In this document: positions 1 to 64,000 of the stretch, piece by piece | How the letters are laid out: every line of letters begins with the position of its first letter | Position numbering within the stretch: position 1 is the first letter of the stretch | NCBI RefSeq assembly: GCF_030694575.1 | Contig: NZ_JAUYUS010000068.1 | Coordinates: 1,924 to 65,923 of the forward strand | Direction of reading: 5' to 3' | From: Parvibaculum sp. | GTDB lineage: Bacteria > Pseudomonadota > Alphaproteobacteria > Parvibaculales > Parvibaculaceae | DNA: 64,000 bases | Notes under the pieces: generated by a model | Databases searched by the model: none | What the model was told of the DNA's origin: nothing | The model's input: only the letters and a program-made list of their open reading frames with translations | Program-made: the position numbers and the translations under genes

Positions 1-50
1 ACAGGGTTCGAGAGCGAGCCGCACAACAGGTTCCGCCCTCGCCTCTCCGG

Positions 51-410
51 TTATTTTCCGAGATCGACCAGCGTCTTGAAGCCGCCATACATCATGCGCT
101 TCGGATCGAAGGGCATGGAGGAAGGCATCTTGCCGAGGCGCGGGTCGGCCATCACTTTTGCGTTCACCTTGTCGCGGTGAGCGCGCGACTTGTAGGTGAT
201 CCAGGAGAACATGACGGTTTCGCCCGGCTTCACCTTGATGCCTTTCGTGAAGCTCAACATGCCCTTGATGTTGAGATCGTCGCCGACGCATTCCTTGAAA
301 TCGAGCGCGCCATATTCCATCCAGATTTTCCCGGCCTTGCGCGCCATGCGCTTGTAGGCGTCGATATTCTTCTTCGGAACCGGCAACACAAATCCGTCTA
401 CATATGCCAT
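51..410 (-). CDS. DUF1428 (YbaA-like) family protein
   Basis: MAYVDGFVLPVP...YGALDFKECVGDD...PFDPKRMMYGGF matches the DUF1428 pattern. Confidence 0.9.
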   Translation of the reverse strand: MAYVDGFVLPVPKKNIDAYKRMARKAGKIWMEYGALDFKECVGDDLNIKGMLSFTKGIKVKPGETVMFSWITYKSRAHRDKVNAKVMADPRLGKMPSSMPFDPKRMMYGGFKTLVDLGK

Positions 411-442
411 TTGAACTCTCCTCCGATTGATCTTTGTCGACG

Positions 443-832
443 CTATTTCTTCCTGTCCGGCTTCGGCTTGGCTGTATCTTTCCGGCGCGCGGCTTTTCTT
501 TTGTCATCCGTTTCCAGAAAGGCCGCGAGCCGGTCCAGATTGGCGGCCCAGAAACGGCGATAGCGGTTCAGCCACTCCATCGCTTCCCTCATGGGTTCGG
601 CGTTGAGCGAGCAGGAAACGGTGCGGCCGGTCTTTCGCTTTTCGATGAGGCCGGCGTCGCTCAGCACATCGAGATGCTTCATCACCGCAGGCAGCGACAT
701 CGCGAACGGGCGAGCAAGTTCGCTGACGGAAAGGTCTTCGCCCGCTTCGAGCCGCGCAAGCAAGGCGCGCCGCGTCGGATCGGCAAGGGCGGCGAAGGTC
801 CGGTCGAGATGCCGGTCTTGATACTTAACCAT
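443..832 (-). CDS. ArsR/SmtB family transcriptional regulator
   Basis: LDRTFAALADPTRRALL...SLPAVMKHLDVLSDAGLI..KTGR winged HTH; start moved to ATG at 832 because a promoter lies directly upstream. Confidence 0.9.
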   Translation of the reverse strand: MVKYQDRHLDRTFAALADPTRRALLARLEAGEDLSVSELARPFAMSLPAVMKHLDVLSDAGLIEKRKTGRTVSCSLNAEPMREAMEWLNRYRRFWAANLDRLAAFLETDDKRKAARRKDTAKPKPDRKK

Positions 833-868
833 GTGGTAAAGTTTGAAGGCAAGCGGCGGCCCTGTCAA
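821..868 (-). promoter_or_regulatory. Sigma70-type promoter with overlapping imperfect palindrome (likely ArsR auto-operator)
   Basis: Minus strand TTGACA-N17-CAAACT-N7-ATG; palindrome ATACTTAACCATGTGGTAAAGTTT (821-844) covers the start codon. Confidence 0.6.
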
Positions 869-891
869 GGCTTGCCGTCATGGACCGGCCG

Positions 892-2307
892 TCAGTCCGC
901 CATCATGCGGCGGAGCGCCGTGTGGCGTGCGATCCGGCGTTCCAGCGCCGCGCGCAGCCTTGTCTGACGCTCCCGCGTGATCGGGTAGCGGAGGATGATT
1001 GCGATGGAAATGAGCCAGAGGACCAGCGGCACCATGCAATACATGGCGAGGAGCGCGAAAAGCGCCTCGGGCGAATTCTCGCGGGACTGGGCGCTGAAAC
1101 CCGCCCAGGCAAGGATCGGCAGGGCGAGACCGACGCCGACCGCCTCGAAAATCTTGCGGACCATACCGAGGAACGCAAACATGAAAGCCGCGCGCGGCTC
1201 TCCGCTCTTGATCGTGTCGAGATCGACGACGTCCGCCATGATGGAGGGGCCGAGGATAGGGGCCGCGCCGAGCGCAAGCCCCTGGATCACCGTGATGAAG
1301 AGGAGGCACCATATGACGGCTTCAGGCGCCACCGGCTTCACCAGATAGATGACGGCCGGAACGAGGGCGAAGACGAACATGGAGGCGATGCCCGCGGAAG
1401 CAATCGCCTTGTGCTTGCCCATGCGGCTGCCGAGCCAGACCCAGAAGGGCGAGCCGATGACGCCGGCAACGAAAAGCACGAAGATCAGAACGGTGCCCGC
1501 CTGTCCTATTTCAGCGACGTGATCGTAGAAGAAGATCACGACACCGATATTGATGGAGCCGGCAAGCGCGCCGAAGATCGAGCTAAGCAGGATGATACGG
1601 AACGGGCCGTTCTTCATCGCGACGCGAAGGCCGCGGCGGAAGGGAATTGTTTTCGTCTCGTGGATGCGCGGCTCAGGCACCGACGCGAAGACGATCAGGG
1701 CACAGATCGGCAGCATGAAGGCCGTCAGCCAGCCGAGCACACCGACTGCCGAACGGCTGGCCGCGCCCTCCTCCGCCGAGGTACCGCTCCAATAAGCGCC
1801 GACGATGGGCGCGGTGATGGCGATCAGAAGGCCGGCCAGCAGAAACATCTCGCGGCTGCCGGTGATGCGGTTGCGCTCGCTGTAGTCGCCCGAAAGTTCG
1901 GCGCCCCACGCGCCATAGGGAATTGTGATCAGCGTGTAGCCGAGATAGATCGCCGATATCCAGATGAGCAGATAGAGGTTCGATACTTCGCCCTGCGGTA
2001 CGAAGAGCATCAGGGCGGAGACGACCATGACGGGCACGCCCGCGATAATCCAAGGGCGCCTGCGCCCAAAGCGCGAGCGGGTGCGATCGGAAAGACGGCC
2101 GATCAGCGGATCCGTCACCACGTCGGAAATACGCGCCAGCATCAGGATGATGCCCACGGCGGCGAGGTCGAGACCGAGCGTGCTCGAATAGAAAGGCGGG
2201 AGATAGACCGCAACGGGCAAGCCGATGACCGCGAGCGGTACGACGAGCTGGCCATAGGCGATGAGCTGCCATGTCGTCAGGCGCGCTTGGCCCTTCTCCT
2301 CCGTCAT
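892..2307 (-). CDS. MFS transporter, glycoside-pentoside-hexuronide (MelB-like) family
   Basis: ARISDVVTDPLIGRLSDRTRSRFGRRRPW and PYGAWGAELSGDYSERNRI motifs; about 12 hydrophobic segments; GGAGG RBS before ATG 2307. Confidence 0.9.
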   Translation of the reverse strand: MTEEKGQARLTTWQLIAYGQLVVPLAVIGLPVAVYLPPFYSSTLGLDLAAVGIILMLARISDVVTDPLIGRLSDRTRSRFGRRRPWIIAGVPVMVVSALMLFVPQGEVSNLYLLIWISAIYLGYTLITIPYGAWGAELSGDYSERNRITGSREMFLLAGLLIAITAPIVGAYWSGTSAEEGAASRSAVGVLGWLTAFMLPICALIVFASVPEPRIHETKTIPFRRGLRVAMKNGPFRIILLSSIFGALAGSINIGVVIFFYDHVAEIGQAGTVLIFVLFVAGVIGSPFWVWLGSRMGKHKAIASAGIASMFVFALVPAVIYLVKPVAPEAVIWCLLFITVIQGLALGAAPILGPSIMADVVDLDTIKSGEPRAAFMFAFLGMVRKIFEAVGVGLALPILAWAGFSAQSRENSPEALFALLAMYCMVPLVLWLISIAIILRYPITRERQTRLRAALERRIARHTALRRMMAD

Positions 2308-2338
2308 CGTGCCACTCCTCCCAAAGCGCAACTAATAA

Positions 2339-2354
2339 AGATAGCTTACTATCT
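2339..2354. promoter_or_regulatory. Perfect inverted repeat, candidate operator upstream of the MFS gene
   Basis: AGATAG-CTTA-CTATCT about 30 bp upstream of the MFS start. Confidence 0.4.
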
Positions 2355-2512
2355 CTGCCGCAGGACGCAATGTCCGTCCGCCATATTGCGACCTATTTCG
2401 GTTCAGGCTGCGTTCAGCTTCAAAACGCGATTATCGCATCAACCGATGGGTCGAGAGTTCATCGGTGATGTTTCCAGCCGGGACTTTAATCGGGTGCGGA
2501 TGGGAACGTATT

Positions 2513-2553
2513 GGCGGCGTCCATTCCGTACCCCGTGGACGCCGCCTTTATTT
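2513..2553. terminator. Stem-loop immediately downstream of the GST gene
   Basis: GGCGGCGTCCA-N12-TGGACGCCGCC; the T-run is on the + strand only. Confidence 0.45.
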
Positions 2554-3165
2554 TTACGCCGCAGCGCTGGGCCTTTGCGAGACCCGCGCGTGCCAGGCCC
2601 GCAGGTTCGGCGCGTCTTCCGGCATTTTCAGCCCTGCAAAATCCGCAAAGTCGACCGTACAGAGCGCAGTGATGTCAGCGGCGGAGAAATAGTCTCCGGC
2701 GAGAAATTCGCGCCCCGCAAGCTCGCGGTCGAGCCAGCGGAAGGCCGCAGTGGCGGCTTCGCGGTTCGACTCGCCGAAGTCGTTGAACTGCTTCACAACC
2801 TTCGCCGTGTAAGGGTGCGCGTGGCGCCAGAAATTCCCTATCGGCCCCATCAGCGCGAATTCGACGCGGCGGAGCCACATGTCGACCTGCGCGCGTTCGA
2901 GGGCAGTACGGCCGAAGAGAGGTTTCTCCGGGTACGTCTCCTCCAGGTAGCGGCAGATCGAGACGCTTTCGGAAATGGTCGTGCCGTCATCGAGTTCAAG
3001 GACCGGCGTCTGGCCGAGCGAATTTTTCTCGCGAAAGGCGTCCGACTTGTGCTCACGCTTTGCCAGCGCGACCTCCTCAAGCGGCAGGTCGATGCCTTTT
3101 TCGGCGGCGAATATGCGGACGCGGCGCGGATTGGGCGCGGGCATGGCCGAGTTGTAAAGCTTCAC
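2554..3165 (-). CDS. Glutathione S-transferase family protein
   Basis: APNPRRVRIF, GQTPVLELDDGTTISESVSICRYLE, FLAGDYFSAADI. Confidence 0.92.
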   Translation of the reverse strand: MKLYNSAMPAPNPRRVRIFAAEKGIDLPLEEVALAKREHKSDAFREKNSLGQTPVLELDDGTTISESVSICRYLEETYPEKPLFGRTALERAQVDMWLRRVEFALMGPIGNFWRHAHPYTAKVVKQFNDFGESNREAATAAFRWLDRELAGREFLAGDYFSAADITALCTVDFADFAGLKMPEDAPNLRAWHARVSQRPSAAA

Positions 3166-3190
3166 GACAGTTCCTCCCCTTGTTTTTCTG

Positions 3191-4459
3191 TTAAACGATG
3201 AGGCCGATCACCGCGCCGGTCATCGAGGTCGCGAGGGTGCCGGAGATGAGGGCACGCGGCGCAAGCGCCACGATCTCGGAGCGGCGCGAGGGCGCGATGG
3301 CAGTGAGGCCGCCGATCATGATGCCGACGCTTGCCGGATTGGCGAAGCCGCACAGCGCGTAGACTATGATGAGGCGCGAGCGTTCGCTCAGGCCCGCGCC
3401 GGCTTCTCCCGCCAGCGCGATATAGGCGAGAAGTTCGTTCAGGATCGTCTTGACGCCCATGATCTGCCCGGCTGCGGGCGCCTCCGTCCACGGTACGCCC
3501 ATCAGCCAGACGAGCGGTGCGAAGGCCCAGCCGAAGAGGCGCTGGAGCGTGAGCGGCGCCTCGCCGACATCGGGCAGCAGTGCCAGCAGAACATTGAGGA
3601 GCGCGACGAAGGCGACCATCACCAGCAGCATGGCGATAATGTTGAGCAGCAGATGAAGCCCCTCGAAGGTGCCGCGCGTGAGGGCGTCCATGCTGTTTTC
3701 ATAGTCGACCACGGGCACATCGTCGCCGACGCCGGTGGGCGTGCGTCCCGCCTCCTCCGGCACCATCAGGCGTGCGATCAGCAGGGCGGCGGGGAGCGAG
3801 ATGAGCGAGGCCGTGACGATCTGGCCGAGCGATCCCGGCACGACGGGCGCGATGATGCTGGCATAGAGGAAGAGAACGGTGCCCGCGACGGTGGCAAGGC
3901 CGACCGTCATGACGGCAAAGAGTTCGGAACGGGAGAGACGCTCCAGATAGGGCTTGATGAGGAGCGGCGCTTCCACCATGCCGACAAAGACATTGGCGGC
4001 AGAGGCAAGGCCGACCGCGCCGCCGATGCCCATGGTCTTGCGCAGCAGAACCGCGAAGCCCCGCGTGACGACCGGCAGGACCCGCCAGTACCAGAGGAGC
4101 GCGGAGAGCGCCGACATGAAGAGGACGAGAGGCAAGGCCTGGAAGGCGAGGACGAAGCTGTTTTGCGGGTGCGCAACCTCGAAGGGCGCGGCACCGCCGC
4201 CGACATAGCCGAAGACGAAGCCGGTGCCGGCGGAGGTCGCCGCCATCAGCGCTTCCACGACGCCGTTGAGGCCGACCAGCGCGTCGCGCGCCAGCGGCAG
4301 CTTCAGCAGGATCAGCGCCACGCCGATCTGGAGAGCGAGAGCGATGGCGACATCGACCGCCAGGTAGCGGCGGGAGGCGCGGCGGTTCTCGCTCAGCACC
4401 CAGGCAAGGCCGATAATGGCCGCGAGCCCGAGGGCGCTCTGGAGAGACAAAAGGGTCAT
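3191..4459 (-). CDS. nupC: Concentrative nucleoside transporter (NupC/CNT family)
   Basis: AANVFVGMVEAPLLIKPYL, MTVGLATVAG, KTILNELLAY, YALCGFAN motifs; start at MTLLSLQ. Confidence 0.9.
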   Translation of the reverse strand: MTLLSLQSALGLAAIIGLAWVLSENRRASRRYLAVDVAIALALQIGVALILLKLPLARDALVGLNGVVEALMAATSAGTGFVFGYVGGGAAPFEVAHPQNSFVLAFQALPLVLFMSALSALLWYWRVLPVVTRGFAVLLRKTMGIGGAVGLASAANVFVGMVEAPLLIKPYLERLSRSELFAVMTVGLATVAGTVLFLYASIIAPVVPGSLGQIVTASLISLPAALLIARLMVPEEAGRTPTGVGDDVPVVDYENSMDALTRGTFEGLHLLLNIIAMLLVMVAFVALLNVLLALLPDVGEAPLTLQRLFGWAFAPLVWLMGVPWTEAPAAGQIMGVKTILNELLAYIALAGEAGAGLSERSRLIIVYALCGFANPASVGIMIGGLTAIAPSRRSEIVALAPRALISGTLATSMTGAVIGLIV

Positions 4460-4680
4460 AAAAGGGAGCTTTCCGGCAGGGATTCGCGGCTTTTGGCGGG
4501 TGCCGACATCATAGGGGGCCGGTCGCAGAGCGCAATGGAACCGCCCGGCAGGGCTTCCCTTGACCCTCGCACGGCTCTCATGCACAAAGTCCCCGCAAGT
4601 TTCCCATGGGCCACGCCCCAAGCCCCGAAAGCGGGCATTCCGGCGGCCCCGCCCCACCTGTTCAACTGGAGAAAAGACCC

Positions 4681-5586
4681 ATGAGCATTCGTTTTGACGG
4701 CAAGGTCGCCATCGTGACGGGCGCAGGCGGCGGCCTCGGCCGTTCCCACGCGCTGGAACTCGCGCGGCGCGGCGCCAAGGTTGTCGTGAACGACCTCGGC
4801 GGCGACCGGACCGGCGCCGGCGGCTCTTCCGACGCGGCCAACAAGGTGGTCGAGGAAATCAAGGCGCTGGGCGGCGAGGCGATCGCCAACGGTTCGTCGG
4901 TGACGGACGACGAGGGCGTCCAGAACATGGTCAAGCAGACCATGGACAAGTTCGGCCGCATCGACATCCTCATCAACAATGCCGGCATCCTGCGCGACAA
5001 GTCGTTTTCGAAGATGGAAATCGCAGACTTCCAGCTCGTCGTCGATGTGCACCTCATGGGCACCGTAAAGCCGACCAAGGCGGTGTGGGAAATCATGAAG
5101 GAGCAGAATTACGGCCGCATCGTCGTGACCGCCTCCTCGACCGGCCTCTACGGCAATTTCGGCCAGACAAACTACGGCGCGGCAAAGCTCGCGGTTGTGG
5201 GCTTCATCAACACGCTGAAGCTGGAAGGCCAGAAGAACAACATTCACTGCAACGCGCTGGCGCCCGTCGCCTATACGCGGATGACCTCCGACCTGATGCC
5301 GCCGGAAGCCGAAGAGATGCTGACGCCAGACGCCGTGTCGCCGGGTGTCATGTTCCTCGTCTCGGAAGACGCGCCGACCGGCATGATCCTCTGCGCGGGT
5401 GCCGGCGTGTTCGCCGCCGCGCGCATGGAAGAAGCCGAAGGCATTTTCCTCGGCCGCGAAGGCCTCACGGCCGAAAAGGTCGCCGAGAACTGGGGCAAGA
5501 TTTCCGACTTCTCGAACGCCACCCCCTTCTTCATGGGCGGCGAGCAGACCGGCAAGTTCTTCAAGCTGGCGACGGGCGGCAAGTAA
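4681..5586 (+). CDS. SDR family oxidoreductase (hydroxyacyl-CoA dehydrogenase / MFE-2 N-domain-like)
   Basis: TGAGGGLG, VVVNDLGG, NNAGILRDKSF, GNFGQTNYGAAK. Confidence 0.9.
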   Translation: MSIRFDGKVAIVTGAGGGLGRSHALELARRGAKVVVNDLGGDRTGAGGSSDAANKVVEEIKALGGEAIANGSSVTDDEGVQNMVKQTMDKFGRIDILINNAGILRDKSFSKMEIADFQLVVDVHLMGTVKPTKAVWEIMKEQNYGRIVVTASSTGLYGNFGQTNYGAAKLAVVGFINTLKLEGQKNNIHCNALAPVAYTRMTSDLMPPEAEEMLTPDAVSPGVMFLVSEDAPTGMILCAGAGVFAAARMEEAEGIFLGREGLTAEKVAENWGKISDFSNATPFFMGGEQTGKFFKLATGGK

Positions 5587-5608
5587 GCCTCTCCGCCGGA
5601 CGGACGAC

Positions 5609-5640
5609 AAAGGGGAACCTTCCGGGTTCCCCTTTTTCTT
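5609..5640 (+). terminator. Intrinsic terminator
   Basis: AAAGGGGAACC-TTCCG-GGTTCCCCTTTTTCTT after the SDR stop. Confidence 0.8.
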
Positions 5641-5662
5641 TGGCGGCGCCTATAGTGCTGCG

Positions 5663-7564
5663 ATGCTGAACCGGGCTCTCTTCGCTCTTGCGGCGCTTTT
5701 CCTTTCGATCTGCGGCTTCCCTTCCGGCGCCGCAGCCACGCCGTCATTCGAGGTCGACCGGCCGGTGATGTTCGGCGGGCTCGACTGGGATTCCAACGCC
5801 TTCCACACCGAACTCGCGCGCGTCATTCTCGAACGCGGCTATGGCTGCGAGACGGATGTGCTGCCGGGCTCGACGCTGCCGCTCGTGACGGGGCTCGGAC
5901 AGGGCGATATCGACGTGCTGATGGAAATCTGGCGCGACAATGTCACGGAGCCGTGGAACGAAGCGCTGGAAGCCGGGACCGTGGTTTCGCTCGGCACAAA
6001 TTTTCCGGATGCGGTGCAGGGCTGGTATGTGCCGCGCTATGTGGTGGAGGGCGACGCGGCGCGCGGCATCGAGCCGATGGCGCCAGATCTCCGGTCCGTC
6101 TCCGATCTCAAACAGTACGCTGCCCTGTTTCGCGATCCTGAGCAGCCGGGCAAGGGACGCTTCTACAATTGCATTCTCGGCTGGAGCTGCGAGGAGCAGA
6201 GCACACGCAAGCTCGAAGGGTATGGGCTCGACCGCTTCTATACGAACTTCCGGCCCGGAACCGGAGCGGCACTCGCCGCCGCCATCGCTTCCGCCTATGA
6301 GCGCGGCGAACCCGTCGTCGCCTATTACTGGGGACCGACATGGGTTCTCGGCGCATTCGACCTCGTGAAGCTCGAAGAGCCGGCCTGGTCGGAAGAGGCG
6401 TGGAACGCCTTCAACGCCGACCCGAAGCGGAACCCGCCCGTCGCCTTTCCGACCGTCGAGGTCATCATCGGCGCGAATGCAAGGTTCGCGGAGAGGGCGC
6501 CGGAGGTCGCGGCCTTTCTGCGCGCCTACGAGACGACGGGGCAGATGGTGAGCGAAGCGCTCGCCTATATGCAAGCGAACAGGGACGCGTCGGCGCGGGA
6601 TGCGGCGCTGCACTTCATCGAGACGCGGCCGGACATCTGGCGGCAATGGGTGACGCCCGAGATCGCGGCGCGGGTGACCGGCGAACGGGAGGCGGAAGCG
6701 CGAAGCTTTCCGTTGGCGCTCGAATTTCCCGTCGAGGCATGGGTCAATCGCGCGATGAAGAATTTTGTCGCGGACTATGGCAACGCTTTCCATGCGGCGA
6801 GTGGCTGGTTGCTCGCGCTCATCGTGGCGCTCGAGGCGGGCCTCGGCGCCCTGCCCTGGTGGCTTATCATCCTCGCGGTTGCCGGGGCGGCCTGGCACGC
6901 CTCGCGGCGGATCGTGCTGCCCGTCGCACTGGCGGCGCTGTTGTTCCTGATCGGCGCGCTGGGGCTCTGGGATCTTGCGATACAGACGCTGGCGCTGATG
7001 CTCGTGTCGGTCTTCTTCGCGGTGCTGATAGGTCTGCCTTCGGGGATCGCGATCGCGGCCAGCGACCTCGCACGGCGGATCGTGTTGCCCGTGCTCGATG
7101 CGATGCAGACGCTGCCGAGCTTCGTCTATCTCATTCCGGCGCTGATGCTGTTCGGGCTCGGCAAGGTGCCTGCGCTCTTTGCGACGCTCATCTATGCAAC
7201 GCCACCGCTGATCCGGCTGGTCGATCTCGGCTTGAGAACAGTGGACCGGCAGCTGGTGGAGATGGCCGCCGATCTCGGCGCCGACAAGTGGCGGCAACTC
7301 ATCGACATCAAACTGCCGCTGTCGCTGCCGAGCATCATGGCGGGGGTCAACCAGACGACGATGATGGCGCTCTCCATGGTCGTCATTGCCTCGATGATCG
7401 GGGCGCGCGGGCTCGGCGAGGAAGTGCTGCTCGGCATCCAGCGCCTCGATATCGGGCGCGGGCTGGCGGCGGGCATCGCGATCGTCGCGCTCGCCATCGT
7501 GTTCGACCGGATCACGCAGGCCTATGGACGCGTGAAGCGCAAAGATGCGCCACTGCCGCGCTAG
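5663..7564 (+). CDS. Fused glycine betaine/proline ABC substrate-binding (ProX-like) plus permease (ProW-like) protein
   Basis: Signal-peptide-like N-terminus; WDSNAFH..GDIDVLMEIW..YYWGPTW binding domain, then LDAMQTLPSFVYLIP..GVNQTTMMALSMVVIASMIGARGLG permease. Confidence 0.88.
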   Translation: MLNRALFALAALFLSICGFPSGAAATPSFEVDRPVMFGGLDWDSNAFHTELARVILERGYGCETDVLPGSTLPLVTGLGQGDIDVLMEIWRDNVTEPWNEALEAGTVVSLGTNFPDAVQGWYVPRYVVEGDAARGIEPMAPDLRSVSDLKQYAALFRDPEQPGKGRFYNCILGWSCEEQSTRKLEGYGLDRFYTNFRPGTGAALAAAIASAYERGEPVVAYYWGPTWVLGAFDLVKLEEPAWSEEAWNAFNADPKRNPPVAFPTVEVIIGANARFAERAPEVAAFLRAYETTGQMVSEALAYMQANRDASARDAALHFIETRPDIWRQWVTPEIAARVTGEREAEARSFPLALEFPVEAWVNRAMKNFVADYGNAFHAASGWLLALIVALEAGLGALPWWLIILAVAGAAWHASRRIVLPVALAALLFLIGALGLWDLAIQTLALMLVSVFFAVLIGLPSGIAIAASDLARRIVLPVLDAMQTLPSFVYLIPALMLFGLGKVPALFATLIYATPPLIRLVDLGLRTVDRQLVEMAADLGADKWRQLIDIKLPLSLPSIMAGVNQTTMMALSMVVIASMIGARGLGEEVLLGIQRLDIGRGLAAGIAIVALAIVFDRITQAYGRVKRKDAPLPR

Positions 7565-7572
7565 CTCACGAG

Positions 7573-7605
7573 AAGAAAACGGGGGCGGAATTTCTTCCGC
7601 CCCCG
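7573..7605 (-). terminator. Intrinsic terminator for the minus-strand ECH-ABM-ACAD run
   Basis: GGGGGCGGAA-N4-TTCCGCCCCC with a U-rich tail on the minus strand. Confidence 0.7.
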
Positions 7606-7632
7606 GACTGTCAGATAATCATCTGGCGATGC

Positions 7633-8841
7633 TCAAAGCCCGAGCACGGCCTTCGCCATGATGTTGCGCTGGACCTCATTGGAGCCGGCATAGATCGACG
7701 CCTTGCGCAGCGAGAAGTAATAAGGCGCAACGGTGAAGGCATTCTTGGGGCCGATGTCGGGCTCGTTGGTCTCGATCATGCCATCCTCGACGAAGGGGAT
7801 GGTGTAGTGACCGAGCACTTCGACCGCGAGCTGCGAAACCGCCTGCTGGATTTCCGTGCCGCGGCACTTCAGCAGCGAGGATTCCGGGCCGACATTTCCG
7901 CCGGTCGAGAGCGCAGAGAAGATGCGCAATTCCGTGAACTCCATCGCCAGTATCTGCGACTCGAGATCGGCGACGCGGGCCTTGAATTCCGGGTCGTCGG
8001 CGAGCGTGCCGCCATCGACCATGGTTTCCTTCGCCATCTTTTTCGTCTTGGCGACGGCGCGGTAGAGGCCGGCCGAGTAGGGATTGCCGCGTTCGAATTC
8101 GAGCAGGTACTTGGCGTAGGTCCAGCCCTTGTTCTCCTCGCCGATACGATTTTCCATCGGCACCTTCACGTCGGTGAAGAAGACCTGGTTCACTTCCTGG
8201 TGGGGGCCCGGCGTGCCGTCGAGCAGCACCAGCGGCTCCACCTTCACGCCCGGCGTCTTCATGTCGATCAGAAGGAAGGAAATGCCTTCCTGGGGCTTCC
8301 CTTCTTTCGAAGTGCGGACGAGGCAGAAAATCCAGTCAGCCCACTGCGCCACCGAGGTCCAGATCTTGGAACCGTTGACGAGGTAGTGGTCGCCCTTGTT
8401 CTCGGCCTTGGTCTGCAGCGAGGCGAGGTCGGAACCGGCGCCCGGCTCCGAATAGCCCTGACACCAGAGGACGTTGGTTTCGAGAATGTCCGGCAGGAAG
8501 CGCTTCTTCTGTTCGGGTGTGCCAAACTTCATGATGACGGGGGCCACCATGGTCGGGCCGAAGGGAATGGTGTGCGGCACGCCGGCGCGGCCCATCTCCA
8601 CGTCGAAGATATATTTCTGCGAGGCGGTGAAACCCGGCCCGCCATATTCCGTCGGCCAGTTGGGCGCAAGCCAGCCCTTCTTCGCCAGTGCCTTCTGCCA
8701 CTTCACATGGTTTTCCTTGTCCATGTAGCCGTGCTTCGAGCGCGCGTGCTTCGCGCGCATCTCCGGCGTGTAGCTCTCTTCGATAAACTGACGAACTTCC
8801 TGACGGAAGGCTTCGTCTTCCTTGCTGAATGCGAGATCCAT
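7633..8841 (-). CDS. Acyl-CoA dehydrogenase (PimC-like large subunit)
   Basis: WCQGYSEPGAGSDLASL, NGSKIWTS, KASIYAGSNEVQRNIMAK. Confidence 0.92.
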   Translation of the reverse strand: MDLAFSKEDEAFRQEVRQFIEESYTPEMRAKHARSKHGYMDKENHVKWQKALAKKGWLAPNWPTEYGGPGFTASQKYIFDVEMGRAGVPHTIPFGPTMVAPVIMKFGTPEQKKRFLPDILETNVLWCQGYSEPGAGSDLASLQTKAENKGDHYLVNGSKIWTSVAQWADWIFCLVRTSKEGKPQEGISFLLIDMKTPGVKVEPLVLLDGTPGPHQEVNQVFFTDVKVPMENRIGEENKGWTYAKYLLEFERGNPYSAGLYRAVAKTKKMAKETMVDGGTLADDPEFKARVADLESQILAMEFTELRIFSALSTGGNVGPESSLLKCRGTEIQQAVSQLAVEVLGHYTIPFVEDGMIETNEPDIGPKNAFTVAPYYFSLRKASIYAGSNEVQRNIMAKAVLGL

Positions 8842-8864
8842 GATGCGCTTTCCCGGTTAGCCGT

Positions 8865-9161
8865 TCATTCGACCTTGTCGAGGAAAAGAAGTGTCGGCGC
8901 TCCGCCGAGGACCGCGCCGAGGGCGGGGCCGGCCGCACGGAAATATTCCGTCTTGCCATGCGCGTCGAGGTCGGCCTGCGAGGCATATTGCTCCATGACG
9001 ACGAAGGTGGAGGGTTCCGACTTCGACTTGAAGAAATCGTACTGGAGGCAGCCCTTCTCGTTCGCCTTCACCTTCGAGCGCAGTTCGCCGAAGACCTTCT
9101 CGAATTCCGCTTCCTTGCCCGGCTGGACCTTAAGGGTCGCCACTACACCGATGACACTCAT
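8865..9161 (-). CDS. Antibiotic biosynthesis monooxygenase (putative quinol monooxygenase) family protein
   Basis: VVATLKVQPGKEAEFE..EKGCLQYDF..FVVMEQYASQADLDAHGKT. Confidence 0.88.
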   Translation of the reverse strand: MSVIGVVATLKVQPGKEAEFEKVFGELRSKVKANEKGCLQYDFFKSKSEPSTFVVMEQYASQADLDAHGKTEYFRAAGPALGAVLGGAPTLLFLDKVE

Positions 9162-9299
9162 GTTTCGCTCCCGTTTGCTGGGCCTGACGCCCGTGTTCTG
9201 TTGCCGGGGACTTTAGGGGCAAAGCTCCCCCGCTTCAATGCGCGGGCCGCCGCGGGCTGTTCGCCCGCTGCGGCGGCCCTGTTCAGTTTCGAACGGTTC

Positions 9300-10100
9300 T
9301 CAGGCGCCCTTGTAGTTCGGCGCGCGCTTTTCGAAGAAGGCGTCCAGCGCTTCCTTGTGGTCGCTGGTGTGGTGGGCCAACGCCTGCATGGAGGCCGAAA
9401 GCTCCATCACATTGTCGAAGGAGGTGAGCATGCCCTGGCGCAGGAGCTGCTTGGTCATGCGAAGGACGTCCGGCGCCTGGTTGCAGATCTTTCCGGCGAC
9501 CTCCCGGGCCCGGTCCATCAGCTTGTCGGCGGGAACCACTTCGGAGACGAGGCCCCAGTCCATCGCCGTCGCCGCGTCGATGGTGTCGCCGGTGTAGAGA
9601 AGCTCGGAGGCGCGGGCCATGCCGATAATGCGCGGGAGCAGCCAGGCACCGCCGTCGCCCGGGATGAGGCCGATCTTGAGGAAGGTCGCGCCGAAGATTG
9701 CGCTGTCGGCCGCGATGCGCGTATCCGCCAGGCAGGCGACGTCGTTGCCGAGGCCGATGGCGGGACCGTTCACGGCGGCGATGACCGGCACCTCGATGCC
9801 CCAGACGGATTTCACGATGCGGTGGATGCCGTTCCGGTAGCGCTCGCGGATATGAACGCCGGGACCGCCGAAGCCGTCGCCGCCCTCGCGCATCGCCTTC
9901 ACGTTGCCGCCCGCGGAGAAAGCCTTGCCGGCTCCCGTCAGGATCACGCAACGAACTTCCCGGTCGGCGTTGATCCGCGCGGCGGCGCTGGAGAAGTTCT
10001 CTGCATCCTCAGGGGCGCCGAGCGGGTTACGGCTCTCGGGCCGATTGATGGTCAAGGTGACGACGGGGCCGGCTTTTTCGAAAATCAGGGGATCGCTCAT
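9300..10100 (-). CDS. Enoyl-CoA hydratase/isomerase (crotonase) family protein
   Basis: ILTGAGKAFSAGGNV, PVIAAVNGPAIGLG, FLKIGLIPGDGG. Confidence 0.92.
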   Translation of the reverse strand: MSDPLIFEKAGPVVTLTINRPESRNPLGAPEDAENFSSAAARINADREVRCVILTGAGKAFSAGGNVKAMREGGDGFGGPGVHIRERYRNGIHRIVKSVWGIEVPVIAAVNGPAIGLGNDVACLADTRIAADSAIFGATFLKIGLIPGDGGAWLLPRIIGMARASELLYTGDTIDAATAMDWGLVSEVVPADKLMDRAREVAGKICNQAPDVLRMTKQLLRQGMLTSFDNVMELSASMQALAHHTSDHKEALDAFFEKRAPNYKGA

Positions 10101-10336
10101 CGCGGACTGCCTCTTTCCTGTTCATTGTGTCTGCCTGTGAGACAGATTCTGCTGACGAGCCCATTCTTCCAATCAAAAAGGGCGCGGCGCTCGGCCGGAT
10201 TATGCCGTCTTAACCATGCCTCGGAAAACCTTATTAAGACTTTTAGCGGAGGCTGGAGCTCGAAAATCAGGAATCGCCTGCGATCGGAAAGTGGCGCGGG
10301 CGACTTCGTTTCGACAGTGGGCAAAAGGGCACCGGC

Positions 10337-11842
10337 ATGACGTGGGAAGATGCGCCTCATGGCGCCGCCAGGGTTGGCGCACGCGAGAGCCTTTTTGGTG
10401 CTCCGGCGCGCTGGCGCAGGGCGCTGCACGTCTATATCGATGCCCTGAAAGCGGGGGGGCCTCCGCTTACGCCTGCCGCGCGGATCGAACAAATGCGCAC
10501 GCTCGCGGAATCGCAGACGAGCGTTCCCCTCGCCTTCCCCCTGCTGATGACTGTTTATGCCTTCAGCCATCACGGAATCGTAGCTTGGCAGAATATCGCG
10601 GTGTGGCTCGGTGCAATGCTGGCACTGCACCTGCTCACCTATGTCAACGCCAAGAGATTTCTCGCGACGGACGTCGAGCCGGAGGATGTCGATCGCTGGC
10701 GGTGGCGCTTCGAGGGCCTTACGGCCCTCTTCTCGATCAGCTTTTCCTCGCTGCTCTTCCTGTTCTGGGTGCCGGACGACCTTATTCATCAGACCTACCT
10801 GATTTCCTCCGTCACCATCGCGCTGGTGCCGATGACGCTGGTGACGATCTTCTACTTTCCGGTGTTCTACTGGACGGTGCTGCCGACCACCCTCGCGTTG
10901 GCGCTGCGGCTGATCCTGTTCGGCGGAGTCCAGCATTTCGCCATGGTGGCGGTGCTGATCGTCTTTACCGCGCTCCTCATCCGCCTCGCCGCGCAGGTGA
11001 ACGGGGTCATGCTGCGCGCCATTACGCTGCGCGAGGATAAAAACGGCCTCATCGAGCAGCTCTTCAAGGCGAAACGCGATTCCGACGCCGCCCGGGCCCG
11101 CGCCGAAGAGGCCAATCGCGCCAAATCGCACTTTCTCGCGAATATGAGCCACGAACTTCGTACGCCGCTCAACGCGATCATCGGCTTCTCGGAGGTCATG
11201 GCGTCGGAGATTTTCGGCAAGCATTCCGTGCCGACCTACAAGGAGTATGCGAACGACATCAACCGGTCGGGGCAACATCTGCTCGGCCTCATCAACGACG
11301 TGCTCGACCTCTCCCGCATCGAGGCCGGCCGCTTCCAGATCACCGAAGAAGAGGTCGACATCGTTCAACTGGCAGCCGATTGCCGTCGCATCCTCGAAAT
11401 CCGCGCGCAGGCGCAACGCGTTTCGATCACCGAGGACTTCGCGGCCGGCCTGCCGATCGTCTATGGCGATGCCCGTGCCCTGCGGCAGACCTGGATCAAC
11501 CTGCTGACCAATGCGATCAAGTTTTCGCCGCCCGACTCCGAGGTCAAGATGTTCGCGCGCATGGAGGCTTCGGGCGAGATGCGCTTCGGCGTCCACGACA
11601 ACGGACCCGGCATTGCGGAATCGGAAATCGACAAGGTGCTGCACGCCTTCACGCAAGGCGCAACGGGGCTTGCGCAGCCGGGCAAGGGCTCCGGCCTCGG
11701 CCTTTCCATCGTCAAGGGCCTGCTCGCGGTTCACGGCGGACGCTTCGAACTGAAGAGCAAGCTCGGTGTCGGAACGCAGGCCGAATGCACGCTGCCGCCC
11801 CAGCGCCTGCGGGCACCGGCCCCGATCCCGCGCCGCGCCTGA
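10337..11842 (+). CDS. Membrane-bound sensor histidine kinase (PleC/DivJ-like kinase core)
   Basis: Multiple TM helices; H-box AKSHFLANMSHELRTPLNAIIGFSE; NLLTNAIKF; DNGPGI; GSGLGL. Confidence 0.92.
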   Translation: MTWEDAPHGAARVGARESLFGAPARWRRALHVYIDALKAGGPPLTPAARIEQMRTLAESQTSVPLAFPLLMTVYAFSHHGIVAWQNIAVWLGAMLALHLLTYVNAKRFLATDVEPEDVDRWRWRFEGLTALFSISFSSLLFLFWVPDDLIHQTYLISSVTIALVPMTLVTIFYFPVFYWTVLPTTLALALRLILFGGVQHFAMVAVLIVFTALLIRLAAQVNGVMLRAITLREDKNGLIEQLFKAKRDSDAARARAEEANRAKSHFLANMSHELRTPLNAIIGFSEVMASEIFGKHSVPTYKEYANDINRSGQHLLGLINDVLDLSRIEAGRFQITEEEVDIVQLAADCRRILEIRAQAQRVSITEDFAAGLPIVYGDARALRQTWINLLTNAIKFSPPDSEVKMFARMEASGEMRFGVHDNGPGIAESEIDKVLHAFTQGATGLAQPGKGSGLGLSIVKGLLAVHGGRFELKSKLGVGTQAECTLPPQRLRAPAPIPRRA

Positions 11843-11856
11843 TCCATACCGTCGTA

Positions 11857-11885
11857 TAAAAAAGGGGCCGCTCGCGCGGCCCCTT
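11857..11885 (-). terminator. Intrinsic terminator between convergent genes
   Basis: AAGGGGCCGC-TCGC-GCGGCCCCTT; the A-run gives a U-tract on the minus strand. Confidence 0.7.
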
Positions 11886-11907
11886 CGTCTATCCGGTCCG
11901 GTGCCAC

Positions 11908-13038
11908 TCAGGCGGCTTCGGAGTAGCGCTTCAACTGGTGGTCGACATTGCCGAACTGCGTGTCGATCATGGTGAGACGCTTGAAGTAGTGGCCGACATT
12001 GAGTTCGTCGGTCATGCCCATGCCGCCGTGAAGCTGCACGGCCTGCTGGCCCACGAAGCGCCCGGCCTTGCCGATCTGCACCTTGGCGCCGGCGGCGGCC
12101 TTGGTGCGCTCCACATCGCTCTCGCCGAGCTTGAGGTTCACCATGTAGGTCATGGAGACGGACTGCTCATACGCCATGAACATGTCGACCATGCGGTGCT
12201 GCAGGACCTGGAACTTGCCGATCGGCACGCCGAACTGCTTGCGCGTCTTGCAGTATTCGACGGTGGCGGCGTTGAGTTCCTTCATGCAGCCGATGGCTTC
12301 GGCGGAGAGGGCGGCAATCGCCTCGTCCGTGATCTTCTCGACGAGGGGCAGGCCCTTGCCTTCCACGCCGATCAGCGCATCCGCGCCAACCTTGACGTTT
12401 TCAAAGGTGATCTCCGAAGCGCGGCGGCCGTCGACCGTCGGATAGTCGCGGGTCGAGACACCCGCCGCCGACTTGTCGACGATGAACACGGAAACGCCGT
12501 CGCGGTCACGCTGACCGCCGGCACTGCGCGCCGTCACGATAAGCTTCTGCGCCCAGGGTGCGCCGAGAACCACGGCCTTGTAGCCGTTGATCGTGTAGCC
12601 CGCGCCGTCCTTCTTCGCCGTCGTCTTGAGGTCGGCGAGGTTGTAGCGGCCCTGCGGCTCGGCATAGGCGAAGGCCCAGACCGTTTCGCCGCCGACGATG
12701 CCGGGGATATGCGCTTCCTGCTGCTCTTTCGAGCCGCCCTCGCGCAGGAACCCGCCGGCGATCACGACCGTTTCGATGTAGGGCTCGACCACCAGATGAC
12801 GGCCGAACTCTTCCATGACGATCATGTTTTCGATGGCACCGCCGCCGAGGCCGCCGAGCTCTTCGGAGAACGGCGCGGCGAGGAGGCCGAGTTCGGCGAA
12901 CTGCGCCCACATCTCGGGACGCCAGCCATCGGCCGTCTTCACGACCTTGCGGCGCGTGTCGAAATCATATTTGTCGGCGAGCAGGCTCTGTACGGTATTG
13001 CGGAGCAGCGTCTGCTCCTCGGTGAACGAAAAATCCAT
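11908..13038 (-). CDS. Acyl-CoA dehydrogenase (PimD-like small subunit)
   Basis: MDFSFTEEQ start; RKQFGVPIGKFQVLQHRMVDM; QLHGGMGMTDE. Confidence 0.9.
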   Translation of the reverse strand: MDFSFTEEQTLLRNTVQSLLADKYDFDTRRKVVKTADGWRPEMWAQFAELGLLAAPFSEELGGLGGGAIENMIVMEEFGRHLVVEPYIETVVIAGGFLREGGSKEQQEAHIPGIVGGETVWAFAYAEPQGRYNLADLKTTAKKDGAGYTINGYKAVVLGAPWAQKLIVTARSAGGQRDRDGVSVFIVDKSAAGVSTRDYPTVDGRRASEITFENVKVGADALIGVEGKGLPLVEKITDEAIAALSAEAIGCMKELNAATVEYCKTRKQFGVPIGKFQVLQHRMVDMFMAYEQSVSMTYMVNLKLGESDVERTKAAAGAKVQIGKAGRFVGQQAVQLHGGMGMTDELNVGHYFKRLTMIDTQFGNVDHQLKRYSEAA

Positions 13039-13076
13039 CTCTGACCTTCCCCTTGATGTTTCTGCGGCGCCGCGGC

Positions 13077-14270
13077 TTAGAGGCCGAGCACCATTTTTGC
13101 GATGATGTTGTGCTGGATCTCGTTCGACCCGCCATAGATCGAGGTCTTGCGCATGTTGAAGTAATCCTGCGAGACGCCCGGCGCGTAGTCGGGACCCGGC
13201 GTGAATTCGTTGCCGGTGACTTCCATGCGCGGCGCCTGCACGAAGGCGTAGTTGCCCACGGCTTCCATGGTCAGCTCGGTGATGCGCTGCTGGATTTCCG
13301 TGCCCTTGATCTTGAGGATCGAGGCTTCGGGGCCGGGACCGCGCCCCCTGCTCTCGGCGGCCAGCGTGCGAAGCTCGGTCACTTCGAGGGCGGAGAGGTC
13401 GATCTCGAGTTCGGCGACCTTGCGGGCGAACTCGTCCGTCTTCATCAGCGGCTCGCCGTCGACGAGTTCGGCAGCGGCAATCTTCTTCAGCCGTTCGATG
13501 GCCTTCTTGGAGCGGGCGACGCCGGCGATGCCGGAGCGCTCGTTGCCGAGCAGGAACTTGGCGTAGGTCCAGCCCTTGTTTTCCTCGCCGATCAGGTTTT
13601 CCGCCGGCACCTTCACGTCTTCGAGGAAGACTTCGTTCACTTCGTGCGAGCCGTCCATCGTGATGATCGGGCGCACGGTGATGCCGGGGGTCTTCATGTC
13701 GATCAGCAGGAAGGAGATGCCTTCCTGCGCCTTGGCATTCGGATCGGTGCGGACGAGGCAGAACATCCAGTCGGCGAACTGGGCGAGCGTCGTCCAGGTC
13801 TTGCCGCCATTGACGATGTAGTGGTCGCCCTCGCGGACGGCCTTGGTGCGGAGGCTGGCGAGGTCGGAACCGGCGCCGGGCTCGGAATAGCCCTGGCACC
13901 ACCAATCGTCGGCGGAGAGAATGCCGGGCAGGAAGCGCTTCTTCTGCTCTTCATTGCCGAAGGTATAGATGACCGGGCCGACCATGGAGAGACCGAAGGG
14001 GAGCAGCGGCGAGGTTTCGGCGCGCGCGTTCTCTTCGTTCCAGATGTAGCGCTGGGTGATCGTCCAGCCGGTGCCGCCATATTCAACCGGCCAATGGGGC
14101 ACGACCCAGCCCTTCTTGTAGAGAATGCGGTGCCACTTCAGGATGTCTTCCTTCGACATCTCACCGCGCGTGCGGCGGCCGCCTTTGAGTTCCTGCGGGT
14201 AGTTGTTCGCGATGAACTCGCGAACCTCGTCGCGGAACGCGAGTTCCTCGGGCGAAAAACTCATATCCAT
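13077..14270 (-). CDS. Acyl-CoA dehydrogenase (PimC-like large subunit)
   Basis: WWCQGYSEPGAGSDLASL; KTSIYGGSNEIQHNII; adjacent to the PimD-like gene. Confidence 0.92.
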   Translation of the reverse strand: MDMSFSPEELAFRDEVREFIANNYPQELKGGRRTRGEMSKEDILKWHRILYKKGWVVPHWPVEYGGTGWTITQRYIWNEENARAETSPLLPFGLSMVGPVIYTFGNEEQKKRFLPGILSADDWWCQGYSEPGAGSDLASLRTKAVREGDHYIVNGGKTWTTLAQFADWMFCLVRTDPNAKAQEGISFLLIDMKTPGITVRPIITMDGSHEVNEVFLEDVKVPAENLIGEENKGWTYAKFLLGNERSGIAGVARSKKAIERLKKIAAAELVDGEPLMKTDEFARKVAELEIDLSALEVTELRTLAAESRGRGPGPEASILKIKGTEIQQRITELTMEAVGNYAFVQAPRMEVTGNEFTPGPDYAPGVSQDYFNMRKTSIYGGSNEIQHNIIAKMVLGL

Positions 14271-14623
14271 GCGTCAACCTCCATAAGGGCAGCGCGCAGC
14301 CGGTCGTTGCCCGCCGCGCTTCACGCCGTTTTCTGCTTGTGCCGGGTCCGGTGCCGCCCATGCGAGGGGTGACCTCGCCGATCCCGCGTGCCGGGCCTTA
14401 TTTTGCGGTGATAATAGTCGCCCCGCCCCCCGTTGCAAGCCAAGGGTTCAGTAAGGGGCGAACCGGGGGCTGTTCGAAAATGAACGGGAGAATGTCCGGG
14501 AATCCATTGCCCCCGGGTCATATCCCCGGCAGATTTCACCAAGGCCGATCCGGCGAATGGGAACCGGCATATCCGCCGATACACCATACCGCCGGTGGAG
14601 CGGCTTTTCGGGGAGTCCCATCC

Positions 14624-15178
14624 ATGCGCGAGTTTCTGAACGACCTGCTTTCCACACTTGTTTTCATAGCGCTCTACCTGACGCTTGGGGATATCTACAT
14701 CGCGACGGGATGCGCCATCGCGGCGGGGATCGCACAGGTCGTCTATTTCAGGCTGACGCACCGCCCGGTCGACGCCATGCTCTGGATGAGTCTGGGTCTC
14801 GTTATCGTGTTCGGAAGCGCGACCCTTTACCTCGACGACCCGCGCTTCATGATGGTGAAGCCGAGCATCATCCATTTCGCCATTGCCGCGGTCATGCTCC
14901 GGCCGGGCTGGATCGGACGGTACCTGCCGCCGATCGCGAAGGATAACCTGTCGCAGCGGATGGTCAGCGGCTGGGGCTATGGCTGGTCCGCGCTGATGAT
15001 CGTGCTTGGCGTTTCCAACATTGCGGTCGCCCTGACCGCTTCGCCCGAGGTCTGGGGCTTTTTCGCCGGCGTGGTGCTGGTGGGGATCAAGCTTGCCATG
15101 TTCGGCATCCAGTACGTGGTCTTCCGGCAAGCCGTGATCCGCCGTCTCGCGGCCAATGGCAGCGTAGCCGCCAGCTGA
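14624..15178 (+). CDS. Inner membrane protein, IspZ/YciB (intracellular septation protein A) family
   Basis: GDIYIATGCAIAAG; LVIVFGSATLYLDDPRFMMVKPSII. Confidence 0.8.
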   Translation: MREFLNDLLSTLVFIALYLTLGDIYIATGCAIAAGIAQVVYFRLTHRPVDAMLWMSLGLVIVFGSATLYLDDPRFMMVKPSIIHFAIAAVMLRPGWIGRYLPPIAKDNLSQRMVSGWGYGWSALMIVLGVSNIAVALTASPEVWGFFAGVVLVGIKLAMFGIQYVVFRQAVIRRLAANGSVAAS

Positions 15179-15181
15179 CCG

Positions 15182-16174
15182 TCAGAGCATATCCCGCGTG
15201 GCCATGCCCCGATGCGCGGCAAGGGCGGATTTGACGAGGCCGATGGCGAGGGCGGCGCCCGCCCCTTCCTCGAGCGCAATGCCGGTTTCAAGCAGCGGAC
15301 GCTTGCCGATGGCGCCGAGGAGCCGGGCGTGGGCCGGGTCGCCGGAGACGTGGGCCGCCATGCAGTGGTCGAGGGCCGAGGGTTCCAGTTTGTAGAGGAC
15401 CGCCGCCGCCGCGCAGGAGACGAAGCCGTCGAGCAGGACGGGGATGCGCTGGTAGCGGGCCGCGAGGATGGCGCCCGCAATCGCCGCGAATTCTCGGCCG
15501 CCGACGCGGCGAAGGGCTTCCAGCGGGTCGATCAGATGGCCTTCATGTTGTGCGAGGGCGGCGGATACCGCTTCTGCGCCCCAGCCGTCCGCCCAGTCTT
15601 CAGGCTTGCCGCCGAGGAGAGCGCAAGCGAGTGCCGCCGCGACGGTACGGTTGCCTGCTCCCGCCGCGCCGACGCAGAGCAGGTCCGCGCCGCCCGCTAT
15701 CGCTTCCATGCCGAAGGCCATGGTGGCGGCGCAGGCCGCTTCCGACAGCGCCGCGTCTTCGCGAATGTCGGGCGTGGGGAGGTCGAGCGCGAGATCGAAG
15801 ACCTTGAGACCCGCATCCGATTGCAGGGCGATCTGGTTCACCGCCGCGCCGCCCGCCGCGTAAAGCTCGACGAGCTGCTGGGTGGCGCCGGCGGGCGCGG
15901 CATTCGGCGCGTGTTTCGCGAGACCGTGGGTGGCGGCGAAGATCGCAACGAGGGGGCGCGTCACGGCGGGCTTCGGGAGGCCCTGCCAGGCGGCCATCCA
16001 TTCGGCGATCCCTGCGAGGCGGCCAAGCGAACCGGACGGCGCGGCAAGCGCCGCCGTGTGTGCCGCCGCTTCGGAGCGGGACCGTTCATCCGCCTCCGGC
16101 AAGCCTGCCAGCAGGTTGCGGATGTCGTCGAAAGGCAAGCCGGTTACGGCGCGGGTCATTGACGTCTCCGGCAT
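15182..16174 (-). CDS. cobT: Nicotinate-nucleotide--dimethylbenzimidazole phosphoribosyltransferase
   Basis: PSGSLGRLAGIAEW, GGAAVNQI, GGREFAAIAGAI, PVLLDGFV, LEEGAGAALA. Confidence 0.88.
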   Translation of the reverse strand: MPETSMTRAVTGLPFDDIRNLLAGLPEADERSRSEAAAHTAALAAPSGSLGRLAGIAEWMAAWQGLPKPAVTRPLVAIFAATHGLAKHAPNAAPAGATQQLVELYAAGGAAVNQIALQSDAGLKVFDLALDLPTPDIREDAALSEAACAATMAFGMEAIAGGADLLCVGAAGAGNRTVAAALACALLGGKPEDWADGWGAEAVSAALAQHEGHLIDPLEALRRVGGREFAAIAGAILAARYQRIPVLLDGFVSCAAAAVLYKLEPSALDHCMAAHVSGDPAHARLLGAIGKRPLLETGIALEEGAGAALAIGLVKSALAAHRGMATRDML

Positions 16175-16241
16175 GACGTGGGATTCGAGGTGCTTCGCTC
16201 TATACTCCGTTGCACGACAGCCGAGAACCCGGAAAAATCCC

Positions 16242-16481
16242 GTGACTTATACGAAGCCGATCAAGAGCCCCTGCCTCAGCGTTTGCGCCGTCGACGGACG
16301 CGCCAATGTCTGCACGGGCTGCGGGCGGCGGCTGAAGGAGATCGCCGGCTGGAGCGCGATGAGCGACGGGGAGCGCGACGCGGTGCTGCGCGAGCTGCCC
16401 GCCCGCATCGAGGCGCTGGGCGAGAAGGCGCAGGCGCCGGAAGAGGCGCTGGCGAAGATCGGGGCCGCGCTGGGGGCGTGA
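16242..16481 (+). CDS. DUF1289 domain protein
   Basis: IKSPCLSVCAVD..CTGCGRRLKEIAGWS; GTG start inferred. Confidence 0.85.
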   Translation: MTYTKPIKSPCLSVCAVDGRANVCTGCGRRLKEIAGWSAMSDGERDAVLRELPARIEALGEKAQAPEEALAKIGAALGA

Positions 16482-16487
16482 TGCCGC

Positions 16488-16703
16488 TCAGACCTTCTTC
16501 AGAAACTCGGTCTTGAGGACGAGCCCCTTCACCTTTTCGGCGTTGCATTCGATCAGGCCCGGATCGTCGGTCAGGCGGATATTCTTGACCACGGTGCCGC
16601 GCTTCAGGGTGACGGAGGTGCCCTTCACTTTCAGATCCTTGATGACCTGAACGGAATCGCCGTCGGCGAGCTTGTTGCCGTTGCTGTCTTTTACGTCTGT
16701 CAT
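16488..16703 (-). CDS. PhnA/YjdM C-terminal-domain protein
   Basis: VKDSNGNKLADGDSVQVIKDLKVKG..LKRGTVVKNIRL..LKTEFLKK. Confidence 0.85.
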   Translation of the reverse strand: MTDVKDSNGNKLADGDSVQVIKDLKVKGTSVTLKRGTVVKNIRLTDDPGLIECNAEKVKGLVLKTEFLKKV

Positions 16704-17240
16704 GTTTTCCGGCCTGCGGGAGAGATCGAGGTATCCTCTGTAGAGACCGGATGCCGGCGGCGCAACCGCGCTCATCGTCACAGGCCCGGCCTATGGACGA
16801 ACGTCAAAATAAACTTATCCCCGTCCTTTCCTCCGCACCCATATTAAATCCATCTCGCTCCACCGAAGGGCGCGTCCGGACTGGCCGAATGCGTGGAGAG
16901 GGAAAGCTGCTGTTCCGCGGCCCATGGAACCAGACCATGCCCCCGGGAGGTTCAGCCGGGAGCCGGGCACTACGACCCGGGACGAGCCGACGTCGAATAA
17001 AAGGCGAGCGGCTGTTTTGAAAGACACTCCTATGGACCCAAAATCGTAGCGCGCGGGGCGGAACGAAGACCGCCCTTACATGTGCCACATGTCACATGCG
17101 AGATACATGTGCGGTTCGAGTTCCAATGCCCCGCGCACCTTCTTTTGTCGAAGGCCCGCACGTCGCGTACCGAAACCCCGGAAGCCAGGCTTCACGGGGA
17201 TGGCTTTGTTTCTATCTCTCAAGGAGGATTTGGAAGGCGG

Positions 17241-18146
17241 CTAGCCCGCGTCCTTCTTCGAGCGCATGTCGAGCGGATCGCGCTTCAGGATGCGGCCTTC
17301 GAGGGCGCCGAGCCAGTCGAGGCCTTCGCGGAGCTTCACCACATCGCCGATGACGATGATGGCGGGGGCCTTGAAGTCGGCGCGGGCGACATCGACGGCG
17401 GCTGTGCCGAGCGTCGTTTCGAGGACCGACTGATCCTTCAGCGTCGCGTTGCGCACCAGCGCCACCGGTTCATCGGCGCGACGGCCGTTTTCGATCAGGA
17501 GGGCCGAGATCGCGCCGAGATGGGAGAGCGCCATATAGAGGACGATGACGGGCGAGCCCTTGGCGATGGACGGCCAGTCGAGATTTTCCGGCACCGCGCC
17601 GCCCGCCATGTGGCCGGTGACGAAGGTGACGGCGTGGTTCACGTCGCGATGCGTGACCGGAATGCCGGCATAGCCGAGACCGCCGACGCCCGCAGTGACA
17701 CCAGGCACGAGGCGGAAGGGAATGCCCGCATCGACCAGCGCCAGCGCCTCTTCACCGCCACGGCCGAAGACGAAGGGGTCGCCGCCCTTCAACCGCAGCA
17801 CACGCTTACCGGAACGGGCAAGCTCCACAAGCTTCGCGGAAATGTCGCGTTGCTTCGGGCTCGGCTTGCCGCCGCGCTTGCCGGAATATTCGAGCTTTGC
17901 ATGAGGGTTCGCGAACTCAAGGACGGTCTCGTCCACCAGCGCGTCGTAGACGACGACATCGGCCTGGCGCAGCGCGTTGAGCGCGTGCAGCGTCAACAGG
18001 CCAGGGTCGCCCGGACCGGCGCCCACGAGCCAGACCCAGCCGGGCTCGAAGACCGGCAGCGCGAGACGCGAGGCGGCGTCTTCCGCGATCTCCGGCACCG
18101 ACGCCGTCCGGCGGCCTCCGAGGGCTATGACCTTCTTGTCTGTCAC
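17241..18146 (-). CDS. cobA: Uroporphyrinogen-III C-methyltransferase
   Basis: VWLVGAGPGDPGLLTL, VLRLKGGDPFVFGRGGEE, VPGVTAG. Confidence 0.93.
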   Translation of the reverse strand: MTDKKVIALGGRRTASVPEIAEDAASRLALPVFEPGWVWLVGAGPGDPGLLTLHALNALRQADVVVYDALVDETVLEFANPHAKLEYSGKRGGKPSPKQRDISAKLVELARSGKRVLRLKGGDPFVFGRGGEEALALVDAGIPFRLVPGVTAGVGGLGYAGIPVTHRDVNHAVTFVTGHMAGGAVPENLDWPSIAKGSPVIVLYMALSHLGAISALLIENGRRADEPVALVRNATLKDQSVLETTLGTAAVDVARADFKAPAIIVIGDVVKLREGLDWLGALEGRILKRDPLDMRSKKDAG

Positions 18147-18271
18147 GCGTTTTTCACTATCTATTAAAGTGAATTGTTATCCGACTGCATCTTACCATGT
18201 AAATAAGGTACCGTCGCTCCCCTGCCAAGCGGGGTTACGAATTTATCACTCCAGCGGGATAGACTTCTTAT

Positions 18272-18967
18272 ATGAGGCAGAACAACTGGACCTGGGCGGC
18301 GCTCCTTCTTCTGGGCTTCGTCGCATTGCTGGCCTTCCTGGCAAACCGCTTTCCGGGCGCGCTCGACAGCGAGGACGCGCAGATGCGGCTGGTGCATGCC
18401 GTTCTGCTGCTGGCGCTGGTGGGCGGCAGCCTGGCGCTGGGATGGCGGGAGCGGGCGGGCCTCGCACTGAAGCAGGCCCTGATATGGATCGCCATCGGCC
18501 TTTCCCTCGTCATCGGCTATTCCTACAGCGACGTCTTCCGGGAGACGGGCGGGCGGCTGCGGTCGGCGCTCGTACCCTCCTCGCCCGTGGCGATGGAACC
18601 GGGGACGGCCTATCTCTCGCGCGACATGACCGGGCATTTTCATGCCGACGCGCTGGTGGAGGGTACGCATGTGCGCTTCCTCGTCGATACCGGGGCCAGC
18701 GACGTGGCGCTGAGCGCGGCGGACGCGCAGCGCATCGGCATCGACCTTTCGGCGCTTCACTACACCGTTCCCTACCGGACGGCCAACGGCACGATCTTCG
18801 CCGCGCGGGTGAAGCTCAAGGAGGTCAAGGTCGGCGACATCGCGCTCCGCGACGTGACGGCCTCGATCTCGCGGGAGGGGCTCGACACGTCGCTTCTCGG
18901 CATGAGCTTTCTCGGCCGGCTCGCCGCCGTGGAGGTGCGGGGCGAACGGCTTGTCCTGCGCGAATAG
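18272..18967 (+). CDS. TIGR02281-type clan AA aspartic protease with N-terminal TM helices
   Basis: GHFHADALVEG..FLVDTGASDVAL..TANG..SLLGMSFL. Confidence 0.9.
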   Translation: MRQNNWTWAALLLLGFVALLAFLANRFPGALDSEDAQMRLVHAVLLLALVGGSLALGWRERAGLALKQALIWIAIGLSLVIGYSYSDVFRETGGRLRSALVPSSPVAMEPGTAYLSRDMTGHFHADALVEGTHVRFLVDTGASDVALSAADAQRIGIDLSALHYTVPYRTANGTIFAARVKLKEVKVGDIALRDVTASISREGLDTSLLGMSFLGRLAAVEVRGERLVLRE

Positions 18968-19077
18968 AAACGCCATTCTCCCGCCTTATTCTCCGCTTCA
19001 ATACGAACCAGATACTTGCCCCCCTCCCGGCGGATTGCCGCTACAAGCCGCCGGTCCGTTCGATCCATGGAGAGACC

Positions 19078-20577
19078 ATGCCCCTGAAGCCCCGCGCCGA
19101 CCTGAAGCCCAATACGCTCGAATTCGAGAACCTGCCCCTCGTCTCCCCCAACGGGTTTCGCGAGTATGACGCGCGGTGGCTGTTCGAGAAGGAAATCAAT
19201 CTCGTCGGCGTGCAGGCGCTGGGGCTGGGGCTCGGCACGCTGATCCACGAGATGGGCGTGGCGCCGCGCATCGCGGTCGGGCACGACTTCCGCTCCTACT
19301 CCGCTTCGATCAAGCAGGCGCTCATCATCGGCCTGATGAATGCCGGCTGCGAGGTGCACGATATCGGGCTGGCGCTTTCGCCCGTCGCCTATTTTTCGCA
19401 GTTCGAACTCGATGTGCCCTGCGTCGCGATGGTGACGGCGAGCCACAACGAGAATGGCTGGACGGGTGTGAAGATGGGCGCGCAGCGGCCGCTCACCTTC
19501 GGGCCCGACGAGATGACGCGGCTGAAGGAGATCGTGCTTTCGGGCGGCGGCGAGGAGCGCGCCGGCGGGCGCTATATCCGCGTCGAAGACATGCGGGAAC
19601 GCTATATCGCCGACCTCACAGACCGGCCGAAGATCAAACGGAAGCTGCGCGTGGTGGCGGCCTGCGGCAACGGTACGGCGGGCGCCTTCGCGCCGCGCGT
19701 GCTCGAAGGGATCGGCGTCGAGGTGATCCCGCTCGATTGCGAGCTGGACTGGACCTTTCCGCGATATAATCCGAACCCGGAAGACATGGAGATGCTCCAT
19801 GCGCTGCGCGACAAGGTGCTGGAGACGGGCGCGGATGTGGGTCTCGGCTTCGACGGCGACGGCGACCGCTGTGGCGTGGTGGACGATACGGGCGAGGAAA
19901 TCTTCGCCGACAAGGTGGGCGTGATGCTCGCGCGCGACCTGTCGGCGCAATATCCGAATGCGCAGTTCGTAGTCGACGTGAAATCGACCGGGCTCTTCCT
20001 CACCGATCCGGTGCTGATCGCGAACGGCGCGAAGACGGATTACTGGAAGACGGGCCACTCTTATATCAAGCGGCGCGCGCATGAACTGAACGCTCTCGTC
20101 GGCTTCGAGAAGTCGGGCCACTATTTCTTCAATCCGCCGATCGGGCGCGGCTATGACGACGGGCTCGTCTCCGCCATCGCGATCTGCGATATGCTGGACC
20201 GGAACCCGGCGAAGAAGATGTCGGAGCTGCGCGAAGACCTGCCGAAGACTTGGGGCTCGCCCACCATGTCGCCGCATTGCCCGGACGAAAAGAAATACGA
20301 AGTCGTGGAACGGATGGTGAAGCTCTTTTCCGGCATGGCCGACAAGGGCGAAAAACTTCTCGGCCAGAAAATCCGCGACGTGGTGACGGTGAACGGCGTG
20401 CGCGTGACGACGGAAGACGGGACGTGGGGCCTTGTCCGCGCCTCATCGAACAAGCCGGGACTCGTGGTCGTGGTGGAAAGCCCGGCATCGGAAGCGAACA
20501 TGCGCGCCATGTTCGCCGAGATCGACGGGCATCTTTCGGCGCAGCCGGAAGTGGGCGAGTACGACCAGAAGATCTAG
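19078..20577 (+). CDS. Phosphomannomutase/phosphoglucomutase
   Basis: GFREYDARW, VTASHNENG, GFDGDGDR, GFEKSGH, LVRASSN. Confidence 0.93.
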   Translation: MPLKPRADLKPNTLEFENLPLVSPNGFREYDARWLFEKEINLVGVQALGLGLGTLIHEMGVAPRIAVGHDFRSYSASIKQALIIGLMNAGCEVHDIGLALSPVAYFSQFELDVPCVAMVTASHNENGWTGVKMGAQRPLTFGPDEMTRLKEIVLSGGGEERAGGRYIRVEDMRERYIADLTDRPKIKRKLRVVAACGNGTAGAFAPRVLEGIGVEVIPLDCELDWTFPRYNPNPEDMEMLHALRDKVLETGADVGLGFDGDGDRCGVVDDTGEEIFADKVGVMLARDLSAQYPNAQFVVDVKSTGLFLTDPVLIANGAKTDYWKTGHSYIKRRAHELNALVGFEKSGHYFFNPPIGRGYDDGLVSAIAICDMLDRNPAKKMSELREDLPKTWGSPTMSPHCPDEKKYEVVERMVKLFSGMADKGEKLLGQKIRDVVTVNGVRVTTEDGTWGLVRASSNKPGLVVVVESPASEANMRAMFAEIDGHLSAQPEVGEYDQKI

Positions 20578-20716
20578 CCGCATGGCATCGATCGGAGATC
20601 ATCGCCGCTCTCAATGAGGTTCAGGCCTCTGTGTGATTTGAACAGGCGTCGCGCTTGCTCTTGCCTGCCCTCCCGGTCACTCTCGTCCGAACGAGAAAAG
20701 GCGGAGGCGCAGAGCG

Positions 20717-21814
20717 ATGGGCGAGACATCAAGCGACGAACTGATCGACGCCGTCGATGCGCTGTTGCCCGCGCTGCTGCAGGCGATGGAGGCGGTGGCG
20801 TTTATCGGGCGGCACCTGCATCCGCCGCTGATCGGCAATCTGGTCGAACAGATGGAGCCCGTCGCGGCGCGGCTGGCCGAGGCGCGGCTGGCGTTCGACG
20901 AGGCGGAATGGCCGGAGCATCTGTGCGCGTTTCGCGACCATGTGCGCGAGGCGGCGGACGAGACGGAGAGGACATTCGCCGGGCTGCGCGCGGCGGGGGA
21001 CGATCCGTCGGCGGCGGGCGGCGCGATCTTCGGCACCTACCGGGCGATGCGGCACGGGCCGCGCGCGATGGAGGCGCTTTACCCGGTGAGCGCAATGCTG
21101 CCGCCGGTGAGCCGGTTCTTCCTCGAAGGCGGTGCGCGGGACGACGAGACGCTGCTGGCATCGCTTGCCGAGGGCATGGCGCGCGAGGATACCGGCATCC
21201 ACCATTTCGGCAATGAGAAGGGGCAACGCGGCGGCTTCTCGCTTTACGTGCCGGAGACCTATGACGCGGCCCGCGCACATCCGCTGATCGTTGCGTGTCA
21301 TGGCGGGAGCGGACACGGGCGCGGTTTTCTCTGGACGTGGCTCATGAATGCGCGCTCGCGCGGGGCCATCCTCATCAGCCCGACATCGCTCGACGCGACA
21401 TGGTCCCTGATGGAGCCGGAGCAGGACCGCGCCTCGCTGGCTCGCATGATGGCGCATGTGGGCGAGCGCTGGAACGTCGATGCGAGCCGTATCCTGCTCA
21501 CCGGCATGAGCGACGGCGGCACCTTCACCTATCTCGCGGGGCTGGCGGGCGGACCCTTCACGCATCTCGCGCCGGTATCGGCCGCGTGGCATCCGATGCT
21601 GCTGACGATGGCGGCGCCGGCGCGGCTCGCCGCCCTGACCGTCTACATCACGCATGGCGCGCTCGACTGGATGTTCGCCGCAGACATGGCGCGGCTGGCT
21701 CACGCCGAACTTTCGGCGGCGGGCGCAGACGTCACCTACCGGGAAATCGCAGACCTGTCGCATACCTATCCGCGCGAGGAGAATGCGCGGATCATGGACT
21801 GGTTTCTATCCTGA
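20717..21814 (+). CDS. Alpha/beta hydrolase (phospholipase/carboxylesterase-like) with N-terminal helical extension
   Basis: PLIVACHGGSG, LTGMSDGG nucleophile elbow, HGALD, HTYP. Confidence 0.8.
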   Translation: MGETSSDELIDAVDALLPALLQAMEAVAFIGRHLHPPLIGNLVEQMEPVAARLAEARLAFDEAEWPEHLCAFRDHVREAADETERTFAGLRAAGDDPSAAGGAIFGTYRAMRHGPRAMEALYPVSAMLPPVSRFFLEGGARDDETLLASLAEGMAREDTGIHHFGNEKGQRGGFSLYVPETYDAARAHPLIVACHGGSGHGRGFLWTWLMNARSRGAILISPTSLDATWSLMEPEQDRASLARMMAHVGERWNVDASRILLTGMSDGGTFTYLAGLAGGPFTHLAPVSAAWHPMLLTMAAPARLAALTVYITHGALDWMFAADMARLAHAELSAAGADVTYREIADLSHTYPREENARIMDWFLS

Positions 21815-22648
21815 TCAGCCGAACAGCCGGTAGAACATCTGCAGCGAGGTGAGGGCGAGGAAGAGCGCGAAGGCGCGGATGAGTGCCTTCGGGCTGATGG
21901 CATGCGCGAGCGCGGCGCCCCAGGGGGCCGCGAGCACGGAGAGCGGAGCGATGAGCGCCATGCCGATCAGGTTCACATAGCCGAGGCTGAATGGCGGGAG
22001 GAGCGGATCGTTCCAGCCGGCCCAGATGAAACCAATGACGGCCGGGACCGCAATCAGCACACCGAGGCCGGACGAGGTGGCAACCGCCTCGCGCGGATTT
22101 TTGCCGTAGAGCGTCATGAAGCTCACCGCGAATGTGCCGCCGCCGATGCCCATGAGCGCGGAGAGCATGCCGATGACGCCTGCAACGGAATATTGCGCGG
22201 GCTTGCCCGGCAGTTCGGTGCCGAGGCGCCAGCTTTCCTTGCCGAAGGCGAGATTGGCGGCAACGACAAGCGCGATGGTGGCGAAGACGGCCGTCAGTAC
22301 GTCGCCGCCAACATAAGCGGCGATCAGCGTGCCGCTGGCGACGCCGACAAGTATCGGCAAGGCCCAGCTTTTCAGCATGTCCCAGTCGACCGCGCCTTTT
22401 TTCGCGTGCGCGCGGACGGAACGGATGGAAGTGAGGATGATGGTGCCGAGCGATGTGCCGACGGCGAGATGCATGCGCACCGCTTCGTCGATGCCGAGCA
22501 GCGTGAAGACGTGATAGAGCACGGGCACGATGACGATCCCGCCACCGACGCCGAGGAGACCGGCGAGAACGCCGGCGACGAGACCCGTAACCACGAGGCC
22601 CGCCGCAAAGGGCGCGAGTTCCATCAGCGTCATCGCTTCGATATTCAT
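21815..22648 (-). CDS. Sulfite exporter TauE/SafE family membrane protein
   Basis: GVLAGLLGVGGGIVIVP, AVGTSL, SALMGIGGG. Confidence 0.9.
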   Translation of the reverse strand: MNIEAMTLMELAPFAAGLVVTGLVAGVLAGLLGVGGGIVIVPVLYHVFTLLGIDEAVRMHLAVGTSLGTIILTSIRSVRAHAKKGAVDWDMLKSWALPILVGVASGTLIAAYVGGDVLTAVFATIALVVAANLAFGKESWRLGTELPGKPAQYSVAGVIGMLSALMGIGGGTFAVSFMTLYGKNPREAVATSSGLGVLIAVPAVIGFIWAGWNDPLLPPFSLGYVNLIGMALIAPLSVLAAPWGAALAHAISPKALIRAFALFLALTSLQMFYRLFG

Positions 22649-22703
22649 ACGCTTCTTACTTTCGATTGACCCGACGACAGGGAACGGTCGCCGGTGCCGC
22701 CCG

Positions 22704-23711
22704 CTAGCGCGCCACGGCGAGAGGAAGAGCAGTTTCGTCCGGATCGCGCACCAGCGCCATCGCCTCGCGGATCACTTCCGCGCCCGCGCCGGGACGGGGC
22801 GCGTTTTCCGACAAATGGCGGCGGAAGGCGCGCGCGCCGGGGCAGCCCTGGAAGAGGCCCAGTATATGCCGCGTCATCGCATGGAGATGCGTTCCATGCG
22901 CCAATTCTCTTTGCACATAGGGCATGAAGGCATCCAGCACGTCGTGGCGGCTGGGTATCTCGCGGCCGTCGCCGTAGAAGCGGCGGTCGGCTTCGGCGAG
23001 AATATAGGGATGCTGATAGGCGGCGCGGCCGAGCATCGCGCCATCGACATGGGCCAAGTGCGCTTCCGCCTCGTCGAGCGTTTCGATGCCGCCATTGATG
23101 ATGATTTCCATGTCCGGCATCGTCTGCTTGAGGCGGTAGACCAGCGGATAGTCGAGCGGGGGCACGTCGCGGTTTTCCTTCGGCGACAGGCCTTCGAGCC
23201 AGGCCTTGCGCGCATGGACGATGAGCGTTTCGCAGCCGGCCCCGCGCACGGCCCTGGCCATGGCGGGCAGCGCCGCCTCCGGCTCTTGTTCGTCGACGCC
23301 GATGCGGCATTTCACGGTGACTGGAATGGAGACCGCTTCCTTCATCGCGTCGACGCAGCGCCCGACAAGATCCGGCTCACGCATCAGACAGGCGCCAAAG
23401 CGGCCGGACTGCACGCGGTCGGACGGGCAGCCGACGTTGAGATTGATTTCATCGTAGCCGAAATCCGCCGCGATCCGGGCACTCTCGGCAAGATCCGCCG
23501 GCTCCGAACCGCCGAGCTGCACCGCCACAGGGTGTTCCGACGGATCGAAACCAAGCAGGCGCGCGCGATCCCCATGCAGCACGGCGCCCGTCGTCACCAT
23601 CTCCGTATAGAGGAGTGCCCGGCGCGTAATGAGGCGCAGGAAGAACCGGTCATGACGATCGGTCCAGTCCATCATGGGGGCGACGGAGATTTTATTTGTC
23701 AGCGTATTCAA
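22704..23711 (-). CDS. dusA: tRNA dihydrouridine(20/20a) synthase
   Basis: SVAPMMDWTDRHDRFF, LYTEMVTTGA, EINLNVGCPSDRVQSGRFGACLM, VHARKAWLEGLSPKENR; TTG start. Confidence 0.95.
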   Translation of the reverse strand: MNTLTNKISVAPMMDWTDRHDRFFLRLITRRALLYTEMVTTGAVLHGDRARLLGFDPSEHPVAVQLGGSEPADLAESARIAADFGYDEINLNVGCPSDRVQSGRFGACLMREPDLVGRCVDAMKEAVSIPVTVKCRIGVDEQEPEAALPAMARAVRGAGCETLIVHARKAWLEGLSPKENRDVPPLDYPLVYRLKQTMPDMEIIINGGIETLDEAEAHLAHVDGAMLGRAAYQHPYILAEADRRFYGDGREIPSRHDVLDAFMPYVQRELAHGTHLHAMTRHILGLFQGCPGARAFRRHLSENAPRPGAGAEVIREAMALVRDPDETALPLAVAR

Positions 23712-23797
23712 GAGTTTACCCGGACCTCGGGAGCATTCAAGCGGCCTAGTTTACGCTGTTGTACCCGCCGATGCGCCTGATGGCACATGAAAATTCC
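23657..23797. repeat. dusA 5' end plus upstream DNA, copy 1 (att site of island)
   Basis: Aligns by eye with 54733-54874; shared blocks TCCATCATGGG, GGAGATTTTATTTGTC, GTATTCAA, GGGAGC, GGCCTAGTTTACGCT, GAAAATTCC. Confidence 0.9.
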
Positions 23798-23806
23798 GCC
23801 TGCCTT

Positions 23807-24478
23807 TCAGGCATCGCAAGCATCGGCATCTTGTGTTGAGAACTTCAAATGCTCAGGGCCATAAATCCTCAGGAAATCATCGAGCGCGCCGTCAAGATAT
23901 CGATCTATTTCCTCCGGCGCGAGCCTCACGTCTTCACCACAAAGCACCTTCATCTGGTACTCACCGAGTACAAGCGCGATGAAAACGTCGGCCGCGCGCG
24001 CCGGATCGCCGATGTGGAGCAAGCCGCGCAGTGATTGCTTCTCAAGATAGGTCGAGACAATTTGTCGTCCCCTGGCGGGTCCTGCTTTGTAGAAGGTGGC
24101 GCCGACTTCGGGGAAATATGGCGCCTCAGCAATAACGAGGCGGAGCAGCGACATCTTCGGCTGCTGGATCACGCCGTCGAAAAACTGTCTGGCGACGACG
24201 TGAAGCGCCTCACGGAGCGGGCGCTCGTCGATATCTTCCGAAGCGAGAACCCCGAAGAAATTCTGACACTCTTCTTCGATCATCTCCTGAAAGAGACCAG
24301 CCTTCCCGCCAAAGAGGTCATAGAGCGTTGCAAGCGATCCGCCCGATACGCCCACAATGTCGTTGAGACTGGTAGCGCCATATCCTTGCTGCAGAAAGAC
24401 ATCACGTGCGGCATCGAGAATCGCCTGTCGTCTTTTCTCGCGGCGAGTCGGTTCCTTGTGCCCCGGCCCCTGTCTCAT
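23807..24478 (-). CDS. TetR/AcrR family transcriptional regulator
   Basis: RRQAILDAARDVFLQQGYGATSLNDIV..SLATLYDLFGGKAGLF; last gene of the RND operon, 4-bp overlap with the OMF gene. Confidence 0.92.
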   Translation of the reverse strand: MRQGPGHKEPTRREKRRQAILDAARDVFLQQGYGATSLNDIVGVSGGSLATLYDLFGGKAGLFQEMIEEECQNFFGVLASEDIDERPLREALHVVARQFFDGVIQQPKMSLLRLVIAEAPYFPEVGATFYKAGPARGRQIVSTYLEKQSLRGLLHIGDPARAADVFIALVLGEYQMKVLCGEDVRLAPEEIDRYLDGALDDFLRIYGPEHLKFSTQDADACDA

Positions 24479-25923
24479 CGTTCTCCCCCCCCATTTTCAG
24501 CGGCGCTTTGTTCGAAGCCGCCCCCACCCAGAACCTTGTACAGAGTGACTGTATTGCTCACTTGCGCAAGCTGGGTGCGAATAAGCTCCTGCTCCGCTGC
24601 GTAAAGCGAGCGTTGCGCATCGAGCAAAGTGAGATAGCTGTCGATCCCGCTGCGATATCGGCGCTCCGCGAGCGCGTAGCTCTCCGCTGTCGCTGTCACC
24701 AGCGCACGTTGCGCGTCCAGTTGTCCACCGTAGGTGCCCTGCCCGGCCAGAGCATCCACCACTTCGCGGAAGGCCGTCTGAATACTCTTTTCGTAGCGCG
24801 CGATATTGATGTCCTTCTGGACCTCCGCGACTTCGAGGTTGGCGATGTTCCGCCCGCCTTCAAAAATCGGAATGCTGATCTGGGGCATGAAACTCCATGC
24901 GCCGGAGCCGGGCTCAAACAGGCCGGAAAGCGAGCTGCTGGCCGTGCCGCCTGCAGCCGTCAAGGTGATCCTGGGAAAGAAGGCGGCCCGCGCCGCGCCG
25001 ATATTCGCGTTGGCGCCCCGCAGAGAATGCTCAGCCTGCCTGATGTCGGGGCGGTTCGCGAGCAGGTCCGAGGGTAGTCCTGTCGGCACGTCCGCGACGA
25101 AGCGGTCGATGTCCTGCGCGTCGTCCAGCGTCGCATCGTCGACGGGCGCGCCGACAAGCAGCGTCAAGGCGTTGCGGTCCTGTGCGACCTGACGGATGAA
25201 GGCGAAGCGGTTCACCCGTGCCGTCTCGACAGCGGTCTGTGCCTGTGCGAGATCAAGTTTCGACGACATGCCTCGTTCATAGGTCATCTTTACGAGATCG
25301 TAGGAGCGCTCCTGCGCCGCCAGCGTTTCCTCGGTGAGCTGCAACAGGCGTTGGTCCGCCCTGAGCGTCAGCCAGGCATTGGCAACTTCGGCGATCAACG
25401 CGATCTGCGCGGCGCGGCGCGCTTCGTCCGTGGAAAAATATTCCCGAAGAGCCTGCTCGTTGAGGCTACGCACCCGGCCAAAGAGATCCAGCTCATAAGC
25501 TGCGACATTCGCCTGCACGCTGTAGCTCGTTCCCGTGCTCGCTTGTCCTGTGCCCGAAAGATCGCCCGGCACCCGCTCACGCGCCATCGTACCGTCGCCG
25601 CTGATGCCCGGCAGCAAATCCGCGCGCTGCACTCGGTATAATGCGCGCGCCTCTTCCACATTGAGCACCGCCTCACGCAGATCGCGATTGTTTTCCAGCG
25701 CCTGCGCGATCAGCTTTTGCATCGCGTCCGACAAAAAGAAGTCCCGCCAGCCGAGAGCAGCGAGATCGACATCGCCCTTCACGGAAATATTCACTTCGCT
25801 GTAGGCCGCGCCGGACGGCCACCTGGCCGGCAGAGGCGCATTGGGCCGTTCATAGTCCGGCGCCAATGTGCAGGCGCTGAGCAGAGGCAACGACAGGACG
25901 ATCAGGGGAAGAAACTTGTTCAT
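24475..25923 (-). CDS. RND efflux outer membrane lipoprotein (OprM/NodT family)
   Basis: Lipobox LLSAC; NNRDLR; [12 protein letters not shown]; [13 protein letters not shown]. Confidence 0.93.
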
Positions 25924-28900
25924 CGATCTGCTTCCGTTTCCGGCAGGGGCGTCGCTGTTGGTCGCTTCTGCAAGAAGCGCTGCACCACGACGAAGAAAAG
26001 CGGCACGAAGAAGATGGCGAGAACGGTCGCCGAGATCATGCCGCCCATGACGCCGATGCCGATGGCATTCTGGCTGCCCGATCCGGGGCCGGAGGCGATC
26101 GCCAACGGCATAACGCCGAGTGTGAATGCGAGCGACGTCATGATGATCGGCCGCAGACGCAATCGGGCCGCGTGCATCGTCGCCTCAATGAGGCTCTCAC
26201 CGCCCTGATAGAGATCTTTTGCGAACTCGACGATCAGAATGGCGTTTTTCGCAGCAAGGCCGATCGTAACGAGCAGGCCCACCTGGAAATAGACGTCGTT
26301 GGACAGTCCAGTCATGGTGGCCGCAAGCACGGCGCCGAGAACGCCGAGTGGAACGACGAGCATCACCGAGATCGGGATCGACCAGCTTTCATAAAGCGCG
26401 GCAAGACAGAGGAAAACGAACAGGAGCGAAAGCGCATAAAGAGCCGGCGCTTGCGCACCCGCCTGCCGTTCCTCATAAGACAATCCTGTCCACTCATAGC
26501 CAACGCCTTCCGGCAGCTGATCCATCAGTTCTTCCATTGCGACCATGGCGTCGCCCGAACTCACGCCCGGCGCAGCGGAGCCCTGTATCTGGCGCGAGGA
26601 TGATCCGTTGAAGCGCTCGAGCCGCGGCGAACCGTATGTCCAGTGCGTGGTCGCAAACGCGGAAAAAGGCACCATTTCACCGTTCGCATTGCGTACATGG
26701 AGCTTATAGACGTCCTCCGGCAGCATACGGAACTTCGCATCTGCCTGAAGATAGACTTTCTTGACGCGCCCCTGGTCGATGAAATCGTTGATATAGCTGG
26801 ATCCCCAAGCTGCCGACAGCGTGCTGTTGACGTCGGACAACGCGAGGCCAAGCGCCGCTGCCTTCTCCTGGTCCACATCGACGCGGAACTCCGGCATATC
26901 GTCCAGTCCGTTCGGCCGCACACCAACGAGTTTCGGATTTTGCGCAGCAAGTCCGAGAAGCTGGTTGCGCGCTTGCATAAGCTTATCGTGACCGATCCCA
27001 GCACGATCGATGAGCTGCATGTCGAAGCCCGAAGCCGTCCCGAGTTCCGTGATCGATGGTGGAATAATGGCGAAGGCCATGGCGTCCTGCATGGTGCTGA
27101 AAAAACCCATGGCGCGTTGCGCAACGCTGAAGGCGCTTGTCTCGTCCGTTCCGCGCTCGTCGAATGGCTTCAAGTTGATGAAAGCCATTGCCGAATTCTG
27201 GCCCGCGCCGGCGAAATTGAACCCCACGACCGAAAACAGGCCCTGCACGGAATCCTTCTCCTGCTCCATGAAATAATTTTCCACGAGCTTCACGGATTCC
27301 CGTGTGCGCTCTGCAGACGCGCCCGCCGGCGTCGTAATCAAAGTCATCATGAAGCCCTGATCCTCGTCCGGCAGGAAGGACGCCGGGAGACGGAGAAAGA
27401 GAGCACCGAGGATGACGACAATGACGGCGTAGATGGCCATATAGCGCACCGGCCCGGCGAGAAAGCGGCGCACGCCCGATTCGTATGAACGTCCGCCGCG
27501 GTCAAACATGCGGTTGAACCAGCCGAAGAAACCTCGTTTCTCCTCACCGTGGTTTGTCGTCGGCTTCAGGATCGTGGCACAGAGTGCGGGCGTCAGCACC
27601 AGTGCGACAATCACCGACAGCACCATGGCCGACACGATTGTCAGCGAGAACTGGCGATAGATCGCGCCGGTCGATCCAGCGAAGAACGCCATCGGAATAA
27701 GGACCGCACTGAGTACGAGACCAATGCCGATCAACGCGCCTGTAATCTGGCTCATGGACTTTCGGGTCGCCTCGCGTGGCGATAAGCCCTCCTCGTTCAT
27801 GACACGTTCGACGTTTTCCACCACTACGATCGCGTCGTCGACGAGGAGACCGATCGCCAGCACCATGCCGAACATGGTGAGCGTGTTGATCGTAAAGCCG
27901 AATGCGGCGAGAATTCCGAACGTACCGAGAAGAACGACAGGGACGGCGACGGCGGGAATGAATGTCGCACGGACGTTCTGCAGGAACAGATACATCACAA
28001 GAATGACAAGCACGATCGCTTCGGCAAGCGTCTTGATCACCTCGTTGATCGAGAGCCGGACGAAGGGAGTTGTATCGTACGGGATGACTGACTTCAGACC
28101 TTCGGGAAAGAAGGGTTCGAGATCGGCAAGTTTCGCGCGAACCGCTTCCGCCGTGTCGAGTGCATTCGCTCCCGTTGCCAGCCGGATGGCAATGCCGGAG
28201 GCCGGATCGCCGTTATAGCGTCCGATCGTTTGATAGCTCTCGGAACCAAGCTCGACACGCGCGACATCCTTGAGGCGCACCTGCGATCCATCCTCGTTGA
28301 CGCGGAGCAGAATGCTCTCGAACTGGGCCGGTGTTTCAAGGCGCGTCTGTGCCGTCACTGTGGCGTTGAGCTGCTGGCCTGCCACCGCCGGGCGAGCGCC
28401 GATCTGTCCTGCCGACACTTCCGCATTCTGTGCACTTATCGCGGTGGAAATATCCGATACCGCTACTCCGTAGCTCTGCAGTTTTTGCGGATCGATCCAG
28501 ATGCGCATGGCATGCTGAGGCCCGAAAAGCTGAATCTCGCCTACGCCGTTTACGCGGCTTAATGGATCCTGGATATGCGATGCGACGTAGTCAGCGATTT
28601 CGGTTTCGTTTATCCGGCCGTCCGTCGAAATGAACGCGATAACCATGAGGAAGTTTCTGGCTGATTTCGCGACCGTCACACCCTGCTGCTGCACTTCCTG
28701 CGGCAAGAGGGGCAGAGCCGCTTGCAGCTTGTTCTGCACCTGGACCTGGGCAATATCCGGATCGGCTTCCGGCTCGAACGTAAGCGTGACCGTACCGGTG
28801 CCCGATGAGTCGCTGGTCGAGGACATGTAGCGGAGGTAGTCGAGGCCGCTCATCTTTTGTTCGATGACCTGCGTCACGGTGTTTTCGACCGTTCGCGCGG

Positions 28901-29057
28901 AGGCCCCCGGATAGGTGCCGGTGACGGTCACCGAGGGGGGCGCGATAGGCGGATACTGCTCGATCGGCAGCTGCATGATCGACAGCACGCCGGCCAGCAT
29001 GATGACAATGGCAATGACCCAGGCGAAGACGGGACGGTCGATAAAGAAATTCGCCAT
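25920..29057 (-). CDS. RND efflux permease (AcrB/MexB family, HAE1)
   Basis: [14 protein letters not shown]; [18 protein letters not shown]; [15 protein letters not shown]; RLRPIIMTS. Confidence 0.96.
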
Positions 29058-29107
29058 GTTGAACTAACGCTCCGTTGAACCTGAATCGCGTCTACGCTCG
29101 CCGAGCC

Positions 29108-30292
29108 TCAGGGCTTCTGGCCCTGCTGCTGTGCTGCGCCCGCGGGCTGTTGTGTGCCCTCGCCTGCTTCCACCGCCTTGACCTCGACACCCGGCTGCAA
29201 TTTCTGCACACCCGCGATCACGACACGGTCGCCGGATTCGAGCCCCTCGCTTATGAGCCATTTGTCTCCGACGGCACGAAGCGCAGTGACGGTTTTCTGC
29301 GTCACCTTCTCGTCGTCGCCCACAAGCCAGACCTGCGCTTTTCCATCCGGTGTACGGGATACGCCCTGCTGCGGAACGAGGATCGCATTCTCGAGTACGC
29401 CCTGCTGCACGATGGCCCTTACGAACAGGCCAGGCAGAAGTTCGGCATTGGGATTGGGGAAGATTGCGCGCAACTGAACCATGCTGGTATCCGGTGCGAC
29501 TGTGACGCCCGAGAACTGAAGCTCGCCCGTGCCGCCATACTGCTCTTCGCTGCCTTCGAGCTTCAACGTTACGGGCGCCTTGCTGCCCTTCGCCCCCTGG
29601 ATCCTGCCCTCGGCCATTGCGCGCTTCATCCGGAGCAGGTCGGCCGCGGATTGCGTGAGATCGACATAGATGGGGTCGAGCTGCGTCACGGTGGCAAGTT
29701 CCGTCGCCTGGTTGGCTGTGACCAGCGCTCCTTCCGTCACCGAAGAGCGGCTGATGATGCCCGAAATCGGCGCAATGACTTTTGTGTAGGCGAGATTTGT
29801 TTCCGCGGTATCGAGGTTCGCCTTCGCCGTAGCGACATCCGCAGAACTCTGGGCGAGCGTAGCCATGACGTCGTCATAGTCCTGCTTGCTCACCGCGTTC
29901 ACAGCGACAAGTTCCTTGTAGCGGGCGGCGCGGGCCCTCTCGGCCTTCTCATTCGCTGCCGCCTTCGCTAACGCGGCCTTCGCCGCATCGAAATTTGCCT
30001 GATAAAGCGCGGGATCGATCTGGTAGAGCTGCTGCCCTTCCTCGACCTTTGTGCCCTCTTCAAAGAGACGCTTCTGGACGATGCCGGTCACCTGAGGCCG
30101 GATCTCCGCCACGCGGAAGGCCGATGTGCGCCCGGAAAGCTCCGTGATCACTTCAAGCTGCTCGGGCTTCACTGTTACTACACTGACTTCCGTCGGTGGG
30201 GGACCGGCCTGCTCTTCACCGCTGTCGCATCCGCTCAGGACGGCCGCCGCCACAAGGAAAGCCGCGAGCCTTACAATCACTCCGCCACGCAT
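29108..30292 (-). CDS. RND efflux periplasmic adaptor (AcrA/MexA family)
   Basis: Lipobox VLSGC; RVAEIRPQVTGIV; VTQLDPIYVDL; AGGAG RBS before ATG 30292. Confidence 0.93.
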   Translation of the reverse strand: MRGGVIVRLAAFLVAAAVLSGCDSGEEQAGPPPTEVSVVTVKPEQLEVITELSGRTSAFRVAEIRPQVTGIVQKRLFEEGTKVEEGQQLYQIDPALYQANFDAAKAALAKAAANEKAERARAARYKELVAVNAVSKQDYDDVMATLAQSSADVATAKANLDTAETNLAYTKVIAPISGIISRSSVTEGALVTANQATELATVTQLDPIYVDLTQSAADLLRMKRAMAEGRIQGAKGSKAPVTLKLEGSEEQYGGTGELQFSGVTVAPDTSMVQLRAIFPNPNAELLPGLFVRAIVQQGVLENAILVPQQGVSRTPDGKAQVWLVGDDEKVTQKTVTALRAVGDKWLISEGLESGDRVVIAGVQKLQPGVEVKAVEAGEGTQQPAGAAQQQGQKP

Positions 30293-30396
30293 CTCGACTC
30301 CTGTCGGTATCCACGAAAGGGAACCGTCCCGGTGCGCAGAAAAGGGGGAGTGCGCGAGCATGGCGGGGGGATATGCCACGACCGAGACGACTATTC

Positions 30397-30428
30397 ATGT
30401 AATGTACGATACATTACATTTTTGTCAA
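30397..30428 (-). promoter_or_regulatory. RND operon promoter with perfect palindromic TetR-type operator
   Basis: ATGTAATGTA-CGA-TACATTACAT (30397-30419) overlapping TTGACA-N16-TACATT on the minus strand. Confidence 0.75.
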
Positions 30429-30844
30429 GAGGTAATGCTCGGGCTGCCAAGCCCCCGCGCGCCGGTCGCGGAAGGCTATGCAATAATAATGTGCATCGTT
30501 TCGCACGCGGGCGAGGTTCGCCACCTCACCTGAAGCTATTGATTCAGTGTGCGCCCGCTCGGATGAAAAACTTTGGGAGAACGTCCATGGAGGTATCGCG
30601 CTTTCCTCTTCTCTCCCAAACATTGAACCTCATGTCTCGCCGCTGAACCTCGATACCCTCCGTATAGAGACATACTTAACTTTCACCAACCGCAGAGATT
30701 CCGCGAAAAGGCTGCCAGGAAAAATTTGTCGCGGATGCCGTGAGCGGCCGTAGAAGTCAGCCCATCCTCCGCTGTGCAGCACACTTGAAGCTCCGAAGAC
30801 AAGTCGCCGGAGCCAAGTTTGAGCGCCACGCAGGCATCCCTCAA

Positions 30845-31273
30845 TCAATCGATATATTGCTCGTTGCCGACAAAGCCAATCTTCGTAACGCCGAGGCGCT
30901 GTGCCGCGGCCAAGACTTTTGCCACATGATCGTATTCGACCGTGCGGTCAGGACGGAGATGTATCTCCGGCTCGGGAACAGCGGTGGCTGCGGCGAAAAA
31001 CTTCTCTTCCAATGCCGAAATATCGCTCAGGCTTTCACCGTTCCAATACGCAACACCGTCCGCATCCACCGTGAGCTGAACGACCGACGGCTCCTGCGGC
31101 GGCGCTTCGAGCGTGACAGCCTGAGGCATATCGAGCTTGATCGCGTGAGTTTGCAGCGGGATCGTGATGATGAGCATGACGAGAAGCACGAGCATCACGT
31201 CGATCAATGGCGTGGTGTTGATCTCCATCATGGGATCGTCTTCGCTACCCTCGCTGCCAACGTTCATTGCCAT
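30845..31273 (-). CDS. exbD: ExbD/TolR biopolymer transporter
   Basis: EINTTPLIDVMLVLLVMLIIT. Confidence 0.93.
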   Translation of the reverse strand: MAMNVGSEGSEDDPMMEINTTPLIDVMLVLLVMLIITIPLQTHAIKLDMPQAVTLEAPPQEPSVVQLTVDADGVAYWNGESLSDISALEEKFFAAATAVPEPEIHLRPDRTVEYDHVAKVLAAAQRLGVTKIGFVGNEQYID

Positions 31274-31287
31274 GAGGCCATGTCCTT

Positions 31288-31713
31288 CTAGCTGCCTTGA
31301 ACCGGTTCGGTGATGAAACCCACTTTGTGAATCCCGGCCCGCTGGATATCGAGAATAAGTCTGCCCACGGACTCAAAGCGCGTCATCCGGTCGCCGCGAA
31401 CCTGAATTTCAGGTTGAGTATCTGCCTGCGCTGCCTCGATGAGTTTCTTCAGCATCTCCTCGCGGGTCTCCACACGAGACGCATTCCAGTAGTAATGCCC
31501 ATCAGCATCAACCGCGATGGTGATGTTCCTGGGTTCTGTCTGATTGATCTCGCTACTCGCCTTTGGCAACTCAACCGGAACAGTCTGGATCGCAACCGGA
31601 ATGGTGATCAGGAAGATGATCAGAAGCACCAGCATTACGTCGACAAGCGGCGTCGTGTTGATAGCCGACATCACTTCATCTTCATCGCCGTTGCTTGCTA
31701 CGTTCATTGCCAT
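31288..31713 (-). CDS. exbD: ExbD/TolR biopolymer transporter
   Basis: AINTTPLVDVMLVLLIIFLIT. Confidence 0.93.
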   Translation of the reverse strand: MAMNVASNGDEDEVMSAINTTPLVDVMLVLLIIFLITIPVAIQTVPVELPKASSEINQTEPRNITIAVDADGHYYWNASRVETREEMLKKLIEAAQADTQPEIQVRGDRMTRFESVGRLILDIQRAGIHKVGFITEPVQGS

Positions 31714-31752
31714 GATCGTGCCTCGGCTTGATTTCGTCTACCCGACATGAAC

Positions 31753-32637
31753 CTACGCGACCTTTCCGGACAGAATGCGCAGGTGAACTTCGGTCGCAAA
31801 GCGGCGCGCTCGCGAAACAACGGCTTTGTTGCGGCGCGTCAGCAGGTTGTATCCAAGCACCGCAGGGACGGCCACGGCGAGGCCGATCGCCGTCATGATC
31901 AATGCTTCGCCAACCGGACCGGCAACCTTGTCGATGGATGCCTGGCCGGACACGCCGATCGCAACGAGCGCGTGATAGATGCCCCAGACAGTGCCAAAAA
32001 GACCGACAAAAGGTGCGGTTGAACCAACCGTCGCCAACAGTGCAAGACCGCCCTGGAGCTTCGCCGTCAGCCCTTCTACGGATCGGCTCAGCGCTGCTGT
32101 TGACCAATCCGACAGGGTGACTTCGCTGCTCAATCCCCGCTTGAATTGCGCCACCGCTTCTTCGCCATCCTCCGCAACGACACGATAGGAGTTGCGCTTT
32201 GGCAGAGCTTCAATGCCCTCCTTCAACGTATCCGTGGGTGCGAAGAGTTTGATGACACGATTGAACTGATCGAACATTCGGCGCTGTTCGAAGAGCTTGG
32301 TAATCAAGACGTACCATGAGCCCATGGACATGAACGCAAGGATCATCAGTGTCGCTTTGGAAACGAAGTCCCCCTGCTCCCACAGAGCACCCAGCCCATA
32401 GGGATTTTGTTCAGCTGCCGATGCCGGTTCGGCCTCCGCTATCTCGGGCAAGCCTGTGGCCTCTCCGGTCGCCTCCGCCGCCGCTTCGCCTTCGACGGGC
32501 GTTTCGGCAACGGCAGGTGCGGTTTCCTCCTGAGCATGGGCCGGCGCGTGAGCAACAGCCAACCCGACAGCAAAGGTCAGCGCAAGCGCAGTTGCCCTGA
32601 GAATGGGGAAAGTAAAATTGCCTCGGATCTTCATCAC
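31753..32637 (-). CDS. exbB: ExbB/MotA/TolQ proton channel protein
   Basis: LATVGSTAPFVGLFGTVWGIYHAL..GPVGEALIMTAIGLAVAVPAV. Confidence 0.93.
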   Translation of the reverse strand: MMKIRGNFTFPILRATALALTFAVGLAVAHAPAHAQEETAPAVAETPVEGEAAAEATGEATGLPEIAEAEPASAAEQNPYGLGALWEQGDFVSKATLMILAFMSMGSWYVLITKLFEQRRMFDQFNRVIKLFAPTDTLKEGIEALPKRNSYRVVAEDGEEAVAQFKRGLSSEVTLSDWSTAALSRSVEGLTAKLQGGLALLATVGSTAPFVGLFGTVWGIYHALVAIGVSGQASIDKVAGPVGEALIMTAIGLAVAVPAVLGYNLLTRRNKAVVSRARRFATEVHLRILSGKVA

Positions 32638-32686
32638 TGGGGTCCTTTACTCGTCTTCTGGAATGTCATCTAGGAAAGCATCAGCT

Positions 32687-33304
32687 TCAGTCGGTCAGCT
32701 TGAACGTCACGGCGAACTTCATCCAATGTCCAACCGGCCTTCCGTCCAGCGTTGCCGGGGTGAAGCGCCATGTGCGTCTGGCATGCATGAGCGCTGTCTT
32801 GTCGAGACGCGGAAAGCCACTGGACGTATCGATCCGGCCGTCTGTCACTTTCCCGTCCTCGGATACGAAGAGGATGAGAATCACACGGCCTTCCTCTCCC
32901 GCGCGCCTCGACGCGGCGGGATAGGGCGGCTGGGTATTGCCGTGACTTGGATCCGCGCGCGGGAGGACCGGTTGCGGCTCACGGACAACTGGCACCGGAT
33001 CCGGTTTGACCGTCTGTACCTGCTGGATTGTTTTCTGCGGTGCCGGTGCAGGCTTCACTGCGACTTCCGGTGGCGGCACATAAGCTTCAGGCGGCTTCAC
33101 GATTTCGGGTGGCGGCGGCGGTGCTTCCTTGGACGGCTCCGCAATCAGCGCAACCTGCAGCGGCTGCTGAACGGCTTCCACGACATCGCGGGCAAGGCCA
33201 CTCACGAGTGCCCACAAAAGTAGAAGATGCAGGCCGATAACCACACCAAGCCCGACAACACGGCTCGACGCTGGATGACCTTCCTGGAAATCAAGCGTAC
33301 TCAT
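32687..33304 (-). CDS. tonB: Energy transducer TonB
   Basis: N-terminal TM with conserved His, Pro-rich linker, QPPYPAASRRAGEEGRV, SSGFPRLD. Confidence 0.92.
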   Translation of the reverse strand: MSTLDFQEGHPASSRVVGLGVVIGLHLLLLWALVSGLARDVVEAVQQPLQVALIAEPSKEAPPPPPEIVKPPEAYVPPPEVAVKPAPAPQKTIQQVQTVKPDPVPVVREPQPVLPRADPSHGNTQPPYPAASRRAGEEGRVILILFVSEDGKVTDGRIDTSSGFPRLDKTALMHARRTWRFTPATLDGRPVGHWMKFAVTFKLTD

Positions 33305-33365
33305 TTGTCAGTCACTTTCACGCACCCGGTCCGCCACATGGATCGCGGACCGTTGGTTTTGTCCA

Positions 33366-33381
33366 TGCACAACAGGTGCCA
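33366..33381 (-). promoter_or_regulatory. Sigma54-like -24/-12 promoter upstream of tonB
   Basis: Minus strand TGGCAC-CTGTT-GTGCA (GG-N10-GC), intergenic, about 60 bp before the tonB ATG. Confidence 0.5.
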
Positions 33382-33388
33382 GTTCATC

Positions 33389-33913
33389 TCATCGAACCTC
33401 AAGCCCGCCAACAGTCAGCTCGGCAAATGCACTTCGGTAATAGACCAGAGGCACCGGATTCGGATCGACGCTCGCGGCTCTGACCAAACCGACCAAAATC
33501 TCGTGATCCCCGCCCGCAAGACTGTCTTCGAGGTCACATTCTATTGCGGCGGCAACGCCATCGATGAGCGGCGCACCGTTTTGTCCGTCACGGTGAGAAA
33601 TACCCTCAAACTTGGCGCTGCCGTTTGCTTTCGAAAAGCAGGTGGCGATGTCGTCCTGACCTGCCGAAAGAATATTCACGGAGAAAAATCCTGCCCTTTT
33701 TATGTGCGCCAGCGTCTCGCTTTTCAGCGCCAGTGCGACAAGGACCAGCGGCGGCGTGAGTGACAGCGCTGAAAATGCGCTAACCGTCGTGCCTACAGGA
33801 GCGCCGGCTGCTTTTGTAGTGACCACCGTGACCCCCGTGGCAAAACTGCCAAGCGCGTTCCGGTATTCAGCCTGGTCGACAACGGATGGCACGTATCTGG
33901 ATGTCTGGCTCAT
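33389..33913 (-). CDS. Flavin reductase (RutF/HpaC-like)
   Basis: YRNALGSFATGVTVVT, SAFSALSLTPPLVLV, GGDHEILVG, PLVYYR. Confidence 0.92.
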   Translation of the reverse strand: MSQTSRYVPSVVDQAEYRNALGSFATGVTVVTTKAAGAPVGTTVSAFSALSLTPPLVLVALALKSETLAHIKRAGFFSVNILSAGQDDIATCFSKANGSAKFEGISHRDGQNGAPLIDGVAAAIECDLEDSLAGGDHEILVGLVRAASVDPNPVPLVYYRSAFAELTVGGLEVR

Positions 33914-33929
33914 AGCCCTTGCCTCCGCA

Positions 33930-35300
33930 TCAGAATGGATTGTCGCCGTAGACAGGCTTGTATGCTGTCCGGGATGCCCCTTCGGGCGCACGGCCACAGA
34001 CAGACAACGCCGTCAGCGCATATATCAAAGCGCTTTTCGCCAGATCGGCCGGCGTCGGCCGCCATCGAGGCATGCCGGTCGTGACAGCCGGGATACGGTG
34101 CATGTTGAAGACATTCTGGTCGCGCCACATGCTGGAATAGACCGGGTTCGCGCGCTGCAACGGCTCACGAAGCGTCAGTTCCGTTGCCGCGCCGACGGCG
34201 GCGACCAGAGGTGCCACATCCGTTGCATCGGCTTCAAATCCGTGGCGAACAACCATCGGCTCGATCTCAAAGCCTTCGATATCGAACCCGCGCATCAATG
34301 CGGTCAGTTCGTGCAGAACATCGGCCGCTTTCTGCTTCGGCGTTAGGCCCGCCTCGAAATAGATAGAAACGACTTCCGTGCCGGTGCCGAAGGAATAGGG
34401 AACGCCGGCCTTGATGGAGTCGATCTGTGTCTTCGGAACCGAGATGCCGCCGGCACTCTCATAATAGTTGCGCTCAGGATAGGTCTTTCCCCATTTGTGC
34501 AAGGCCTCGATGATAGGACCGAGCCGGTAAACCGGATTTGGGTGCTGGAGAATGTCGTCCGGGTAATCGAGAATTGGCGTGAATATTCCTTGCCCGAATA
34601 TTCGTATACGGAACACAACGTACCCACAGCCAACCCATGTCAGGCCGAAATCGCATCCCTCTGCAGCAATCGCATAATCCGGCGCCACACCGCCGTGATG
34701 AAACAGATAGTGCGCACCTATATCCTTGCCGAGGTAATCGACGCCGCGCCTGTCCTCTATTGGCTCCGGACCTATCTCACCCGGACATGCCGTGAGATAG
34801 AGCTTGCCCGCAAGCGGGATGTTCGCCTTGCGGAGCGCTTTCGCCGCTATCATGAAACAGCTCATCGGGCCCCGATCATTCGCGATCGGATAACCGAACA
34901 GTTTTCCATCTTCCAACCAACACTCCAGCCATTCGCGATTGGCGAGCGTCTCCGGCCGATACTTGGCGAAGTCGAGATCGGGCTCATAGGTCGGCGCTTC
35001 GGTGTCGAGATGTGCGGTGAAGAGGAGATTCGCGCCGGGAGCGTCGCCGCCATACTCGCCAATTACATTCTGACGTTCCGGCGTAGCTCCGACCGAACGG
35101 GGACTGAAACCTTCGCGCTGCATCCAGTCGAAGACATACTTGCTTGCAGCCGCCTCGTTCCGCGATGGGCTCGGGATATTTCCAAGTTCCAAAGCGAGGT
35201 TGCAGAGCTCGTCTTCGTCTATCGCCGCTTCGAGCGCAGCCCGATCTTCATCGGTCACCTGATAAGGCGCCTTGCCTTCAATTTTCAGAAGGTCAGCCAT
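33930..35300 (-). CDS. M20-family (ArgE/DapE-like) peptidase/deacylase, divergent
   Basis: IPSPSRNEA, NVIG..LLFTAHLDT, GYPIANDRGP, GEIG, AIAAEG. Confidence 0.75.
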   Translation of the reverse strand: MADLLKIEGKAPYQVTDEDRAALEAAIDEDELCNLALELGNIPSPSRNEAAASKYVFDWMQREGFSPRSVGATPERQNVIGEYGGDAPGANLLFTAHLDTEAPTYEPDLDFAKYRPETLANREWLECWLEDGKLFGYPIANDRGPMSCFMIAAKALRKANIPLAGKLYLTACPGEIGPEPIEDRRGVDYLGKDIGAHYLFHHGGVAPDYAIAAEGCDFGLTWVGCGYVVFRIRIFGQGIFTPILDYPDDILQHPNPVYRLGPIIEALHKWGKTYPERNYYESAGGISVPKTQIDSIKAGVPYSFGTGTEVVSIYFEAGLTPKQKAADVLHELTALMRGFDIEGFEIEPMVVRHGFEADATDVAPLVAAVGAATELTLREPLQRANPVYSSMWRDQNVFNMHRIPAVTTGMPRWRPTPADLAKSALIYALTALSVCGRAPEGASRTAYKPVYGDNPF

Positions 35301-35961
35301 TGACGCCTCCCCAGGAGGCTTCGATTTCCGCCGTTGCGCTCAGAATGGCGCAGTTGAGCTCCAGCATCCGCAACGCAGCACCGTGAACATCGTCGCCATA
35401 AGCGGCACAGGCATCCGCCGCGATGATGACGTGATAGTCCCGATGGAAGGCATCGCGAACCGTGCAGTCAATGCAGCATTCCGTAGTGAGGCCGCAGGCG
35501 ATGAGCGTGTCGACGCCGAGCTTCGCAAGCACCTCGGAAAAATCCGTGTCGTGGAAGGCGCTGTACTTTGGCTTCATCACGACCGGGTCCCCCGGGAGGG
35601 GTTGCGGCCCGTAAAACGCCGCACCCGGCATTCCGGCACGGCAGACTCCGCTTTCGGCCTCAGGATCGACACCACGCCGGCGCATGCGTTCGGTCCAGAC
35701 GGGCGAGTCCGTTTCTGGCCTCGTCTCGAGACCGACAAAAACGACCGCCACACCTGCCGCGCGGGCGGCCGCAACCAGCCTCTCGGCATTGGCGATCGCG
35801 GCAGGCACCGCACTCATATCGACGCCGAATCCGGCAAGCAGACCATCGGGTGCGGCGAAGTCGACCTGGATGTCGATCACACAAAGCGCCGTACGACCGG
35901 GCGCGATCCATTCCGCCAGACCGGTGGCGGCAGCGCGGCTTGTGAGGGGAACGGCTGTCAT
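35293..35961 (-). CDS. Cysteine hydrolase / isochorismatase family (RutB-like amidohydrolase)
   Basis: ALCVIDIQVDF, KPKYSAFHDT, GLTTECCIDCTVRDAF (Asp-Lys-Cys triad). Confidence 0.9.
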   Translation of the reverse strand: MTAVPLTSRAAATGLAEWIAPGRTALCVIDIQVDFAAPDGLLAGFGVDMSAVPAAIANAERLVAAARAAGVAVVFVGLETRPETDSPVWTERMRRRGVDPEAESGVCRAGMPGAAFYGPQPLPGDPVVMKPKYSAFHDTDFSEVLAKLGVDTLIACGLTTECCIDCTVRDAFHRDYHVIIAADACAAYGDDVHGAALRMLELNCAILSATAEIEASWGGVNG

Positions 35962-37025
35962 GAGAAGTATGCCTTCAGGCCCGGCAGAACCTCAGCGCCC
36001 ATCGTCTTCAATCCCTTGACGTAGTCCGGGAAAATCAGCATCACGCCATCGAGCTCGCAGCCTTCAATCTGCTCCTTGATCTTCTGCTGACAGGTGGCGG
36101 GTGTGCCGGCCACGGTGTGGGTCATGAAAGTTTCCTTGGCTTTCTCTCCCATCACGCTCGGGCTGCCGTCCACTTCCATGCCGTAGCTGCGCATCATTCC
36201 CTGCGCGGCGCCCCAGTCGAGACCTTCCTTGTAGTATGCGACCGTCTTCTCGGCCTCGGCGTCGGTTTCACCGAAAACGACGGTGCTCATCGCGAAGACC
36301 TTGATGGTGGTGTCGTGTTCGGTGGCAACGCGCCGCGCCATCCGGCTGATCCGCAGTGTATCTTCAGCCGTCTTGCCACCGATGAAGCAGGCATCGGTGT
36401 GCTGCACGGTGAAGCGCAAGCCCCTCTCCGACTGGCCGGCGCAGATCAGATAAGGGCGCGGACTGGAGACGGGCTTCGGCTGAGAAATGCAATCCTTGAA
36501 CTTGAAAAACTCACCGTCGTAGTCGACGTGATCCTTCTCCCACATCGTCTTGACGAGCGTCGTCCATTCCTCGGCGAAGCGATAGCGGCCATCGTGGTCG
36601 AGCGTTTCGGGCCAGGCGCCCATCTGGTCGAACTCGCTTTTGTAGGAGCCCGAGACGATGTTGAGGCCGGCGCGGCCGCCCGAAATCTGGTCGAGCGTCG
36701 CGATCATCTTGGCGACAACCGCAGGGTTCTGCAGCAGCGTATGAACGGTGGCGATGATGCGCGCATTCTTCGTCACCTCGGCGATGCCCGCCATCATGGT
36801 GACGGACTCGAGCGAAGTGCCCCAATGATCGGTGTCGCCGCCGAAGCCTCGCCACTTCATCATCGACATGATGAAATCGAGACCGATCTCGTCCGCCAGA
36901 ATGGCGATTTCGCGGTTCTGCCGGTAGGACGCATCGAGCGGGGGCGTGTTCTTCGAAATGATCCAGCCGCCATTGGCGATGGGAAGGAAGACACCGAACT
37001 GTTTCTTTGCCTCGGAGACGGACAT
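35958..37025 (-). CDS. LLM-class flavin-dependent monooxygenase, RutA-like
   Basis: FGVFLPIANGGWIIS, SMMKWRGFGG, LESVTMMAGIAEVT, EFDQMGAWP, ICAGQSERG parallel to pyrimidine monooxygenase RutA. Confidence 0.85.
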   Translation of the reverse strand: MSVSEAKKQFGVFLPIANGGWIISKNTPPLDASYRQNREIAILADEIGLDFIMSMMKWRGFGGDTDHWGTSLESVTMMAGIAEVTKNARIIATVHTLLQNPAVVAKMIATLDQISGGRAGLNIVSGSYKSEFDQMGAWPETLDHDGRYRFAEEWTTLVKTMWEKDHVDYDGEFFKFKDCISQPKPVSSPRPYLICAGQSERGLRFTVQHTDACFIGGKTAEDTLRISRMARRVATEHDTTIKVFAMSTVVFGETDAEAEKTVAYYKEGLDWGAAQGMMRSYGMEVDGSPSVMGEKAKETFMTHTVAGTPATCQQKIKEQIEGCELDGVMLIFPDYVKGLKTMGAEVLPGLKAYFS

Positions 37026-37085
37026 TTTCTTCTACTGACCTCTTGCTTGCCTTACTGAGCGGATCGCGGACCGATCGCTGATCTG

Positions 37086-38396
37086 TTAGTCGGCGACGTG
37101 ACCGAGGTCACCCGCCCGGGTGAGGATCGCCGCCGTCATGATTTCCTCTTCCTCGACCTCTTCCGCTTCCGCGCGGAGCGGCGGGCGCATGAACAGCACC
37201 GCGACCAGTACCGCTGCCGGCACCAGCGTGTAGAGAAAGAAGGCGTAGGAGAACGAGCCCGTGACGTCGCGCATGTAGCCGCCCAGGAAAGGACCAAAGG
37301 AAGCAAGCGTTGCTGCAACGTTCATGAAGGAGAACAGTTCGAGATAGGCACTGCGTCCATAGTAATTCATCAGCAGGACGCTCGTGGCGAGGAAGGTCAT
37401 GCCATAGCCAACGCCGATGCCGATGGCATAGACCATGAGAGCGAACCAGTTCGTACCAACGCCGAGCCCGACCATGCCCGCCACGAGAAGTGCAAGCGCC
37501 ACGATCAGCAGAATCTTTGGATCGACATATTCACCGATGAAGCCACTGACCGCTCGCGAGGCTGCATTGAGGAATGCCTCGAAGCTCAGAAGACCGCCAG
37601 CGACGCCCATGGCAATGCCGATCTCGGTCAGATGACCGACGGACAGACTGTTTACGGTGATCCCGCAAAGAAGGAACGCCACATAGCCAGCGGCAATAAT
37701 GTAAAATTGCGGCGTGCGAAGCGCCTGAAGAGCTGTCCAAGACTGCTTTGTAACATACACACCCGACGCGCTTTCAACCGCGGCCGCGGTGGCAACGTCG
37801 GCTGCGCGGCGATCCTCATCCTCGCCTTCGCGCAGGAAGGCGGCCGTGATCACGCCGGCAATCGCTGTGAGGACCGCGACGATCATCCAGTGCATCCTCC
37901 ATTCGTCCCAGACGCCGACGGCCAGGAAGTAGATCAACGGACCGACGATGCCGCCCACGCCGCCAATCGTGAAGTAGATGCCGAACGCCATCGACTGCTT
38001 CTTGAAGGAGCGAGCGATCATGAAAGTGCCGGGAACGGTGGCGACGAACGAGAAGCCCGTGCCCGCGAGCAACATGGCCGCAAAATAGGCCGGCACGCTC
38101 TGCACGAAATAGAGAAGGAGATAGCCGGCGACGAGAATGGCGGTGCCGAAGAGAATCGTCGCCCGCACGCCAAACCTGCGGATCATGAAAGCGGGGGGAT
38201 AGCTCGAAAGCCCGCAGGAAATACCGAGAATGGTGAAGCCGAGCCCGGCCGCCGTCCAGTCCCAACCCAGTTCGGAAACCATGTCGGGCAAGACGACACC
38301 GAGCGAGGTGAAGGTTCCCGCCGTGACGAGAAAGAACATGAAGCTGAAGGACAGCAGAACGAACCACGGATATATCGTCTCTTTCGCGTCGTTCAT
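37086..38396 (-). CDS. MFS transporter
   Basis: About 12 TM segments; MIRRFGVRATILFG; exact start uncertain (38396 or 38417). Confidence 0.88.
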   Translation of the reverse strand: MNDAKETIYPWFVLLSFSFMFFLVTAGTFTSLGVVLPDMVSELGWDWTAAGLGFTILGISCGLSSYPPAFMIRRFGVRATILFGTAILVAGYLLLYFVQSVPAYFAAMLLAGTGFSFVATVPGTFMIARSFKKQSMAFGIYFTIGGVGGIVGPLIYFLAVGVWDEWRMHWMIVAVLTAIAGVITAAFLREGEDEDRRAADVATAAAVESASGVYVTKQSWTALQALRTPQFYIIAAGYVAFLLCGITVNSLSVGHLTEIGIAMGVAGGLLSFEAFLNAASRAVSGFIGEYVDPKILLIVALALLVAGMVGLGVGTNWFALMVYAIGIGVGYGMTFLATSVLLMNYYGRSAYLELFSFMNVAATLASFGPFLGGYMRDVTGSFSYAFFLYTLVPAAVLVAVLFMRPPLRAEAEEVEEEEIMTAAILTRAGDLGHVAD

Positions 38397-38448
38397 CTGC
38401 TGGCCTCCAGACTTCATGCACTTCGGTTACTGATAGACGCTTCGGTAC

Positions 38449-40926
38449 TCAGAAGCGGTAGGTTGCCGTCACGCGCCACTCGCGGCCCTTGCCGGGCAGC
38501 ACAGCCACGTCGCCGTAGAGATCCTGGAGCGGCGTGAAGTATTCTTCGTCGAACACGTTGTCGATGTTGAGCGCCAGCCGCCATGTCTGGAAGTCCGCAT
38601 AGGCGGAGGCCTGGACGAGGAAGTAGTCGGGATACTTCACTGGATTGGACGCAAGACCGGCCGTCTCGGAAACGTAGCGCACGCCCCAGGTGGTGCCGGC
38701 ATGGCCCCAGTCGTAGGTATCGGTCGTATAGGTCGCGAAGAGGCTGAGAACCTTTTCGGGGATACGCCGATCTTCGATCTCGCCGGAGTAGTAGCTGTCG
38801 CCTGTGATGCCGGCGATTCCGCTGAAGGAATACCCGACAAGCGCGGCGCCGTAGTAATCGGCCGGGTCGTAGCCAAAGGTCGCCGGTGTGAAGTAGTAGA
38901 AGGCATCGTAGCTGCCGAGGAATTTCGTCTTCTGTACGTTGCCGGCAAAGGTGAAGCTGAGGTTGTCGGTCGCGAGATAGCGCAGCTCGAGTTCGACGCC
39001 CTCCCCTTCCGTTTCGTCTACGCCGCCGCCGACATTGTCGAGCACCGTGCGATGTTGACGATAGGCGGCGAGAGCACCGGTCAGCACACCGTTGAACGCT
39101 TCGAGTTTTATGCCCGCTTCGAGCAGATCACCTTCGGAAAGATATTCTCCCCTTCCGATGCTTTGGGGCGCTATGTCGCCGGCCTGGCCGAACTCAAGTG
39201 CCACGGTTTCGGCATAGGTCGCGTAGGGGCGGATTCCGAAGGGGCCGTTCACCATCAGCATCGCGCTGTAGGTAAAGGCTTCGTCCATATCGTGCTCACG
39301 ATCCGGAACGCAGTAGCAAAGAGAGCCGTTATCCACGGAATCCACCCAGTACATGTCGTACCGGCCGGTTGTCGTGAGGAAAACCAGGTTCTCGAAATCG
39401 AAATCGGCTATGCCGAAGAAGCCGAGATCGTTCCACTTGGAGTCCGTATTGTAGTCCCAGGTGTAGCCCGACCCGGGAATGAACGGCGATCCGAGCGTAT
39501 CGGTCGGCGTTGCCCCCTGAGAGAGGTCGCGGCGATCAAGCGCGATGCCACCATAGTTAAACGACTCCTTTTTGTTGGCGTCGTAATAGCGATTGCTCAT
39601 CCCGACATTGAACGCTGCCGTAACGGGCGCTTCCGAAGGGAGCTTGACGTCGAAATTGTAGCTGACGCGTCCCTCGACCGTGTAGGCGTTATAATCCGCA
39701 GGAAAGCCGTAGCTGACGAAGCGCTCGTTATCGAGCGAGTCGTAGAAGAGCTGGAATTTGAGTTCCGACCCGTTGCCGAAGGCTTTGATGAGGTCGCCAT
39801 ATATCGTCAGCGTCGACGACTCATTGAAATCGAGATCGCTGGTATAGACATTGCGCCGGCTGAGCTGCGTCGTCCCAACGCCGGTGTCCAACTGGCGATA
39901 GACAGGCAAGATATCGCACCCGCCAAAACATTGCGGAGCCCCGGTAAGTCCTCCGGGTGGCAACTCTCCTCTGTCGATGTAGCCATTGCCGTTGACGTCG
40001 ATGATGCCGGAATTGCTTCCGGTGATGTACGTACCGTTGTCGATCAGGTCTTGCGTGACGCGGTTCCAGCCCGGCGTCTGCAGGTAGCCTTCCGACTGGT
40101 AGTACATGACGCCGCCGCCATAGGTCCAACCGTCTAGCGTCTCGAATTGCGCGGTCGTCTGAAGGAGCTGATGCTGGGGCTCGATGCCGTGATAGAAACT
40201 TTCGGAATCCTCCAGCTCGCCATAGACGAAAACCCCGCCCGCGGTGTTACCGAAGTTGAGCGGAATGCCGGCCTCGAAGCTGCCATTCTTCTTGTCGTAA
40301 GAGCCGAGCGTGCCGGTCACCTGACCCGACATTTCGGTCATGTAACCTGCCTCTTCGCTGATCTTCGCGGTCTTCGGTTCGAGGTTGAGCAAACCGCCGA
40401 CCTTGCCCGGACCGAAATTCGCGGTCGGCGGGCCGCGCAGAATGTCGACGCGCGACGTCGCGCCGATCGGCGTCTGGTAGGTACCGCGATTTTCGATGCG
40501 CTTGAAGCCGTGGAAATAGGTTTCCGCCAGCAGGCCGCGTACATTGAGCGCGCCTTCCACACCATAGAAGGATGATGTGAAGGTGCCCGGCGAGACGGCG
40601 GCGAGATCGTCGACCGTCGTTACGCCGTAGGCGCTGAGCGTCTCGTCGCTCACGAAAGTTGCCGAACGCGGCGTTTTCAGCAGCGGCTTCTTCAGGCCGA
40701 AAAGCAGATCGCTTGGCTGCTGCTCCAGCAGACCCGCCTTGTCACGCTCGGAGATGACAAGCATCTCCCTCACCTTGGCGTCCCCGGCCGCGTCCGGTGT
40801 CGCTTCGACCACCGGAACCTCTTCAATCGCTTCCTGCGCCACTACGTTCACCGGAACGATGAACGCCGCGAGGATGACCCCCAGAGCCACTCGCGAGGCG
40901 GAATTCAAATAATGTGACTTGTTCAT
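38449..40926 (-). CDS. TonB-dependent receptor
   Basis: Signal peptide; LLKTPRSATFV plug start; RVDILRGP; NIDNVFDEEY..GREWRVTATYRF with terminal Phe. Confidence 0.93.
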   Translation of the reverse strand: MNKSHYLNSASRVALGVILAAFIVPVNVVAQEAIEEVPVVEATPDAAGDAKVREMLVISERDKAGLLEQQPSDLLFGLKKPLLKTPRSATFVSDETLSAYGVTTVDDLAAVSPGTFTSSFYGVEGALNVRGLLAETYFHGFKRIENRGTYQTPIGATSRVDILRGPPTANFGPGKVGGLLNLEPKTAKISEEAGYMTEMSGQVTGTLGSYDKKNGSFEAGIPLNFGNTAGGVFVYGELEDSESFYHGIEPQHQLLQTTAQFETLDGWTYGGGVMYYQSEGYLQTPGWNRVTQDLIDNGTYITGSNSGIIDVNGNGYIDRGELPPGGLTGAPQCFGGCDILPVYRQLDTGVGTTQLSRRNVYTSDLDFNESSTLTIYGDLIKAFGNGSELKFQLFYDSLDNERFVSYGFPADYNAYTVEGRVSYNFDVKLPSEAPVTAAFNVGMSNRYYDANKKESFNYGGIALDRRDLSQGATPTDTLGSPFIPGSGYTWDYNTDSKWNDLGFFGIADFDFENLVFLTTTGRYDMYWVDSVDNGSLCYCVPDREHDMDEAFTYSAMLMVNGPFGIRPYATYAETVALEFGQAGDIAPQSIGRGEYLSEGDLLEAGIKLEAFNGVLTGALAAYRQHRTVLDNVGGGVDETEGEGVELELRYLATDNLSFTFAGNVQKTKFLGSYDAFYYFTPATFGYDPADYYGAALVGYSFSGIAGITGDSYYSGEIEDRRIPEKVLSLFATYTTDTYDWGHAGTTWGVRYVSETAGLASNPVKYPDYFLVQASAYADFQTWRLALNIDNVFDEEYFTPLQDLYGDVAVLPGKGREWRVTATYRF

Positions 40927-40988
40927 GCTTGACGCCCCCAATCGCAGTACAAAGAAAGAGCTTGCTTCTTCGCAGATGCGATATCATT

Positions 40989-41004
40989 AGCAAGGCGCGT
41001 GCCA
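40989..41004 (-). promoter_or_regulatory. Sigma54 promoter for the TBDR-MFS-rut-like operon
   Basis: Minus strand TGGCAC-GCGCC-TTGCT is a full -24/-12 consensus, about 60 bp upstream of the TBDR start; AT-rich IHF-like tract just upstream. Confidence 0.8.
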
Positions 41005-41500
41005 GATATTTAATCCTTTGTTTTCAAATGATTATTTCTGATTTTCTGTGCAGATGCAGTTGATGGGTGACAAAATATCATCCTGCAGCGCAGCAGATCA
41101 GCGAGACCCTGCACGAGATCGCGGCACGCTCCGCCCGGCCAAGCGATTTGATCAAGTATTCGTTCGTCCTTGCTACGCTTTGGCGCCGCTCCAGGGCAAT
41201 TCAACAGCACCCATCTCCCGCATCCCAGCTGCACATGCCACAGTTTCCGGCCGGCAGGGCTCCCCCACATCTGACGGAAACAAGGCCAAACGGGCCGGAA
41301 AACCGAGGCCGCCAGCCTCTTGCTCTCACCAATTGCCCCTTTCGAAGCAGGCAAGGTGAGATTGCCAATTTGTTGGTCAGCAAGGCGCGAGCGAACGAAG
41401 CGCCGGAAATCCTCTCAACTCATAGGGCGCACCGGGGCAAGACGCGCGCAGGAGAGAAGCCATAGCTTTGCCCGACAAAATACAAGAAGTGGCGTAACGA

Positions 41501-42355
41501 ATGACCATCGATCTGCAGCTCCGCACTCGCCCGCTCATGCCGGGCTTCGGCGTGGAAATCTTCGAAACCGACCTGAAGACCGCCGGTGCTGATGCACGAC
41601 AGCAGGTCGTCGATCGCTTCCATGAGAATGGTGCGATACTTTTGCGCAATCAGGACATGACGCCGGACGACCTTATGTCGTTCATTGATCTTTTCGGCGA
41701 TCCTGAAGATCATACGCAGACGCAGTTCACGCTGCCCGGATATCCTAAGATATTTATTCTGTCCAACCGCATCGTCGACGGTCGATCGATAGGGGCGCAC
41801 AATGACGGTGTAGGCTGGCACACCGACTATTCCTACAAGGAAGAGCCGGTCATGTGCACGATGCTCTACGCAGTCGAAGTTCCGCCGGAAGGTAGCGACA
41901 CGCTGCTTGCAGACCTCTGCGCTGCATATAACGAACTTCCCGATGAGCGAAAGGCGCAGCTCGACAAGCTGATCCTTCATCACAGCTATCAGCACCTCAT
42001 GTCGACCCGCCAGTTTGGCCGGATGGAACTCAGCGATGAGATGAAAGCCGCCAATCCGGACGTCTATCACCCGCTTGTCCGCTCCCATCCCGCCGACGGA
42101 CGGAAAGCGCTGTGGGTCAGCACCGGCACCGTTAAGGGTATTGTCGGTATGGACGACGACGCGGCGCTGGCGCTTCTCGATGAACTCGTGGAGTTTGTCA
42201 CCAACGAACGGTTTGTCTACCGGCACAAATGGCAAGTCGGCGATATTCTCATGTGGGACAATCGCTGCACGTTGCACACAGGCACTGTCTTCGACGATAC
42301 GAAGTACATACGGCTGATGCATCGTTTGTGGGTCAAGGGTGACAAACCCTTCTAG
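41501..42355 (+). CDS. TauD/TfdA family Fe(II)/2-oxoglutarate dioxygenase
   Basis: GWHTDYSY, GSDTLLAD, MWDNRCTLH. Confidence 0.93.
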   Translation: MTIDLQLRTRPLMPGFGVEIFETDLKTAGADARQQVVDRFHENGAILLRNQDMTPDDLMSFIDLFGDPEDHTQTQFTLPGYPKIFILSNRIVDGRSIGAHNDGVGWHTDYSYKEEPVMCTMLYAVEVPPEGSDTLLADLCAAYNELPDERKAQLDKLILHHSYQHLMSTRQFGRMELSDEMKAANPDVYHPLVRSHPADGRKALWVSTGTVKGIVGMDDDAALALLDELVEFVTNERFVYRHKWQVGDILMWDNRCTLHTGTVFDDTKYIRLMHRLWVKGDKPF

Positions 42356-42387
42356 CGCGTCGTTTAACGCAAGAAAGACGAGGCGGT

Positions 42388-43239
42388 ATGCCCGAGAGGA
42401 AGCCGAGAGTCTGGTGGATCACCGGCGTAAGCAGTGGTCTTGGCAAGGCAATAGCTACGGCAGCACTTGATTGTGGCGACATCGTCGCCGGCACTGTCCG
42501 CCGCCAGAGCGATCTCGACGATTTCGAGGCGCAAGCGCCGGATCGTGCGCTGGGCTATATCCTCGACGTCACCGACGACAAAGTGGTTCATGCAACGGCG
42601 GCGGTGATCGAACAACGAACCGGCGGCGTCGATGTTCTCGTCAACAATGCGGGATACGGGCTCATCGGCGCTATCGAAGAAGCCAGCCCGGTGGAAATCC
42701 GGGCCCAGTTCGACGTCAACGTCTTCGGCGCCCTCAGCGTTATTCAAGCTGTGTTGCCTTCCATGCGCCGCCGCCGGCGCGGACACGTCATCAACATCAC
42801 ATCGGTAAGCGGGCTCGCTCCCTGGATGGGAACCGGCATATACGGCGCAACAAAGTACGCGCTGGAATGCATCGGCCAAACGCTAGCGGAGGAAGTCCGC
42901 CCTCTCGGGATTAAAGTAACGAATGTGGCTCCGGGCGGTTTACGCACCGATTTTGCCACGCGTTCGCTCACGCTCTGCCAGGCGGAGATCGCGGACTACA
43001 AACCGACTGCACACCTTGCCCGCAACATATTGTCCGGGCACGGCGGCAGCGAGGCCGGGGATCCCGACAAGGCCGCGCTGGCCGTGCTCAAGATCGCTCT
43101 GACCGACGAGCCGCCGCTGCATCTCCTTCTCGGTGCCGACGCCCTGCACTATGTCGGCCGAAAACTCGGTGCCTTCCACGCGGAGATAGCCGACTGGGCA
43201 CCCACCACCCTTTCCATCGGCTTCAACGAAACCACGTGA
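42388..43239 (+). CDS. SDR family oxidoreductase
   Basis: WWITGVSSGLG, LVNNAGYGLIGAIEE, YGATKYALE. Confidence 0.92.
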   Translation: MPERKPRVWWITGVSSGLGKAIATAALDCGDIVAGTVRRQSDLDDFEAQAPDRALGYILDVTDDKVVHATAAVIEQRTGGVDVLVNNAGYGLIGAIEEASPVEIRAQFDVNVFGALSVIQAVLPSMRRRRRGHVINITSVSGLAPWMGTGIYGATKYALECIGQTLAEEVRPLGIKVTNVAPGGLRTDFATRSLTLCQAEIADYKPTAHLARNILSGHGGSEAGDPDKAALAVLKIALTDEPPLHLLLGADALHYVGRKLGAFHAEIADWAPTTLSIGFNETT

Positions 43240-43266
43240 AAAAGGCGGCTCCATGCCGCCCTTTTT
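43239..43266. terminator. Bidirectional intrinsic terminator
   Basis: AAAAAGGCGGC-TCCAT-GCCGCCCTTTTT between convergent genes. Confidence 0.7.
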
Positions 43267-43290
43267 CATCTCGGAAAGATCGTGGTCCCG

Positions 43291-44106
43291 TCAGATGGGA
43301 CGTCGCGTTTCCGCTACCGTCACACGGTAACCGGAACGCACCTGCGGGAAGTAATCCCACACAGCCAGATGCCAGGTGCAGCGATTGTCCCAGAACGCCA
43401 CGGATTTCGGCTTCCAGCGGAAGCGAACGTGAAAATTCGGATTGGCGCAATGCTTGTAGAGCATTTCCAGCACGCCATCGCTTTCCGCTTTGCCAAGCCC
43501 CACGATTTCAGTCGTATAGGATGGATTGACGAAAATGCCCTTGCGGCCGGTTACCGGATGCGTGCGCACCACAGGGTGCGTATTGCATGGAAAGCGCTTG
43601 TTCGGATCGTTGACGATCGGCCGATACACATGCTCGCCGTCATGCACCGCGTGCAGGCCCTCGAGATAAATCTTCATACCCGGCGAGAGGGCGTCGTACG
43701 CGGCATACATGCTCGCGAACATTGTGTCGCCGCCGACCTCCGGTACAACAGGCAGATAGAGAATGCTGCCCATCGGTGGTATTTCGTTGCAGGTCAGGTC
43801 GGAGTGCCAGTTTTCGCCGGCGACAAACTTTGAGTTTCCGTCGGCATGGATGGCAACGATTTCAGGGTGGTCCGCCAGGCCGGCGACGCCGCTGTGAATG
43901 GCAAGCTCGCCGAAAGCCCCGCCAAGTTCCTTGTGCCGCACGTGGTCCAGATCCTGGTCGCGGAAGAAGATCACCTGATGCTCCATCAGGGCCGTATGAA
44001 GTTCGTCAATGACCTTGTTCGTCAGCGGCTCGGCGAGATTTATGCCTTCGATTTCAGCGCCGATACGCATGGTCATCGGCTTTACCTTCAAAACTTCGTA
44101 TTCCAT
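43291..44106 (-). CDS. TauD/TfdA family Fe(II)/2-oxoglutarate dioxygenase
   Basis: HQVIFFRDQ, WHSDLT, GGDTMFAS, HPVVRTHPVTGRK, FWDNRCTWH. Confidence 0.93.
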   Translation of the reverse strand: MEYEVLKVKPMTMRIGAEIEGINLAEPLTNKVIDELHTALMEHQVIFFRDQDLDHVRHKELGGAFGELAIHSGVAGLADHPEIVAIHADGNSKFVAGENWHSDLTCNEIPPMGSILYLPVVPEVGGDTMFASMYAAYDALSPGMKIYLEGLHAVHDGEHVYRPIVNDPNKRFPCNTHPVVRTHPVTGRKGIFVNPSYTTEIVGLGKAESDGVLEMLYKHCANPNFHVRFRWKPKSVAFWDNRCTWHLAVWDYFPQVRSGYRVTVAETRRPI

Positions 44107-44179
44107 CGCCCTGATCCTGCGAAACGCTCACTGGAGCTCTTACCGAGGGCATGACGATCACGCCCTATCCCAAACGCTA

Positions 44180-44195
44180 AACAAAAGCCGTGCCA
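44180..44195 (-). promoter_or_regulatory. Sigma54-like promoter upstream of the second TauD gene
   Basis: Minus strand TGGCAC-GGCTT-TTGTT; the -12 element is imperfect. Confidence 0.4.
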
Positions 44196-44240
44196 AAGGC
44201 TTGTCTGTGTGCGCCCAAGCACTTGATCGCCGCTCATTCC

Positions 44241-44849
44241 CTACATGCCGAAGGGATAGGTTTTGAGATCGCAGGCGCCGCTGGCGCGAACAGCGCGAAG
44301 TGCTTTTGCATATTCGATCAGGATACCGATGCTGTGTTCGCAGCGGCCCTTGATCATGTTCTCCATCGCAACATCGGCAGCGGGCGCCCCGTTCAGCACG
44401 CCAGTAACGCCGCGAATGATGACATGATCCGGTATCCAGCAAATCCGGTTGTTCTTGAACCCTGTGGTTCGCAGCTCCACGATCGGATATGTCCCGCCCG
44501 CTGCTGCGGATATCGAGACGATGAGCCCGGGTTTGTTGGCCAGTTCCGTCGTGCATAGCAGCAGCATGTTCTTGAAGGCTGGCGGCACCATACCGTGCCA
44601 TTCGGGAACGACCGCGACAAAACCATCGCATGAAGATAGCTCTTCCGAAATCGGCTTCCATGCATCCTTCAGCGGCGAGGGATCGGCGGAAAAGGCTGTT
44701 TCATCCCAGAAAGGCAACGGCGCAGTACCCATGTCGATCGGATCGCAAACGACCACATCGCGCGCCTTCAGCCGTGCCAACAGATAGGCCGCGACCTTGG
44801 CCGATTGCGCATTCGGTCGCTGGCTACCGGCAATCACGCTGATCTTCAT
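44241..44849 (-). CDS. NADPH-dependent FMN reductase (flavodoxin-like)
   Basis: ISVIAGSQRPNAQS, VVPEWHGMVPPAFKN, LANKPGLIVS. Confidence 0.9.
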   Translation of the reverse strand: MKISVIAGSQRPNAQSAKVAAYLLARLKARDVVVCDPIDMGTAPLPFWDETAFSADPSPLKDAWKPISEELSSCDGFVAVVPEWHGMVPPAFKNMLLLCTTELANKPGLIVSISAAAGGTYPIVELRTTGFKNNRICWIPDHVIIRGVTGVLNGAPAADVAMENMIKGRCEHSIGILIEYAKALRAVRASGACDLKTYPFGM

Positions 44850-45170
44850 GAGTCTCGCCTTCCTGTTCGACTGACATGTCCAGCACCCGCCGGACCGGCA
44901 CTGAGGCTAGGCTCAGGAGGTCCCGGGTTCTTGCCTCTTTGCGTTCGATTGCTTTTCCCACGTAGATACAAGTTCCTGCCAATGCCACTTTTGCAGGCGG
45001 TCCGTCGCCGGTTTTCTAGGCAATGCGGTCACCGACGCGAGGCCTGAACAACAGTTTGGTCGCTCAATCACAAGAGCTCTCGTCTCTGTCGGCCTAATAT
45101 CGATGCTGGAAACAGAGGCCCAAATTTTGCGTCGCTCCCTTTCGGGAGGCAGATGATTGAGCGGAGTGCG

Positions 45171-46358
45171 TCAATGTCCGGTACGATTCTCACCGATGAT
45201 TTTTTTAACGCGTTCGAGAGCTCTCTCGGAGACGTCACGGAAGCAGAAACGTTGCCGCCGCACTGTTACACCAGCGAAGAATTTTTCAAGTTCGAAAAGG
45301 AAGCGTTGTTCAGCCGCGAATGGCTCTGCGTCGGGCGCGAAGACTGGGTGAAAAATCCCGGCGACTATTTTACCGCCTCGCATGTCGGCGAACCGCTCAT
45401 CATCTCGCGTACACGCGACGGCGAACTCAAGGCGCTCTCGGCCGTCTGCCAGCACCGGGCAATGCTCGTTGCAGAAGGTCGCGGCAACACCAAGGCTTTC
45501 GTCTGTCCGTATCACCACTGGACCTACGGACTCGACGGCAGGCTGGTTGGCGCACCGGCCATGAGCAAGACCTGCGGCTTCGACCGCAACGATGTCGGCC
45601 TGCCTGAGCTCAAGACCGAGATATGGGAAGGTTTTGTTTTCGTCAATTTCGACAATGACGCGCTGCCGCTCGCTCCACGACTCAAAACCGTGAGTGACGC
45701 ACTCGCACACTACGACCTTCCCAATGCGGAAGGTGCGGTTCCGGATGAGCCACAGAGCTATCCGTGGAACTGGAAGGTAATGATGGAGAACAACAACGAC
45801 GGCTATCATGCCACCCGGTTGCACAAGGGCCCGTTGCACGATTTCATTCCAAGCGAACTTGCGATTTTCCCGGAGATGCCTGAGGGGAGCGCCGGCTATC
45901 TTCGCTTCAACGGCACGTTGCACCCCGACGCGGCTTTCAATCCGCTGCAGAGGGCCGTCCTGCCGGTCTTTCCGAAGTTGACGGCCGAGGAACGTCATCG
46001 CGCCGTGTTCGCCAACATCCCGCCGACACTATCGCTGGTCATCACCTCCGACATGGTGATTTACCTCATACTCCACGCTGAATCGGCCGGTCGGCATTCC
46101 ATGACGATTGGCTGGCTGGTTGCTCCCGGCGCCATGTCCGAACCGCTTTTTCAGGAACGTCTCGACATGAACATGCGGACGGCGATGGAAATTACCGAGC
46201 AGGATCTTCATGTCGACAAGCTCGTCCAGATCGGGCTCAAATCGCGTTTCGCGGTGCGTGGGCGCTACTCTTGGCAAGAGCGCGCGCAGAGCGACCTCAA
46301 TCACTGGCTCGTTACGCGCTACCGGGATACGTGGCAACGCATGAAATCGGCATCGTAA
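45171..46358 (+). CDS. Rieske non-heme iron oxygenase alpha subunit (choline monooxygenase/GbcA/CntA-like branch)
   Basis: CQH..CPYHHWTY Rieske motif; NWKVMMENNNDGYHATRLH mononuclear Fe site; start 45153 or 45171. Confidence 0.92.
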   Translation, partial: SMSGTILTDDFFNAFESSLGDVTEAETLPPHCYTSEEFFKFEKEALFSREWLCVGREDWVKNPGDYFTASHVGEPLIISRTRDGELKALSAVCQHRAMLVAEGRGNTKAFVCPYHHWTYGLDGRLVGAPAMSKTCGFDRNDVGLPELKTEIWEGFVFVNFDNDALPLAPRLKTVSDALAHYDLPNAEGAVPDEPQSYPWNWKVMMENNNDGYHATRLHKGPLHDFIPSELAIFPEMPEGSAGYLRFNGTLHPDAAFNPLQRAVLPVFPKLTAEERHRAVFANIPPTLSLVITSDMVIYLILHAESAGRHSMTIGWLVAPGAMSEPLFQERLDMNMRTAMEITEQDLHVDKLVQIGLKSRFAVRGRYSWQERAQSDLNHWLVTRYRDTWQRMKSAS

Positions 46359-46386
46359 CGACGAAATCATCGAGGCAGGACCACCG

Positions 46387-47178
46387 ATGCGAAACGGAAA
46401 CGGCAGGCGCCAGCCTGCGATATTTTTCGGGCATGGCAGTCCCGGCAATGTGATGGAAGACAACTTCGTCACGCAGTGCTGGGAGAATCTCGGCCGCGAG
46501 ATTGGCAAGCCCAAAGGTATTATCTGCGTTTCCGCCCACTGGTATACACGTGGCATTCGGGTCACCGCCGCGCCAAATCCCGGCACAATCCATGATTTCG
46601 GCGGCTTTCCGAAGGCCATGTACGACCTTCGTTATCCCGCTCCCGGCAGTCCGGGGCTTGCCGGGGAGATTGCGCGCCGGCTTGCACCTGTCGATGTTCT
46701 TCTGGACGACGAAAGAGGCTTCGATCACGGCTCCTGGTGCGTGCTTGCCAAAGTCTACCCGCAGGCCGATGTCCCGATGGTTCAGATAAGCATGGATGCG
46801 ACCATGCTGCCGCACCAGCATTTCGCGCTCGGGACGACGCTGGGGCAGTTTCGCGACGAAGGCTGCCTGCTTATGGGCAGCGGAAACATCGTCCACAACC
46901 TGCCGGAGATGGACTGGCGGATGCGGGATGGCAGCTATAATTGGGCGGGCCGGTTTGGCGACTACATTCGCGAGAGCATCGTCGCAGATCGGCCAGACAG
47001 GTTGATCGACTATGCGTCGCAGGGACGCGACGCCTCGCTTTCCGTGCCGCATCCCGATCACTACCTGCCGCTGCTTTATGTGGTTGGCGCCCGGCGCGCG
47101 GACGATCCCGTCCGCTTCGAGACGCCGATGGTGGAATACGGCTCTCTCGACATGACAACCGTGGTCATCGGCGCCTGA
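46387..47178 (+). CDS. ygiD: 4,5-DOPA extradiol dioxygenase family (YgiD/LigB-like)
   Basis: FFGHGSP, SAHWYT, FDHGSW, GSGNIVHNL, PHPDHYLPL. Confidence 0.9.
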   Translation: MRNGNGRRQPAIFFGHGSPGNVMEDNFVTQCWENLGREIGKPKGIICVSAHWYTRGIRVTAAPNPGTIHDFGGFPKAMYDLRYPAPGSPGLAGEIARRLAPVDVLLDDERGFDHGSWCVLAKVYPQADVPMVQISMDATMLPHQHFALGTTLGQFRDEGCLLMGSGNIVHNLPEMDWRMRDGSYNWAGRFGDYIRESIVADRPDRLIDYASQGRDASLSVPHPDHYLPLLYVVGARRADDPVRFETPMVEYGSLDMTTVVIGA

Positions 47179-47399
47179 AGGACGAGCCCTGCGCCACCGG
47201 AGCAGGCATATGCTTCCTCACTCTGCCCGCTTGCGAGGCAATACCCTGTGCGATGGGTCGCCGGGCAACATCTTCTGCGCTCCAAAGCAAGATCGATCGC
47301 CTTGTACGTCGGACACTCGTCTCATCCGCTTTGAACATCGGCGTCCGCCGCAGTGTCATTGCCGCGGATGAAATGTTGTCTCAAGGCGCGAGGAGTTTC

Positions 47400-48479
47400 A
47401 TGGCGCATGCAGTAATCCCGGGATCGAAGGCCACAGCGCACGCACATCCCACCGCCCTCCACCTCCTCAGAGCAACGCCGGAGACCTGTCACTGGGGGTA
47501 TTTCGATCCGGCGCTGGCGCCGGTACTCACAGTGAAGAGTGGCGACCTCGTTCAAGTCGAGGCGGTTACCCATCATGCCGGCGATGCACCCGATATCATG
47601 ATGGATGACGCTGTCCGGCACATCTACAACACGATCCCCGAAGCCGATCGCAATCCCGGCGTCCATTTGATGACAGGGCCGATCTATGTCGAGGGCGCAA
47701 AGCCCGGCGATATGCTGGAGGTGCGTTATCTGCGGATGACGCCGCGCTTCGACTACGGGTCCAACCTCGCCGCAAACTGGGGGCATCTCCACAAGGAGTT
47801 TGACGAGAAGGAACGCGTGACCATCTACCGGCTCGATCGGGCGACCCATCAAGCCGAGGCCTTCTATGCCTATGATTATCCCGGCAAGTACGAAACACCG
47901 GGCAAGATCACCAACTGCCCCGAATGCGACCGGCAGACAGCTTTGAACGGCGTCCGTGTTCCCGTCAGGCCGCATCTCGGTACGGCGGGGGTTGCACCGG
48001 ATGTGGAGGGTCGCGTCAGCACCATTCCGCCGGGGGCACATGGCGGCAACATCGACAACTGGCGCATCGGCGCCGGTGCGACGATGTTCTATCCGGTGGC
48101 GGTGGACGGCGCGCTCTTTTCTGTTGGCGACCCGCATATCTCGCAAGGCGACGGCGAGATCAGCGGCACGGCAATCGAAGCCTCGCTCGATGTGCTTTTC
48201 CAAATCGTTTTGCGCAAGGACTTCGAGTTCCCTTCGCCGCTTCTCGAAACGCCCAAATACTGGATCGTTCACGGCTTCGATGAAGACCTCGACAATGCCA
48301 TGCGCAATGCCTCTCTGGACATGCTGAAGTTCCTTCACGAAGAACGTAATCTCAGCAAGAACGACGCCTATTCGCTCATGAGCGTTTCAGCGGACTTCAC
48401 GGTCACACAAGTCGTCGATGGGCGTCAGGGCGTGCATGTCCGCATGCCGCGCAGCATCTTCCCGACCGAAAAGAAATAG
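47400..48479 (+). CDS. Acetamidase/formamidase (FmdA/AmdA) family protein
   Basis: HWGYFD, HLMTGPIYVEGAKPGD, HGGNIDNW, GDPHISQGDGEISGTAIE; AGGAG RBS. Confidence 0.92.
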   Translation: MAHAVIPGSKATAHAHPTALHLLRATPETCHWGYFDPALAPVLTVKSGDLVQVEAVTHHAGDAPDIMMDDAVRHIYNTIPEADRNPGVHLMTGPIYVEGAKPGDMLEVRYLRMTPRFDYGSNLAANWGHLHKEFDEKERVTIYRLDRATHQAEAFYAYDYPGKYETPGKITNCPECDRQTALNGVRVPVRPHLGTAGVAPDVEGRVSTIPPGAHGGNIDNWRIGAGATMFYPVAVDGALFSVGDPHISQGDGEISGTAIEASLDVLFQIVLRKDFEFPSPLLETPKYWIVHGFDEDLDNAMRNASLDMLKFLHEERNLSKNDAYSLMSVSADFTVTQVVDGRQGVHVRMPRSIFPTEKK

Positions 48480-48492
48480 GGGCCCCTGCGGT

Positions 48493-48508
48493 GGGCACAC
48501 TTCTTGCG
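48493..48508 (+). promoter_or_regulatory. Sigma54-like promoter upstream of the AraC-amidase fusion
   Basis: GGGCAC-ACTTC-TTGCG (GG-N10-GC). Confidence 0.5.
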
Positions 48509-48596
48509 ACGTCGTAATCGGCGACGCAGCCGACGGCGCAAACCCCTGATTTCCGGAGCGTGAAAAAAGCGGAACCGTTTGAGCTGCACAAATTTA

Positions 48597-48639
48597 CGGC
48601 ACCGGGAGGTCTGTTTTTGCGGCAGACCTTCGGGTGCCG
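48597..48639 (+). other. Long stem-loop in the leader of the fusion gene
   Basis: CGGCACCGGGAGGTCTG-N9-CAGACCTTCGGGTGCCG, 17-bp stem with one mismatch and one G-U pair. Confidence 0.6.
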
Positions 48640-48662
48640 GGTAACGAGTTGTGTGCGATCGA

Positions 48663-51065
48663 ATGGATGCCTGGCGATTTTCAACCGAATCCTATCCCAA
48701 GGCCAACCGCTACGAGGCGTGGCAGGAAGCCCTTGAGCGCCTGGCATTGAAGCCAACGGGCCATGCAACCGATGACGGCGCCTATGGAATGCTGTCCGCT
48801 GTCGTTTCGCAATCCGGCATCAGCTTCACGCGCCTCATATCGACCCCGCAAGATATCAGCGCCATTCACGAGCTCAACAAGGAAGCAGGCAAAGACGGCA
48901 TCTGGCTCACATCTCTGCTCGAAGGTCATCTGACTTTTCACGATGGCGGCAACGACATCAAGGCAACGGCCGGCGATATTGTATATGGCGCTGTCGGTTC
49001 ACACACCACGCTGACGCTTGAAACCAATTGCCGCGTCATCATCGTTTATATCCCACGCTTTGCATTCCAGCCTCGTCTCATGACGCCACTGCCGACCAAG
49101 GTCATCCACCTGTCGGGCCGCGCCGGCATCGGGCATGTGCTGGCCGGCTTTCTGTCCTCGGTCGCCGAAGCGCTCGAGGACCTCAGCATCGACCAGTTGA
49201 GGCCCATCGAGATGGCGTTGCCGGAATTTCTGATGGCGGGCATTTTCCGTCAGGCAGACACGCGGGCGCTGGGCGGCGCAGCGGGTGTTCGCGCGGCGCT
49301 TCTGCATCGGGTTTGCCAGACCATCGAGGCGCAACTTGGCGATCCGGATCTTTCGCTCGCGAACATCGCCGAAGCCCACGGTATCTCTCCACGCTATGTG
49401 CAAAAACTTTTTGAGTCCGTCGGCCAGAGCTTTATCCGTTACATCCGCTACAGACGCCTTGAGCGCTGCCGCTATGATCTGGAAAGCCCGATACATGGCC
49501 AGCTGTCCATTTCCGACATCTGCTTTCGTTGGGGCTTCAACGATGCCGCGCATTTCAGTCGCGCGTTCCGCGACCAATATGGCGTCTCGCCCCGGGAATA
49601 CCGCCGGGCGGCACCGTCCAACGCGCAACAGAGTCATCCATGGATCACCAATCGCGGACGGCCGGACGACCGCCTCGGCGCACCGCGCGACGACCGTTCG
49701 ATTTCCTGGTCCGACTTGCCGGCGGATGAGGCGCCGTTGCCCGAAGACGGGGATCTGGCAGTCGTCACACCCGCACTTCCCTCGGAAACGCTGCCAATTT
49801 CGGTGCCGCTGTCCGAAGATGGCGCGCGCCATCACTATCTGCCGGTCACCGCCAATACCGTGCATTGGGGCTATTTCAGCCGTTTCCTTCCGCCTGTGCT
49901 TGAGATGAACTCGGGCGACTTTGTCACCATCGAAACGCTCACGCAGCACGCCTATGACGATTACGAGCGCATGATCGAGAACGATCCGGGTGCCGAAAGC
50001 GTTTTCCACTGGACCAAGGACGGCAAGAATGTCGATCGGCGAGGCGCCGGTCCGATGGATGCGTCCACCTATGGTCGCGGACCGGGCGAGGGCTTTGGCG
50101 TGCATATCTGCACCGGGCCCATCTCCATTCACGATGCGAAGCCCGGCGACATCGTCGAACTGCGGATCCTCGACATTCATCCGCGCCCCAGTGCCAGCGC
50201 GCGCTTCGAGGGGCGGCATTTCGGCAGCAACGCAGCCGCATGGTGGGGCTACCACTACAACGAACTGCTCACGCCACCAGCACCGCGCGAGGTCATCACG
50301 ATCTACGAGATCGAGAAGCGACACGGCAACGATGTCGCACGCGCGGTCTACAACTATCGCTGGACGCCACAGACAGATCCGTTCGGTGTGGTGCATGAGC
50401 TGATCGACTACCCGGGCGTACCGGTCGATCACACGACGATCGAGAAAAACTTCGACGTGCTGAAGAGCGTCGAGATTCCGTTGCGGGCTCATTTCGGGGT
50501 GGTCGCTCTGGCCCCCGACCACTGGGGCATTGTGGACTCGGTGCCTCCAGCCTATTTCGGCGGCAACATCGACAATTGGCGCCTGGGCGCGGGCTCCTGC
50601 ATCTTCCTGCCTGTCTCTGTCCCCGGCGGCTTGCTGTCGGTCGGCGATCCGCACGCGTCACAAGGCGACTCGGAGCTTTGCGGCACAGCGATCGAATGCT
50701 CTCTCACCGGCATTTTCCAGGTCATCCTGCACAAGAAACGGGAACTGCCCGGCAAGCTCATCGATCTCGACTACCCGCTGATCGAGACGCCGGACGAATG
50801 GGTCATCACCGGCTTTTCCCATCCGAACTATCTGAAGGAACTCGGCAAGAACGCCCAGACCGAAGTCTACAAGCAGGCATCCGTCGATATGGCAATGCGC
50901 GACGCGTTCCGGAAAACGCGCCGCTTTCTCATGACGTCCAAAGGCCTGTCGGAGGATGAGGCCATCTCCCTCATGTCCGTTGGTGTCGATTTTGGCATCA
51001 CGCAGGTGGTGGATGGAAACTGGGGCGTGCACGCCGTCATTCGTAAAGCCATGTTTCTCGATTGA
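48663..51065 (+). CDS. AraC-family regulator fused to a C-terminal acetamidase/formamidase domain
   Basis: N-terminal WRFST..YEAWQEAL FeaR-like domain; HTH GISPRYVQKLF..SISDICFRWGFNDAAHFSRAFRDQYGVSPREYR; then VHWGYFS..GGNIDNW..GDPHASQGDSELCGTAIE in one frame. Confidence 0.9.
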   Translation: MDAWRFSTESYPKANRYEAWQEALERLALKPTGHATDDGAYGMLSAVVSQSGISFTRLISTPQDISAIHELNKEAGKDGIWLTSLLEGHLTFHDGGNDIKATAGDIVYGAVGSHTTLTLETNCRVIIVYIPRFAFQPRLMTPLPTKVIHLSGRAGIGHVLAGFLSSVAEALEDLSIDQLRPIEMALPEFLMAGIFRQADTRALGGAAGVRAALLHRVCQTIEAQLGDPDLSLANIAEAHGISPRYVQKLFESVGQSFIRYIRYRRLERCRYDLESPIHGQLSISDICFRWGFNDAAHFSRAFRDQYGVSPREYRRAAPSNAQQSHPWITNRGRPDDRLGAPRDDRSISWSDLPADEAPLPEDGDLAVVTPALPSETLPISVPLSEDGARHHYLPVTANTVHWGYFSRFLPPVLEMNSGDFVTIETLTQHAYDDYERMIENDPGAESVFHWTKDGKNVDRRGAGPMDASTYGRGPGEGFGVHICTGPISIHDAKPGDIVELRILDIHPRPSASARFEGRHFGSNAAAWWGYHYNELLTPPAPREVITIYEIEKRHGNDVARAVYNYRWTPQTDPFGVVHELIDYPGVPVDHTTIEKNFDVLKSVEIPLRAHFGVVALAPDHWGIVDSVPPAYFGGNIDNWRLGAGSCIFLPVSVPGGLLSVGDPHASQGDSELCGTAIECSLTGIFQVILHKKRELPGKLIDLDYPLIETPDEWVITGFSHPNYLKELGKNAQTEVYKQASVDMAMRDAFRKTRRFLMTSKGLSEDEAISLMSVGVDFGITQVVDGNWGVHAVIRKAMFLD

Positions 51066-51957
51066 GACTGGAAGCAAGCGCCGCGAGCGTTCCTCTGTCG
51101 AGACTGGGGCCGGGCGTGGCGCACACGGCGGCGGCCACACGCGCGGCAAATATCATTGCATTCCCGAAAGGCGCACCTTCCATGTCGGCGAACAGAAAGC
51201 CGGCATGAAACGCATCGCCGGCACCTGTCGTGTCGACCACGACGCAGGGTTGCGCCGGCACAAATATGGGAACATCTCCCTTGAGTGCACCGACAGCTCC
51301 GTCGCCACCCAATGTGACAACGTGCCGACGCCCGCCGAGTTCCGCGAGCGCTGTCAACATGTCGCCATGTATGCCGGAACCCGCAATCTCGGCTGCCGTT
51401 GCCCGCGGAACGATGGCGGTATCGACGAGCGCGAGCAAAGATCTCGTGCCATCCGTCGCGATTTCGGCATCCGTCAGCGTCGGGATCCCACGCCGCGCAG
51501 CTTCCCGTGCAATCGAGAGCGAGGCTTCTTCCTCGTGCCCGTCAAAATAGACATACGAAGCGGCCGTCCACACTGCTTCGGAAATTTTCCCGTTAAAACG
51601 GGGATAGGCTTCCGGTGCCGTTTCCACGATGCAGCGCTCACCTGTCACCTTGTCCACAAGTATGTAGGCGCACGGATTTGCCATACCGCGCGCATGCTGC
51701 ACGCCTATACCGTCAATTCCGCGCTCGGCGAGAAACGCCATGACATGGGTTCCGTTGACATCGTCACCGACGACGCCGGCGTAAAAGACCGCACAGCCGA
51801 GCCCAGCAAGGGTCACGGCCGCATTTACACATTGGCCGCCGATCAGCACCGCCGGGTCGCCTGTACGCTGCTTGCTGTCAGGTCCTACACGTCCGAGATC
51901 GACATTGAAAACAAAGTCGACGCTGTTGCGCCCGACGCAAAGAACTCCGCCTCCCAT
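51037..51957 (-). CDS. PfkB family carbohydrate kinase
   Basis: GGQCVNAAVTLAGLG..GVVGDD; VVTLGGDG; VDTTGAGDAFHAGF. Confidence 0.92.
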   Translation of the reverse strand: MGGGVLCVGRNSVDFVFNVDLGRVGPDSKQRTGDPAVLIGGQCVNAAVTLAGLGCAVFYAGVVGDDVNGTHVMAFLAERGIDGIGVQHARGMANPCAYILVDKVTGERCIVETAPEAYPRFNGKISEAVWTAASYVYFDGHEEEASLSIAREAARRGIPTLTDAEIATDGTRSLLALVDTAIVPRATAAEIAGSGIHGDMLTALAELGGRRHVVTLGGDGAVGALKGDVPIFVPAQPCVVVDTTGAGDAFHAGFLFADMEGAPFGNAMIFAARVAAAVCATPGPSLDRGTLAALASSLNRETWLYE

Positions 51958-52174
51958 ATCCCCACTCCCGACCAGATGCACTCTTCCGATCCTAGACCGG
52001 CACCGGCAGCGCTTCGACGACAAACCCGCTCAATAAGTTGGATCTGTACATCGGAATGCAGCCCTGTGCTCACTCCATCCGGGCAAGCCAAGTTTCCGTG
52101 CGTGCAGGCACCAGAACCGGACGAGCGGATCGCCCAATATGAAACCATCCGCTTCCTGTAGCCAAAGGTTCGCA

Positions 52175-54043
52175 ATGACATCCGAAAACCCGACGCGGCG
52201 AGACGCGCTCAAGGGACTTGCCGCCGGTGGCGGCGCCGCGCTGGTCGCCAGGCCCGGACGCTCGGAGCCCTCCGCGGCCGGGGTCAGATTTCTTCACGGT
52301 GTTGCCAGCGGCGACCCTGAAATGACGGCCGTCATCATCTGGACACGCGTCACGGCATCGGGCGACGTCGCCCTCCGCTGGCAGATGGCGCATGATCTGG
52401 ATTTTCTCGATATCGCTGCCGAAGGCGACGCAACGGCACAAGGTGCAAATGACCACACCGTGAAAATCGACGCGCGCGGACTCGAATCTGGCCAAAAATA
52501 TTTCTATCGCTTTGTAGCAGGTGACGTAGCATCCCCGACCGGGCGCACGAGAACACTGCCGGGCGACGACGCAGTCAAAGTACGACTCGGAGTCGTTTCC
52601 TGTTCCCACTACAGCTTCGGCTTCTACAATGTCTACAAGGAGCTTTCGAAGGACGCCGACCTCGACGCGATCGTGCATCTCGGCGACTACATCTACGAGT
52701 CCGGCGTAGACGGTTATGGCGGCGATGTCGGCGCGGAGCTTGATCGCCTGCACGAGCCGCCGCACGAAATCATGACCCTCGACGATTACCGGAAGCGCTT
52801 TTCGCAATACCGCCTCGATCCCGATCTTCAGGCCGCCCATGCTGCCGCCCCGTTCATCGCAATCTGGGACGATCACGAGACGGCGAACAATTCATGGAGC
52901 GGCGGTGCACAGAATCACAAACCGGAGACCCACGGGGCGTGGTCCCTGCGCAGGGATGCCGCGCTGCGTGCCTATTTCGAATGGATGCCGATCCGCGACC
53001 CGAAGCCCGGCGAAGCATTCCACCGTCTTCATCGCACCTATCAGCTCGGCAACCTCGCGAGCCTCCACGTCATCGAAACGCGATTGACGGCGCGAAGCGA
53101 AGAGGTGAGCTACGACGCGCAGATGACCTACTTCGAAATCAGCTACGATGTCTCCGATCCCGAGGCCGCGAAGCCGCTTTCAAACCCCGACGCCGCAGCG
53201 CTCGACGTCGATCTGATCGAGAAGCTCAAAACACCTTTTTCGGAAGCCGATGGCAGCCCGGTGCTCGACTATGCGCTGGCGCGCGCGTGGGCGCTTGAGG
53301 GGTTGCCCGAAGGCTATGTCTACCGGCCGGACACCGATCGCTTCCGCCGCGAAGTTCTTGCCGATCCGTCACGCGAGATCCTCGGCCCGTCGCAGCTTGC
53401 GTGGCTTGAAGATGGCCTCAAGACATCACGCGCCAGCGGAACACCCTGGCAGATACTTGGCAACCAGGTCATCATGGCGCGGATGGACGCACCCGACTAC
53501 ACGAGGGCGTTTCCACCGGATGTCATCGAACCTGCGGTGCGCGACAATCCTTATGCCAAACGCTGGATTGATCGCACGGCCATGCGCCTGCCGATCAATC
53601 CGGATGCATGGGACGGGTATCCAGCGGCCCGTCAACGCGTCTACGACGCCGTCCGCGCGGCAGAAGCAAATCTGGTTGTTCTCACCGGCGACACCCATCA
53701 CTTCTGGGCAAACGATCTGCGGGAAACGCCCGGCGGACGCCGCATCGGCGTGGAATTTGCCACCAGCAGCGTCAGCTCAAAAGGCGGCTACGATTATATC
53801 GCCGCCGATCCGCGCGTCTACGACATCGCCGAGGAGACACTCGTGCGCGAGGTGCCGGAGATCGTTTATTGCGAGACGCGGCATCGCGGCTTTATCGTCC
53901 TGGAAATCGAGGCAGATGCAGTGCATGCGGACTACATGGCGGTATCAACCGTCAGGTCACGGGAATACACGGCGACACGCCTCAGGCGCTTTCGGGTTCA
54001 ACGCGAAAGCGAAGGGCTGCTCTCCGAAATTCAGGTCGTCTGA
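52175..54043 (+). CDS. phoD: Alkaline phosphatase D family protein with Tat signal
   Basis: TRRDALKG twin-Arg; FLHGVASGDP; VHLGDYIYE; WDDHETANN; DAWDGY; LTGDTH. Confidence 0.92.
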   Translation: MTSENPTRRDALKGLAAGGGAALVARPGRSEPSAAGVRFLHGVASGDPEMTAVIIWTRVTASGDVALRWQMAHDLDFLDIAAEGDATAQGANDHTVKIDARGLESGQKYFYRFVAGDVASPTGRTRTLPGDDAVKVRLGVVSCSHYSFGFYNVYKELSKDADLDAIVHLGDYIYESGVDGYGGDVGAELDRLHEPPHEIMTLDDYRKRFSQYRLDPDLQAAHAAAPFIAIWDDHETANNSWSGGAQNHKPETHGAWSLRRDAALRAYFEWMPIRDPKPGEAFHRLHRTYQLGNLASLHVIETRLTARSEEVSYDAQMTYFEISYDVSDPEAAKPLSNPDAAALDVDLIEKLKTPFSEADGSPVLDYALARAWALEGLPEGYVYRPDTDRFRREVLADPSREILGPSQLAWLEDGLKTSRASGTPWQILGNQVIMARMDAPDYTRAFPPDVIEPAVRDNPYAKRWIDRTAMRLPINPDAWDGYPAARQRVYDAVRAAEANLVVLTGDTHHFWANDLRETPGGRRIGVEFATSSVSSKGGYDYIAADPRVYDIAEETLVREVPEIVYCETRHRGFIVLEIEADAVHADYMAVSTVRSREYTATRLRRFRVQRESEGLLSEIQVV

Positions 54044-54057
54044 AAAGTGCGGTCACA

Positions 54058-54549
54058 TTACTCCCGGCTGAAATGCACGGGGATTTCCGGCTCCGGCCCG
54101 GCTTTGACCCAGAGCACGATCTCGTTTCCCCACGGATCGCGGAACGCGTGGTTGAAGCCGTTGAATTCTTTCCAGTAGTGATCGCGCCACAGAATGGTCG
54201 CTCCGTGTTTCTCCGCATCGGCCAGAATGCGCGCTTCGCTGTCGTCGGAGCTCACAAGAATCCATATCCGCGCCTTGCGGCCGTCGCGACTGATCTCTCG
54301 AGGACCGACGCCCGCGGGATCGGGATGCGGCCGTGCGTTCGACGCGTCGTGGATGCCGATATGGAAATTGCCGATATGGCTCTGCGATCCATCCGTGTTC
54401 AGCGCATTCTGACCGGGCACCATCCGGTGATAGACGCCGAAAGGACGAGGATCGTTTTCCCAGCCGAAAACCTCTGCATAGAATTGGGCGCAGGCAGCGG
54501 GATCGTCGGATGTCAGATCGACAAAAATGAGCGTATTCGGATAGGGCAA
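54058..54549 (-). CDS. VOC (glyoxalase-like) family protein
   Basis: FVDLTSDDPAACAQFYAEVFGW..AEKHGATIL..AFRDPWGNEIVL. Confidence 0.85.
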   Translation of the reverse strand: MPYPNTLIFVDLTSDDPAACAQFYAEVFGWENDPRPFGVYHRMVPGQNALNTDGSQSHIGNFHIGIHDASNARPHPDPAGVGPREISRDGRKARIWILVSSDDSEARILADAEKHGATILWRDHYWKEFNGFNHAFRDPWGNEIVLWVKAGPEPEIPVHFSRE

Positions 54550-54732
54550 GGCGTGCTCCCTTTTCTGGGTGCGTGATCAATCGTTGGCCATCGCATCGGC
54601 CAAGCATCGTCCGACCGGCGGCTCGCGTCTTGTCCCTCCGCGCTTGTTTACTGGATCGCGATGTGCCTCAGATGCCAACCCGTCGCGCGCGCTGCACGTG
54701 CGCAGTTCTTTGAATAGCTGAGCCCAAACGCA

Positions 54733-54874
54733 GATCGCTCAAATCCATCATGGGCGCGATGGAGATTTTATTTGTCTGTGTATTCAACAGGTTACCTGCA
54801 GCTTGGGAGCGTTCAAAGAGGCCTAGTTTACGCTCTTCTATCGCCTAATGCGCCGAGAGCCACAGGAAAATTCC
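54733..54874. repeat. dusA 5' end plus upstream DNA, copy 2 (displaced att site)
   Basis: Minus strand from TTG at 54787 reads MNTQTNKISIAPMMD, then diverges (LSDLRLG...); homology to 23657-23797 continues about 90 bp upstream. Confidence 0.9.
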
Positions 54875-54979
54875 AAATCGGCTTTCGGCGTGCCCTCCCA
54901 AGTGCCGCAACAAGGCATCCCCTTCCCGCGGCGCCAGCCTTCGTTTCGCATGAACGGCATTTTGGAGGTCACCCGCACA

Positions 54980-55376
54980 TGGCATCAGCGGCTGCGTGTT
55001 GATGCCGTCGGGCGTCGCTTCCGCATAGCGCGCCTTCTCAGTCGAAATGGAAAGCAGCTGATCGTGATCGACGCCCGGCGTGAAGTCCGCGTCGCGCGTC
55101 ATATCCCAGACCTTTTTTCAGCGTCTCAGAATTGTAGATCGTACCGTTCTTGCGCTGAACCATGATCGTCACGGTTAGCGGATTGCCAAAGTTTGGATGA
55201 TCTTTGAATACCTGAACGAACGGGTGATTTTTTGGCAGAAGATCGGAGAATATCGTCTTCAGTTCGGCATTCCGGATGCCCGCCAGGAGGAACAAGGTCA
55301 GCGCACCGGCGGCAGCCAGAACCAGCCAGTGGTGTTCCAGCGTGAATCGCGCAAGCCTGAACCGGAAGCTATTCAA
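54980..55376 (-). pseudogene. Frameshifted and truncated MMPL/RND-superfamily transporter remnant
   Basis: TM segment then KTIFSDLLPKNHPFVQV..FGNPLTVTIMV..IYNSETLKK; an extra A in an A6 run (~55113) shifts the frame; next frame gives VWDMTRD..TPGVDHDQLLSISTEKARYAEATPDGINTQPLMP, then similarity appears to stop. Confidence 0.75.
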
Positions 55377-55619
55377 CTTTCCCTCCCCGCCAGCCTGCTC
55401 CCCGCTTGTTCGGAGATTCTTTCCGGCCAGCAGGCTCATGCTGACCGGGGCGGCAAGGGGATGCCCCCTAAACCTGCATAGAGGCTTGTTATGACCCCTA
55501 CCCGTTCAGGGGGCGGTTGGTTCACCGGGATTTTGCTGCAGCGCGAAGTATCCGCGCGCCCGTCGCTGGCAGTGCCTTGGGGAAGCCGGCAGGAATCAAT
55601 GGAGCGGCGTACCCCCGTA

Positions 55620-56393
55620 TCAATGCGCAGCCAGCTCACATGAACATATCCGCGCACACGTGCCCGGGACAATGTTTCCAACTATGAGAACAAGCGGCGC
55701 ATCCGGCGGCAGAGCTGCGACAGCGTGCTTGAGTCGATTCAGGCTGGCGACAACGCGGACTTCGTCAGGCTGGCTCGCGCTCGCCACGATAAGAACCGGC
55801 GTGGTGCCCGGCCAGCCGGCATCGATGAGGCCAGTGCCGATCGCGGAGGCAGCTCCGCGTGCCATATAGACCACACTTGTCACAGCCGGGTCGGCCAAAC
55901 CTGCGGCAACGGGATCGAAGGGTTCGCCCTTGCGGGTATGGCCGGTGACGAACTGCACCCGCCTTGCAACGCCGCGCATGGTCAGCGACAAGCCCGCCGA
56001 AGCCGCGGCTGCCGAAGCTGCGGTGATGCCGGGAACGATCTCGTAAGGAATGTCCGCTTCGGCAAGTGCCGTCATCTCCTCGTCCAGCCGGCCGAAGATA
56101 ACGGGATCGCCGCCCTTCAACCGGGCGACGCGTTTGCCCCGCGATGCGAGGTTGACGAGCAGGCGGTTGATCTCCTCCTGGGGCATGGCGTGCCGTCCGG
56201 CGCGCTTTCCGACATTTATCCGGCGAACCGACTCCGGCAGGAGATCTAGAATTTGCACGGTTCCCAGCGCGTCGTGGAGCACGATGTCCGCGTGTTGCAA
56301 GCGGCGCATGGCGCGGACAGTCAGAAGTTCGGGATCGCCCGGCCCCGCGCCAATGAAAGATACCGCTCCCGTTGCGTGTGGGTTTCCGGTCAT
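55620..56393 (-). CDS. cobA: Uroporphyrinogen-III C-methyltransferase (siroheme supply for nitrite reductase)
   Basis: FIGAGPGDPELLT, VARLKGGDPVIFGR, IVPGITAA; 4-bp overlap with the nitrate reductase gene. Confidence 0.92.
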   Translation of the reverse strand: MTGNPHATGAVSFIGAGPGDPELLTVRAMRRLQHADIVLHDALGTVQILDLLPESVRRINVGKRAGRHAMPQEEINRLLVNLASRGKRVARLKGGDPVIFGRLDEEMTALAEADIPYEIVPGITAASAAAASAGLSLTMRGVARRVQFVTGHTRKGEPFDPVAAGLADPAVTSVVYMARGAASAIGTGLIDAGWPGTTPVLIVASASQPDEVRVVASLNRLKHAVAALPPDAPLVLIVGNIVPGTCARICSCELAAH

Positions 56394-59053
56394 GCCGCCT
56401 CGTCTCTTTCAGATTGACCGACCAGGCTGCGGATCTCCGAGCGGCACGATCCGCAGTTGGTGCCTGCGCCAGTCTGCTCGCCGACGGCCGCCACGTTGCA
56501 GGCGCCTGCTGCGATGGCGGCAAGGATCGCACCCGAGCGAACGCCCATGCAGGCACAGACAACGCGACCCTCGTCGTGCTGCCCTTCAGCGGGATGGCCG
56601 GAGAGCAGGGCACGGCGCTCGCTTTCATCCAACACTTCGGACGCAAGCAGGCCGACCAACCAGTCGCGTAACGGCAAGATGCCCTTTCTTGTGAGAAGGA
56701 GACAATCCACAAGACGGCCGCCTTGCAGCCTCGCCTGGCGAAGCGCGCCGCCATGCCCGTCGCGCATTTCGATCCGCTCGAATTCGGCGTCCAGCGTACC
56801 CGCGAGCGTATCGAGTTCCGGTGCTGTCTCCGCTGCCGATAGTCCGGCGAGCTCGTAGAGCCAGCCAGCTTCGACACGGCGGACCACCCAGTAGCCACAT
56901 GAAGGCGGCGCGATTTCCCGCCGCGACAGGAAGAAGGCGCGCCATAGCGGCTGGACGGACTCGGCACGCGCAGGCGTGTGCTTGAAGGCGGGCTGGCCGG
57001 ACAAGGGATCGCGCTCCGGATGCGCCAAGCAGCCGGCGCCGCTGCCGGCGCTGTTTGCCGCAGACCAGTGGATCGGTATGAAGAGTGAACCCTGGCGCTG
57101 ACCGGCACTCACATGCGCGCGGAAGACGGCGGAACCATATTCGGTGACGATGCGCATAAATCCGCCATCCGTTATGCCGGCGGCGCGGGCGTCTTCCTCG
57201 TGAATTTCAGCGACGGGTTCCGGCGCGTTGGAACTCAAAGTCGGTGAAAGACCGGTGCGCGTCATCGTATGCCACTGGTCGCGCAAGCGGCCGCTGTTCA
57301 ACCTGAGCGGAAAAGCAGTCGGTTTCCTTGAGCGCGGCTGTGCCGCCGCCGCCGCAAACCGGGCACGGCCGGAGGGTGTCGGGAAGCCCCCCCTGCCGAA
57401 AAGGCGTGGTGTGCCTTCTGGCGTGTGAACCGGCCATTGGACGGGAGCGAGCGCTTCGTATTCCTCATCGCTCAGATTCGAGAGCGCCGAAATGTCGAAG
57501 CAGCGGGTGCCGTCATTCTCGAAACCGGAAAGACGTGCATGTTCGCGGAAGATGTCCGCCGGGCCGCGGTATGGGAACGCGTCCGCGAAACCCATGCGCC
57601 GCGCCACTTCGCTGACGATCCACCAATCGGGTTTTGCCTCACCCGCCGCCTGCATGAAGGACCGCTGGCGCGAAATGCGGCGCTCCGAATTCGTGACGGT
57701 GCCGTCCTTCTCGCCCCAAGCTGCGGCGGGGAGCAGGATGTCGGCGCAGGCTGCGGTATCCGTTCGGGCGATACAATCGGATAGGACAACGAAGTCGCAG
57801 GACTTGAGCGCGCGGCGCACGAAATCCGCGTTCGGAAGGCTCACGACCGGATTTGTTGCCACGATCCATAACGCCTTCACGCGCCCGGCCGCAACCGCGT
57901 CGAAGAGATCGACGGCCTTGAGGCCGGGCGAAGTTGCGAGGCGATCCGTCTGCCAGAAACGGGCAACCGTGGCGCCCCCCTCCTCCGTAAAGTCGAGATG
58001 AGCGGCGAGCTGGTTGGCGAGCCCTCCGACTTCACGCCCGCCCATCGCATTCGGCTGACCGGTGATGGAGAACGGACCCGTGCCGGGCCTGCCGATTCGG
58101 CCGGTGAGAAGATGGCAATTGACGATGGCGTTGACCTGATCGACGCCCGTCTTCGACTGGTTGACCCCTTGCGAGAAGGCGGTGACGACACGCTCCGTTT
58201 CCGCGAACCAGCGGATGAAGGTTTCGAGATCGTGCGCATCGAGGCCGCAGGCCTCCGCCGTCACCTCGACGGAGCGATGGCCTTCACTCGCAATTGCGAG
58301 TGCTTCTTCAAGGCCCTCGGTATGATTTGCGACGTAGGCCGGGTCGGCGACACCTCGCGCTGCGAGTTCGCAGAAGAGCGTATTGAAGAGTGCGAGGTCG
58401 GCGCCCGGCGCAATCGGAAGGTGCAGGTCGGCGTCGTCGCAGGTCGCGGTGCGGCGCGGATCGATGACAACGATGCGCGTGCCACGCTTCGCCTTCGCGG
58501 CGAGCAACCGCTGATAGAGGATCGGGTGGCACCAGGCGGTGTTGGAGCCCACGAGCACGACGAGGTCCGCCTCCTCGAAATCCTCGTAGCAGCCGGGCAC
58601 GACATCCTCGCCGAAAGCGCGCTTGTGCGCGGCGACGGCAGACGACATGCAAAGACGCGAGTTCGTGTCGATGTTGCCGCTGCCGATGAAGCCTTTCATC
58701 AGCTTGTTGGCAACGTAATAATCTTCGGTGAGGAGCTGTCCCGAGACATAGAAGGCGACGGCGTCGGGCCCATGCGCATCGACGATGGCGGTGAATTTCG
58801 CGGCGACCTCGTCGAGCGCCTCATCCCAACCGATGCGCGCTCCCTTTTTCATCGGATGAAGCAGGCGGCCTTCAAGACCCGTCGTCTCACCAAGAAGAGA
58901 GCCCTTGGAACAGAGGCGGCCCGCATTCACCGGGTGCGAGACGTCTCCGGAAATGCGGGCCCCTCTCGCGGCGCCACGGGGGGCAGCGACGCCGCAGCCG
59001 ACCCCGCAATAGGGGCAGGTGGTTTTCGCGAGAGGCTGCTTCATCATTTTCAT
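56390..59053 (-). CDS. nasA: Assimilatory nitrate reductase catalytic subunit
   Basis: TTCPYCGVGCG..GRLCSKG; SGQLLTEDYY; NIDTNSRLCMSS; GQPNAMGGREVGG; GRLRDQWHTMTRTG; C-terminal CACMGV..GTNCGSC. Confidence 0.95.
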   Translation of the reverse strand: MKMMKQPLAKTTCPYCGVGCGVAAPRGAARGARISGDVSHPVNAGRLCSKGSLLGETTGLEGRLLHPMKKGARIGWDEALDEVAAKFTAIVDAHGPDAVAFYVSGQLLTEDYYVANKLMKGFIGSGNIDTNSRLCMSSAVAAHKRAFGEDVVPGCYEDFEEADLVVLVGSNTAWCHPILYQRLLAAKAKRGTRIVVIDPRRTATCDDADLHLPIAPGADLALFNTLFCELAARGVADPAYVANHTEGLEEALAIASEGHRSVEVTAEACGLDAHDLETFIRWFAETERVVTAFSQGVNQSKTGVDQVNAIVNCHLLTGRIGRPGTGPFSITGQPNAMGGREVGGLANQLAAHLDFTEEGGATVARFWQTDRLATSPGLKAVDLFDAVAAGRVKALWIVATNPVVSLPNADFVRRALKSCDFVVLSDCIARTDTAACADILLPAAAWGEKDGTVTNSERRISRQRSFMQAAGEAKPDWWIVSEVARRMGFADAFPYRGPADIFREHARLSGFENDGTRCFDISALSNLSDEEYEALAPVQWPVHTPEGTPRLFGRGGFPTPSGRARFAAAAAQPRSRKPTAFPLRLNSGRLRDQWHTMTRTGLSPTLSSNAPEPVAEIHEEDARAAGITDGGFMRIVTEYGSAVFRAHVSAGQRQGSLFIPIHWSAANSAGSGAGCLAHPERDPLSGQPAFKHTPARAESVQPLWRAFFLSRREIAPPSCGYWVVRRVEAGWLYELAGLSAAETAPELDTLAGTLDAEFERIEMRDGHGGALRQARLQGGRLVDCLLLTRKGILPLRDWLVGLLASEVLDESERRALLSGHPAEGQHDEGRVVCACMGVRSGAILAAIAAGACNVAAVGEQTGAGTNCGSCRSEIRSLVGQSERDEAA

Positions 59054-59073
59054 ATGCCGTACGCCAACGCCTT

Positions 59074-59418
59074 CTAGTCCGCCGCGACGGAGGCCATGAG
59101 ATCGACATCCATCAATATTTTTTCCCCTTCCCGCTTCAGCGCGAAAGTGCGCACCGATCCTTCATCCGCGCCGAGCGCGGCGCCGGTTTCAAGAGAGAAC
59201 ACCCAGTTGTGCAAAGGACAGGTAACGGCCGCGCCATGGACGATGCCCTGGCTCAAGGGACCTCCCTTGTGCGGGCAGCGATCCTCCGTCGCGTAGAGAT
59301 CGTCGGTCGCCGTCCGGAAAACGGCGATGCGCCCGAGCGGCGTCGTCACGCAGCGCGCGCCGCGCGGAGGAATGTCCGACAGATTACCGATCTCGATCCA
59401 GCTCGCCATCGCGCTCAC
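59074..59418 (-). CDS. nirD: Nitrite reductase small (Rieske-type) subunit
   Basis: CPHKGGPLSQGIV..VTCPLHNW. Confidence 0.93.
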   Translation of the reverse strand: MSAMASWIEIGNLSDIPPRGARCVTTPLGRIAVFRTATDDLYATEDRCPHKGGPLSQGIVHGAAVTCPLHNWVFSLETGAALGADEGSVRTFALKREGEKILMDVDLMASVAAD

Positions 59419-61868
59419 TCCGCTGCCCGGGGAAAACCGATTTCGGCCATGGGCCGGAACTCATGCTGGTGCTTTCCCGAGACGCGCTCGGACCAGGGGT
59501 CCACCTGCGCAAATTTCTGCGAGAAGACGAACCGGCCAAACAAGGCCTTGCGGCGCTCCTCATCGTCCATGATCTGACGGCGGATTTCGTCGTAGCCGAT
59601 GCGCTTCGCCCATTTGTAGATGCGCTCCAGATAACGCGCCTGTTCACGGTACATCTGGACGAGCGCCACGATATGCTCGAGCGCTTCGTCCTCCGTCTTC
59701 ACGATGCCGAGTTTTTCGGTTCCCCTGATGTCGAGGCCCGCGGCCCCCGCGAAGTGGATCTCGTAGCCGGAGTCGACGCAGATGACGCCGACATCCTTAC
59801 AGGTCGCTTCCGCGCAGTTCCGGGGGCAACCTGAGACGGCCATCTTGACCTTGGCGGGCGTCCACGATCCCCACATGAACTTCTCGATGCGGATGCCGAG
59901 GCCGGTGGAATCCTGCGTGCCGAAGCGGCACCAATCCGTGCCGACGCAGGTTTTCACCGTGCGGAGCCCCTTGGCATAGGCGTGGCCGGAGACGAAGCCC
60001 GCCTTGCCGAGATCGGCCCAGACGGCCGGCAGGTCTTCCTTGGCTATGCCCAGCATGTCGATACGCTGGCCGCCCGTGACCTTCACGGCGGGAATGGCGA
60101 ACTTGTCCACGACATCGGCGATAGCGCGCAGCTCCTTCGCGCTCGTCATGCCGCCCCACATGCGCGGCACGACGGAATAGGTTCCGTCCTTCTGAATGTT
60201 GGCGTGGACGCGCTCGTTGACGAAGCGCGACTGGTAATCGTCGGCATATTCATCCGGCCAGTCGCAGACGAGATAATAGTTGAGCGCGGGACGGCACTTC
60301 GCGCAGCCGCAGGAGGTCTTCCATTCCAGTTCCTGCATCACGGCGGGGATGGTCTTGAGTTCCTTCGCCTTGATGAGACGGCGAACCTCGTCGTGACCGA
60401 GATCTGTGCAGGTGCATATCGGCTGGACGGCTGCGGGGTTGTAGGTGCCGCCGAGGGTGAGCGCCATCAGCTTCTCGACAAGACCGGTGCAGGAACCGCA
60501 GGAGGCGGACGCCTTGGTGTGGGCGCGCACGCCATCGAGCGTCGTCAACTCCTTCTCCCTGATCGCATTCACAATCGCGCCCTTGCAGACGCCGTTGCAG
60601 CCACAGATTTCGCTTGTGTCGGGCAGCGCGGCAACGGCGGCATTAGGGTCCTGGGAGGCACCGGCGAGCGCAGGCCCGAAGATCAGCGTTTCGCGGCGTT
60701 CGGCGATGTTCTCCTTCTCGCGCAGAAGACTGAAGTACCAGCTTCCATCCTGTGTATCGCCATAGAGAACGGCGCCGATGACGCGATCTTCCGAGATGAC
60801 GAGGCGTTTGTAGACGCCGCGCGCTGCATCGCGGAAGACGATGTCCTCCCTGTCCTCGCCGCTCGCAAAATCGCCCGCCGAAAAGACATCGACGCCCGTC
60901 ACCTTGAGCTTGGTGCTGGTAACGGAACCTCGATAACCCTCGCCATCCTCTTCCGCGAGCGCGGCGCCGGCTGCGCGGCACATCTCCCAGATGGGCGCGA
61001 CGAGACCGTAAACCTGCCCCCGATGCTCCACGCATTCACCGACGGCGTAGATCGCGGGATCGGAGCTGCGCATGAAATCATCGACGACGATGCCACGATT
61101 GCAGGAAAGCCCGGCCTCGCGGGCGAGCGCGATGTTCGGCCGAATGCCTGCCGCCATGACGACGAGATCGGCGGGAACGAGACGCCCGTCCTTGAGGCGC
61201 ACGCCTTCGACACGGCCCGTTCCGACGATTTCCTCGGTTTGCGCGCCCGTCAGCACCTCGATGCCGCGCATCTCGAGCTCGCGGCGCAGGAGGAAGCCCG
61301 CTGCCTCGTCGAGCTGGCGCTCCATCAGCGTGTCCATGAGATGGATGACCGAGACCTGCATGCCGAGGGTGCGAAGTCCGTTTGCCGCTTCGAGACCGAG
61401 AAGACCGCCGCCGATCACGACGGCACGTCCGCCGCCTTCAGCCGTCGCGATCATCCGGCGCACATCGGCAATGTCGCGGAAGGCGATGACACCGTCGAGC
61501 GCCGCGCCCGGCACGGGAAGGATGAAGGGCAGCGAACCGGTGGCGATCAGCAGCCGGTCGTAGGAGGAACGCGCGCCCTTGTCCGTGGCGATGGTCCGCG
61601 AGGCAGCGTCAATTGCGATGACTTCCTCACCGCTTCGAAGCGCGATGCCGTTCTCCTCGTACCACCCTCGCCCATTGATGACGATTTCATCGAATCCGGT
61701 TTCGCCGGCGAGGACGGGGGAAAGCATGATGCGGTTGTAGTTCACCTCCGGCTCGGCGCCGTATATCTCGATCTCGTAGCGGTCCGGCGCGAGATCGAGC
61801 AGTTCCTCGACCGCGCGGCAGCCCGCCATGCCGTTTCCGACGACGATGAGTTTCCGCTTTTTCGTCAT
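59415..61868 (-). CDS. nirB: NAD(P)H-dependent nitrite reductase large subunit
   Basis: VVGNGMAG, YNRIMLS, GGGLLGLEAA, CGCNGVCK..CGSC, TCVGTDWCRFG, SGCPRNCAE. Confidence 0.95.
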   Translation of the reverse strand: MTKKRKLIVVGNGMAGCRAVEELLDLAPDRYEIEIYGAEPEVNYNRIMLSPVLAGETGFDEIVINGRGWYEENGIALRSGEEVIAIDAASRTIATDKGARSSYDRLLIATGSLPFILPVPGAALDGVIAFRDIADVRRMIATAEGGGRAVVIGGGLLGLEAANGLRTLGMQVSVIHLMDTLMERQLDEAAGFLLRRELEMRGIEVLTGAQTEEIVGTGRVEGVRLKDGRLVPADLVVMAAGIRPNIALAREAGLSCNRGIVVDDFMRSSDPAIYAVGECVEHRGQVYGLVAPIWEMCRAAGAALAEEDGEGYRGSVTSTKLKVTGVDVFSAGDFASGEDREDIVFRDAARGVYKRLVISEDRVIGAVLYGDTQDGSWYFSLLREKENIAERRETLIFGPALAGASQDPNAAVAALPDTSEICGCNGVCKGAIVNAIREKELTTLDGVRAHTKASASCGSCTGLVEKLMALTLGGTYNPAAVQPICTCTDLGHDEVRRLIKAKELKTIPAVMQELEWKTSCGCAKCRPALNYYLVCDWPDEYADDYQSRFVNERVHANIQKDGTYSVVPRMWGGMTSAKELRAIADVVDKFAIPAVKVTGGQRIDMLGIAKEDLPAVWADLGKAGFVSGHAYAKGLRTVKTCVGTDWCRFGTQDSTGLGIRIEKFMWGSWTPAKVKMAVSGCPRNCAEATCKDVGVICVDSGYEIHFAGAAGLDIRGTEKLGIVKTEDEALEHIVALVQMYREQARYLERIYKWAKRIGYDEIRRQIMDDEERRKALFGRFVFSQKFAQVDPWSERVSGKHQHEFRPMAEIGFPRAAE

Positions 61869-61870
61869 GA

Positions 61871-62671
61871 TCAGGCCGCCTTGTCGGTACGGTTGCGGGT
61901 GAGGAAGCGCATCACGGCGGTGCGGGCGGCGAGGTAATCCGGATGCTCCCCGAGTTCGAGCCGGCGCCGCGGACGCTGGAGGGAGACCTCGTGGATTTCC
62001 CCGATGCCCGCCGCCGGGCCGTTAGACATCATCACGATGCGATCCGAGAGCAGCACCGCTTCGTCCACATCATGCGTGATCATGACAACCGTGTTGCCGA
62101 GGCGAGCGTGAATTTCCATCACGCTGTCCTGGAGCTGCGCGCGGGTGAGCGCATCGAGCGCGCCAAAGGGTTCGTCGAGAAGCAATACCTTCGGCTCCAT
62201 GGCGAGCGCGCGGGCGATGCCGACGCGCTGCTTCATGCCGCCGGAGATTTCCGATGGGCGCTTGTCGGCCGGATGCGCCATGTTGACGAGGTCGAGCATC
62301 TCGCGCGTCCAGGCGTCGCGCTCCGCGGATGTTTTCCGGCCCGCGAAGACCTTGTCTACCGCGAGACGGACATTGCCGTAGACGGTGAGCCAGGGCAGCA
62401 GCGAGTGGTTCTGAAAGACCACCGCCCGCTCCGGTCCGGGCCCATCGACAAGAATGCCATCCAGAAAAATGCCGCCGAGCGTTACCGTCTCGAGACCCGC
62501 CACCAGATTGAGCAACGTGGATTTGCCGCAACCCGAATGGCCGATGATGGATACAAACTCGCCCTCATAAATCGAGAGGTCGACGTCACGCAGCGCCTCG
62601 AACGAACCCGAGCGCGTTTCGAAGGTCTTGCCGAGCTTGCTGATCCGCAGAACCGGATGCCGTTCCGTCAT
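61871..62671 (-). CDS. Nitrate ABC transporter ATP-binding protein (NrtC/D-type)
   Basis: GHSGCGKST, ISGGMKQRVGIARAL, LLDEPFGALD; true start MTERHP. Confidence 0.93.
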   Translation of the reverse strand: MTERHPVLRISKLGKTFETRSGSFEALRDVDLSIYEGEFVSIIGHSGCGKSTLLNLVAGLETVTLGGIFLDGILVDGPGPERAVVFQNHSLLPWLTVYGNVRLAVDKVFAGRKTSAERDAWTREMLDLVNMAHPADKRPSEISGGMKQRVGIARALAMEPKVLLLDEPFGALDALTRAQLQDSVMEIHARLGNTVVMITHDVDEAVLLSDRIVMMSNGPAAGIGEIHEVSLQRPRRRLELGEHPDYLAARTAVMRFLTRNRTDKAA

Positions 62672-62676
62672 GGGCC

Positions 62677-63576
62677 CTACTCCTTCTTGCCGGTGTAGTC
62701 GTAGCGGCGGCGCACGAAGTTCATGCCCGTTTCGAGAACGATGCCGACGCAGCCGATGATGACGATGGCAACGATGATCGAGGGGACGGAAAGGTTGTTC
62801 CATTCGTCCCAGATGTAGAAGCCTATGCCGATGCCGCCGGTCAGCATTTCGGCGGCGACGATGACCATCCATGCCGTACTGAGCGAAAGCTGCATGCCGG
62901 TCAGCATGTAGGGGAGCGTTGCCGGTACATAGATCTTCGTCACCATCTCACGGCGATCGAAATTCAGCACGCGCGCGACGTTCAGGTAGTCCTGCGGAAT
63001 CGCCTTCACGCCCGCCGCCGTGTTGAGGATCACGGGCCAGATGCTTGTGATGAAGATGACGAAGATGGCGGAGGGATCGACGGCGCGGAAAACGAGCAAG
63101 CCAATCGGTAGCCAAGCGAGCGGGCTCACCGGACGGAGAATGGCGATGAGCGGCATCCATGCCTGCTCGAACGTCTTGTTCGCGCCGATGAGGAAGCCTG
63201 CTGGAATGCCGACGGCGAGCGCAAGGAAGAAGCCTGCGAGGACGCGGCCCAGCGAGTACATGACTTGCCAGGCGATGCCCATGTCGTTGGGGCCATAGAC
63301 ATAGAAGGGGTTGGAAAAGATTTCGACCGCCTTGTTCCAGACCGTCGGAACATCGGGAAAGGCAGGCAAGAACGCTGCCTGCATGACTGTCCAGCCGAGG
63401 AGAACGAGCGCAAAGGTGACCGCAGGCAGGAACACAGGTCGCAGGATCGCCTCGAGCCTGGAAGGCTCCCGCCGCAAAGGTTCGCGCAGCGCGGTGGAAG
63501 GCGGCCTGGGGGTTTCCCGCATGTCCGTCTCTGGCTCCTCTACCGGCTTGACGATGGCAAGCGCTGCAGATTTCAT
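62677..63576 (-). CDS. nrtB: Nitrate ABC transporter permease
   Basis: ILRPVSPLAWLPIG, ITSIWPVILNTAAGV, WMVIVAAEMLTGG..FYIWDEWN; start MKSAAL. Confidence 0.92.
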   Translation of the reverse strand: MKSAALAIVKPVEEPETDMRETPRPPSTALREPLRREPSRLEAILRPVFLPAVTFALVLLGWTVMQAAFLPAFPDVPTVWNKAVEIFSNPFYVYGPNDMGIAWQVMYSLGRVLAGFFLALAVGIPAGFLIGANKTFEQAWMPLIAILRPVSPLAWLPIGLLVFRAVDPSAIFVIFITSIWPVILNTAAGVKAIPQDYLNVARVLNFDRREMVTKIYVPATLPYMLTGMQLSLSTAWMVIVAAEMLTGGIGIGFYIWDEWNNLSVPSIIVAIVIIGCVGIVLETGMNFVRRRYDYTGKKE

Positions 63577-63587
63577 CCGTTGTCTCC

Positions 63588-64000
63588 TCACGTGTTCAGC
63601 TTCGCGAGCTCGTCCATCGCGAAGGCGAGGTTCTTCACTTTGAAGCCGTCGATGTAGGACAGCACTTTCCCCGGGTTGAAGACGTCGCCATTGAAGAAGA
63701 GGTCGGGGCCCATGGCGATCGGGTTCGTCGCCTCGTCGAGCGTCCAGCTCTCGGCATGCGTTCCTTCGGTCTTCATGTCGATTGTGGGAACGGGAATGCC
63801 GAGCCCTTTCACCGCTTCGCGATAGATGTCGGGTCGGTAGATTTCGCTTGCCGCCTTGACGATATCGAGGGGCTGTTCGATCTGGCCCCAGCGGACCATT
63901 TGCGACATGAACCACACCGCATGGCTTCGCCAGGGGAAGGTCGCCGCATAGCGGTAGAAGACGTTGAAATCCGGCATCGGGCGCGGTTCTTCGTCGATCG
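63588..64000 (-). CDS. nrtA: Nitrate ABC transporter substrate-binding protein (NrtA/CmpA), 3' part only
   Basis: FPWRSHAVWFMSQMVRWG..YRPDIYREA; runs off the window end. Confidence 0.9.
   Translation of the reverse strand, partial: IDEEPRPMPDFNVFYRYAATFPWRSHAVWFMSQMVRWGQIEQPLDIVKAASEIYRPDIYREAVKGLGIPVPTIDMKTEGTHAESWTLDEATNPIAMGPDLFFNGDVFNPGKVLSYIDGFKVKNLAFAMDELAKLNT

Follow-up and report, generated by a model that had tools for sequence, protein, structure and literature searches.

Cis-mobilizable elements (CIMEs) and tandem accretion at the att sites of ICEs and IMEs are described for the Streptococcus thermophilus ICESt elements. CIMEs are att-flanked stretches of cargo that lack genes for integration or transfer and that originate within, or remain next to, integrase-bearing elements of a tandem array. 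The dusA-associated integrase (DAI) elements, genomic islands and prophages, target the conserved 5' region of dusA, at the codons for VAPMMDW (Farrugia et al. 2015, PMC4482086; Vibrio IntdusA, PMC8409611). DAI islands are bounded by repeats of 21-28 bp and have the integrase as their sole universal feature, and the integrases of phages H66 and mEp460 are listed among the DAI members (PMC4482086).

We analysed a window of 64,000 nucleotides from a Parvibaculum genome (G000), in which the 5' end of dusA is present twice, 31 kb apart. Like a DAI island, the locus has the conserved dusA 5' region as its target, is bracketed by imperfect direct repeats and carries at its far junction a dusA 5' end that is displaced. 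In addition, dusA is intact, with its start and upstream region beside the core, and true DAI elements occur in the same genus. Unlike a DAI island, G000 lacks an integrase, its repeat measures ~143 bp at 80% identity instead of 21-28 bp, and the inter-repeat DNA is neither strain-specific nor compositionally atypical when set against its orthologues. The 31-kb interval resembles a CIME in being att-flanked and free of integration and transfer genes, and tandem arrays of the CIME kind are seen in two congeners (G042 and G048). Unlike in CIMEs, the DNA between the repeats seems to be chromosome that is resident throughout the genus and not the cargo of a decayed element, and its mobilisation in trans is putative.

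The repeat pair at dusA

The dusA gene (tRNA-dihydrouridine synthase A; 22704-23711) lies on the minus strand, as do both copies of the repeat and the features within them. It is intact, starts with TTG and encodes 335 aa that match Pfam Dus PF01207 over the full length (E = 3e-83) and share 75-90% aa identity with the dusA proteins of congeners. A direct repeat of ~143 bp with ~80% identity pairs its 5' end (copy 1, 23657-23797) with a second site (copy 2, 54733-54874). The repeat search returned two segments, 23657-23740/54733-54816 (84 nt, 83%) and 23739-23797/54816-54874 (59 nt, 76%), and the spacing of 31,076-31,077 bp indicates one 1-bp indel between the copies. The MAFFT alignment of the two copies agreed with the repeat search, and blastn gave 79.6% over 142 nt (E = 6e-30). 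The duplication described in the preliminary description is therefore present and its alignment significant, and our retranslation of both copies agreed with the translations given there, including the exit of copy 2 into LSDL.

The repeat covers the first 15 dusA codons and ~90 bp upstream. Both copies contain the core TCCATCATGGG (23668-23678 and 54744-54754), which sits inside the codons for APMMD. Copy 1 comprises the functional dusA 5' end (15 codons) and its ~90 bp upstream arm, and its translation begins (TTG)NTLTNKISVAPMMDWTDRH...; its homology with the copies of other species extends to ~23833. Copy 2 comprises a displaced dusA 5' end and an upstream arm. From its TTG (54787-54785) it follows dusA for 14 codons and then leaves it, reading (TTG)NTQTNKISIAPMMD-LSDLRLG... 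until a stop after 39 codons (relic ORF, 54665-54787). After the core lies an island-end (P'-type) arm (54700-54743, minus strand), which reads TTTGAGCGATCTGCGTTTGGGCTCAGCTATTCAAAG on the dusA-sense strand. In alignments of 22 copies and a pattern search of 49 genomes, the arm in G000 fits the consensus common to all displaced junctions in the genus. By nhmmer, the module is present in full at just two places in the G000 genome; the only other match is a degenerate core on contig C40.

No integrase accompanies these sites. A six-frame search for PF00589 gave no match in the window; elsewhere in the genome it matched four times, each time on a different contig from that of the window. The 31 candidate ORFs of the interval and its flanks include no recombinase by Pfam and NCBIfam, and no RdfN- or PrtN-like match was obtained among the scanned ORFs of at least 80 aa. 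When the DAI integrase of G042 was compared with the G000 genome by tblastn, no homologue was found, the best hit being an Xer-like gene (E = 0.014). No excision joint was seen in the Logan contigs of eight runs, contigs that drop rare variants.

DNA between and beyond the copies

The DNA between the copies (block C, 23807-54607) is a genus-conserved chromosomal block in which Pfam and NCBIfam searches detected no mobility gene. Its first part carries genes for TetR, an RND efflux pump (OEP/AcrB/MFP), two ExbD proteins, ExbB, TonB and a flavin reductase. These are followed by an M20-like hydrolase, isochorismatase, luciferase-like monooxygenase, MFS transporter, TonB-dependent receptor, two TauD proteins and an SDR, and then by FMN reductase, Rieske oxygenase, LigB, formamidase, an AraC-formamidase fusion, PhoD and hyp184. 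The block is collinear, at orthologue-level identity, in at least seven other species (G042, G045, G006, G044, G013, G014 and G015). In the first four, it has the same orientation relative to dusA, and the aa identity of individual genes is 62-93%. The block is part of the native flank in G042 and G006, where it sits past the outermost displaced dusA copy, and in G014 and G015 it is hundreds of kb from dusA. By nhmmer, no att-like sequence was detected beside hyp184 in any other genome; the same holds beside TetR in G045, which alone among the relatives here has a TetR homologue. The dusA-TetR gap in G000 (~95 bp) is wholly taken up by the arm and contains no integrase remnant.

These results do not support the proposal, made in the preliminary description, that the repeats delimit an acquired island of 31 kb: the interval has no integrase, and the same DNA is found collinear in seven other species, outside the dusA repeats or far from dusA. 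The suggested check of GC content did reveal a drop, from ~0.64 outside to ~0.59 inside. We rejected it as a sign of acquisition, since the block is equally low in the four relatives measured (0.59-0.61 in G042, G006, G044 and G045). Block C is thus neither absent from relatives nor atypical in composition.

On the other side of copy 2 lies a truncated, frameshifted gene fragment (54900-55480, minus strand), which corresponds to the N-terminal ~190 aa of an RND/MMPL-type transporter and was recognised by tblastx and six-frame reading. Its pieces have no Pfam or NCBIfam match, and a full-length paralogue is present on contig C107. A recombinase remnant in the 750 bp beside copy 2 was considered and rejected, the stretch being this pseudogene. 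The next feature, assigned by Pfam, is a nitrate/nitrite assimilation cluster (region B, minus strand), which runs from 55620 to the end of the window at 64000 and on for ~4 kb to C21:69862. Within the window it encodes a uroporphyrin-III methyltransferase (55620-56393), a NasA-like molybdopterin nitrate reductase (56390-59053), NirD (59074-59418), NirB (59415-61868) and an ABC ATPase (61871-62872), with a further ORF at 62677-63915; an NrtA-like binding protein, an ANTAR response regulator and a MobA-like gene follow past the window.

In G042 and G044, an FMO gene lies ~130 bp after hyp184, and region B is absent between them. The FMO homologue of G000 is located at C21:70114-71616, beyond copy 2 and region B. 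Homology to the hyp184-FMO intergenic DNA of G042/G044 stops at ~54656, and the breakpoints relative to these species fall at ~54656-54710 in the window and at ~C21:70100. The DNA specific to G000 in this comparison is a segment of ~13.5 kb to the right of block C, between hyp184 and FMO, consisting of copy 2, the MMPL pseudogene, the nas/nir/nrt cluster and a LuxR fragment. The difference between the genomes is therefore most simply explained if copy 2 and the nitrate cluster, and not the 31 kb, were inserted. Three genes of the FMO flank group G000 with G042 to the exclusion of G044 (87-90% vs 73-85%), which makes a single insertion in G000 the more parsimonious alternative to two deletions. 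Polarising the hyp184/FMO junction with outgroups was set aside, since both FMO and region B are missing beside hyp184 in G013 and G014. Homology of the FMO terminator of G044 with 54685-54703 was considered and found not significant.

Region B has also been placed differently in other species. In G002 the cluster is at dusA, between the displaced and the proximal copy, att-bracketed and integrase-less, and the native c13 flank there is common to G022 and G045. In G016, the same nitrate cluster has an att-free context. The flanks were compared with those of relatives, as the preliminary description had recommended: region B genes do occur directly beside dusA in G002, in agreement with its interpretation, and the hyp184-FMO contact in G042/G044 points to insertion of copy 2 with the nitrate cluster.

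dusA junctions in other Parvibaculum species

Displaced dusA 5' copies are present in nine of the 49 Parvibaculum species, each followed by the conserved island-end motif. In G000, G002, G006, G007, G018, G022, G042 and G048, every displaced copy exits dusA at the same core. A tyrosine recombinase beside the dusA 5' end, absent from G000, is found in G042 and G048, where a DAI-type enzyme divergently adjoins dusA and the junctions form tandem arrays. The Parvibaculum DAI is a 380-aa tyrosine recombinase with ~40% identity to the phage H66 and mEp460 integrases; one such integrase is shared by two Parvibaculum species at 98% identity and has a 93% identical counterpart in a Sphingobium MAG. Within the G042 and G048 arrays, the integrase-bearing island adjoins integrase-less ones, and islands without an integrase are bracketed by such repeats in G002, G006, G007, G018 and G022. 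Furthermore, a 20-kb dusA island of G022 is also present in G000 at 93% nt identity, indicating that dusA islands do move between species.

These comparisons support the view that the duplication in G000 is an att footprint of the type that dusA-specific integrative elements leave. At the family level, the link to DAI elements drawn in the preliminary description holds: sister species share the junction type, and two of them carry the integrase at dusA.

The copies nearest to copy 1 are those beside native flanks in G007 (82%) and G042 (80%), for arms of ~140 nt, whose phylogenetic signal as to the native copy is not decisive. Over these arms, the native-flank copy of G042 is 80% identical to copy 1 vs 72.5% to copy 2. 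An att-arm tree intended to separate native from island-borne copies was set aside, its resolution being too low except in the c13-flank group.

Origin of the arrangement and its consequences

Most likely, the resident 5' end of dusA is copy 1, at its normal location. For copy 2, we lean towards an att module that arrived together with the nitrate cluster at an ectopic site. The best reading of block C is old, genus-wide ordinary chromosome, and this reading, taken jointly with the ectopic arrival of copy 2, has in our estimation slightly better than an even chance of being right. The ~143-bp module would be the attachment site of a dusA-specific family of integrative elements circulating in Parvibaculum, made up of the core with the dusA start and an upstream arm of ~90-120 bp on one side. 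Copy 2 would then be a complete att module, composed of upstream arm, dusA 5' codons, core and island-end arm. The nas island may once have been excised, or copied, with a joined attP-like junction, and may then have landed ectopically by a non-core event, either illegitimate or homologous; an ectopic insertion that keeps the attP-like junction unsplit cannot have used the core. As an outcome, block C would happen to lie between two directly repeated att modules. We infer both the direction and the mechanism of the insertion of this segment.

Some features of the locus sit uneasily with the ectopic arrival of copy 2. The order dusA-core-arm ... island-end arm-core-arm is exactly what a 31-kb site-specific integration leaves, and the island-end arm is on the side of copy 2 that adjoins block C. 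An alternative that fits this att architecture, with the island-end consensus on the inner side of copy 2, is that block C represents a CIME-type dusA island lacking an integrase, either a decayed island or a member of a tandem array. We regard it as unlikely, although several observations agree with it. Integration at dusA would have been mediated by a DAI in cis, which was later lost, or in trans, with dusA then preceded by region B. Copy 1 would be the 5' end supplied by the island, and copy 2 would be the earlier dusA 5' end, now displaced. Region B and the junction would have been lost from the other species, or homologous recombination with a divergent Parvibaculum lineage would have brought the whole arrangement into G000. 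The contact of region B with dusA in G002, the integrase-less repeat-bracketed islands of five species, the neighbouring integrase-bearing and integrase-less islands in the arrays of G042 and G048, and the G022 island shared with G000 are all in favour of such an origin. So is the block C gene tree, in which G000 is basal to G045, G042, G006 and G044. This placement is at odds with the flank genes, so that block C has been through recombination or transfer for which the ectopic arrival of copy 2 does not account.

Against an island origin, block C is genus-wide and collinear, has no att features elsewhere, and keeps the same GC in the relatives measured. The hyp184-FMO contact in G042 and G044 would require independent deletions that end at the same arm boundary, and the dusA-TetR gap is filled by the arm with no integrase remnant. 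Finally, the far end of region B yielded no second junction, and a profile search with a 14-copy nhmmer model revealed no third dusA copy beyond region B on contig C21; the missing junction counts against an island origin and against our preferred reading alike.

It is very improbable that the duplication is unrelated to site-specific recombination, being instead a segmental duplication, or a regulatory element or small gene upstream of several loci. The ~90 bp kept upstream of the start in both copies are far longer than the DAI repeats, and a sigma-70 consensus promoter was called in neither copy, both of which speak for this explanation. However, the displaced copies of eight genomes share the breakpoint at the core and the island-end motif, DAI-type integrases lie at dusA in G042 and G048, the arms match no Rfam family, and only two full copies exist in the G000 genome. 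A tRNA scan of the arms likewise returned nothing. A chimeric contig C21, joined wrongly at the repeat, is the least credible explanation, despite a draft genome of 135 contigs and an organism found in metagenomes: copies that share just 80% identity are not expected to be collapsed by an assembler, in four independent metagenome runs Logan contigs cover at least 53600-55786 (zero differences in three) and contain no alternative joint at the copy-2 junction, and 99-100% of the sampled 31-mers of the dusA/copy 1/TetR junction were recovered in three of these runs.

In our preferred reading, the attP-like module and the dusA attB would lie on one molecule as direct repeats, as in an intramolecular attP x attB reaction of lambda-type integrases. 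By this analogy, an integrase alone would delete the 31 kb; G000 has no integrase, and the function of the arm sites is putative. Since no cognate integrase is present in the genome, nothing would be moving now. A DAI integrase acting in trans could recombine both cores, whereupon the 31 kb would loop out and leave a nas-dusA junction like that of G002.

A clean att-type repeat pair alone does not delimit an island, and synteny here reverses which DNA looks acquired. With its displaced copies, tandem arrays and several integrase-less islands, dusA is an insertion hot spot in Parvibaculum. A wider reading, which we offer as doubtful speculation, is that Parvibaculum DAI-type att modules with unusually long arms (~140-250 bp) have become detached from integrases and bracket ordinary metabolic blocks, which an incoming DAI could move between species in a trans-acting, dusA-centred shuffling of the chromosome. 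In G002 the block so bracketed would be the nas cluster, and in G000 it would be the 31-kb TonB/oxygenase block. If such blocks are mobilisable in trans, they would provide a route by which nitrate-assimilation and xenobiotic/organosulfur catabolic clusters may spread among environmental Alphaproteobacteria.

Duplication of the dusA 5' end and its surroundings

The dusA gene (22704-23711, minus strand) starts with TTG and encodes 335 aa with a full-length Dus domain (E = 3e-83). The first 15 dusA codons, together with approximately 90 bp of upstream sequence (23657-23797, copy 1), were present again at 54733-54874 (copy 2), at a spacing of 31,076 bp. The copies shared 83% identity over 84 nt and 76% over 59 nt with one 1-bp indel (blastn, E = 6e-30), and the core TCCATCATGGG was common to both (23668-23678 and 54744-54754). 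Copy 1 is translated as NTLTNKISVAPMMDWTDRH; copy 2 is translated as NTQTNKISIAPMMD, after which its reading frame departs from dusA (LSDLRLG...) and reaches a stop after 39 codons. In four independent metagenome runs, contigs spanned 53600-55786 or more, and those of three runs were identical. In addition, three of the same runs contained 99-100% of the 31-mers sampled across the dusA/copy 1/TetR junction. An assembly artefact at the copy junctions was ruled out by these contigs and 31-mers. The alignment, the blastn score, the shared core, and the metagenome-supported junctions establish the duplication proposed in the preliminary description as real.

A terminator-like hairpin with a T-run (23797-23813, minus strand) lies downstream of TetR and overlaps the outer conserved part of the upstream arm of the attachment (att) site. 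The motif GGAATTTTC occurred in most copies and was kept even where the upstream genes were unrelated; therefore, this motif may serve as a binding site for a protein (IHF or arm-type) and not as a terminator.

The block between the copies (block C, 23807-54607) encodes TetR and an RND efflux pump; two ExbD, ExbB, and TonB; flavin reductase, an M20-like hydrolase, isochorismatase, a luciferase-like monooxygenase, an MFS transporter, and a TonB-dependent receptor; two TauD dioxygenases, an SDR, an FMN reductase, a Rieske oxygenase, and LigB; and formamidase, an AraC-formamidase fusion, PhoD, and a 184-aa protein of no known family (hyp184). No recombinase, transposase, relaxase, or phage gene was found in this interval, and a six-frame PF00589 search detected no tyrosine recombinase in the window, with matches only on four other contigs of this genome (G000). 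Approximately 10 bp separate the TetR stop codon from copy 1, which leaves no room for an integrase remnant between them. The GC content was approximately 0.59 inside the interval versus 0.64 outside.

Two tandem ExbD paralogues (31157-31715) form a 119-nt direct repeat (72% identity, 440-bp spacing), which is an ordinary gene duplication. A single 804-aa ORF (48651-51065) fuses an AraC-type regulator (ligand domain and HTH) to a formamidase/acetamidase domain. The fusion was kept at 77-87% in the six congeners checked (G042, G006, G045, G044, G013, and G015), with a partial match in G014 (80%) cut by the locus end, and is therefore not an assembly error.

To the right of copy 2 lie a frameshifted N-terminal fragment of an MMPL/RND gene (~54900-55480) and then a nitrate-assimilation cluster (region B: CobA-type methylase, NasA-like reductase, NirD, NirB, Nrt-type ABC transporter, ANTAR regulator, and MobA-like gene), which extends past the window to contig position C21:69862.

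Attachment junctions and integrases in Parvibaculum

Six congeners besides G000 carried an extra copy of the dusA 5' region, 7.6-20 kb from dusA; that of G013 adjoins dusA. In G013, a 100-bp duplicate of dusA codons ~7-40 (C9:79,582-79,682; L008:4583-4683) lies upstream of the true dusA start at a distance of approximately 50 bp and could be a minimal scar left by an island after its excision or deletion. When copies were aligned (14, then 22), every displaced one departed from dusA at the same core. The motif common to displaced copies after the core, TTTGAGCGA-N5-CTTT-N2-TCTCAA-N3-CTTAG...CGTG, is the island-end (P'-type) arm. A 26-nt pattern across the core/island-end junction matched 10 of the 49 genus genomes, eight being true displaced junctions and two the dusA gene itself, and its reversed control gave no matches in the 49 genomes. 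Junctions occurred in tandem in G048 (three on one contig) and G042 (two upstream of dusA).

The closed genome G042 encodes a 380-aa tyrosine recombinase, divergent from the dusA start and 130 bp away; G048 has a fragment 98% identical to it in the same place. Over >85% of its length, this recombinase was 39-41% identical to two phage integrases, those of Pseudomonas phage H66 and Escherichia phage mEp460, which are listed as members of the dusA-associated integrase (DAI) family (Farrugia et al. 2015, PMC4482086). In 24 loci of Alphaproteobacteria, Xanthomonadales, and Pseudomonas, dusA lay directly and divergently upstream of its relatives. No integrase was found near the dusA islands of G002, G006, G007, G018, and G022. 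Given the shared junctions and the DAI-family integrase at dusA in the genus (G042 and G048), the DAI-type att reading of the repeat is well founded. The DAI integrase was 98% identical between G042 and G048 and 93% in a Sphingobium MAG, which implies recent inter-species and inter-genus transfer. DAI elements are active in Parvibaculum.

Several related arrangements were recorded. G042 carries a tandem array (C1:1,096,600-1,155,700; L023-L026) with a ~41-kb integrase-bearing island beside dusA and then a 16.7-kb integrase-less one, and G048 has three successive displaced junctions ~9-10 kb apart (C79 and C37; L027-L029). A further displaced copy with an island-end arm in G042 (C1:366,422-366,556; L031), ~790 kb from dusA, could be a rearrangement or secondary-site junction. 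Outside the window, G000 itself carries a ~19.7-kb copy of the entire G022 dusA island (RND pump and others) away from dusA (C40:2249-22475; L019). It ends in the degenerate core TCGCTCAAATCCtTCATaGG (C40:22456-22475), beside a ~200-aa tyrosine recombinase pseudogene with one in-frame TAG; no att arm was found at its left end.

Origin of the two copies

The preliminary description took the 31 kb between the copies as an acquired island. A tblastn search with the window proteins recovered ExbD...PhoD-hyp184 as a collinear block, oriented alike with respect to dusA, in G042 (C1:1,057,087-1,080,220), G006, G044, and G045, with orthologue-like per-gene identities of 62-93%; the block was collinear in G013 too, and in G045 the RND-TetR module is present as well. 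G042 and G006 carry the block on the native-flank side, past the outermost displaced dusA copy, and other islands intervene between block and dusA. The two are separated in G045 by the dusA-flank genes c13-c15 and ~23 kb, and in G014 and G015 by hundreds of kb. The GC content of the block was 0.59-0.61 in the four relatives for which it was determined (G042, G006, G044, and G045), indicating that the dip belongs to the block itself and is no sign of recent arrival. An nhmmer search found no att-like sequence beside hyp184 in any other genome, or beside TetR in G045. With no mobility gene, and with collinear blocks of the same low GC outside the dusA repeats of congeners or far from dusA, the 31-kb interval is probably not the island.

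In another species, G002, region B does lie at dusA, in the order c15-c14-c13, displaced dusA copy, island-end arm, MobA...nas...CobA, upstream arm, and dusA. The c13 flank is common to G002, the G022 displaced copy, and the single intact dusA of G045, and these three upstream arms cluster together, so region B in G002 is the island of a standard integration product. In G016, region B lies in a context without att sequence. Copy 2 of G000 adjoins the CobA end of region B, as the G002 proximal arm does, but unlike that arm it runs into an island-end arm and not dusA, which makes it an unsplit, attP-like module. From this sequence arrangement, we infer that its placement beside hyp184 did not use a crossover at the core.

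In G042 and G044, hyp184 is followed by ~130 bp and then a flavin monooxygenase (FMO) gene and two further genes, whose G000 homologues (84-90% aa) lie just past region B (C21:70114-73708). Homology to this intergenic region ends at ~54656. Compared with G042 and G044, G000 has one extra block of ~13.5 kb (window ~54,660 to C21 ~70,100) containing the island-end arm, core, dusA 5' relic, upstream arm, MMPL fragment, region B, and a LuxR fragment. On balance, we lean towards copy 2 having arrived with region B at a site away from dusA: region B and the attP-like module would have inserted between hyp184 and FMO without a crossover at the core.

Alternatively, block C may be an integrase-less island or array member that integrated into a chromosome with region B beside dusA, which we regard as rather unlikely. 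The architecture is what such an integration would give, and the C40 copy, at 93% nt to G022 versus 81-83% between the dusA-side flanks of G000 and G022, shows that integrase-less islands of the family move between species. The arms do not show which copy is native, except that copy 1 is slightly more similar than copy 2 to the G042 native-flank copy. In the concatenated block C tree, G000 was basal to G045, G042, G006, and G044; G042 grouped with G006 and G044 (90%), with G000 basal (83-85%). For G000, this conflicts with the FMO-side flank genes, indicating that block C was exchanged in some lineage. However, the block is collinear at orthologue-like identity and of the same GC in congeners, and the hyp184-FMO adjacency in G042 and G044 would need parallel deletions. 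Since the three FMO-flank genes place G000 and G042 as sisters relative to G044 (G000/G042 closest, 87-90%), a single insertion in G000 is simpler.

Mobility and comparison with known islands

Under either reading, the modules are direct repeats with the same core. No cognate DAI integrase was found in the G000 genome, so the locus is probably static; no alternative joints from excision or deletion were seen in the metagenome contigs. An incoming DAI integrase from another element could recombine the cores, yielding a 31-kb circle and joining region B to dusA as in G002. If region B arrived ectopically, the sites would be attB and attP and the integrase alone would suffice. If block C integrated, they would be attL and attR and an RDF would be needed, as RdfN is required for Vibrio elements (PMC8409611).

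DAI islands are well described (Farrugia et al. 2015, PMC4482086; PMC8409611). The integrase, the one universal feature of the family, is absent in G000. The repeat similarity spans ~143 bp in G000, and arm homology reaches ~175 bp between species, versus the 21-28 bp reported for DAI islands. The bracketed DNA is foreign in DAI islands, whereas in G000 it appears to be resident. The methodological lesson is that repeats alone assign the island to the wrong DNA.

What the first reader, a model, noticed from the sequence alone, without database searches (positions are those of the whole stretch)
23712..24478. No integrase at either end: immobilised island, trans-mobilised satellite or tandem array
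Upstream of copy 1 comes directly a TetR stop codon. Upstream of copy 2 comes an MMPL remnant. No tyrosine-recombinase ORF is visible anywhere in the window. Both copies nonetheless conserve ~90 bp upstream of the dusA start, including a TAAACT -10-like hexamer on the minus strand. Either the island carries a close homologue of the native promoter, or both 5' ends are element-derived. In the second case the DNA right of 54.87 kb is an older island in a tandem array, and a third dusA 5' remnant should lie beyond the window.
Basis: inference. Interest (0 to 1): 0.68.

Follow-up and report, generated by a model that had tools for sequence, protein, structure and literature searches.

The report
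Integrase-less island at the dusA gene
A 31-kb block of foreign metabolic and efflux genes sits in the start of the tRNA-modification gene dusA of a Parvibaculum bacterium, bounded by the attachment sites of a known island family but lacking that family's integrase, so it is most likely a stranded, helper-dependent island.

Summary
Window 23657-23797 and 54733-54874 are direct repeats (about 80% identical) of the first 19 nt of dusA plus about 120 nt upstream. No tyrosine recombinase lies on the contig. The genus is Parvibaculum. One relative, P. lavamentivorans DS-1, carries the published 58-kb dusA-specific island with a dusA-associated integrase (DAI) next to dusA. Its far end carries the same roughly 210-bp unit found here: X arm, core TCCATCATGGG, Y arm. 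Seven further genomes of the genus hold a unit away from dusA. In six of them it lies 8-20 kb (one contig has three) from dusA or another unit, with no integrase between. Only 3 of 49 genomes encode the DAI, and this genome has none. The 31 kb are foreign: module B is 75% identical to DS-1 against 86-95% in the flanks, and GC is lower. The left arm of the distal site has lost both GCACACG repeats. Both junctions are unchanged in every public sample found. Verdict: an integrase-less, CIME-type derivative of the DAI island family, now immobile, lying in front of a nas module that is itself bounded by two units in another species. No third remnant exists in this assembly.

The parts
22704..23675 (-). 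dusA (tRNA-dihydrouridine synthase A), intact, 323 aa
   Evidence: Pfam Dus 3e-83. Start ATGATGGACTGGAC at 23675. 92% aa identity to DS-1 DusA.
23657..23678 (.). attR-type site: dusA-type half GATCGGTCCAG followed by core TCCATCATGGG (23668-23678)
   Evidence: Alignment of 21 copies. The core is 98% conserved across units. The position coincides with the published DS-1 island end at dusA ATG+8.
23679..23797 (-). Y1 arm: island-borne replacement of the dusA upstream region, ending in GGCACATGAAAATTCC
   Evidence: Repeat with 54755-54874. Conserved to about +149 in all units. Closest to the outer unit of G007 (82%), which is also followed by this TetR gene.
23807..24478 (-). TetR/AefR-type repressor, first island gene; terminator-like hairpin at 23813-23797
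   Evidence: PF00440 and PF14246. Hairpin.
24475..30379 (-). Module A: outer-membrane factor, RND pump and membrane-fusion protein
   Evidence: Pfam OEP, ACR_tran, HlyD. 83% nt identity to DS-1's copy, which lies between yacG and icd, far from dusA.
30845..54549 (.). Module B: ExbD-ExbD-ExbB-TonB, flavin reductase, Rut-like genes, MFS, TonB-dependent receptor, TauD x2, SDR, Rieske/LigB, amidases, AraC-amidase, PfkB, PhoD, glyoxalase
   Evidence: Pfam. Fully syntenic in G006, G044 and DS-1, but only 75% nt identical to all three.
54684..54743 (.). X arm of the distal unit, degenerate. The proximal 35 nt are kept (GCAGATCGCTCAAA). Both GCACACG repeats are lost.
   Evidence: Distal X is 41% to consensus against at least 70% in nine other units. 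No GCACA[CT]G motif here.
54744..54754 (.). Core TCCATCATGGG of the attL-type site (displaced dusA start ATGATGGA)
54755..54874 (-). Y2 arm: the older dusA upstream region left behind by the insertion
   Evidence: 78% to the Y consensus.
54875..55439 (-). 5' fragment of an MMPL-family transporter gene, frameshifted and truncated at the Y2 arm
55620..63915 (-). Module C: cobA, nasA, nirD, nirB, nrtB-like (assimilatory nitrate reduction). Continues to C21:69834, beyond the window.
   Evidence: Pfam. Attached directly to dusA and a Y arm in G044 and G002. Bounded by a second unit in G002.

Best explanation
Window 23.68-54.74 kb is a non-autonomous member of the dusA-specific genomic island family. 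Normally a dusA-associated integrase (DAI) drives these islands.

Inferred steps:
- A circular molecule carrying an attP of about 210 bp (X arm, core TCCATCATGGG, Y arm) recombined with the core in the first codons of dusA.
- The Y arm then supplied dusA with a new promoter region and start.
- The old start and upstream region were left 31 kb away, fused to the island's X arm.
- The integrase acted in trans. It came either from a co-resident DAI island that has since been lost, or from a composite element.
- Alternatively, the arrangement was imported ready-made from another Parvibaculum.

Shown here:
- The island carries no integrase or transfer genes.
- Its cargo is xenologous copies of two operon blocks, an RND efflux operon and a TonB-dependent uptake and catabolic cluster. 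In the sister species these sit in ordinary chromosomal places.
- This genome has no DAI.
- The distal site has lost the paired GCACACG repeats that I take to be arm-type integrase binding sites.

The island is therefore now fixed. It lies in front of the nas module, which occupies the same att-bounded position in other species.
For: 1. Family identity. G042 is P. lavamentivorans DS-1. Its 380-aa integrase is divergent from dusA and about 165 bp upstream. Farrugia et al. list its island as 1096727..1154718. These are exactly my core positions at dusA and at the far unit.

2. Integrase position across genera. The same integrase sits at the same place in Methylosinus, Phenylobacterium, Bradyrhizobium, Rhodopseudomonas and others.

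3. Shared unit. Ten units flanking unrelated cargo have a sharply bounded conservation profile. Background identity is 0.25-0.35, the X arm (-60 to -1) is 0.5-0.8, the core is 0.98, and the Y arm reaches about +149.

4. Arm motif. GCACA[CT]G sits at -59 and -48 in most units, against 0.08 per kb in the genome. Related GTGTGC/GTGCACAC repeats lie beside the integrase start in DAI islands of other genera.

5. Integrase-less islands elsewhere. G002, G006, G007, G018 and G022 hold an island bounded by a second unit, and G051:C79 holds three units. None has a listed PF00589 hit in or beside it (the list stops at E~5e-12).

6. DAI distribution. DAI orthologues occur only in G042, G051 and G059. G000 has none.

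7. Empty or simpler sites. G049 has AMP-ligase, Y arm and dusA adjacent. G044 and G002 have dusA, Y arm and cobA-nas adjacent.

8. Foreign origin. Module B is 75.3% identical to DS-1, against 90.4% for the left flank and 85.8% for flank R. G042, G044 and G006 follow the species tree among themselves. The best B-like match anywhere in the genus is 77%. GC is 0.57-0.61 against 0.63-0.68 in the flanks.

9. Fixation. The B-unit-MMPL junction is contiguous in contigs from three studies. The TetR-dusA junction is identical in six public contigs.
Against: - No integrase was ever seen with this island, so site-specific entry into this lineage is inferred, not shown.
- The A-to-nas region is more similar between G000 and G007 (84-88%) than their flanks are (81%). 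G007 looks like a G000-type arrangement with a 26-kb deletion. The whole array may therefore have moved between species as one piece, possibly by homologous recombination.
- Module B has no X arm at its end in G006, G044 or DS-1. How B came to be bounded by one is unknown.
- Part of what I call the distal X arm in G000 could instead be a hairpin inherited from a B-R type junction.
- The Y arms of copies 1 and 2 have no close orthologue in DS-1.
Confidence: 0.7

Rival explanations
1. This lineage never saw a site-specific event. The whole block (Y1, A, B, unit, nas) was imported from another Parvibaculum as linear DNA. It replaced the resident dusA-to-R interval by homologous recombination in dusA and in flank R. 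The att units are passengers from the donor's history.
For: A and nas are closer between G000 and G007 (84% and 88%) than their flanks are (81%). The Y1-TetR junction is shared with G007. G000 has no native copy of B next to R. The genome has no DAI.
Against: dusA identity to DS-1 stays at 85-95% up to the core, with no clear switch. Flank R is 85.8% identical to DS-1 right up to the junction. nas shows species-tree-like identity to G044 (82% against a flank value of 81.5%) while B does not, so the block is not of one origin.
Confidence: 0.2
2. The island is a currently active satellite that a helper DAI island arriving in the cell would excise and move.
For: The core and Y arms are intact. 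G051 shows a DAI island together with integrase-less units in one genome.
Against: The distal X arm lacks both GCACACG repeats, which every other unit keeps at least in part. Both junctions are invariant in all public contigs found. No empty-site or circle junction was seen, although only contigs, not reads, were available.
Confidence: 0.12
3. The second copy is a duplicated promoter or regulatory module, or a chance repeat, unrelated to recombination.
For: On the minus strand the displaced Y2 arm points into the glyoxalase gene and could drive it.
Against: The X arm is conserved next to unrelated cargo in ten units. The unit matches the published ends of the DS-1 island. There is no Rfam family and no consensus promoter call. 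blastn E is 1e-28.
Confidence: 0.03

Closest known systems
dusA-specific genomic islands with DAI integrases (Farrugia et al. 2015, PMC4482086), in particular the 58-kb island of P. lavamentivorans DS-1 (NC_009719.1:1096727..1154718)
   Same: Same target (the first codons of dusA). Same core. Same type of X arm at the far end. The island supplies a new dusA 5' end and upstream region. The Y arm is homologous to the integrase-proximal arm of the DS-1 island.
   Different: There is no integrase. The Y arm ends where the integrase gene would begin, and a TetR gene follows 10 nt later. That survey started from the integrase, so it could not see such islands.
CIMEs (cis-mobilizable elements) and site-specific accretion in streptococcal ICESt1/ICESt3 elements (Pavlovic 2004 and Bellanger 2011, as cited in PMC5704250)
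   Same: The element retains attL and attR but has no integration or transfer genes. It lies in tandem with other elements at one site. Gene capture is a feature.
   Different: The host is an alphaproteobacterium, the target is a gene's 5' end, and the partner is a DAI island rather than a conjugative element. Descent from a decayed autonomous island is not shown. The cargo looks like captured chromosomal operons.
Tandem ssrA-specific islands of Dehalococcoides (PMC3146451)
   Same: Arrays of islands at one gene, each leaving a repeat of the gene's end, with metabolic cargo.
   Different: There each island carries its own recombinase, according to my recollection of that paper. Only its abstract was read here.
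Integron cassette arrays (analogy only)
   Same: One integrase can serve many integrase-less units that share a recombination site. New units enter next to the fixed site.
   Different: The modules are 8-31 kb rather than single genes. The sites are attP-like with arms, not attC hairpins. The integrase is not resident at the platform.

Membership tests
DAI-type dusA-specific genomic island (Farrugia 2015) | Inserted in the 5' end of dusA | tested here: met
   Core at 23668-23678 spans the dusA start. Spacing to the second core is 31,076 bp.
DAI-type dusA-specific genomic island (Farrugia 2015) | Integrase gene whose 5' end adjoins the 5' end of dusA | tested here: not met
   TetR lies there instead. 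No PF00589 hit on the contig. No DAI homologue in the genome.
DAI-type dusA-specific genomic island (Farrugia 2015) | Flanked by about 21-bp semi-conserved direct repeats (attL/attR) | tested here: met
   GATCGGTCCAGTCCATCATGGG against GATCGCTCAAATCCATCATGGG. Same positions as the published DS-1 ends.
DAI-type dusA-specific genomic island (Farrugia 2015) | The island supplies the new dusA 5' end, and the old 5' end remains at the far side | tested here: met
   All far copies carry the X-type left half, and all dusA-linked copies carry the dusA-type left half.
DAI-type dusA-specific genomic island (Farrugia 2015) | Excises as a circle and restores dusA | not testable with these tools
   Only contigs were available. 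No alternative junction was seen at the right end.
CIME (cis-mobilizable element) | Retains attL and attR | tested here: met
   Cores and Y arms are intact. The X arm is partly degenerate.
CIME (cis-mobilizable element) | Lacks integration and transfer genes | tested here: met
   Pfam on the ORFs I took for the island's genes and on the unassigned long ORFs, and the six-frame PF00589 search.
CIME (cis-mobilizable element) | Derived by decay of an autonomous element | tested here: inconclusive
   No integrase remnant. The Y arm is homologous to the integrase-proximal arm of DS-1. The cargo resembles chromosomal operons.
CIME (cis-mobilizable element) | Mobilised when an autonomous element integrates beside it | not tested
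   Only co-occurrence is seen: G051 has a DAI at dusA and integrase-less units.

The most novel reading that the evidence does not exclude
In Parvibaculum the dusA attachment system works as a cassette platform. Rare DAI-carrying islands (3 of 49 genomes) supply the integrase in trans. Integrase-less modules of 8-31 kb, each ending in the same roughly 210-bp unit, are excised, reordered and exchanged between species. These modules include ordinary chromosomal operons that were captured between two sites. Here they are the RND operon, which in DS-1 lies at yacG-icd, and the catabolic cluster, which in DS-1 abuts flank R.
Probability: 0.25. Interest if true: 0.75.

Novelty: new variant of a known kind. 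Interest (0 to 1): 0.5.

Why it matters
dusA islands have been found by looking for their integrase, so islands without one are invisible to that approach. In this genus the integrase-less forms outnumber the autonomous ones. They share a well-defined 210-bp site and carry whole metabolic operons. That gives a concrete, testable case of trans- or cis-mobilisation and gene capture outside the streptococcal model. It also shows that 'no integrase' does not mean 'not an island'. For this genome, it explains why an efflux operon and a nitrogen-scavenging cluster are of foreign origin and sit in front of the nitrate-assimilation genes.

Tried and rejected
- Third remnant. blastn (word size 7) and an nhmmer profile of 13 units against the whole assembly found only the two window copies plus two orphan X arms on C40 and C14. 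Nothing lies at the nas-R junction.
- Model in which the nas island moved into a B-R junction, leaving A-B native. I considered it because G044 and DS-1 have B abutting R and because G000 shares a hairpin-like stretch with G044. I rejected it as the main reading because B of G000 is an outgroup to all other B copies.
- Target-site duplication. Rejected, because the copies are only 80% alike.
- Homologous-recombination import. The sliding identity of dusA against DS-1 shows no clear breakpoint, but 60-nt windows are noisy. This is kept as a rival.
- RNA element in the repeat. No Rfam hit above noise.
- Sigma-70 promoter. No call at 9 of 12 matches.
- Other integrases of G000. They are XerC (my reading of the sequence; Pfam gave PF00589 only), XerD (same basis), one P4-type integrase and one short pseudogene. 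None resembles the DAI.
- Read-level test for excision. The right junction shows contigs only.
It did give the genus name and the DAI neighbours in other genera.
- Closest TetR homologues outside the species are at most 84% identical, so no donor was found.

Full report
**What is in the window**

dusA lies on the minus strand at 22704-23675 and starts ATGATGGACTGG. Its first 19 nt and about 120 nt upstream (23657-23797) recur at 54733-54874 in the same orientation. Identity is 76-83% (blastn E=1.4e-28).

The 31 kb between the copies holds these genes:
- a TetR repressor (23807-24478);
- an RND efflux operon (24475-30379), which I call module A;
- a 24-kb block of ExbBD/TonB, a TonB-dependent receptor, oxygenases, amidases, PfkB, PhoD and a glyoxalase-family gene (30845-54549), which I call module B.

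Right of copy 2 come a frameshifted 5' fragment of an MMPL transporter gene, then cobA-nasA-nirD-nirB-nrtB, which I call module C. GC is 0.57-0.61 inside against 0.63-0.68 outside.

A six-frame PF00589 search finds four tyrosine recombinases in the genome, none on this contig. By my reading of their sequences two are XerC and XerD. One is a P4-type integrase and one is a short pseudogene.

**Which family this is**

The genus is Parvibaculum. Genome G042 has a 380-aa integrase divergent from dusA and about 165 bp upstream of it. It also has a copy of the repeat 58 kb away.

Supplementary Table S1 of Farrugia et al. 2015 lists the dusA-specific island of P. lavamentivorans DS-1 at NC_009719.1:1096727..1154718. 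These coordinates fall exactly on my two cores, so G042 is DS-1 and the repeat is the family's attachment site.

Homologues of this integrase (35-67% identity) occupy the same position next to dusA in Methylosinus, Phenylobacterium, Bradyrhizobium, Rhodopseudomonas and others.

**Anatomy of the site**

I aligned 13 distal copies from seven genomes. Ten of them flank unrelated cargo, and I profiled those.
- Pairwise identity is 0.25-0.35 in the cargo.
- It rises to 0.5-0.8 from -60 to -1. I call this the X arm: TGCACACGCAGAGCACACG-N10-TAAGTCATTGAGA...GCAGATCGCTCAAA.
- It is 0.98 in the core TCCATCATGGG.
- It stays at 0.55-0.97 to about +149. I call this the Y arm, with GTTTACGC nearly invariant.
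- It then falls back to 0.23-0.30.

All distal copies have the X-type left half (GATCGCTCAAA). All dusA-linked copies have the dusA-type half (GATCGGTCCAG). The crossover therefore lies in or right of the core.

GCACA[CT]G sits at -59 and -48, one helical turn apart, in most units. It occurs at 0.08 per kb in the genome. The DS-1 integrase-dusA spacer holds an inverted copy of the X motif. DAI islands of other genera carry GTGTGC...GTGTGCAC beside the integrase start, while more distant DAIs carry a different repeat. I infer that these are arm-type binding sites. This was not tested.

**Integrase-less islands are the rule in the genus**

Of 49 genomes, 21 matched the unit query at E<=0.001. 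Some of these matches cover only the conserved dusA start. Beyond G000, seven genomes hold a unit away from dusA, as follows.
- G002, G006, G007, G018 and G022 have a second unit 8-20 kb from dusA.
- G051 contig C79 has three units about 10 and 8.6 kb apart.
- DS-1 has a further unit about 790 kb from dusA, beside a copy of the C40-type island.

None of these islands has a listed PF00589 hit. The list stops at E~5e-12.

DAI orthologues exist only in DS-1, G051 (98% identical, next to dusA) and G059 (frameshifted, next to dusA). G000 has none, even at E=1e-5. tblastn against the window gives only noise.

**Empty and simpler sites**

- G049 has AMP-ligase, Y arm and dusA with nothing between. 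That Y arm is 94% identical to the outer Y arm of G022.
- G044 and G002 have dusA, Y arm and cobA-nas directly adjacent.
- In G002 the nas module ends in an X arm and a second unit next to AMP-ligase.
- The nas module has the same right boundary (C21:69834) in G000, G002, G007 and G044.
- G019 and G013 have dusA within 1.5-2 kb of flank R (C21:70121-73710).

Everything between dusA and R is therefore accessory, and its order differs between species:
- G044: C, 7.7 kb, B, R.
- DS-1: DAI island, unit, 16 kb, B, R.
- G007: island, unit, 4.4 kb, A, C, further genes, R.
- G000: A, B, unit, C, R.

**The 31 kb are foreign**

| Region | G000 vs DS-1 | G000 vs G044 | G000 vs G006 |
|---|---|---|---|
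| Left flank (nt) | 90.4% | 81.5% | 80.8% |
| Flank R (nt) | 85.8% | 78.3% | not compared |
| Contigs further right (nt) | 88-95% | not compared | not compared |
| Module B (nt) | 75.3% | 74.7% | 74.6% |

Among the other three genomes, B follows the species tree: DS-1 to G044 80.6%, DS-1 to G006 81.2%, G044 to G006 92.6%. Per-gene protein identities agree. No genome of the genus has a B closer than 77%.

Module A is 83% identical to DS-1's copy. That copy lies between yacG and icd, far from dusA. G000 has no second copy of A, B or C.

**State of the island here**

The distal X arm of G000 matches the consensus at 41% in the -62..-36 stretch, against at least 70% in all other units. It has no GCACA[CT]G motif. 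The proximal X arm, the core and the Y arm are normal.

The B-unit-MMPL junction is contiguous in metagenome contigs from three independent studies. The RND-OMF-TetR-dusA-TauE order is the same in six public contigs that carry the identical TetR.

With no DAI in the genome, the island is best read as fixed.

**What remains open**

- Entry by site-specific recombination into this lineage is inferred. The A-to-nas region of G000 is closer to that of G007 (84-88%) than the flanks are (81%). G007 looks like the G000 order minus window 30429-56383. Array segments therefore also travel between species, perhaps by homologous recombination.
- B has no X arm in G006, G044 or DS-1. How it became bounded by a unit is not known.
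- The Y arms do not identify which copy is orthologous to DS-1's native arm.
- No third remnant exists in this assembly.

**Comparison with known systems**

By target, core, arms and the replacement of the dusA 5' end, this works like a DAI island. It fails that family's defining feature, the adjoining integrase.

It meets the definition of a CIME: attL and attR retained, integration and transfer genes absent. Descent from a decayed autonomous element is not shown.

I rate it a new variant of a known kind.

Noticed in passing
G000 contig C40:2249-23285 (outside the window): A 20-kb metal-efflux-type island, 93% identical to the island that sits at dusA in G022. It ends in an intact-looking X arm and a degenerate core (TCCTTCATAGG). 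About 180 bp further lies a short (~208 aa) tyrosine recombinase gene with an in-frame TAG. It is not at dusA in this genome. In DS-1 a related copy lies 790 kb from dusA, beside a P4-type integrase.
   Followed up: partly
G000 contig C14:108540-108625 (outside the window): An orphan X arm (CCGCACACGCAGAGAACACG...CCCAAATCCATC) with a truncated core, away from dusA. It may mark a secondary insertion site or a translocated array end.
   Followed up: no
L042 (G013:C9) 4583-4825: The first ~90 nt of dusA plus a short upstream stretch are duplicated in tandem, about 150 bp apart, in a genome without a Y-type arm.
   Followed up: no
G007:C19, about 24335-28745 (L036/L141): A 4.4-kb insertion (SDR, kinase-like gene, second TetR) sits at the 3' end of the TetR gene that follows the outer unit. 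The same 22 nt of TetR sequence are present on both sides.
   Followed up: partly
window 48651-51065: A single 804-aa ORF joins an AraC-type HTH domain to an acetamidase/formamidase domain (Pfam). It is conserved at 86-87% aa identity in DS-1, G044 and G006.
   Followed up: partly
window 30395-30425: A palindromic TGTAATGTA...TACATTACA motif lies upstream of the RND operon. It is conserved at the DS-1 copy of the operon and is a likely TetR operator.
   Followed up: no
G000 contig C73:22560-22903: Where DS-1 has the RND operon next to yacG, this genome's contig runs into an Rhs/YD-repeat-like sequence and then ends. The native site of module A is therefore altered or unassembled.
   Followed up: no
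L058 (G049:C1) 6036-6195: A 39-residue fragment 59% identical to the DAI N-terminal part lies just beyond the AMP-ligase block, in the genome whose dusA site is empty. It may be a trace of a former island.
   Followed up: no

What the first reader, a model, noticed from the sequence alone, without database searches (positions are those of the whole stretch)
33389..41004. Non-canonical Rut-like operon with dedicated outer- and inner-membrane uptake
One tightly packed minus-strand run behind a consensus sigma54 promoter: TonB-dependent receptor, MFS, RutA-like flavin monooxygenase, RutB-like cysteine amidohydrolase, M20 hydrolase, RutF-like flavin reductase. The canonical E. coli rut pathway uses RutC/D/E, the RutG permease and RutR; none of these is in the window. 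An M20 enzyme sits in their place. The RutA-like sequence differs in conserved segments (SMMKWRGFGGDTDHW versus RutA SMIKLRGFGGKTEFW, from memory). This suggests a nitrogen-scavenging route for a different or larger N-heterocycle/amide that needs TBDR import.
Basis: partly seen in the sequence, partly recalled or inferred. Interest (0 to 1): 0.8.

Follow-up and report, generated by a model that had tools for sequence, protein, structure and literature searches.

The report
Rut-like ring-stripping nitrogen-scavenging operon
A real, widely conserved but uncharacterised operon that imports an unknown nitrogen-rich ring compound and probably strips a uracil-type ring off an aromatic core in three enzyme steps to free ammonia; it is a relative of the E. 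coli uracil (Rut) pathway, not a copy.

Summary
Six tightly packed minus-strand genes lie behind an exact sigma54 motif: TonB-dependent receptor, MFS, RutA-like flavin monooxygenase, RutB-like cysteine hydrolase, an "M20" protein and a flavin reductase.

- **Not RutA.** The monooxygenase scores 258 bits against a 498-bit cut-off and forms its own clade. It coexists with true RutA in 6 of 15 genomes that carry it.
- **No canonical Rut pathway.** This 100%-complete genome has no RutA, B, C, D, G or R.
- **New here.** The "M20" protein is a homologue of 5-nitroanthranilate aminohydrolase NaaA (profile E 1e-100, TM 0.82-0.89). NaaA hydrolytically removes an aryl amine ortho to a carboxylate.

The inferred sequence is oxidative amide cleavage, then ureido hydrolysis, then aryl-amine hydrolysis. 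That fits a uracil-type ring fused to an aromatic ring and would release CO2 and 2 NH3. It parallels LumH/I/M of the Nocardioides lumichrome pathway.

The core recurs in Alpha-, Beta- and Gammaproteobacteria. In many loci it sits with two TauD dioxygenases, an SDR, a Rieske oxygenase, a LigB-type dioxygenase, an FmdA amidase and an AraC regulator. The outer-membrane part is swappable (TonB receptor or Tsx-like channel). The sigma54 promoter is specific to Parvibaculaceae.

The substrate is unknown; flavin or lumichrome-type compounds are the leading untested candidates. This is a new variant of a known kind.

The parts
40990..41004 (-). sigma54-type promoter (-24 TGGCAC / -12 TTGC), 64 nt upstream of the TBDR ATG
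   Evidence: Exact match to TGGCAC-N5-TTGC. A matching element lies 56-126 nt upstream of the TBDR in the 8 Parvibaculaceae relatives whose contigs reach it. It is absent in Caulobacter, Gamma- and Betaproteobacterial loci. The genome has rpoN and four enhancer-binding proteins.
38449..40926 (-). TonB-dependent outer-membrane receptor (ATG 40926; alternative TTG 40941)
   Evidence: Plug domain and TonB-siderophore-type C-terminus. Orthologues at 43-80% identity head the operon in 47 of 80 related loci. A Tsx-like channel replaces it in other lineages.
37086..38417 (-). MFS inner-membrane transporter
   Evidence: MFS_1. Orthologue adjacent to the LLM in 69 of 80 loci.
35958..37025 (-). RutA-paralogue FMN-dependent luciferase-like monooxygenase (P0001)
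   Evidence: - RutA model 258 bits against cut-off 498; about 35% identity to RutA structures.
- Separate clade in the tree.
- RutA O2-pocket residues conserved; W139 becomes S/A.
35293..35961 (-). Isochorismatase-family cysteine hydrolase (RutB/BiuH-like), overlaps LLM stop by 4 nt
   Evidence: Pfam Isochorismatase. BiuH 109 and RutB 91 bits, both far below cut-off. Nearest structures are biuret hydrolase and RutB. D30, K130 and C162/C163 are near-invariant (at least 97%) in 59 sequences.
33930..35300 (-). NaaA-type (5-nitroanthranilate aminohydrolase-like) M20-fold aminohydrolase (P0002), overlaps the hydrolase stop by 8 nt
   Evidence: - Profile against PDB 5K8M/5K8P: E 1e-100.
- BLASTP 37% identity over 415 aa, E 1e-89.
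- AlphaFold model pLDDT 82.6; top 12 Foldseek hits are all NaaA at TM 0.77-0.89. The next M20 hit is at E 1e-21 and 16% identity.
33389..33913 (-). NAD(P)H:flavin reductase (RutF/HpaC class); start corrected to ATG 33913
   Evidence: Flavin_Reduct domain. RutF model only 76 bits against 255. GGAGG ribosome-binding site and ATG 16 nt after the upstream stop.
33367..33381 (-). second sigma54-like element (TGGCAC-N5-GTGC) before tonB
   Evidence: An NGGCAY-N5-NTGCA element sits in the same intergenic position in 5 of 6 Parvibaculaceae loci.
30845..33304 (-). TonB (32687-33304), ExbB (31753-32637), ExbD (31288-31713), second ExbD (30845-31273)
   Evidence: Pfam and NCBIfam hits. Found directly downstream of the operon in 6 of 9 Parvibaculaceae loci and in no other lineage.
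41501..44849 (.). Conserved companions: TauD-family dioxygenase 1 (41501-42355 +), SDR (42388-43239 +), TauD-family dioxygenase 2 (43291-44106 -), FMN_red reductase (44241-44849 -)
   Evidence: Pfam and NCBIfam hits. Orthologues lie next to the operon in Parvibaculum, Caulobacter, Phenylobacterium, Paraglaciecola, Halioxenophilus and Variovorax.
45153..51065 (+). Conserved companions: Rieske oxygenase alpha (45153-46358), LigB/YgiD-type extradiol dioxygenase (46387-47178), FmdA/AmdA-type amidase (about 47181-48479), AraC regulator fused to an FmdA domain (48651-51065)
   Evidence: NCBIfam and PDB hits. Co-located with the operon in Alpha- and Gammaproteobacteria despite shuffled gene order. 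An AraC orthologue lies directly beside the core operon in Pseudomonas, Variovorax, Pseudoduganella and Thalassolituus.

Best explanation
**What it is.** This is the core of an accessory catabolic and nitrogen-scavenging island for an N-heterocycle that carries a uracil-type (pyrimidine-2,4-dione) ring fused to an aromatic ring.

**Proposed steps**
1. The substrate crosses the outer membrane through the TonB-dependent receptor. The adjacent TonB-ExbB-ExbD set, which has its own sigma54-like promoter, supplies the energy. The MFS carrier takes it across the inner membrane.
2. The flavin reductase supplies FMNH2 to the RutA-paralogue monooxygenase. That enzyme cleaves the ring amide oxidatively, by RutA-like flavin-N5-peroxide chemistry, giving an ortho-ureido aryl carboxylate.
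3. The RutB/BiuH-like cysteine hydrolase removes the ureido group (CO2 + NH3), leaving an ortho-amino aryl carboxylate.
4. In a fused aromatic system that amine is stable. The 3-aminoacrylate of the uracil pathway is not. So an NaaA-type aminohydrolase replaces RutC/RutD and hydrolyses it to the ortho-hydroxy acid, releasing a second NH3.
5. The companion genes (two TauD-type dioxygenases, SDR, Rieske oxygenase, LigB-type dioxygenase, FmdA amidase) would then process side chains and the remaining ring.

**Regulation.** In Parvibaculaceae the transport and enzyme operon is driven from a sigma54 promoter, probably by NtrC under nitrogen limitation.

**Shown:** gene families, homologies, synteny, promoter motifs and residue conservation.
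**Inferred:** every catalytic step, the substrate class and the regulation.
For: **The LLM is a distinct RutA paralogue**
- 258 bits against cut-off 498.
- Scores are bimodal in other genomes: true RutA 679-705 bits, the paralogue 240-283 bits. Both are present in 6 of 15 genomes.
- It forms its own clade (SH-aLRT 89) apart from the branch holding true RutA, inside a 99%-supported RutA-like superclade.

**RutA-type chemistry is plausible**
- T105, N134, V136 and F224 are conserved and L65 becomes M. These residues form the O2 pocket (PMC10005588, PMC7662398).
- W139, which borders the substrate cavity, becomes S/A, and Q140 becomes Y/F.

**The hydrolase looks active.** Its Asp-Lys-Cys positions are near-invariant (at least 97%) in 59 sequences.

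**The third enzyme is NaaA-like**. NaaA hydrolytically deaminates 5-nitroanthranilate to 5-nitrosalicylate (PMC10306065, PMC11903332).

**The core recurs as a unit**
- LLM, hydrolase and NaaA-like genes are adjacent in 51 of 80 species-level loci across three proteobacterial classes.
- In Pseudomonas sp. ADAK13 the core forms a self-contained six-gene operon with an AraC regulator.

**A characterised pathway uses the same logic.** Removal of the lumichrome pyrimidine ring by LumH, LumI and LumM goes through ring opening, urea-moiety hydrolysis and amidine hydrolysis (PMC12746152).

**Nitrogen control fits**
- Sigma54 elements are conserved before the TBDR and before tonB in Parvibaculaceae.
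- The genome has rpoN and only four enhancer-binding proteins.

**No canonical Rut genes** are present that could complement the operon.
Against: - No biochemical, genetic or expression data exist for any member, and no RNA runs were available.
- NaaA identity is only 37%. NaaA's R289 is replaced by T/A in this family, so the reaction type is extrapolated.
- The hydrolase is no closer to RutB than to biuret hydrolase.
- In Xenorhabdus, Photorhabdus and Erwinia the LLM occurs with only the channel and the MFS, without the two hydrolases. The LLM product therefore does not always need them.
- The sigma54 promoter is absent outside Parvibaculaceae, so nitrogen control may not be general.
- Homology of the two hydrolases to LumI and LumM could not be tested, because no sequences or accessions were found in the paper's main text or its one held supplementary file.
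Confidence: 0.55

Rival explanations
1. It is a functional uracil/thymine (Rut) pathway with replaced downstream enzymes. The LLM cleaves uracil, the hydrolase cleaves ureidoacrylate, and the M20-fold enzyme stands in for RutC/RutD.
For: RutA is the best-scoring named family for the LLM, and RutB and RutF are among the hits for their partners. The O2-pocket residues are conserved. This genome has no other Rut pathway and no RutG-type uracil permease. The E. coli rut operon is also sigma54/NtrC-dependent (PMC7662398; established knowledge).
Against: - All three scores are far below the equivalog cut-offs.
- The LLM forms a separate clade.
- 6 of 15 carrier genomes also keep a true RutA.
- W139 and Q140 at the substrate cavity are replaced.
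- 3-aminoacrylate needs no metallo-aminohydrolase, since RutC or spontaneous hydrolysis is enough (PMC8113886).
- The Rieske, extradiol dioxygenase and FmdA companion genes have no role in uracil breakdown.
Confidence: 0.1
2. The substrate is a non-fused cyclic ureide, imide or substituted monocyclic pyrimidine or nucleoside (for example orotate-like, 5- or 6-substituted uracils, or modified nucleosides). The NaaA-like enzyme would then hydrolyse a stabilised enamine or an amide.
For: Tsx-like nucleoside-type channels replace the TBDR in several lineages. The amino-C=C-carboxylate motif that NaaA attacks also exists in substituted aminoacrylates (inference). The hydrolase is equally close to biuret hydrolase.
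Against: NaaA is the only characterised relative and acts on an aromatic amine. The conserved Rieske plus LigB-type dioxygenase pair implies an aromatic ring to cleave. In Xenorhabdus and Photorhabdus the cluster sits beside a second, divergent lumazine/riboflavin-binding paralogue.
Confidence: 0.2
3. It is a sulfur-starvation island. TauD-type dioxygenases, an SsuE-like FMN reductase and an SfnG/SsuD-like LLM would scavenge sulfonates or sulfones, with a TBDR as for sulfate esters and sigma54 control as for sfn genes in Pseudomonas.
For: TauD2 is fairly close to taurine dioxygenase (253 bits against 313; 200 bits to E. coli TauD). SfnG is the LLM's second-best family at 170 bits. An FMN_red gene is adjacent.
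Against: The LLM is much closer to RutA (258 against 170 bits) and lies in the RutA-like superclade. The core partners are two C-N hydrolases and an amidase, which have no role in desulfonation. In Pseudomonas the core operon stands alone without any TauD.
Confidence: 0.04
4. The genes are merely juxtaposed and do not form one pathway or one transcript.
For: No transcript data exist. Terminator-like hairpins are predicted inside the region at near-background frequency (20 against 13.7 expected).
Against: There are 4- and 8-nt overlaps and gaps of 60 nt or less. The same gene order recurs across three proteobacterial classes.
Confidence: 0.03

Closest known systems
E. coli Rut pathway (rutABCDEFG, b1012 operon; NtrC/sigma54-controlled uracil/thymine nitrogen scavenging)
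   Same: - A two-component LLM monooxygenase plus flavin reductase, followed by an isochorismatase-family hydrolase.
- The O2-pocket residues of RutA are conserved.
- A sigma54 promoter (in Parvibaculaceae).
- The likely purpose is release of ring nitrogen as ammonia.
   Different: - The LLM, hydrolase and reductase all fail the RutA, RutB and RutF equivalog cut-offs, and the LLM is a separate clade.
- No RutC, RutD, RutG or RutR is present.
- An NaaA-type aminohydrolase is added.
- Uptake is through a TBDR or Tsx-like channel plus an MFS carrier.
- The operon is embedded in an island with TauD, SDR, Rieske, LigB-type dioxygenase, FmdA and AraC genes.
- It coexists with a true rut operon in some genomes.
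Lumichrome catabolic cluster lumA-Y of Nocardioides simplex (Sinha et al. 2025, PMC12746152), steps LumH/LumI/LumM
   Same: - Three-step removal of a fused uracil-type ring: ring opening, ureido hydrolysis (LumI, 24 kDa), then amidine or aryl-amine hydrolysis (LumM, 52 kDa). This gives an ortho-hydroxy heteroaryl carboxylate plus CO2 and 2 NH3.
- The two hydrolases here are of similar size (222 and 456 aa).
- Later steps use a Rieske oxygenase and an extradiol dioxygenase, with oxamate or oxamide-type nitrogen release.
   Different: - Ring opening here is predicted to be oxidative (RutA-like), not hydrolytic (LumH, 80 kDa).
- None of the island genes annotated here (29.1-51.1 kb) is a P450, a TPP decarboxylase or a xanthine-oxidase-type enzyme.
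- The island has TauD-type dioxygenases instead.
- The hosts are Gram-negative and have outer-membrane uptake.
- Sequence homology to the Lum proteins could not be tested.
5-nitroanthranilate aminohydrolase NaaA of Bradyrhizobium sp. JS329 (PDB 5K8M-5K8P)
   Same: The same M20-derived fold and family (37% identity, TM up to 0.89). The HxD, E-rich and SMWRD motifs are shared.
   Different: - R289 of NaaA is T/A here.
- NaaA has Cys where this family keeps the M20 bridging Asp (NDRG).
- The genomic context is different: NaaA works with a cupin 5-nitrosalicylate dioxygenase, not with an LLM and a cysteine hydrolase.
Stadtman's Pseudomonas RF riboflavin route ('path 3' in PMC12746152; genes never identified)
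   Same: The pyrimidine (C) ring of the flavin is degraded first. The side chain is then removed and the quinoxalinedione is cleaved, releasing oxamide and urea. The island's gene content (ring-stripping core, hydroxylases, Rieske and extradiol dioxygenases, FmdA-type amidases) could cover such steps.
   Different: This is purely a match of chemical logic. There is no sequence, strain or assay link.

Membership tests
RutA, pyrimidine monooxygenase (NCBIfam TIGR03612 equivalog) | Score at or above the curated cut-off (498.3 bits) | tested here: not met
   258.1 bits. True RutA in other genomes scores 679-705 bits and the paralogues 240-283 bits.
RutA, pyrimidine monooxygenase (NCBIfam TIGR03612 equivalog) | Groups with bona fide RutA in a phylogeny | tested here: not met
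   The 24 clade members form one group (SH-aLRT 89). It is separate from the 34-row branch (SH-aLRT 96) in which the six true RutA are nested.
RutA, pyrimidine monooxygenase (NCBIfam TIGR03612 equivalog) | O2-pocket residues for flavin-N5-peroxide chemistry (T105, N134, V136, F224, L65) | tested here: met
   T93, N122, V124 and F214 are invariant in the clade, and L65 becomes M53. W139 becomes S/A and Q140 becomes Y/F at the substrate side (residues from PMC10005588 and PMC7662398).
RutA, pyrimidine monooxygenase (NCBIfam TIGR03612 equivalog) | Cleaves uracil/thymine N3-C4 | not testable with these tools
   Needs an enzyme assay.
Canonical Rut pathway (rutABCDEFG + RutR) | RutB and RutF equivalogs | tested here: not met
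   RutB model 91.5 bits against 378. RutF model 75.8 bits against 254.75. No other RutB-like gene is in the genome.
Canonical Rut pathway (rutABCDEFG + RutR) | RutC, RutD, RutG and RutR present | tested here: not met
   RutC: no match. RutD: only generic alpha/beta hydrolases at 54 bits or less. RutG: no match. RutR: 51 bits or less against 368.
Canonical Rut pathway (rutABCDEFG + RutR) | RutE-type malonic semialdehyde reductase linked to the operon | tested here: not met
   One RutE-family gene (318 bits, above the cut-off) exists, but on another contig (C120), not in the window.
Canonical Rut pathway (rutABCDEFG + RutR) | sigma54 (NtrC-type) promoter | tested here: met
   Exact -24/-12 motif, conserved in Parvibaculaceae only. 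Activity was not tested.
Isochorismatase-like cysteine hydrolases (PF00857) | Domain match and Asp-Lys-Cys catalytic positions | tested here: met
   153.9 bits. D30, K130 and C162/C163 are near-invariant (at least 97%) in 59 sequences. The assignment of the triad to these positions rests on family knowledge.
NaaA-type aminohydrolases (M20-derived; PDB 5K8M-5K8P) | Full-length sequence and fold similarity to NaaA, clearly above other M20 enzymes | tested here: met
   Profile E 1.4e-100 against the next hit at 1e-4. 37% identity. TM 0.77-0.89 against 0.51-0.78 for other M20 enzymes.
NaaA-type aminohydrolases (M20-derived; PDB 5K8M-5K8P) | NaaA residue R289 (mutated in the intermediate-trapping structure 5K8P) | tested here: not met
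   Aligned to T306 here and T/A across the family. This implies a different substrate.
NaaA-type aminohydrolases (M20-derived; PDB 5K8M-5K8P) | Hydrolytic deamination of an aryl amine | not testable with these tools
   Needs an enzyme assay.
TonB-dependent receptors | Plug domain plus C-terminal barrel, with an energising TonB-ExbBD system | tested here: met
   Plug 44.5 bits. TonB-siderophore model 104 bits over the C-terminus, below the subfamily cut-off. TonB, ExbB and two ExbD genes lie directly downstream.
Lumichrome (Lum) pathway of Nocardioides simplex | Homology of the two hydrolases to LumI and LumM | not testable with these tools
   No sequences or accessions were found in the paper's main text or its one held supplementary file.
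Lumichrome (Lum) pathway of Nocardioides simplex | P450 LumU, TPP decarboxylase LumK/L and xanthine-oxidase LumJ present | tested here: not met
   None of the annotated island genes between 29.1 and 51.1 kb belongs to these families. The rest of the genome was not searched for them.

The most novel reading that the evidence does not exclude
The island would be the long-missing gene set for an oxidative, 'C-ring-first' flavin (riboflavin, lumichrome or lumazine) catabolic route of Gram-negative bacteria, the route Stadtman described in Pseudomonas RF.

- A RutA-type flavoenzyme would use FMN-N5-peroxide to cut open the uracil ring of another flavin.
- A RutB-like hydrolase and an NaaA-like aminohydrolase would then act.
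- TauD-type hydroxylases and an SDR would remove or oxidise side chains.
- A Rieske and LigB-type dioxygenase pair would open the quinoxaline.
- FmdA amidases would release the last nitrogens from oxamide or oxamate.

It would be the first vitamin-B2 scavenging system with dedicated outer-membrane uptake.
Probability: 0.25. Interest if true: 0.8.

Novelty: new variant of a known kind. Interest (0 to 1): 0.6.

Why it matters
RutA-type flavin-N5-peroxide amide cleavage is so far known for uracil and thymine only. A second, widespread clade with its own hydrolase set would extend that chemistry to other heterocycles. Carriers include Caulobacter, Parvibaculum, Alteromonadaceae, Pseudomonas, Variovorax, Xenorhabdus and Photorhabdus.

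It would also give NaaA, until now a curiosity of nitroaromatic degradation, a physiological family role.

If the substrate is a flavin or lumazine, this would identify the unknown Gram-negative route of vitamin B2 and lumichrome turnover. Lumichrome is a plant and quorum-sensing signal.

The core is compact (six genes plus an AraC regulator in Pseudomonas sp. ADAK13), so the question can be tested directly.

Tried and rejected
- **RNA evidence for co-transcription.** Only DNA metagenomes hold the sequence. The single metatranscriptome listed shares none of its words.
- **Riboswitches or other RNA elements.** None were found in the window or in four related loci.
- **Literature.** Searches for a characterised RutA paralogue, or for this gene combination, found nothing.
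- **Direct test of LumI/LumM homology.** I found no sequences or accessions in the paper's main text or its one held supplementary file. A search seeded with NaaA returned no Nocardioides entries among the top 120.
- **Sulfur-scavenging reading.** Considered because of TauD, SfnG-like and FMN_red hits. Rejected on gene content and LLM phylogeny.
- **The remaining sigma54 motif hits.** The TauD2-upstream site (44181-44195) lacks the -12 GC, and no matching element turned up in the relatives; my scan pattern required that GC, so it could not have detected a copy of this site. The hits at 10620, 24566 and 34212 are at chance level.
- **The ORF at 30740-31291 (+).** It is an antisense shadow of the second exbD.
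- **purEK and lpxH next to the Xenorhabdus cluster.** Judged to be housekeeping synteny, not a functional link.


Full report
**1. Observation**

| Gene | Coordinates | Key evidence |
|---|---|---|
| TonB-dependent receptor | 38449-40926 | Plug domain, TonB-siderophore C-terminus |
| MFS transporter | 37086-38417 | MFS_1 |
| Luciferase-like monooxygenase (LLM) | 35958-37025 | Best named family RutA |
| Isochorismatase-family hydrolase | 35293-35961 | BiuH and RutB hits, both far below cut-off |
| M20-like protein | 33930-35300 | Only weak ArgE/DapE hits |
| Flavin reductase | 33389-33913 | Flavin_Reduct |

- The gaps are 31, 60 and 16 nt and two junctions overlap by 4 and 8 nt. The flavin reductase start is better placed at the ATG at 33913, behind a GGAGG.
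- An exact TGGCAC-N5-TTGC lies at 40990-41004, 64 nt before the receptor's ATG.
- Motif counts over the whole window are at chance level. This site, however, recurs at the same place in the 8 Parvibaculaceae relatives whose contigs reach it, with a varying spacer sequence.
- The peptide comparison quoted from memory is correct.

**2. Not the canonical Rut pathway**

- The LLM scores 258 bits on the RutA model (cut-off 498), the hydrolase 91 bits on RutB (cut-off 378) and the reductase 76 bits on RutF (cut-off 255).
- The genome is Parvibaculum-like, 3.8 Mb and 100% complete. It has no true RutA, RutB, RutC, RutD, RutG or RutR. Its only RutE-family nitroreductase is on another contig.
- In 15 other genomes that carry the paralogue, RutA-model scores are bimodal: 679-705 bits for true RutA and 240-283 bits for the paralogue. 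Six genomes have both.
- In a maximum-likelihood tree of 128 sequences the paralogues form their own group. It is separate from the branch in which true RutA is nested, inside a well-supported RutA-like superclade.

**3. What the enzymes suggest**

- *Monooxygenase.* Residues that shape RutA's O2 pocket (T105, N134, V136, F224; PMC10005588, PMC7662398) are invariant in the paralogue clade, and L65 becomes Met. W139 and Q140, which border the substrate cavity, are replaced by Ser/Ala and Tyr/Phe. RutA-like amide oxygenolysis on a different substrate, probably a bulkier one, is therefore plausible.
- *Hydrolase.* Its Asp, Lys and Cys positions are near-invariant (at least 97%) in 59 sequences.
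- *The "M20" protein.* This is the decisive new result. A profile of 17 orthologues hits 5-nitroanthranilate aminohydrolase NaaA at E 1e-100, and the next PDB hit is at 1e-4. Pairwise identity is 37% over 415 residues. An AlphaFold model (pLDDT 82.6) matches NaaA structures at TM 0.77-0.89, far ahead of DapE/ArgE-type M20 enzymes.
- NaaA hydrolytically replaces an aromatic amine ortho to a carboxylate by hydroxyl (PMC10306065, PMC11903332).

**4. Inferred mechanism**

The three enzymes in series read as follows:

1. Oxidative opening of a uracil-type ring gives an ortho-ureido carboxylate.
2. Ureido hydrolysis gives an ortho-amino carboxylate plus CO2 and NH3.
3. Hydrolytic deamination gives the ortho-hydroxy acid and a second NH3.

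In the uracil pathway the corresponding amine, 3-aminoacrylate, is unstable and RutC is enough (PMC8113886). A dedicated NaaA-type enzyme makes sense only if the amine is aromatic, that is, if the uracil-type ring is fused to an aromatic ring.

The same three-step logic has been shown biochemically for the pyrimidine ring of 7-carboxylumichrome in Nocardioides simplex (PMC12746152):

- LumH opens the ring, there by hydrolysis.
- LumI (24 kDa) removes the urea moiety.
- LumM (52 kDa) hydrolyses the amidine.

All steps proposed here are inference; none was assayed.

**5. Conservation and context**

Among 80 species-level loci holding the LLM clade, orthologues at 40% identity or more lie nearby as follows:

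| Neighbour | Loci out of 80 |
|---|---|
| MFS | 69 |
| Cysteine hydrolase | 58 |
| NaaA-like | 51 |
| TBDR | 47 |
| TauD-family dioxygenase 2 | 45 |
| Flavin reductase | 35 |
| TauD-family dioxygenase 1 | 35 |
| Rieske oxygenase | 33 |
| SDR | 30 |
| LigB/YgiD-type dioxygenase | 30 |
| FmdA-type amidase | 20 |

- Many of the contigs are truncated, so these counts are lower bounds.
- The set stays together although gene order differs between Caulobacteraceae, Parvibaculaceae and Alteromonadales.
- An AraC regulator is a regular partner. Here, and in Paraglaciecola, it is fused to an FmdA domain.
- In Pseudomonas sp. ADAK13 the core stands alone: Tsx-like channel, MFS, LLM, hydrolase, NaaA-like protein and reductase, with a divergent AraC.
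- Orthologous Tsx-like channels also replace the TBDR in Variovorax, Thalassolituus, Erwinia, Tenebrionibacter, Xenorhabdus and Photorhabdus. The outer-membrane component is thus interchangeable, and a TonB receptor does not imply a large substrate.
- The adjacent TonB-ExbB-ExbD-ExbD genes, and a conserved sigma54-like element in front of tonB, are specific to Parvibaculaceae.
- Within the genus only 7 of 25 species genomes carry the NaaA-like gene, and none of 16 other families sampled in the class does. This fits an accessory, horizontally moved island and the lower G+C of 24-56 kb.

**6. Regulation**

- The genome has rpoN and only four true enhancer-binding proteins. Two lie about 4 kb apart on one contig, which would fit an ntrBC-ntrYX arrangement; I did not inspect the locus.
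- NtrC control of the two conserved sigma54 promoters is the simplest reading, but it is an inference.
- Outside Parvibaculaceae no sigma54 motif precedes the operon, and the AraC partner is the likely specific regulator there.

**7. Substrate**

The substrate is unknown. Several points favour flavin, lumichrome or lumazine-type compounds:

- The match to the Lum logic.
- A Rieske oxygenase plus extradiol dioxygenase and FmdA-type amidases, which could deal with a quinoxaline and its oxamide or oxamate nitrogen. Stadtman's Pseudomonas RF route has no known genes.
- In Xenorhabdus and Photorhabdus the Tsx-MFS-LLM cluster sits divergently beside a second, more divergent riboflavin-synthase/lumazine-binding paralogue. 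The housekeeping copy lies elsewhere.

Points against:

- That adjacency is a single evolutionary event.
- None of the island genes annotated here (29.1-51.1 kb) is a P450, a TPP decarboxylase or a molybdenum hydroxylase.
- No riboswitch is present.

Xanthine-type purines, pteridinediones and quinazolinediones remain possible. Earlier AI notes on related islands reached a similar guess. I treat them as leads only; the NaaA result and the Lum_binding paralogue were obtained here independently.

**8. Verdict**

- The system is an uncharacterised variant of the Rut theme with a defined, testable three-enzyme core.
- My confidence in the class-level mechanism is about 0.55, and in a flavin-type substrate about 0.25-0.3.

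Noticed in passing
window 48651-51065 (+); L057 and L069 about 3640-5980: The AraC regulator fused to a full FmdA/AmdA amidase domain is conserved full-length (58% identity, 99% coverage) in Paraglaciecola. In Caulobacter the AraC and the amidase are separate neighbouring genes. This suggests a ligand-sensing pseudo-enzyme or trigger-enzyme regulator for the island.
   Followed up: partly
L012 6862-7473 (-), and 13 other Xenorhabdus, Photorhabdus and Enterobacteriaceae loci: A second, divergent riboflavin-synthase-like gene (two Lum_binding domains, 66-70 bits against 80-85 for the housekeeping copy) lies divergently next to the Tsx-MFS-LLM cluster. The genomes therefore hold two such genes, whereas the others checked hold one or none.
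   Followed up: partly
window about 24000-56000: G+C drops to 0.57-0.61 against 0.63-0.66 in the flanks. The NaaA-like gene is present in only 7 of 25 congeneric species genomes. The whole block behaves as an accessory island.
   Followed up: partly
window 24475-30379 (-): An RND efflux set lies directly downstream of the exbD genes: an unannotated 482-aa ORF at 24475-25923, a 1045-aa ORF at 25920-29057 that I provisionally labelled RND, and a Pfam-confirmed HlyD-type membrane-fusion protein at 29108-30379. It is not conserved with the island in other lineages.
   Followed up: no
window 30740-31291 (+): This 183-aa ORF has no family hit. It is the antisense shadow of the second exbD (30845-31273, -), and its 'homologues' in relatives lie on the opposite strand of that gene.
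   Followed up: yes
G001 and G012 (Caulobacter genomes of L052 and L063): Each of these genomes carries two copies of the RutA-paralogue LLM in addition to a true RutA. This hints at further sub-specialisation within the clade.
   Followed up: no
L040, L066, L067 (Caulobacter, including C. vibrioides DSM 9893); L036, L037, L049 (Aliiglaciecola, Paraglaciecola): These are reduced versions of the cluster. Caulobacter loci L040, L066 and L067 keep the LLM plus hydrolase only. L036, L037 and L049 keep TBDR, MFS, LLM and hydrolase without the NaaA-like gene.
   Followed up: no
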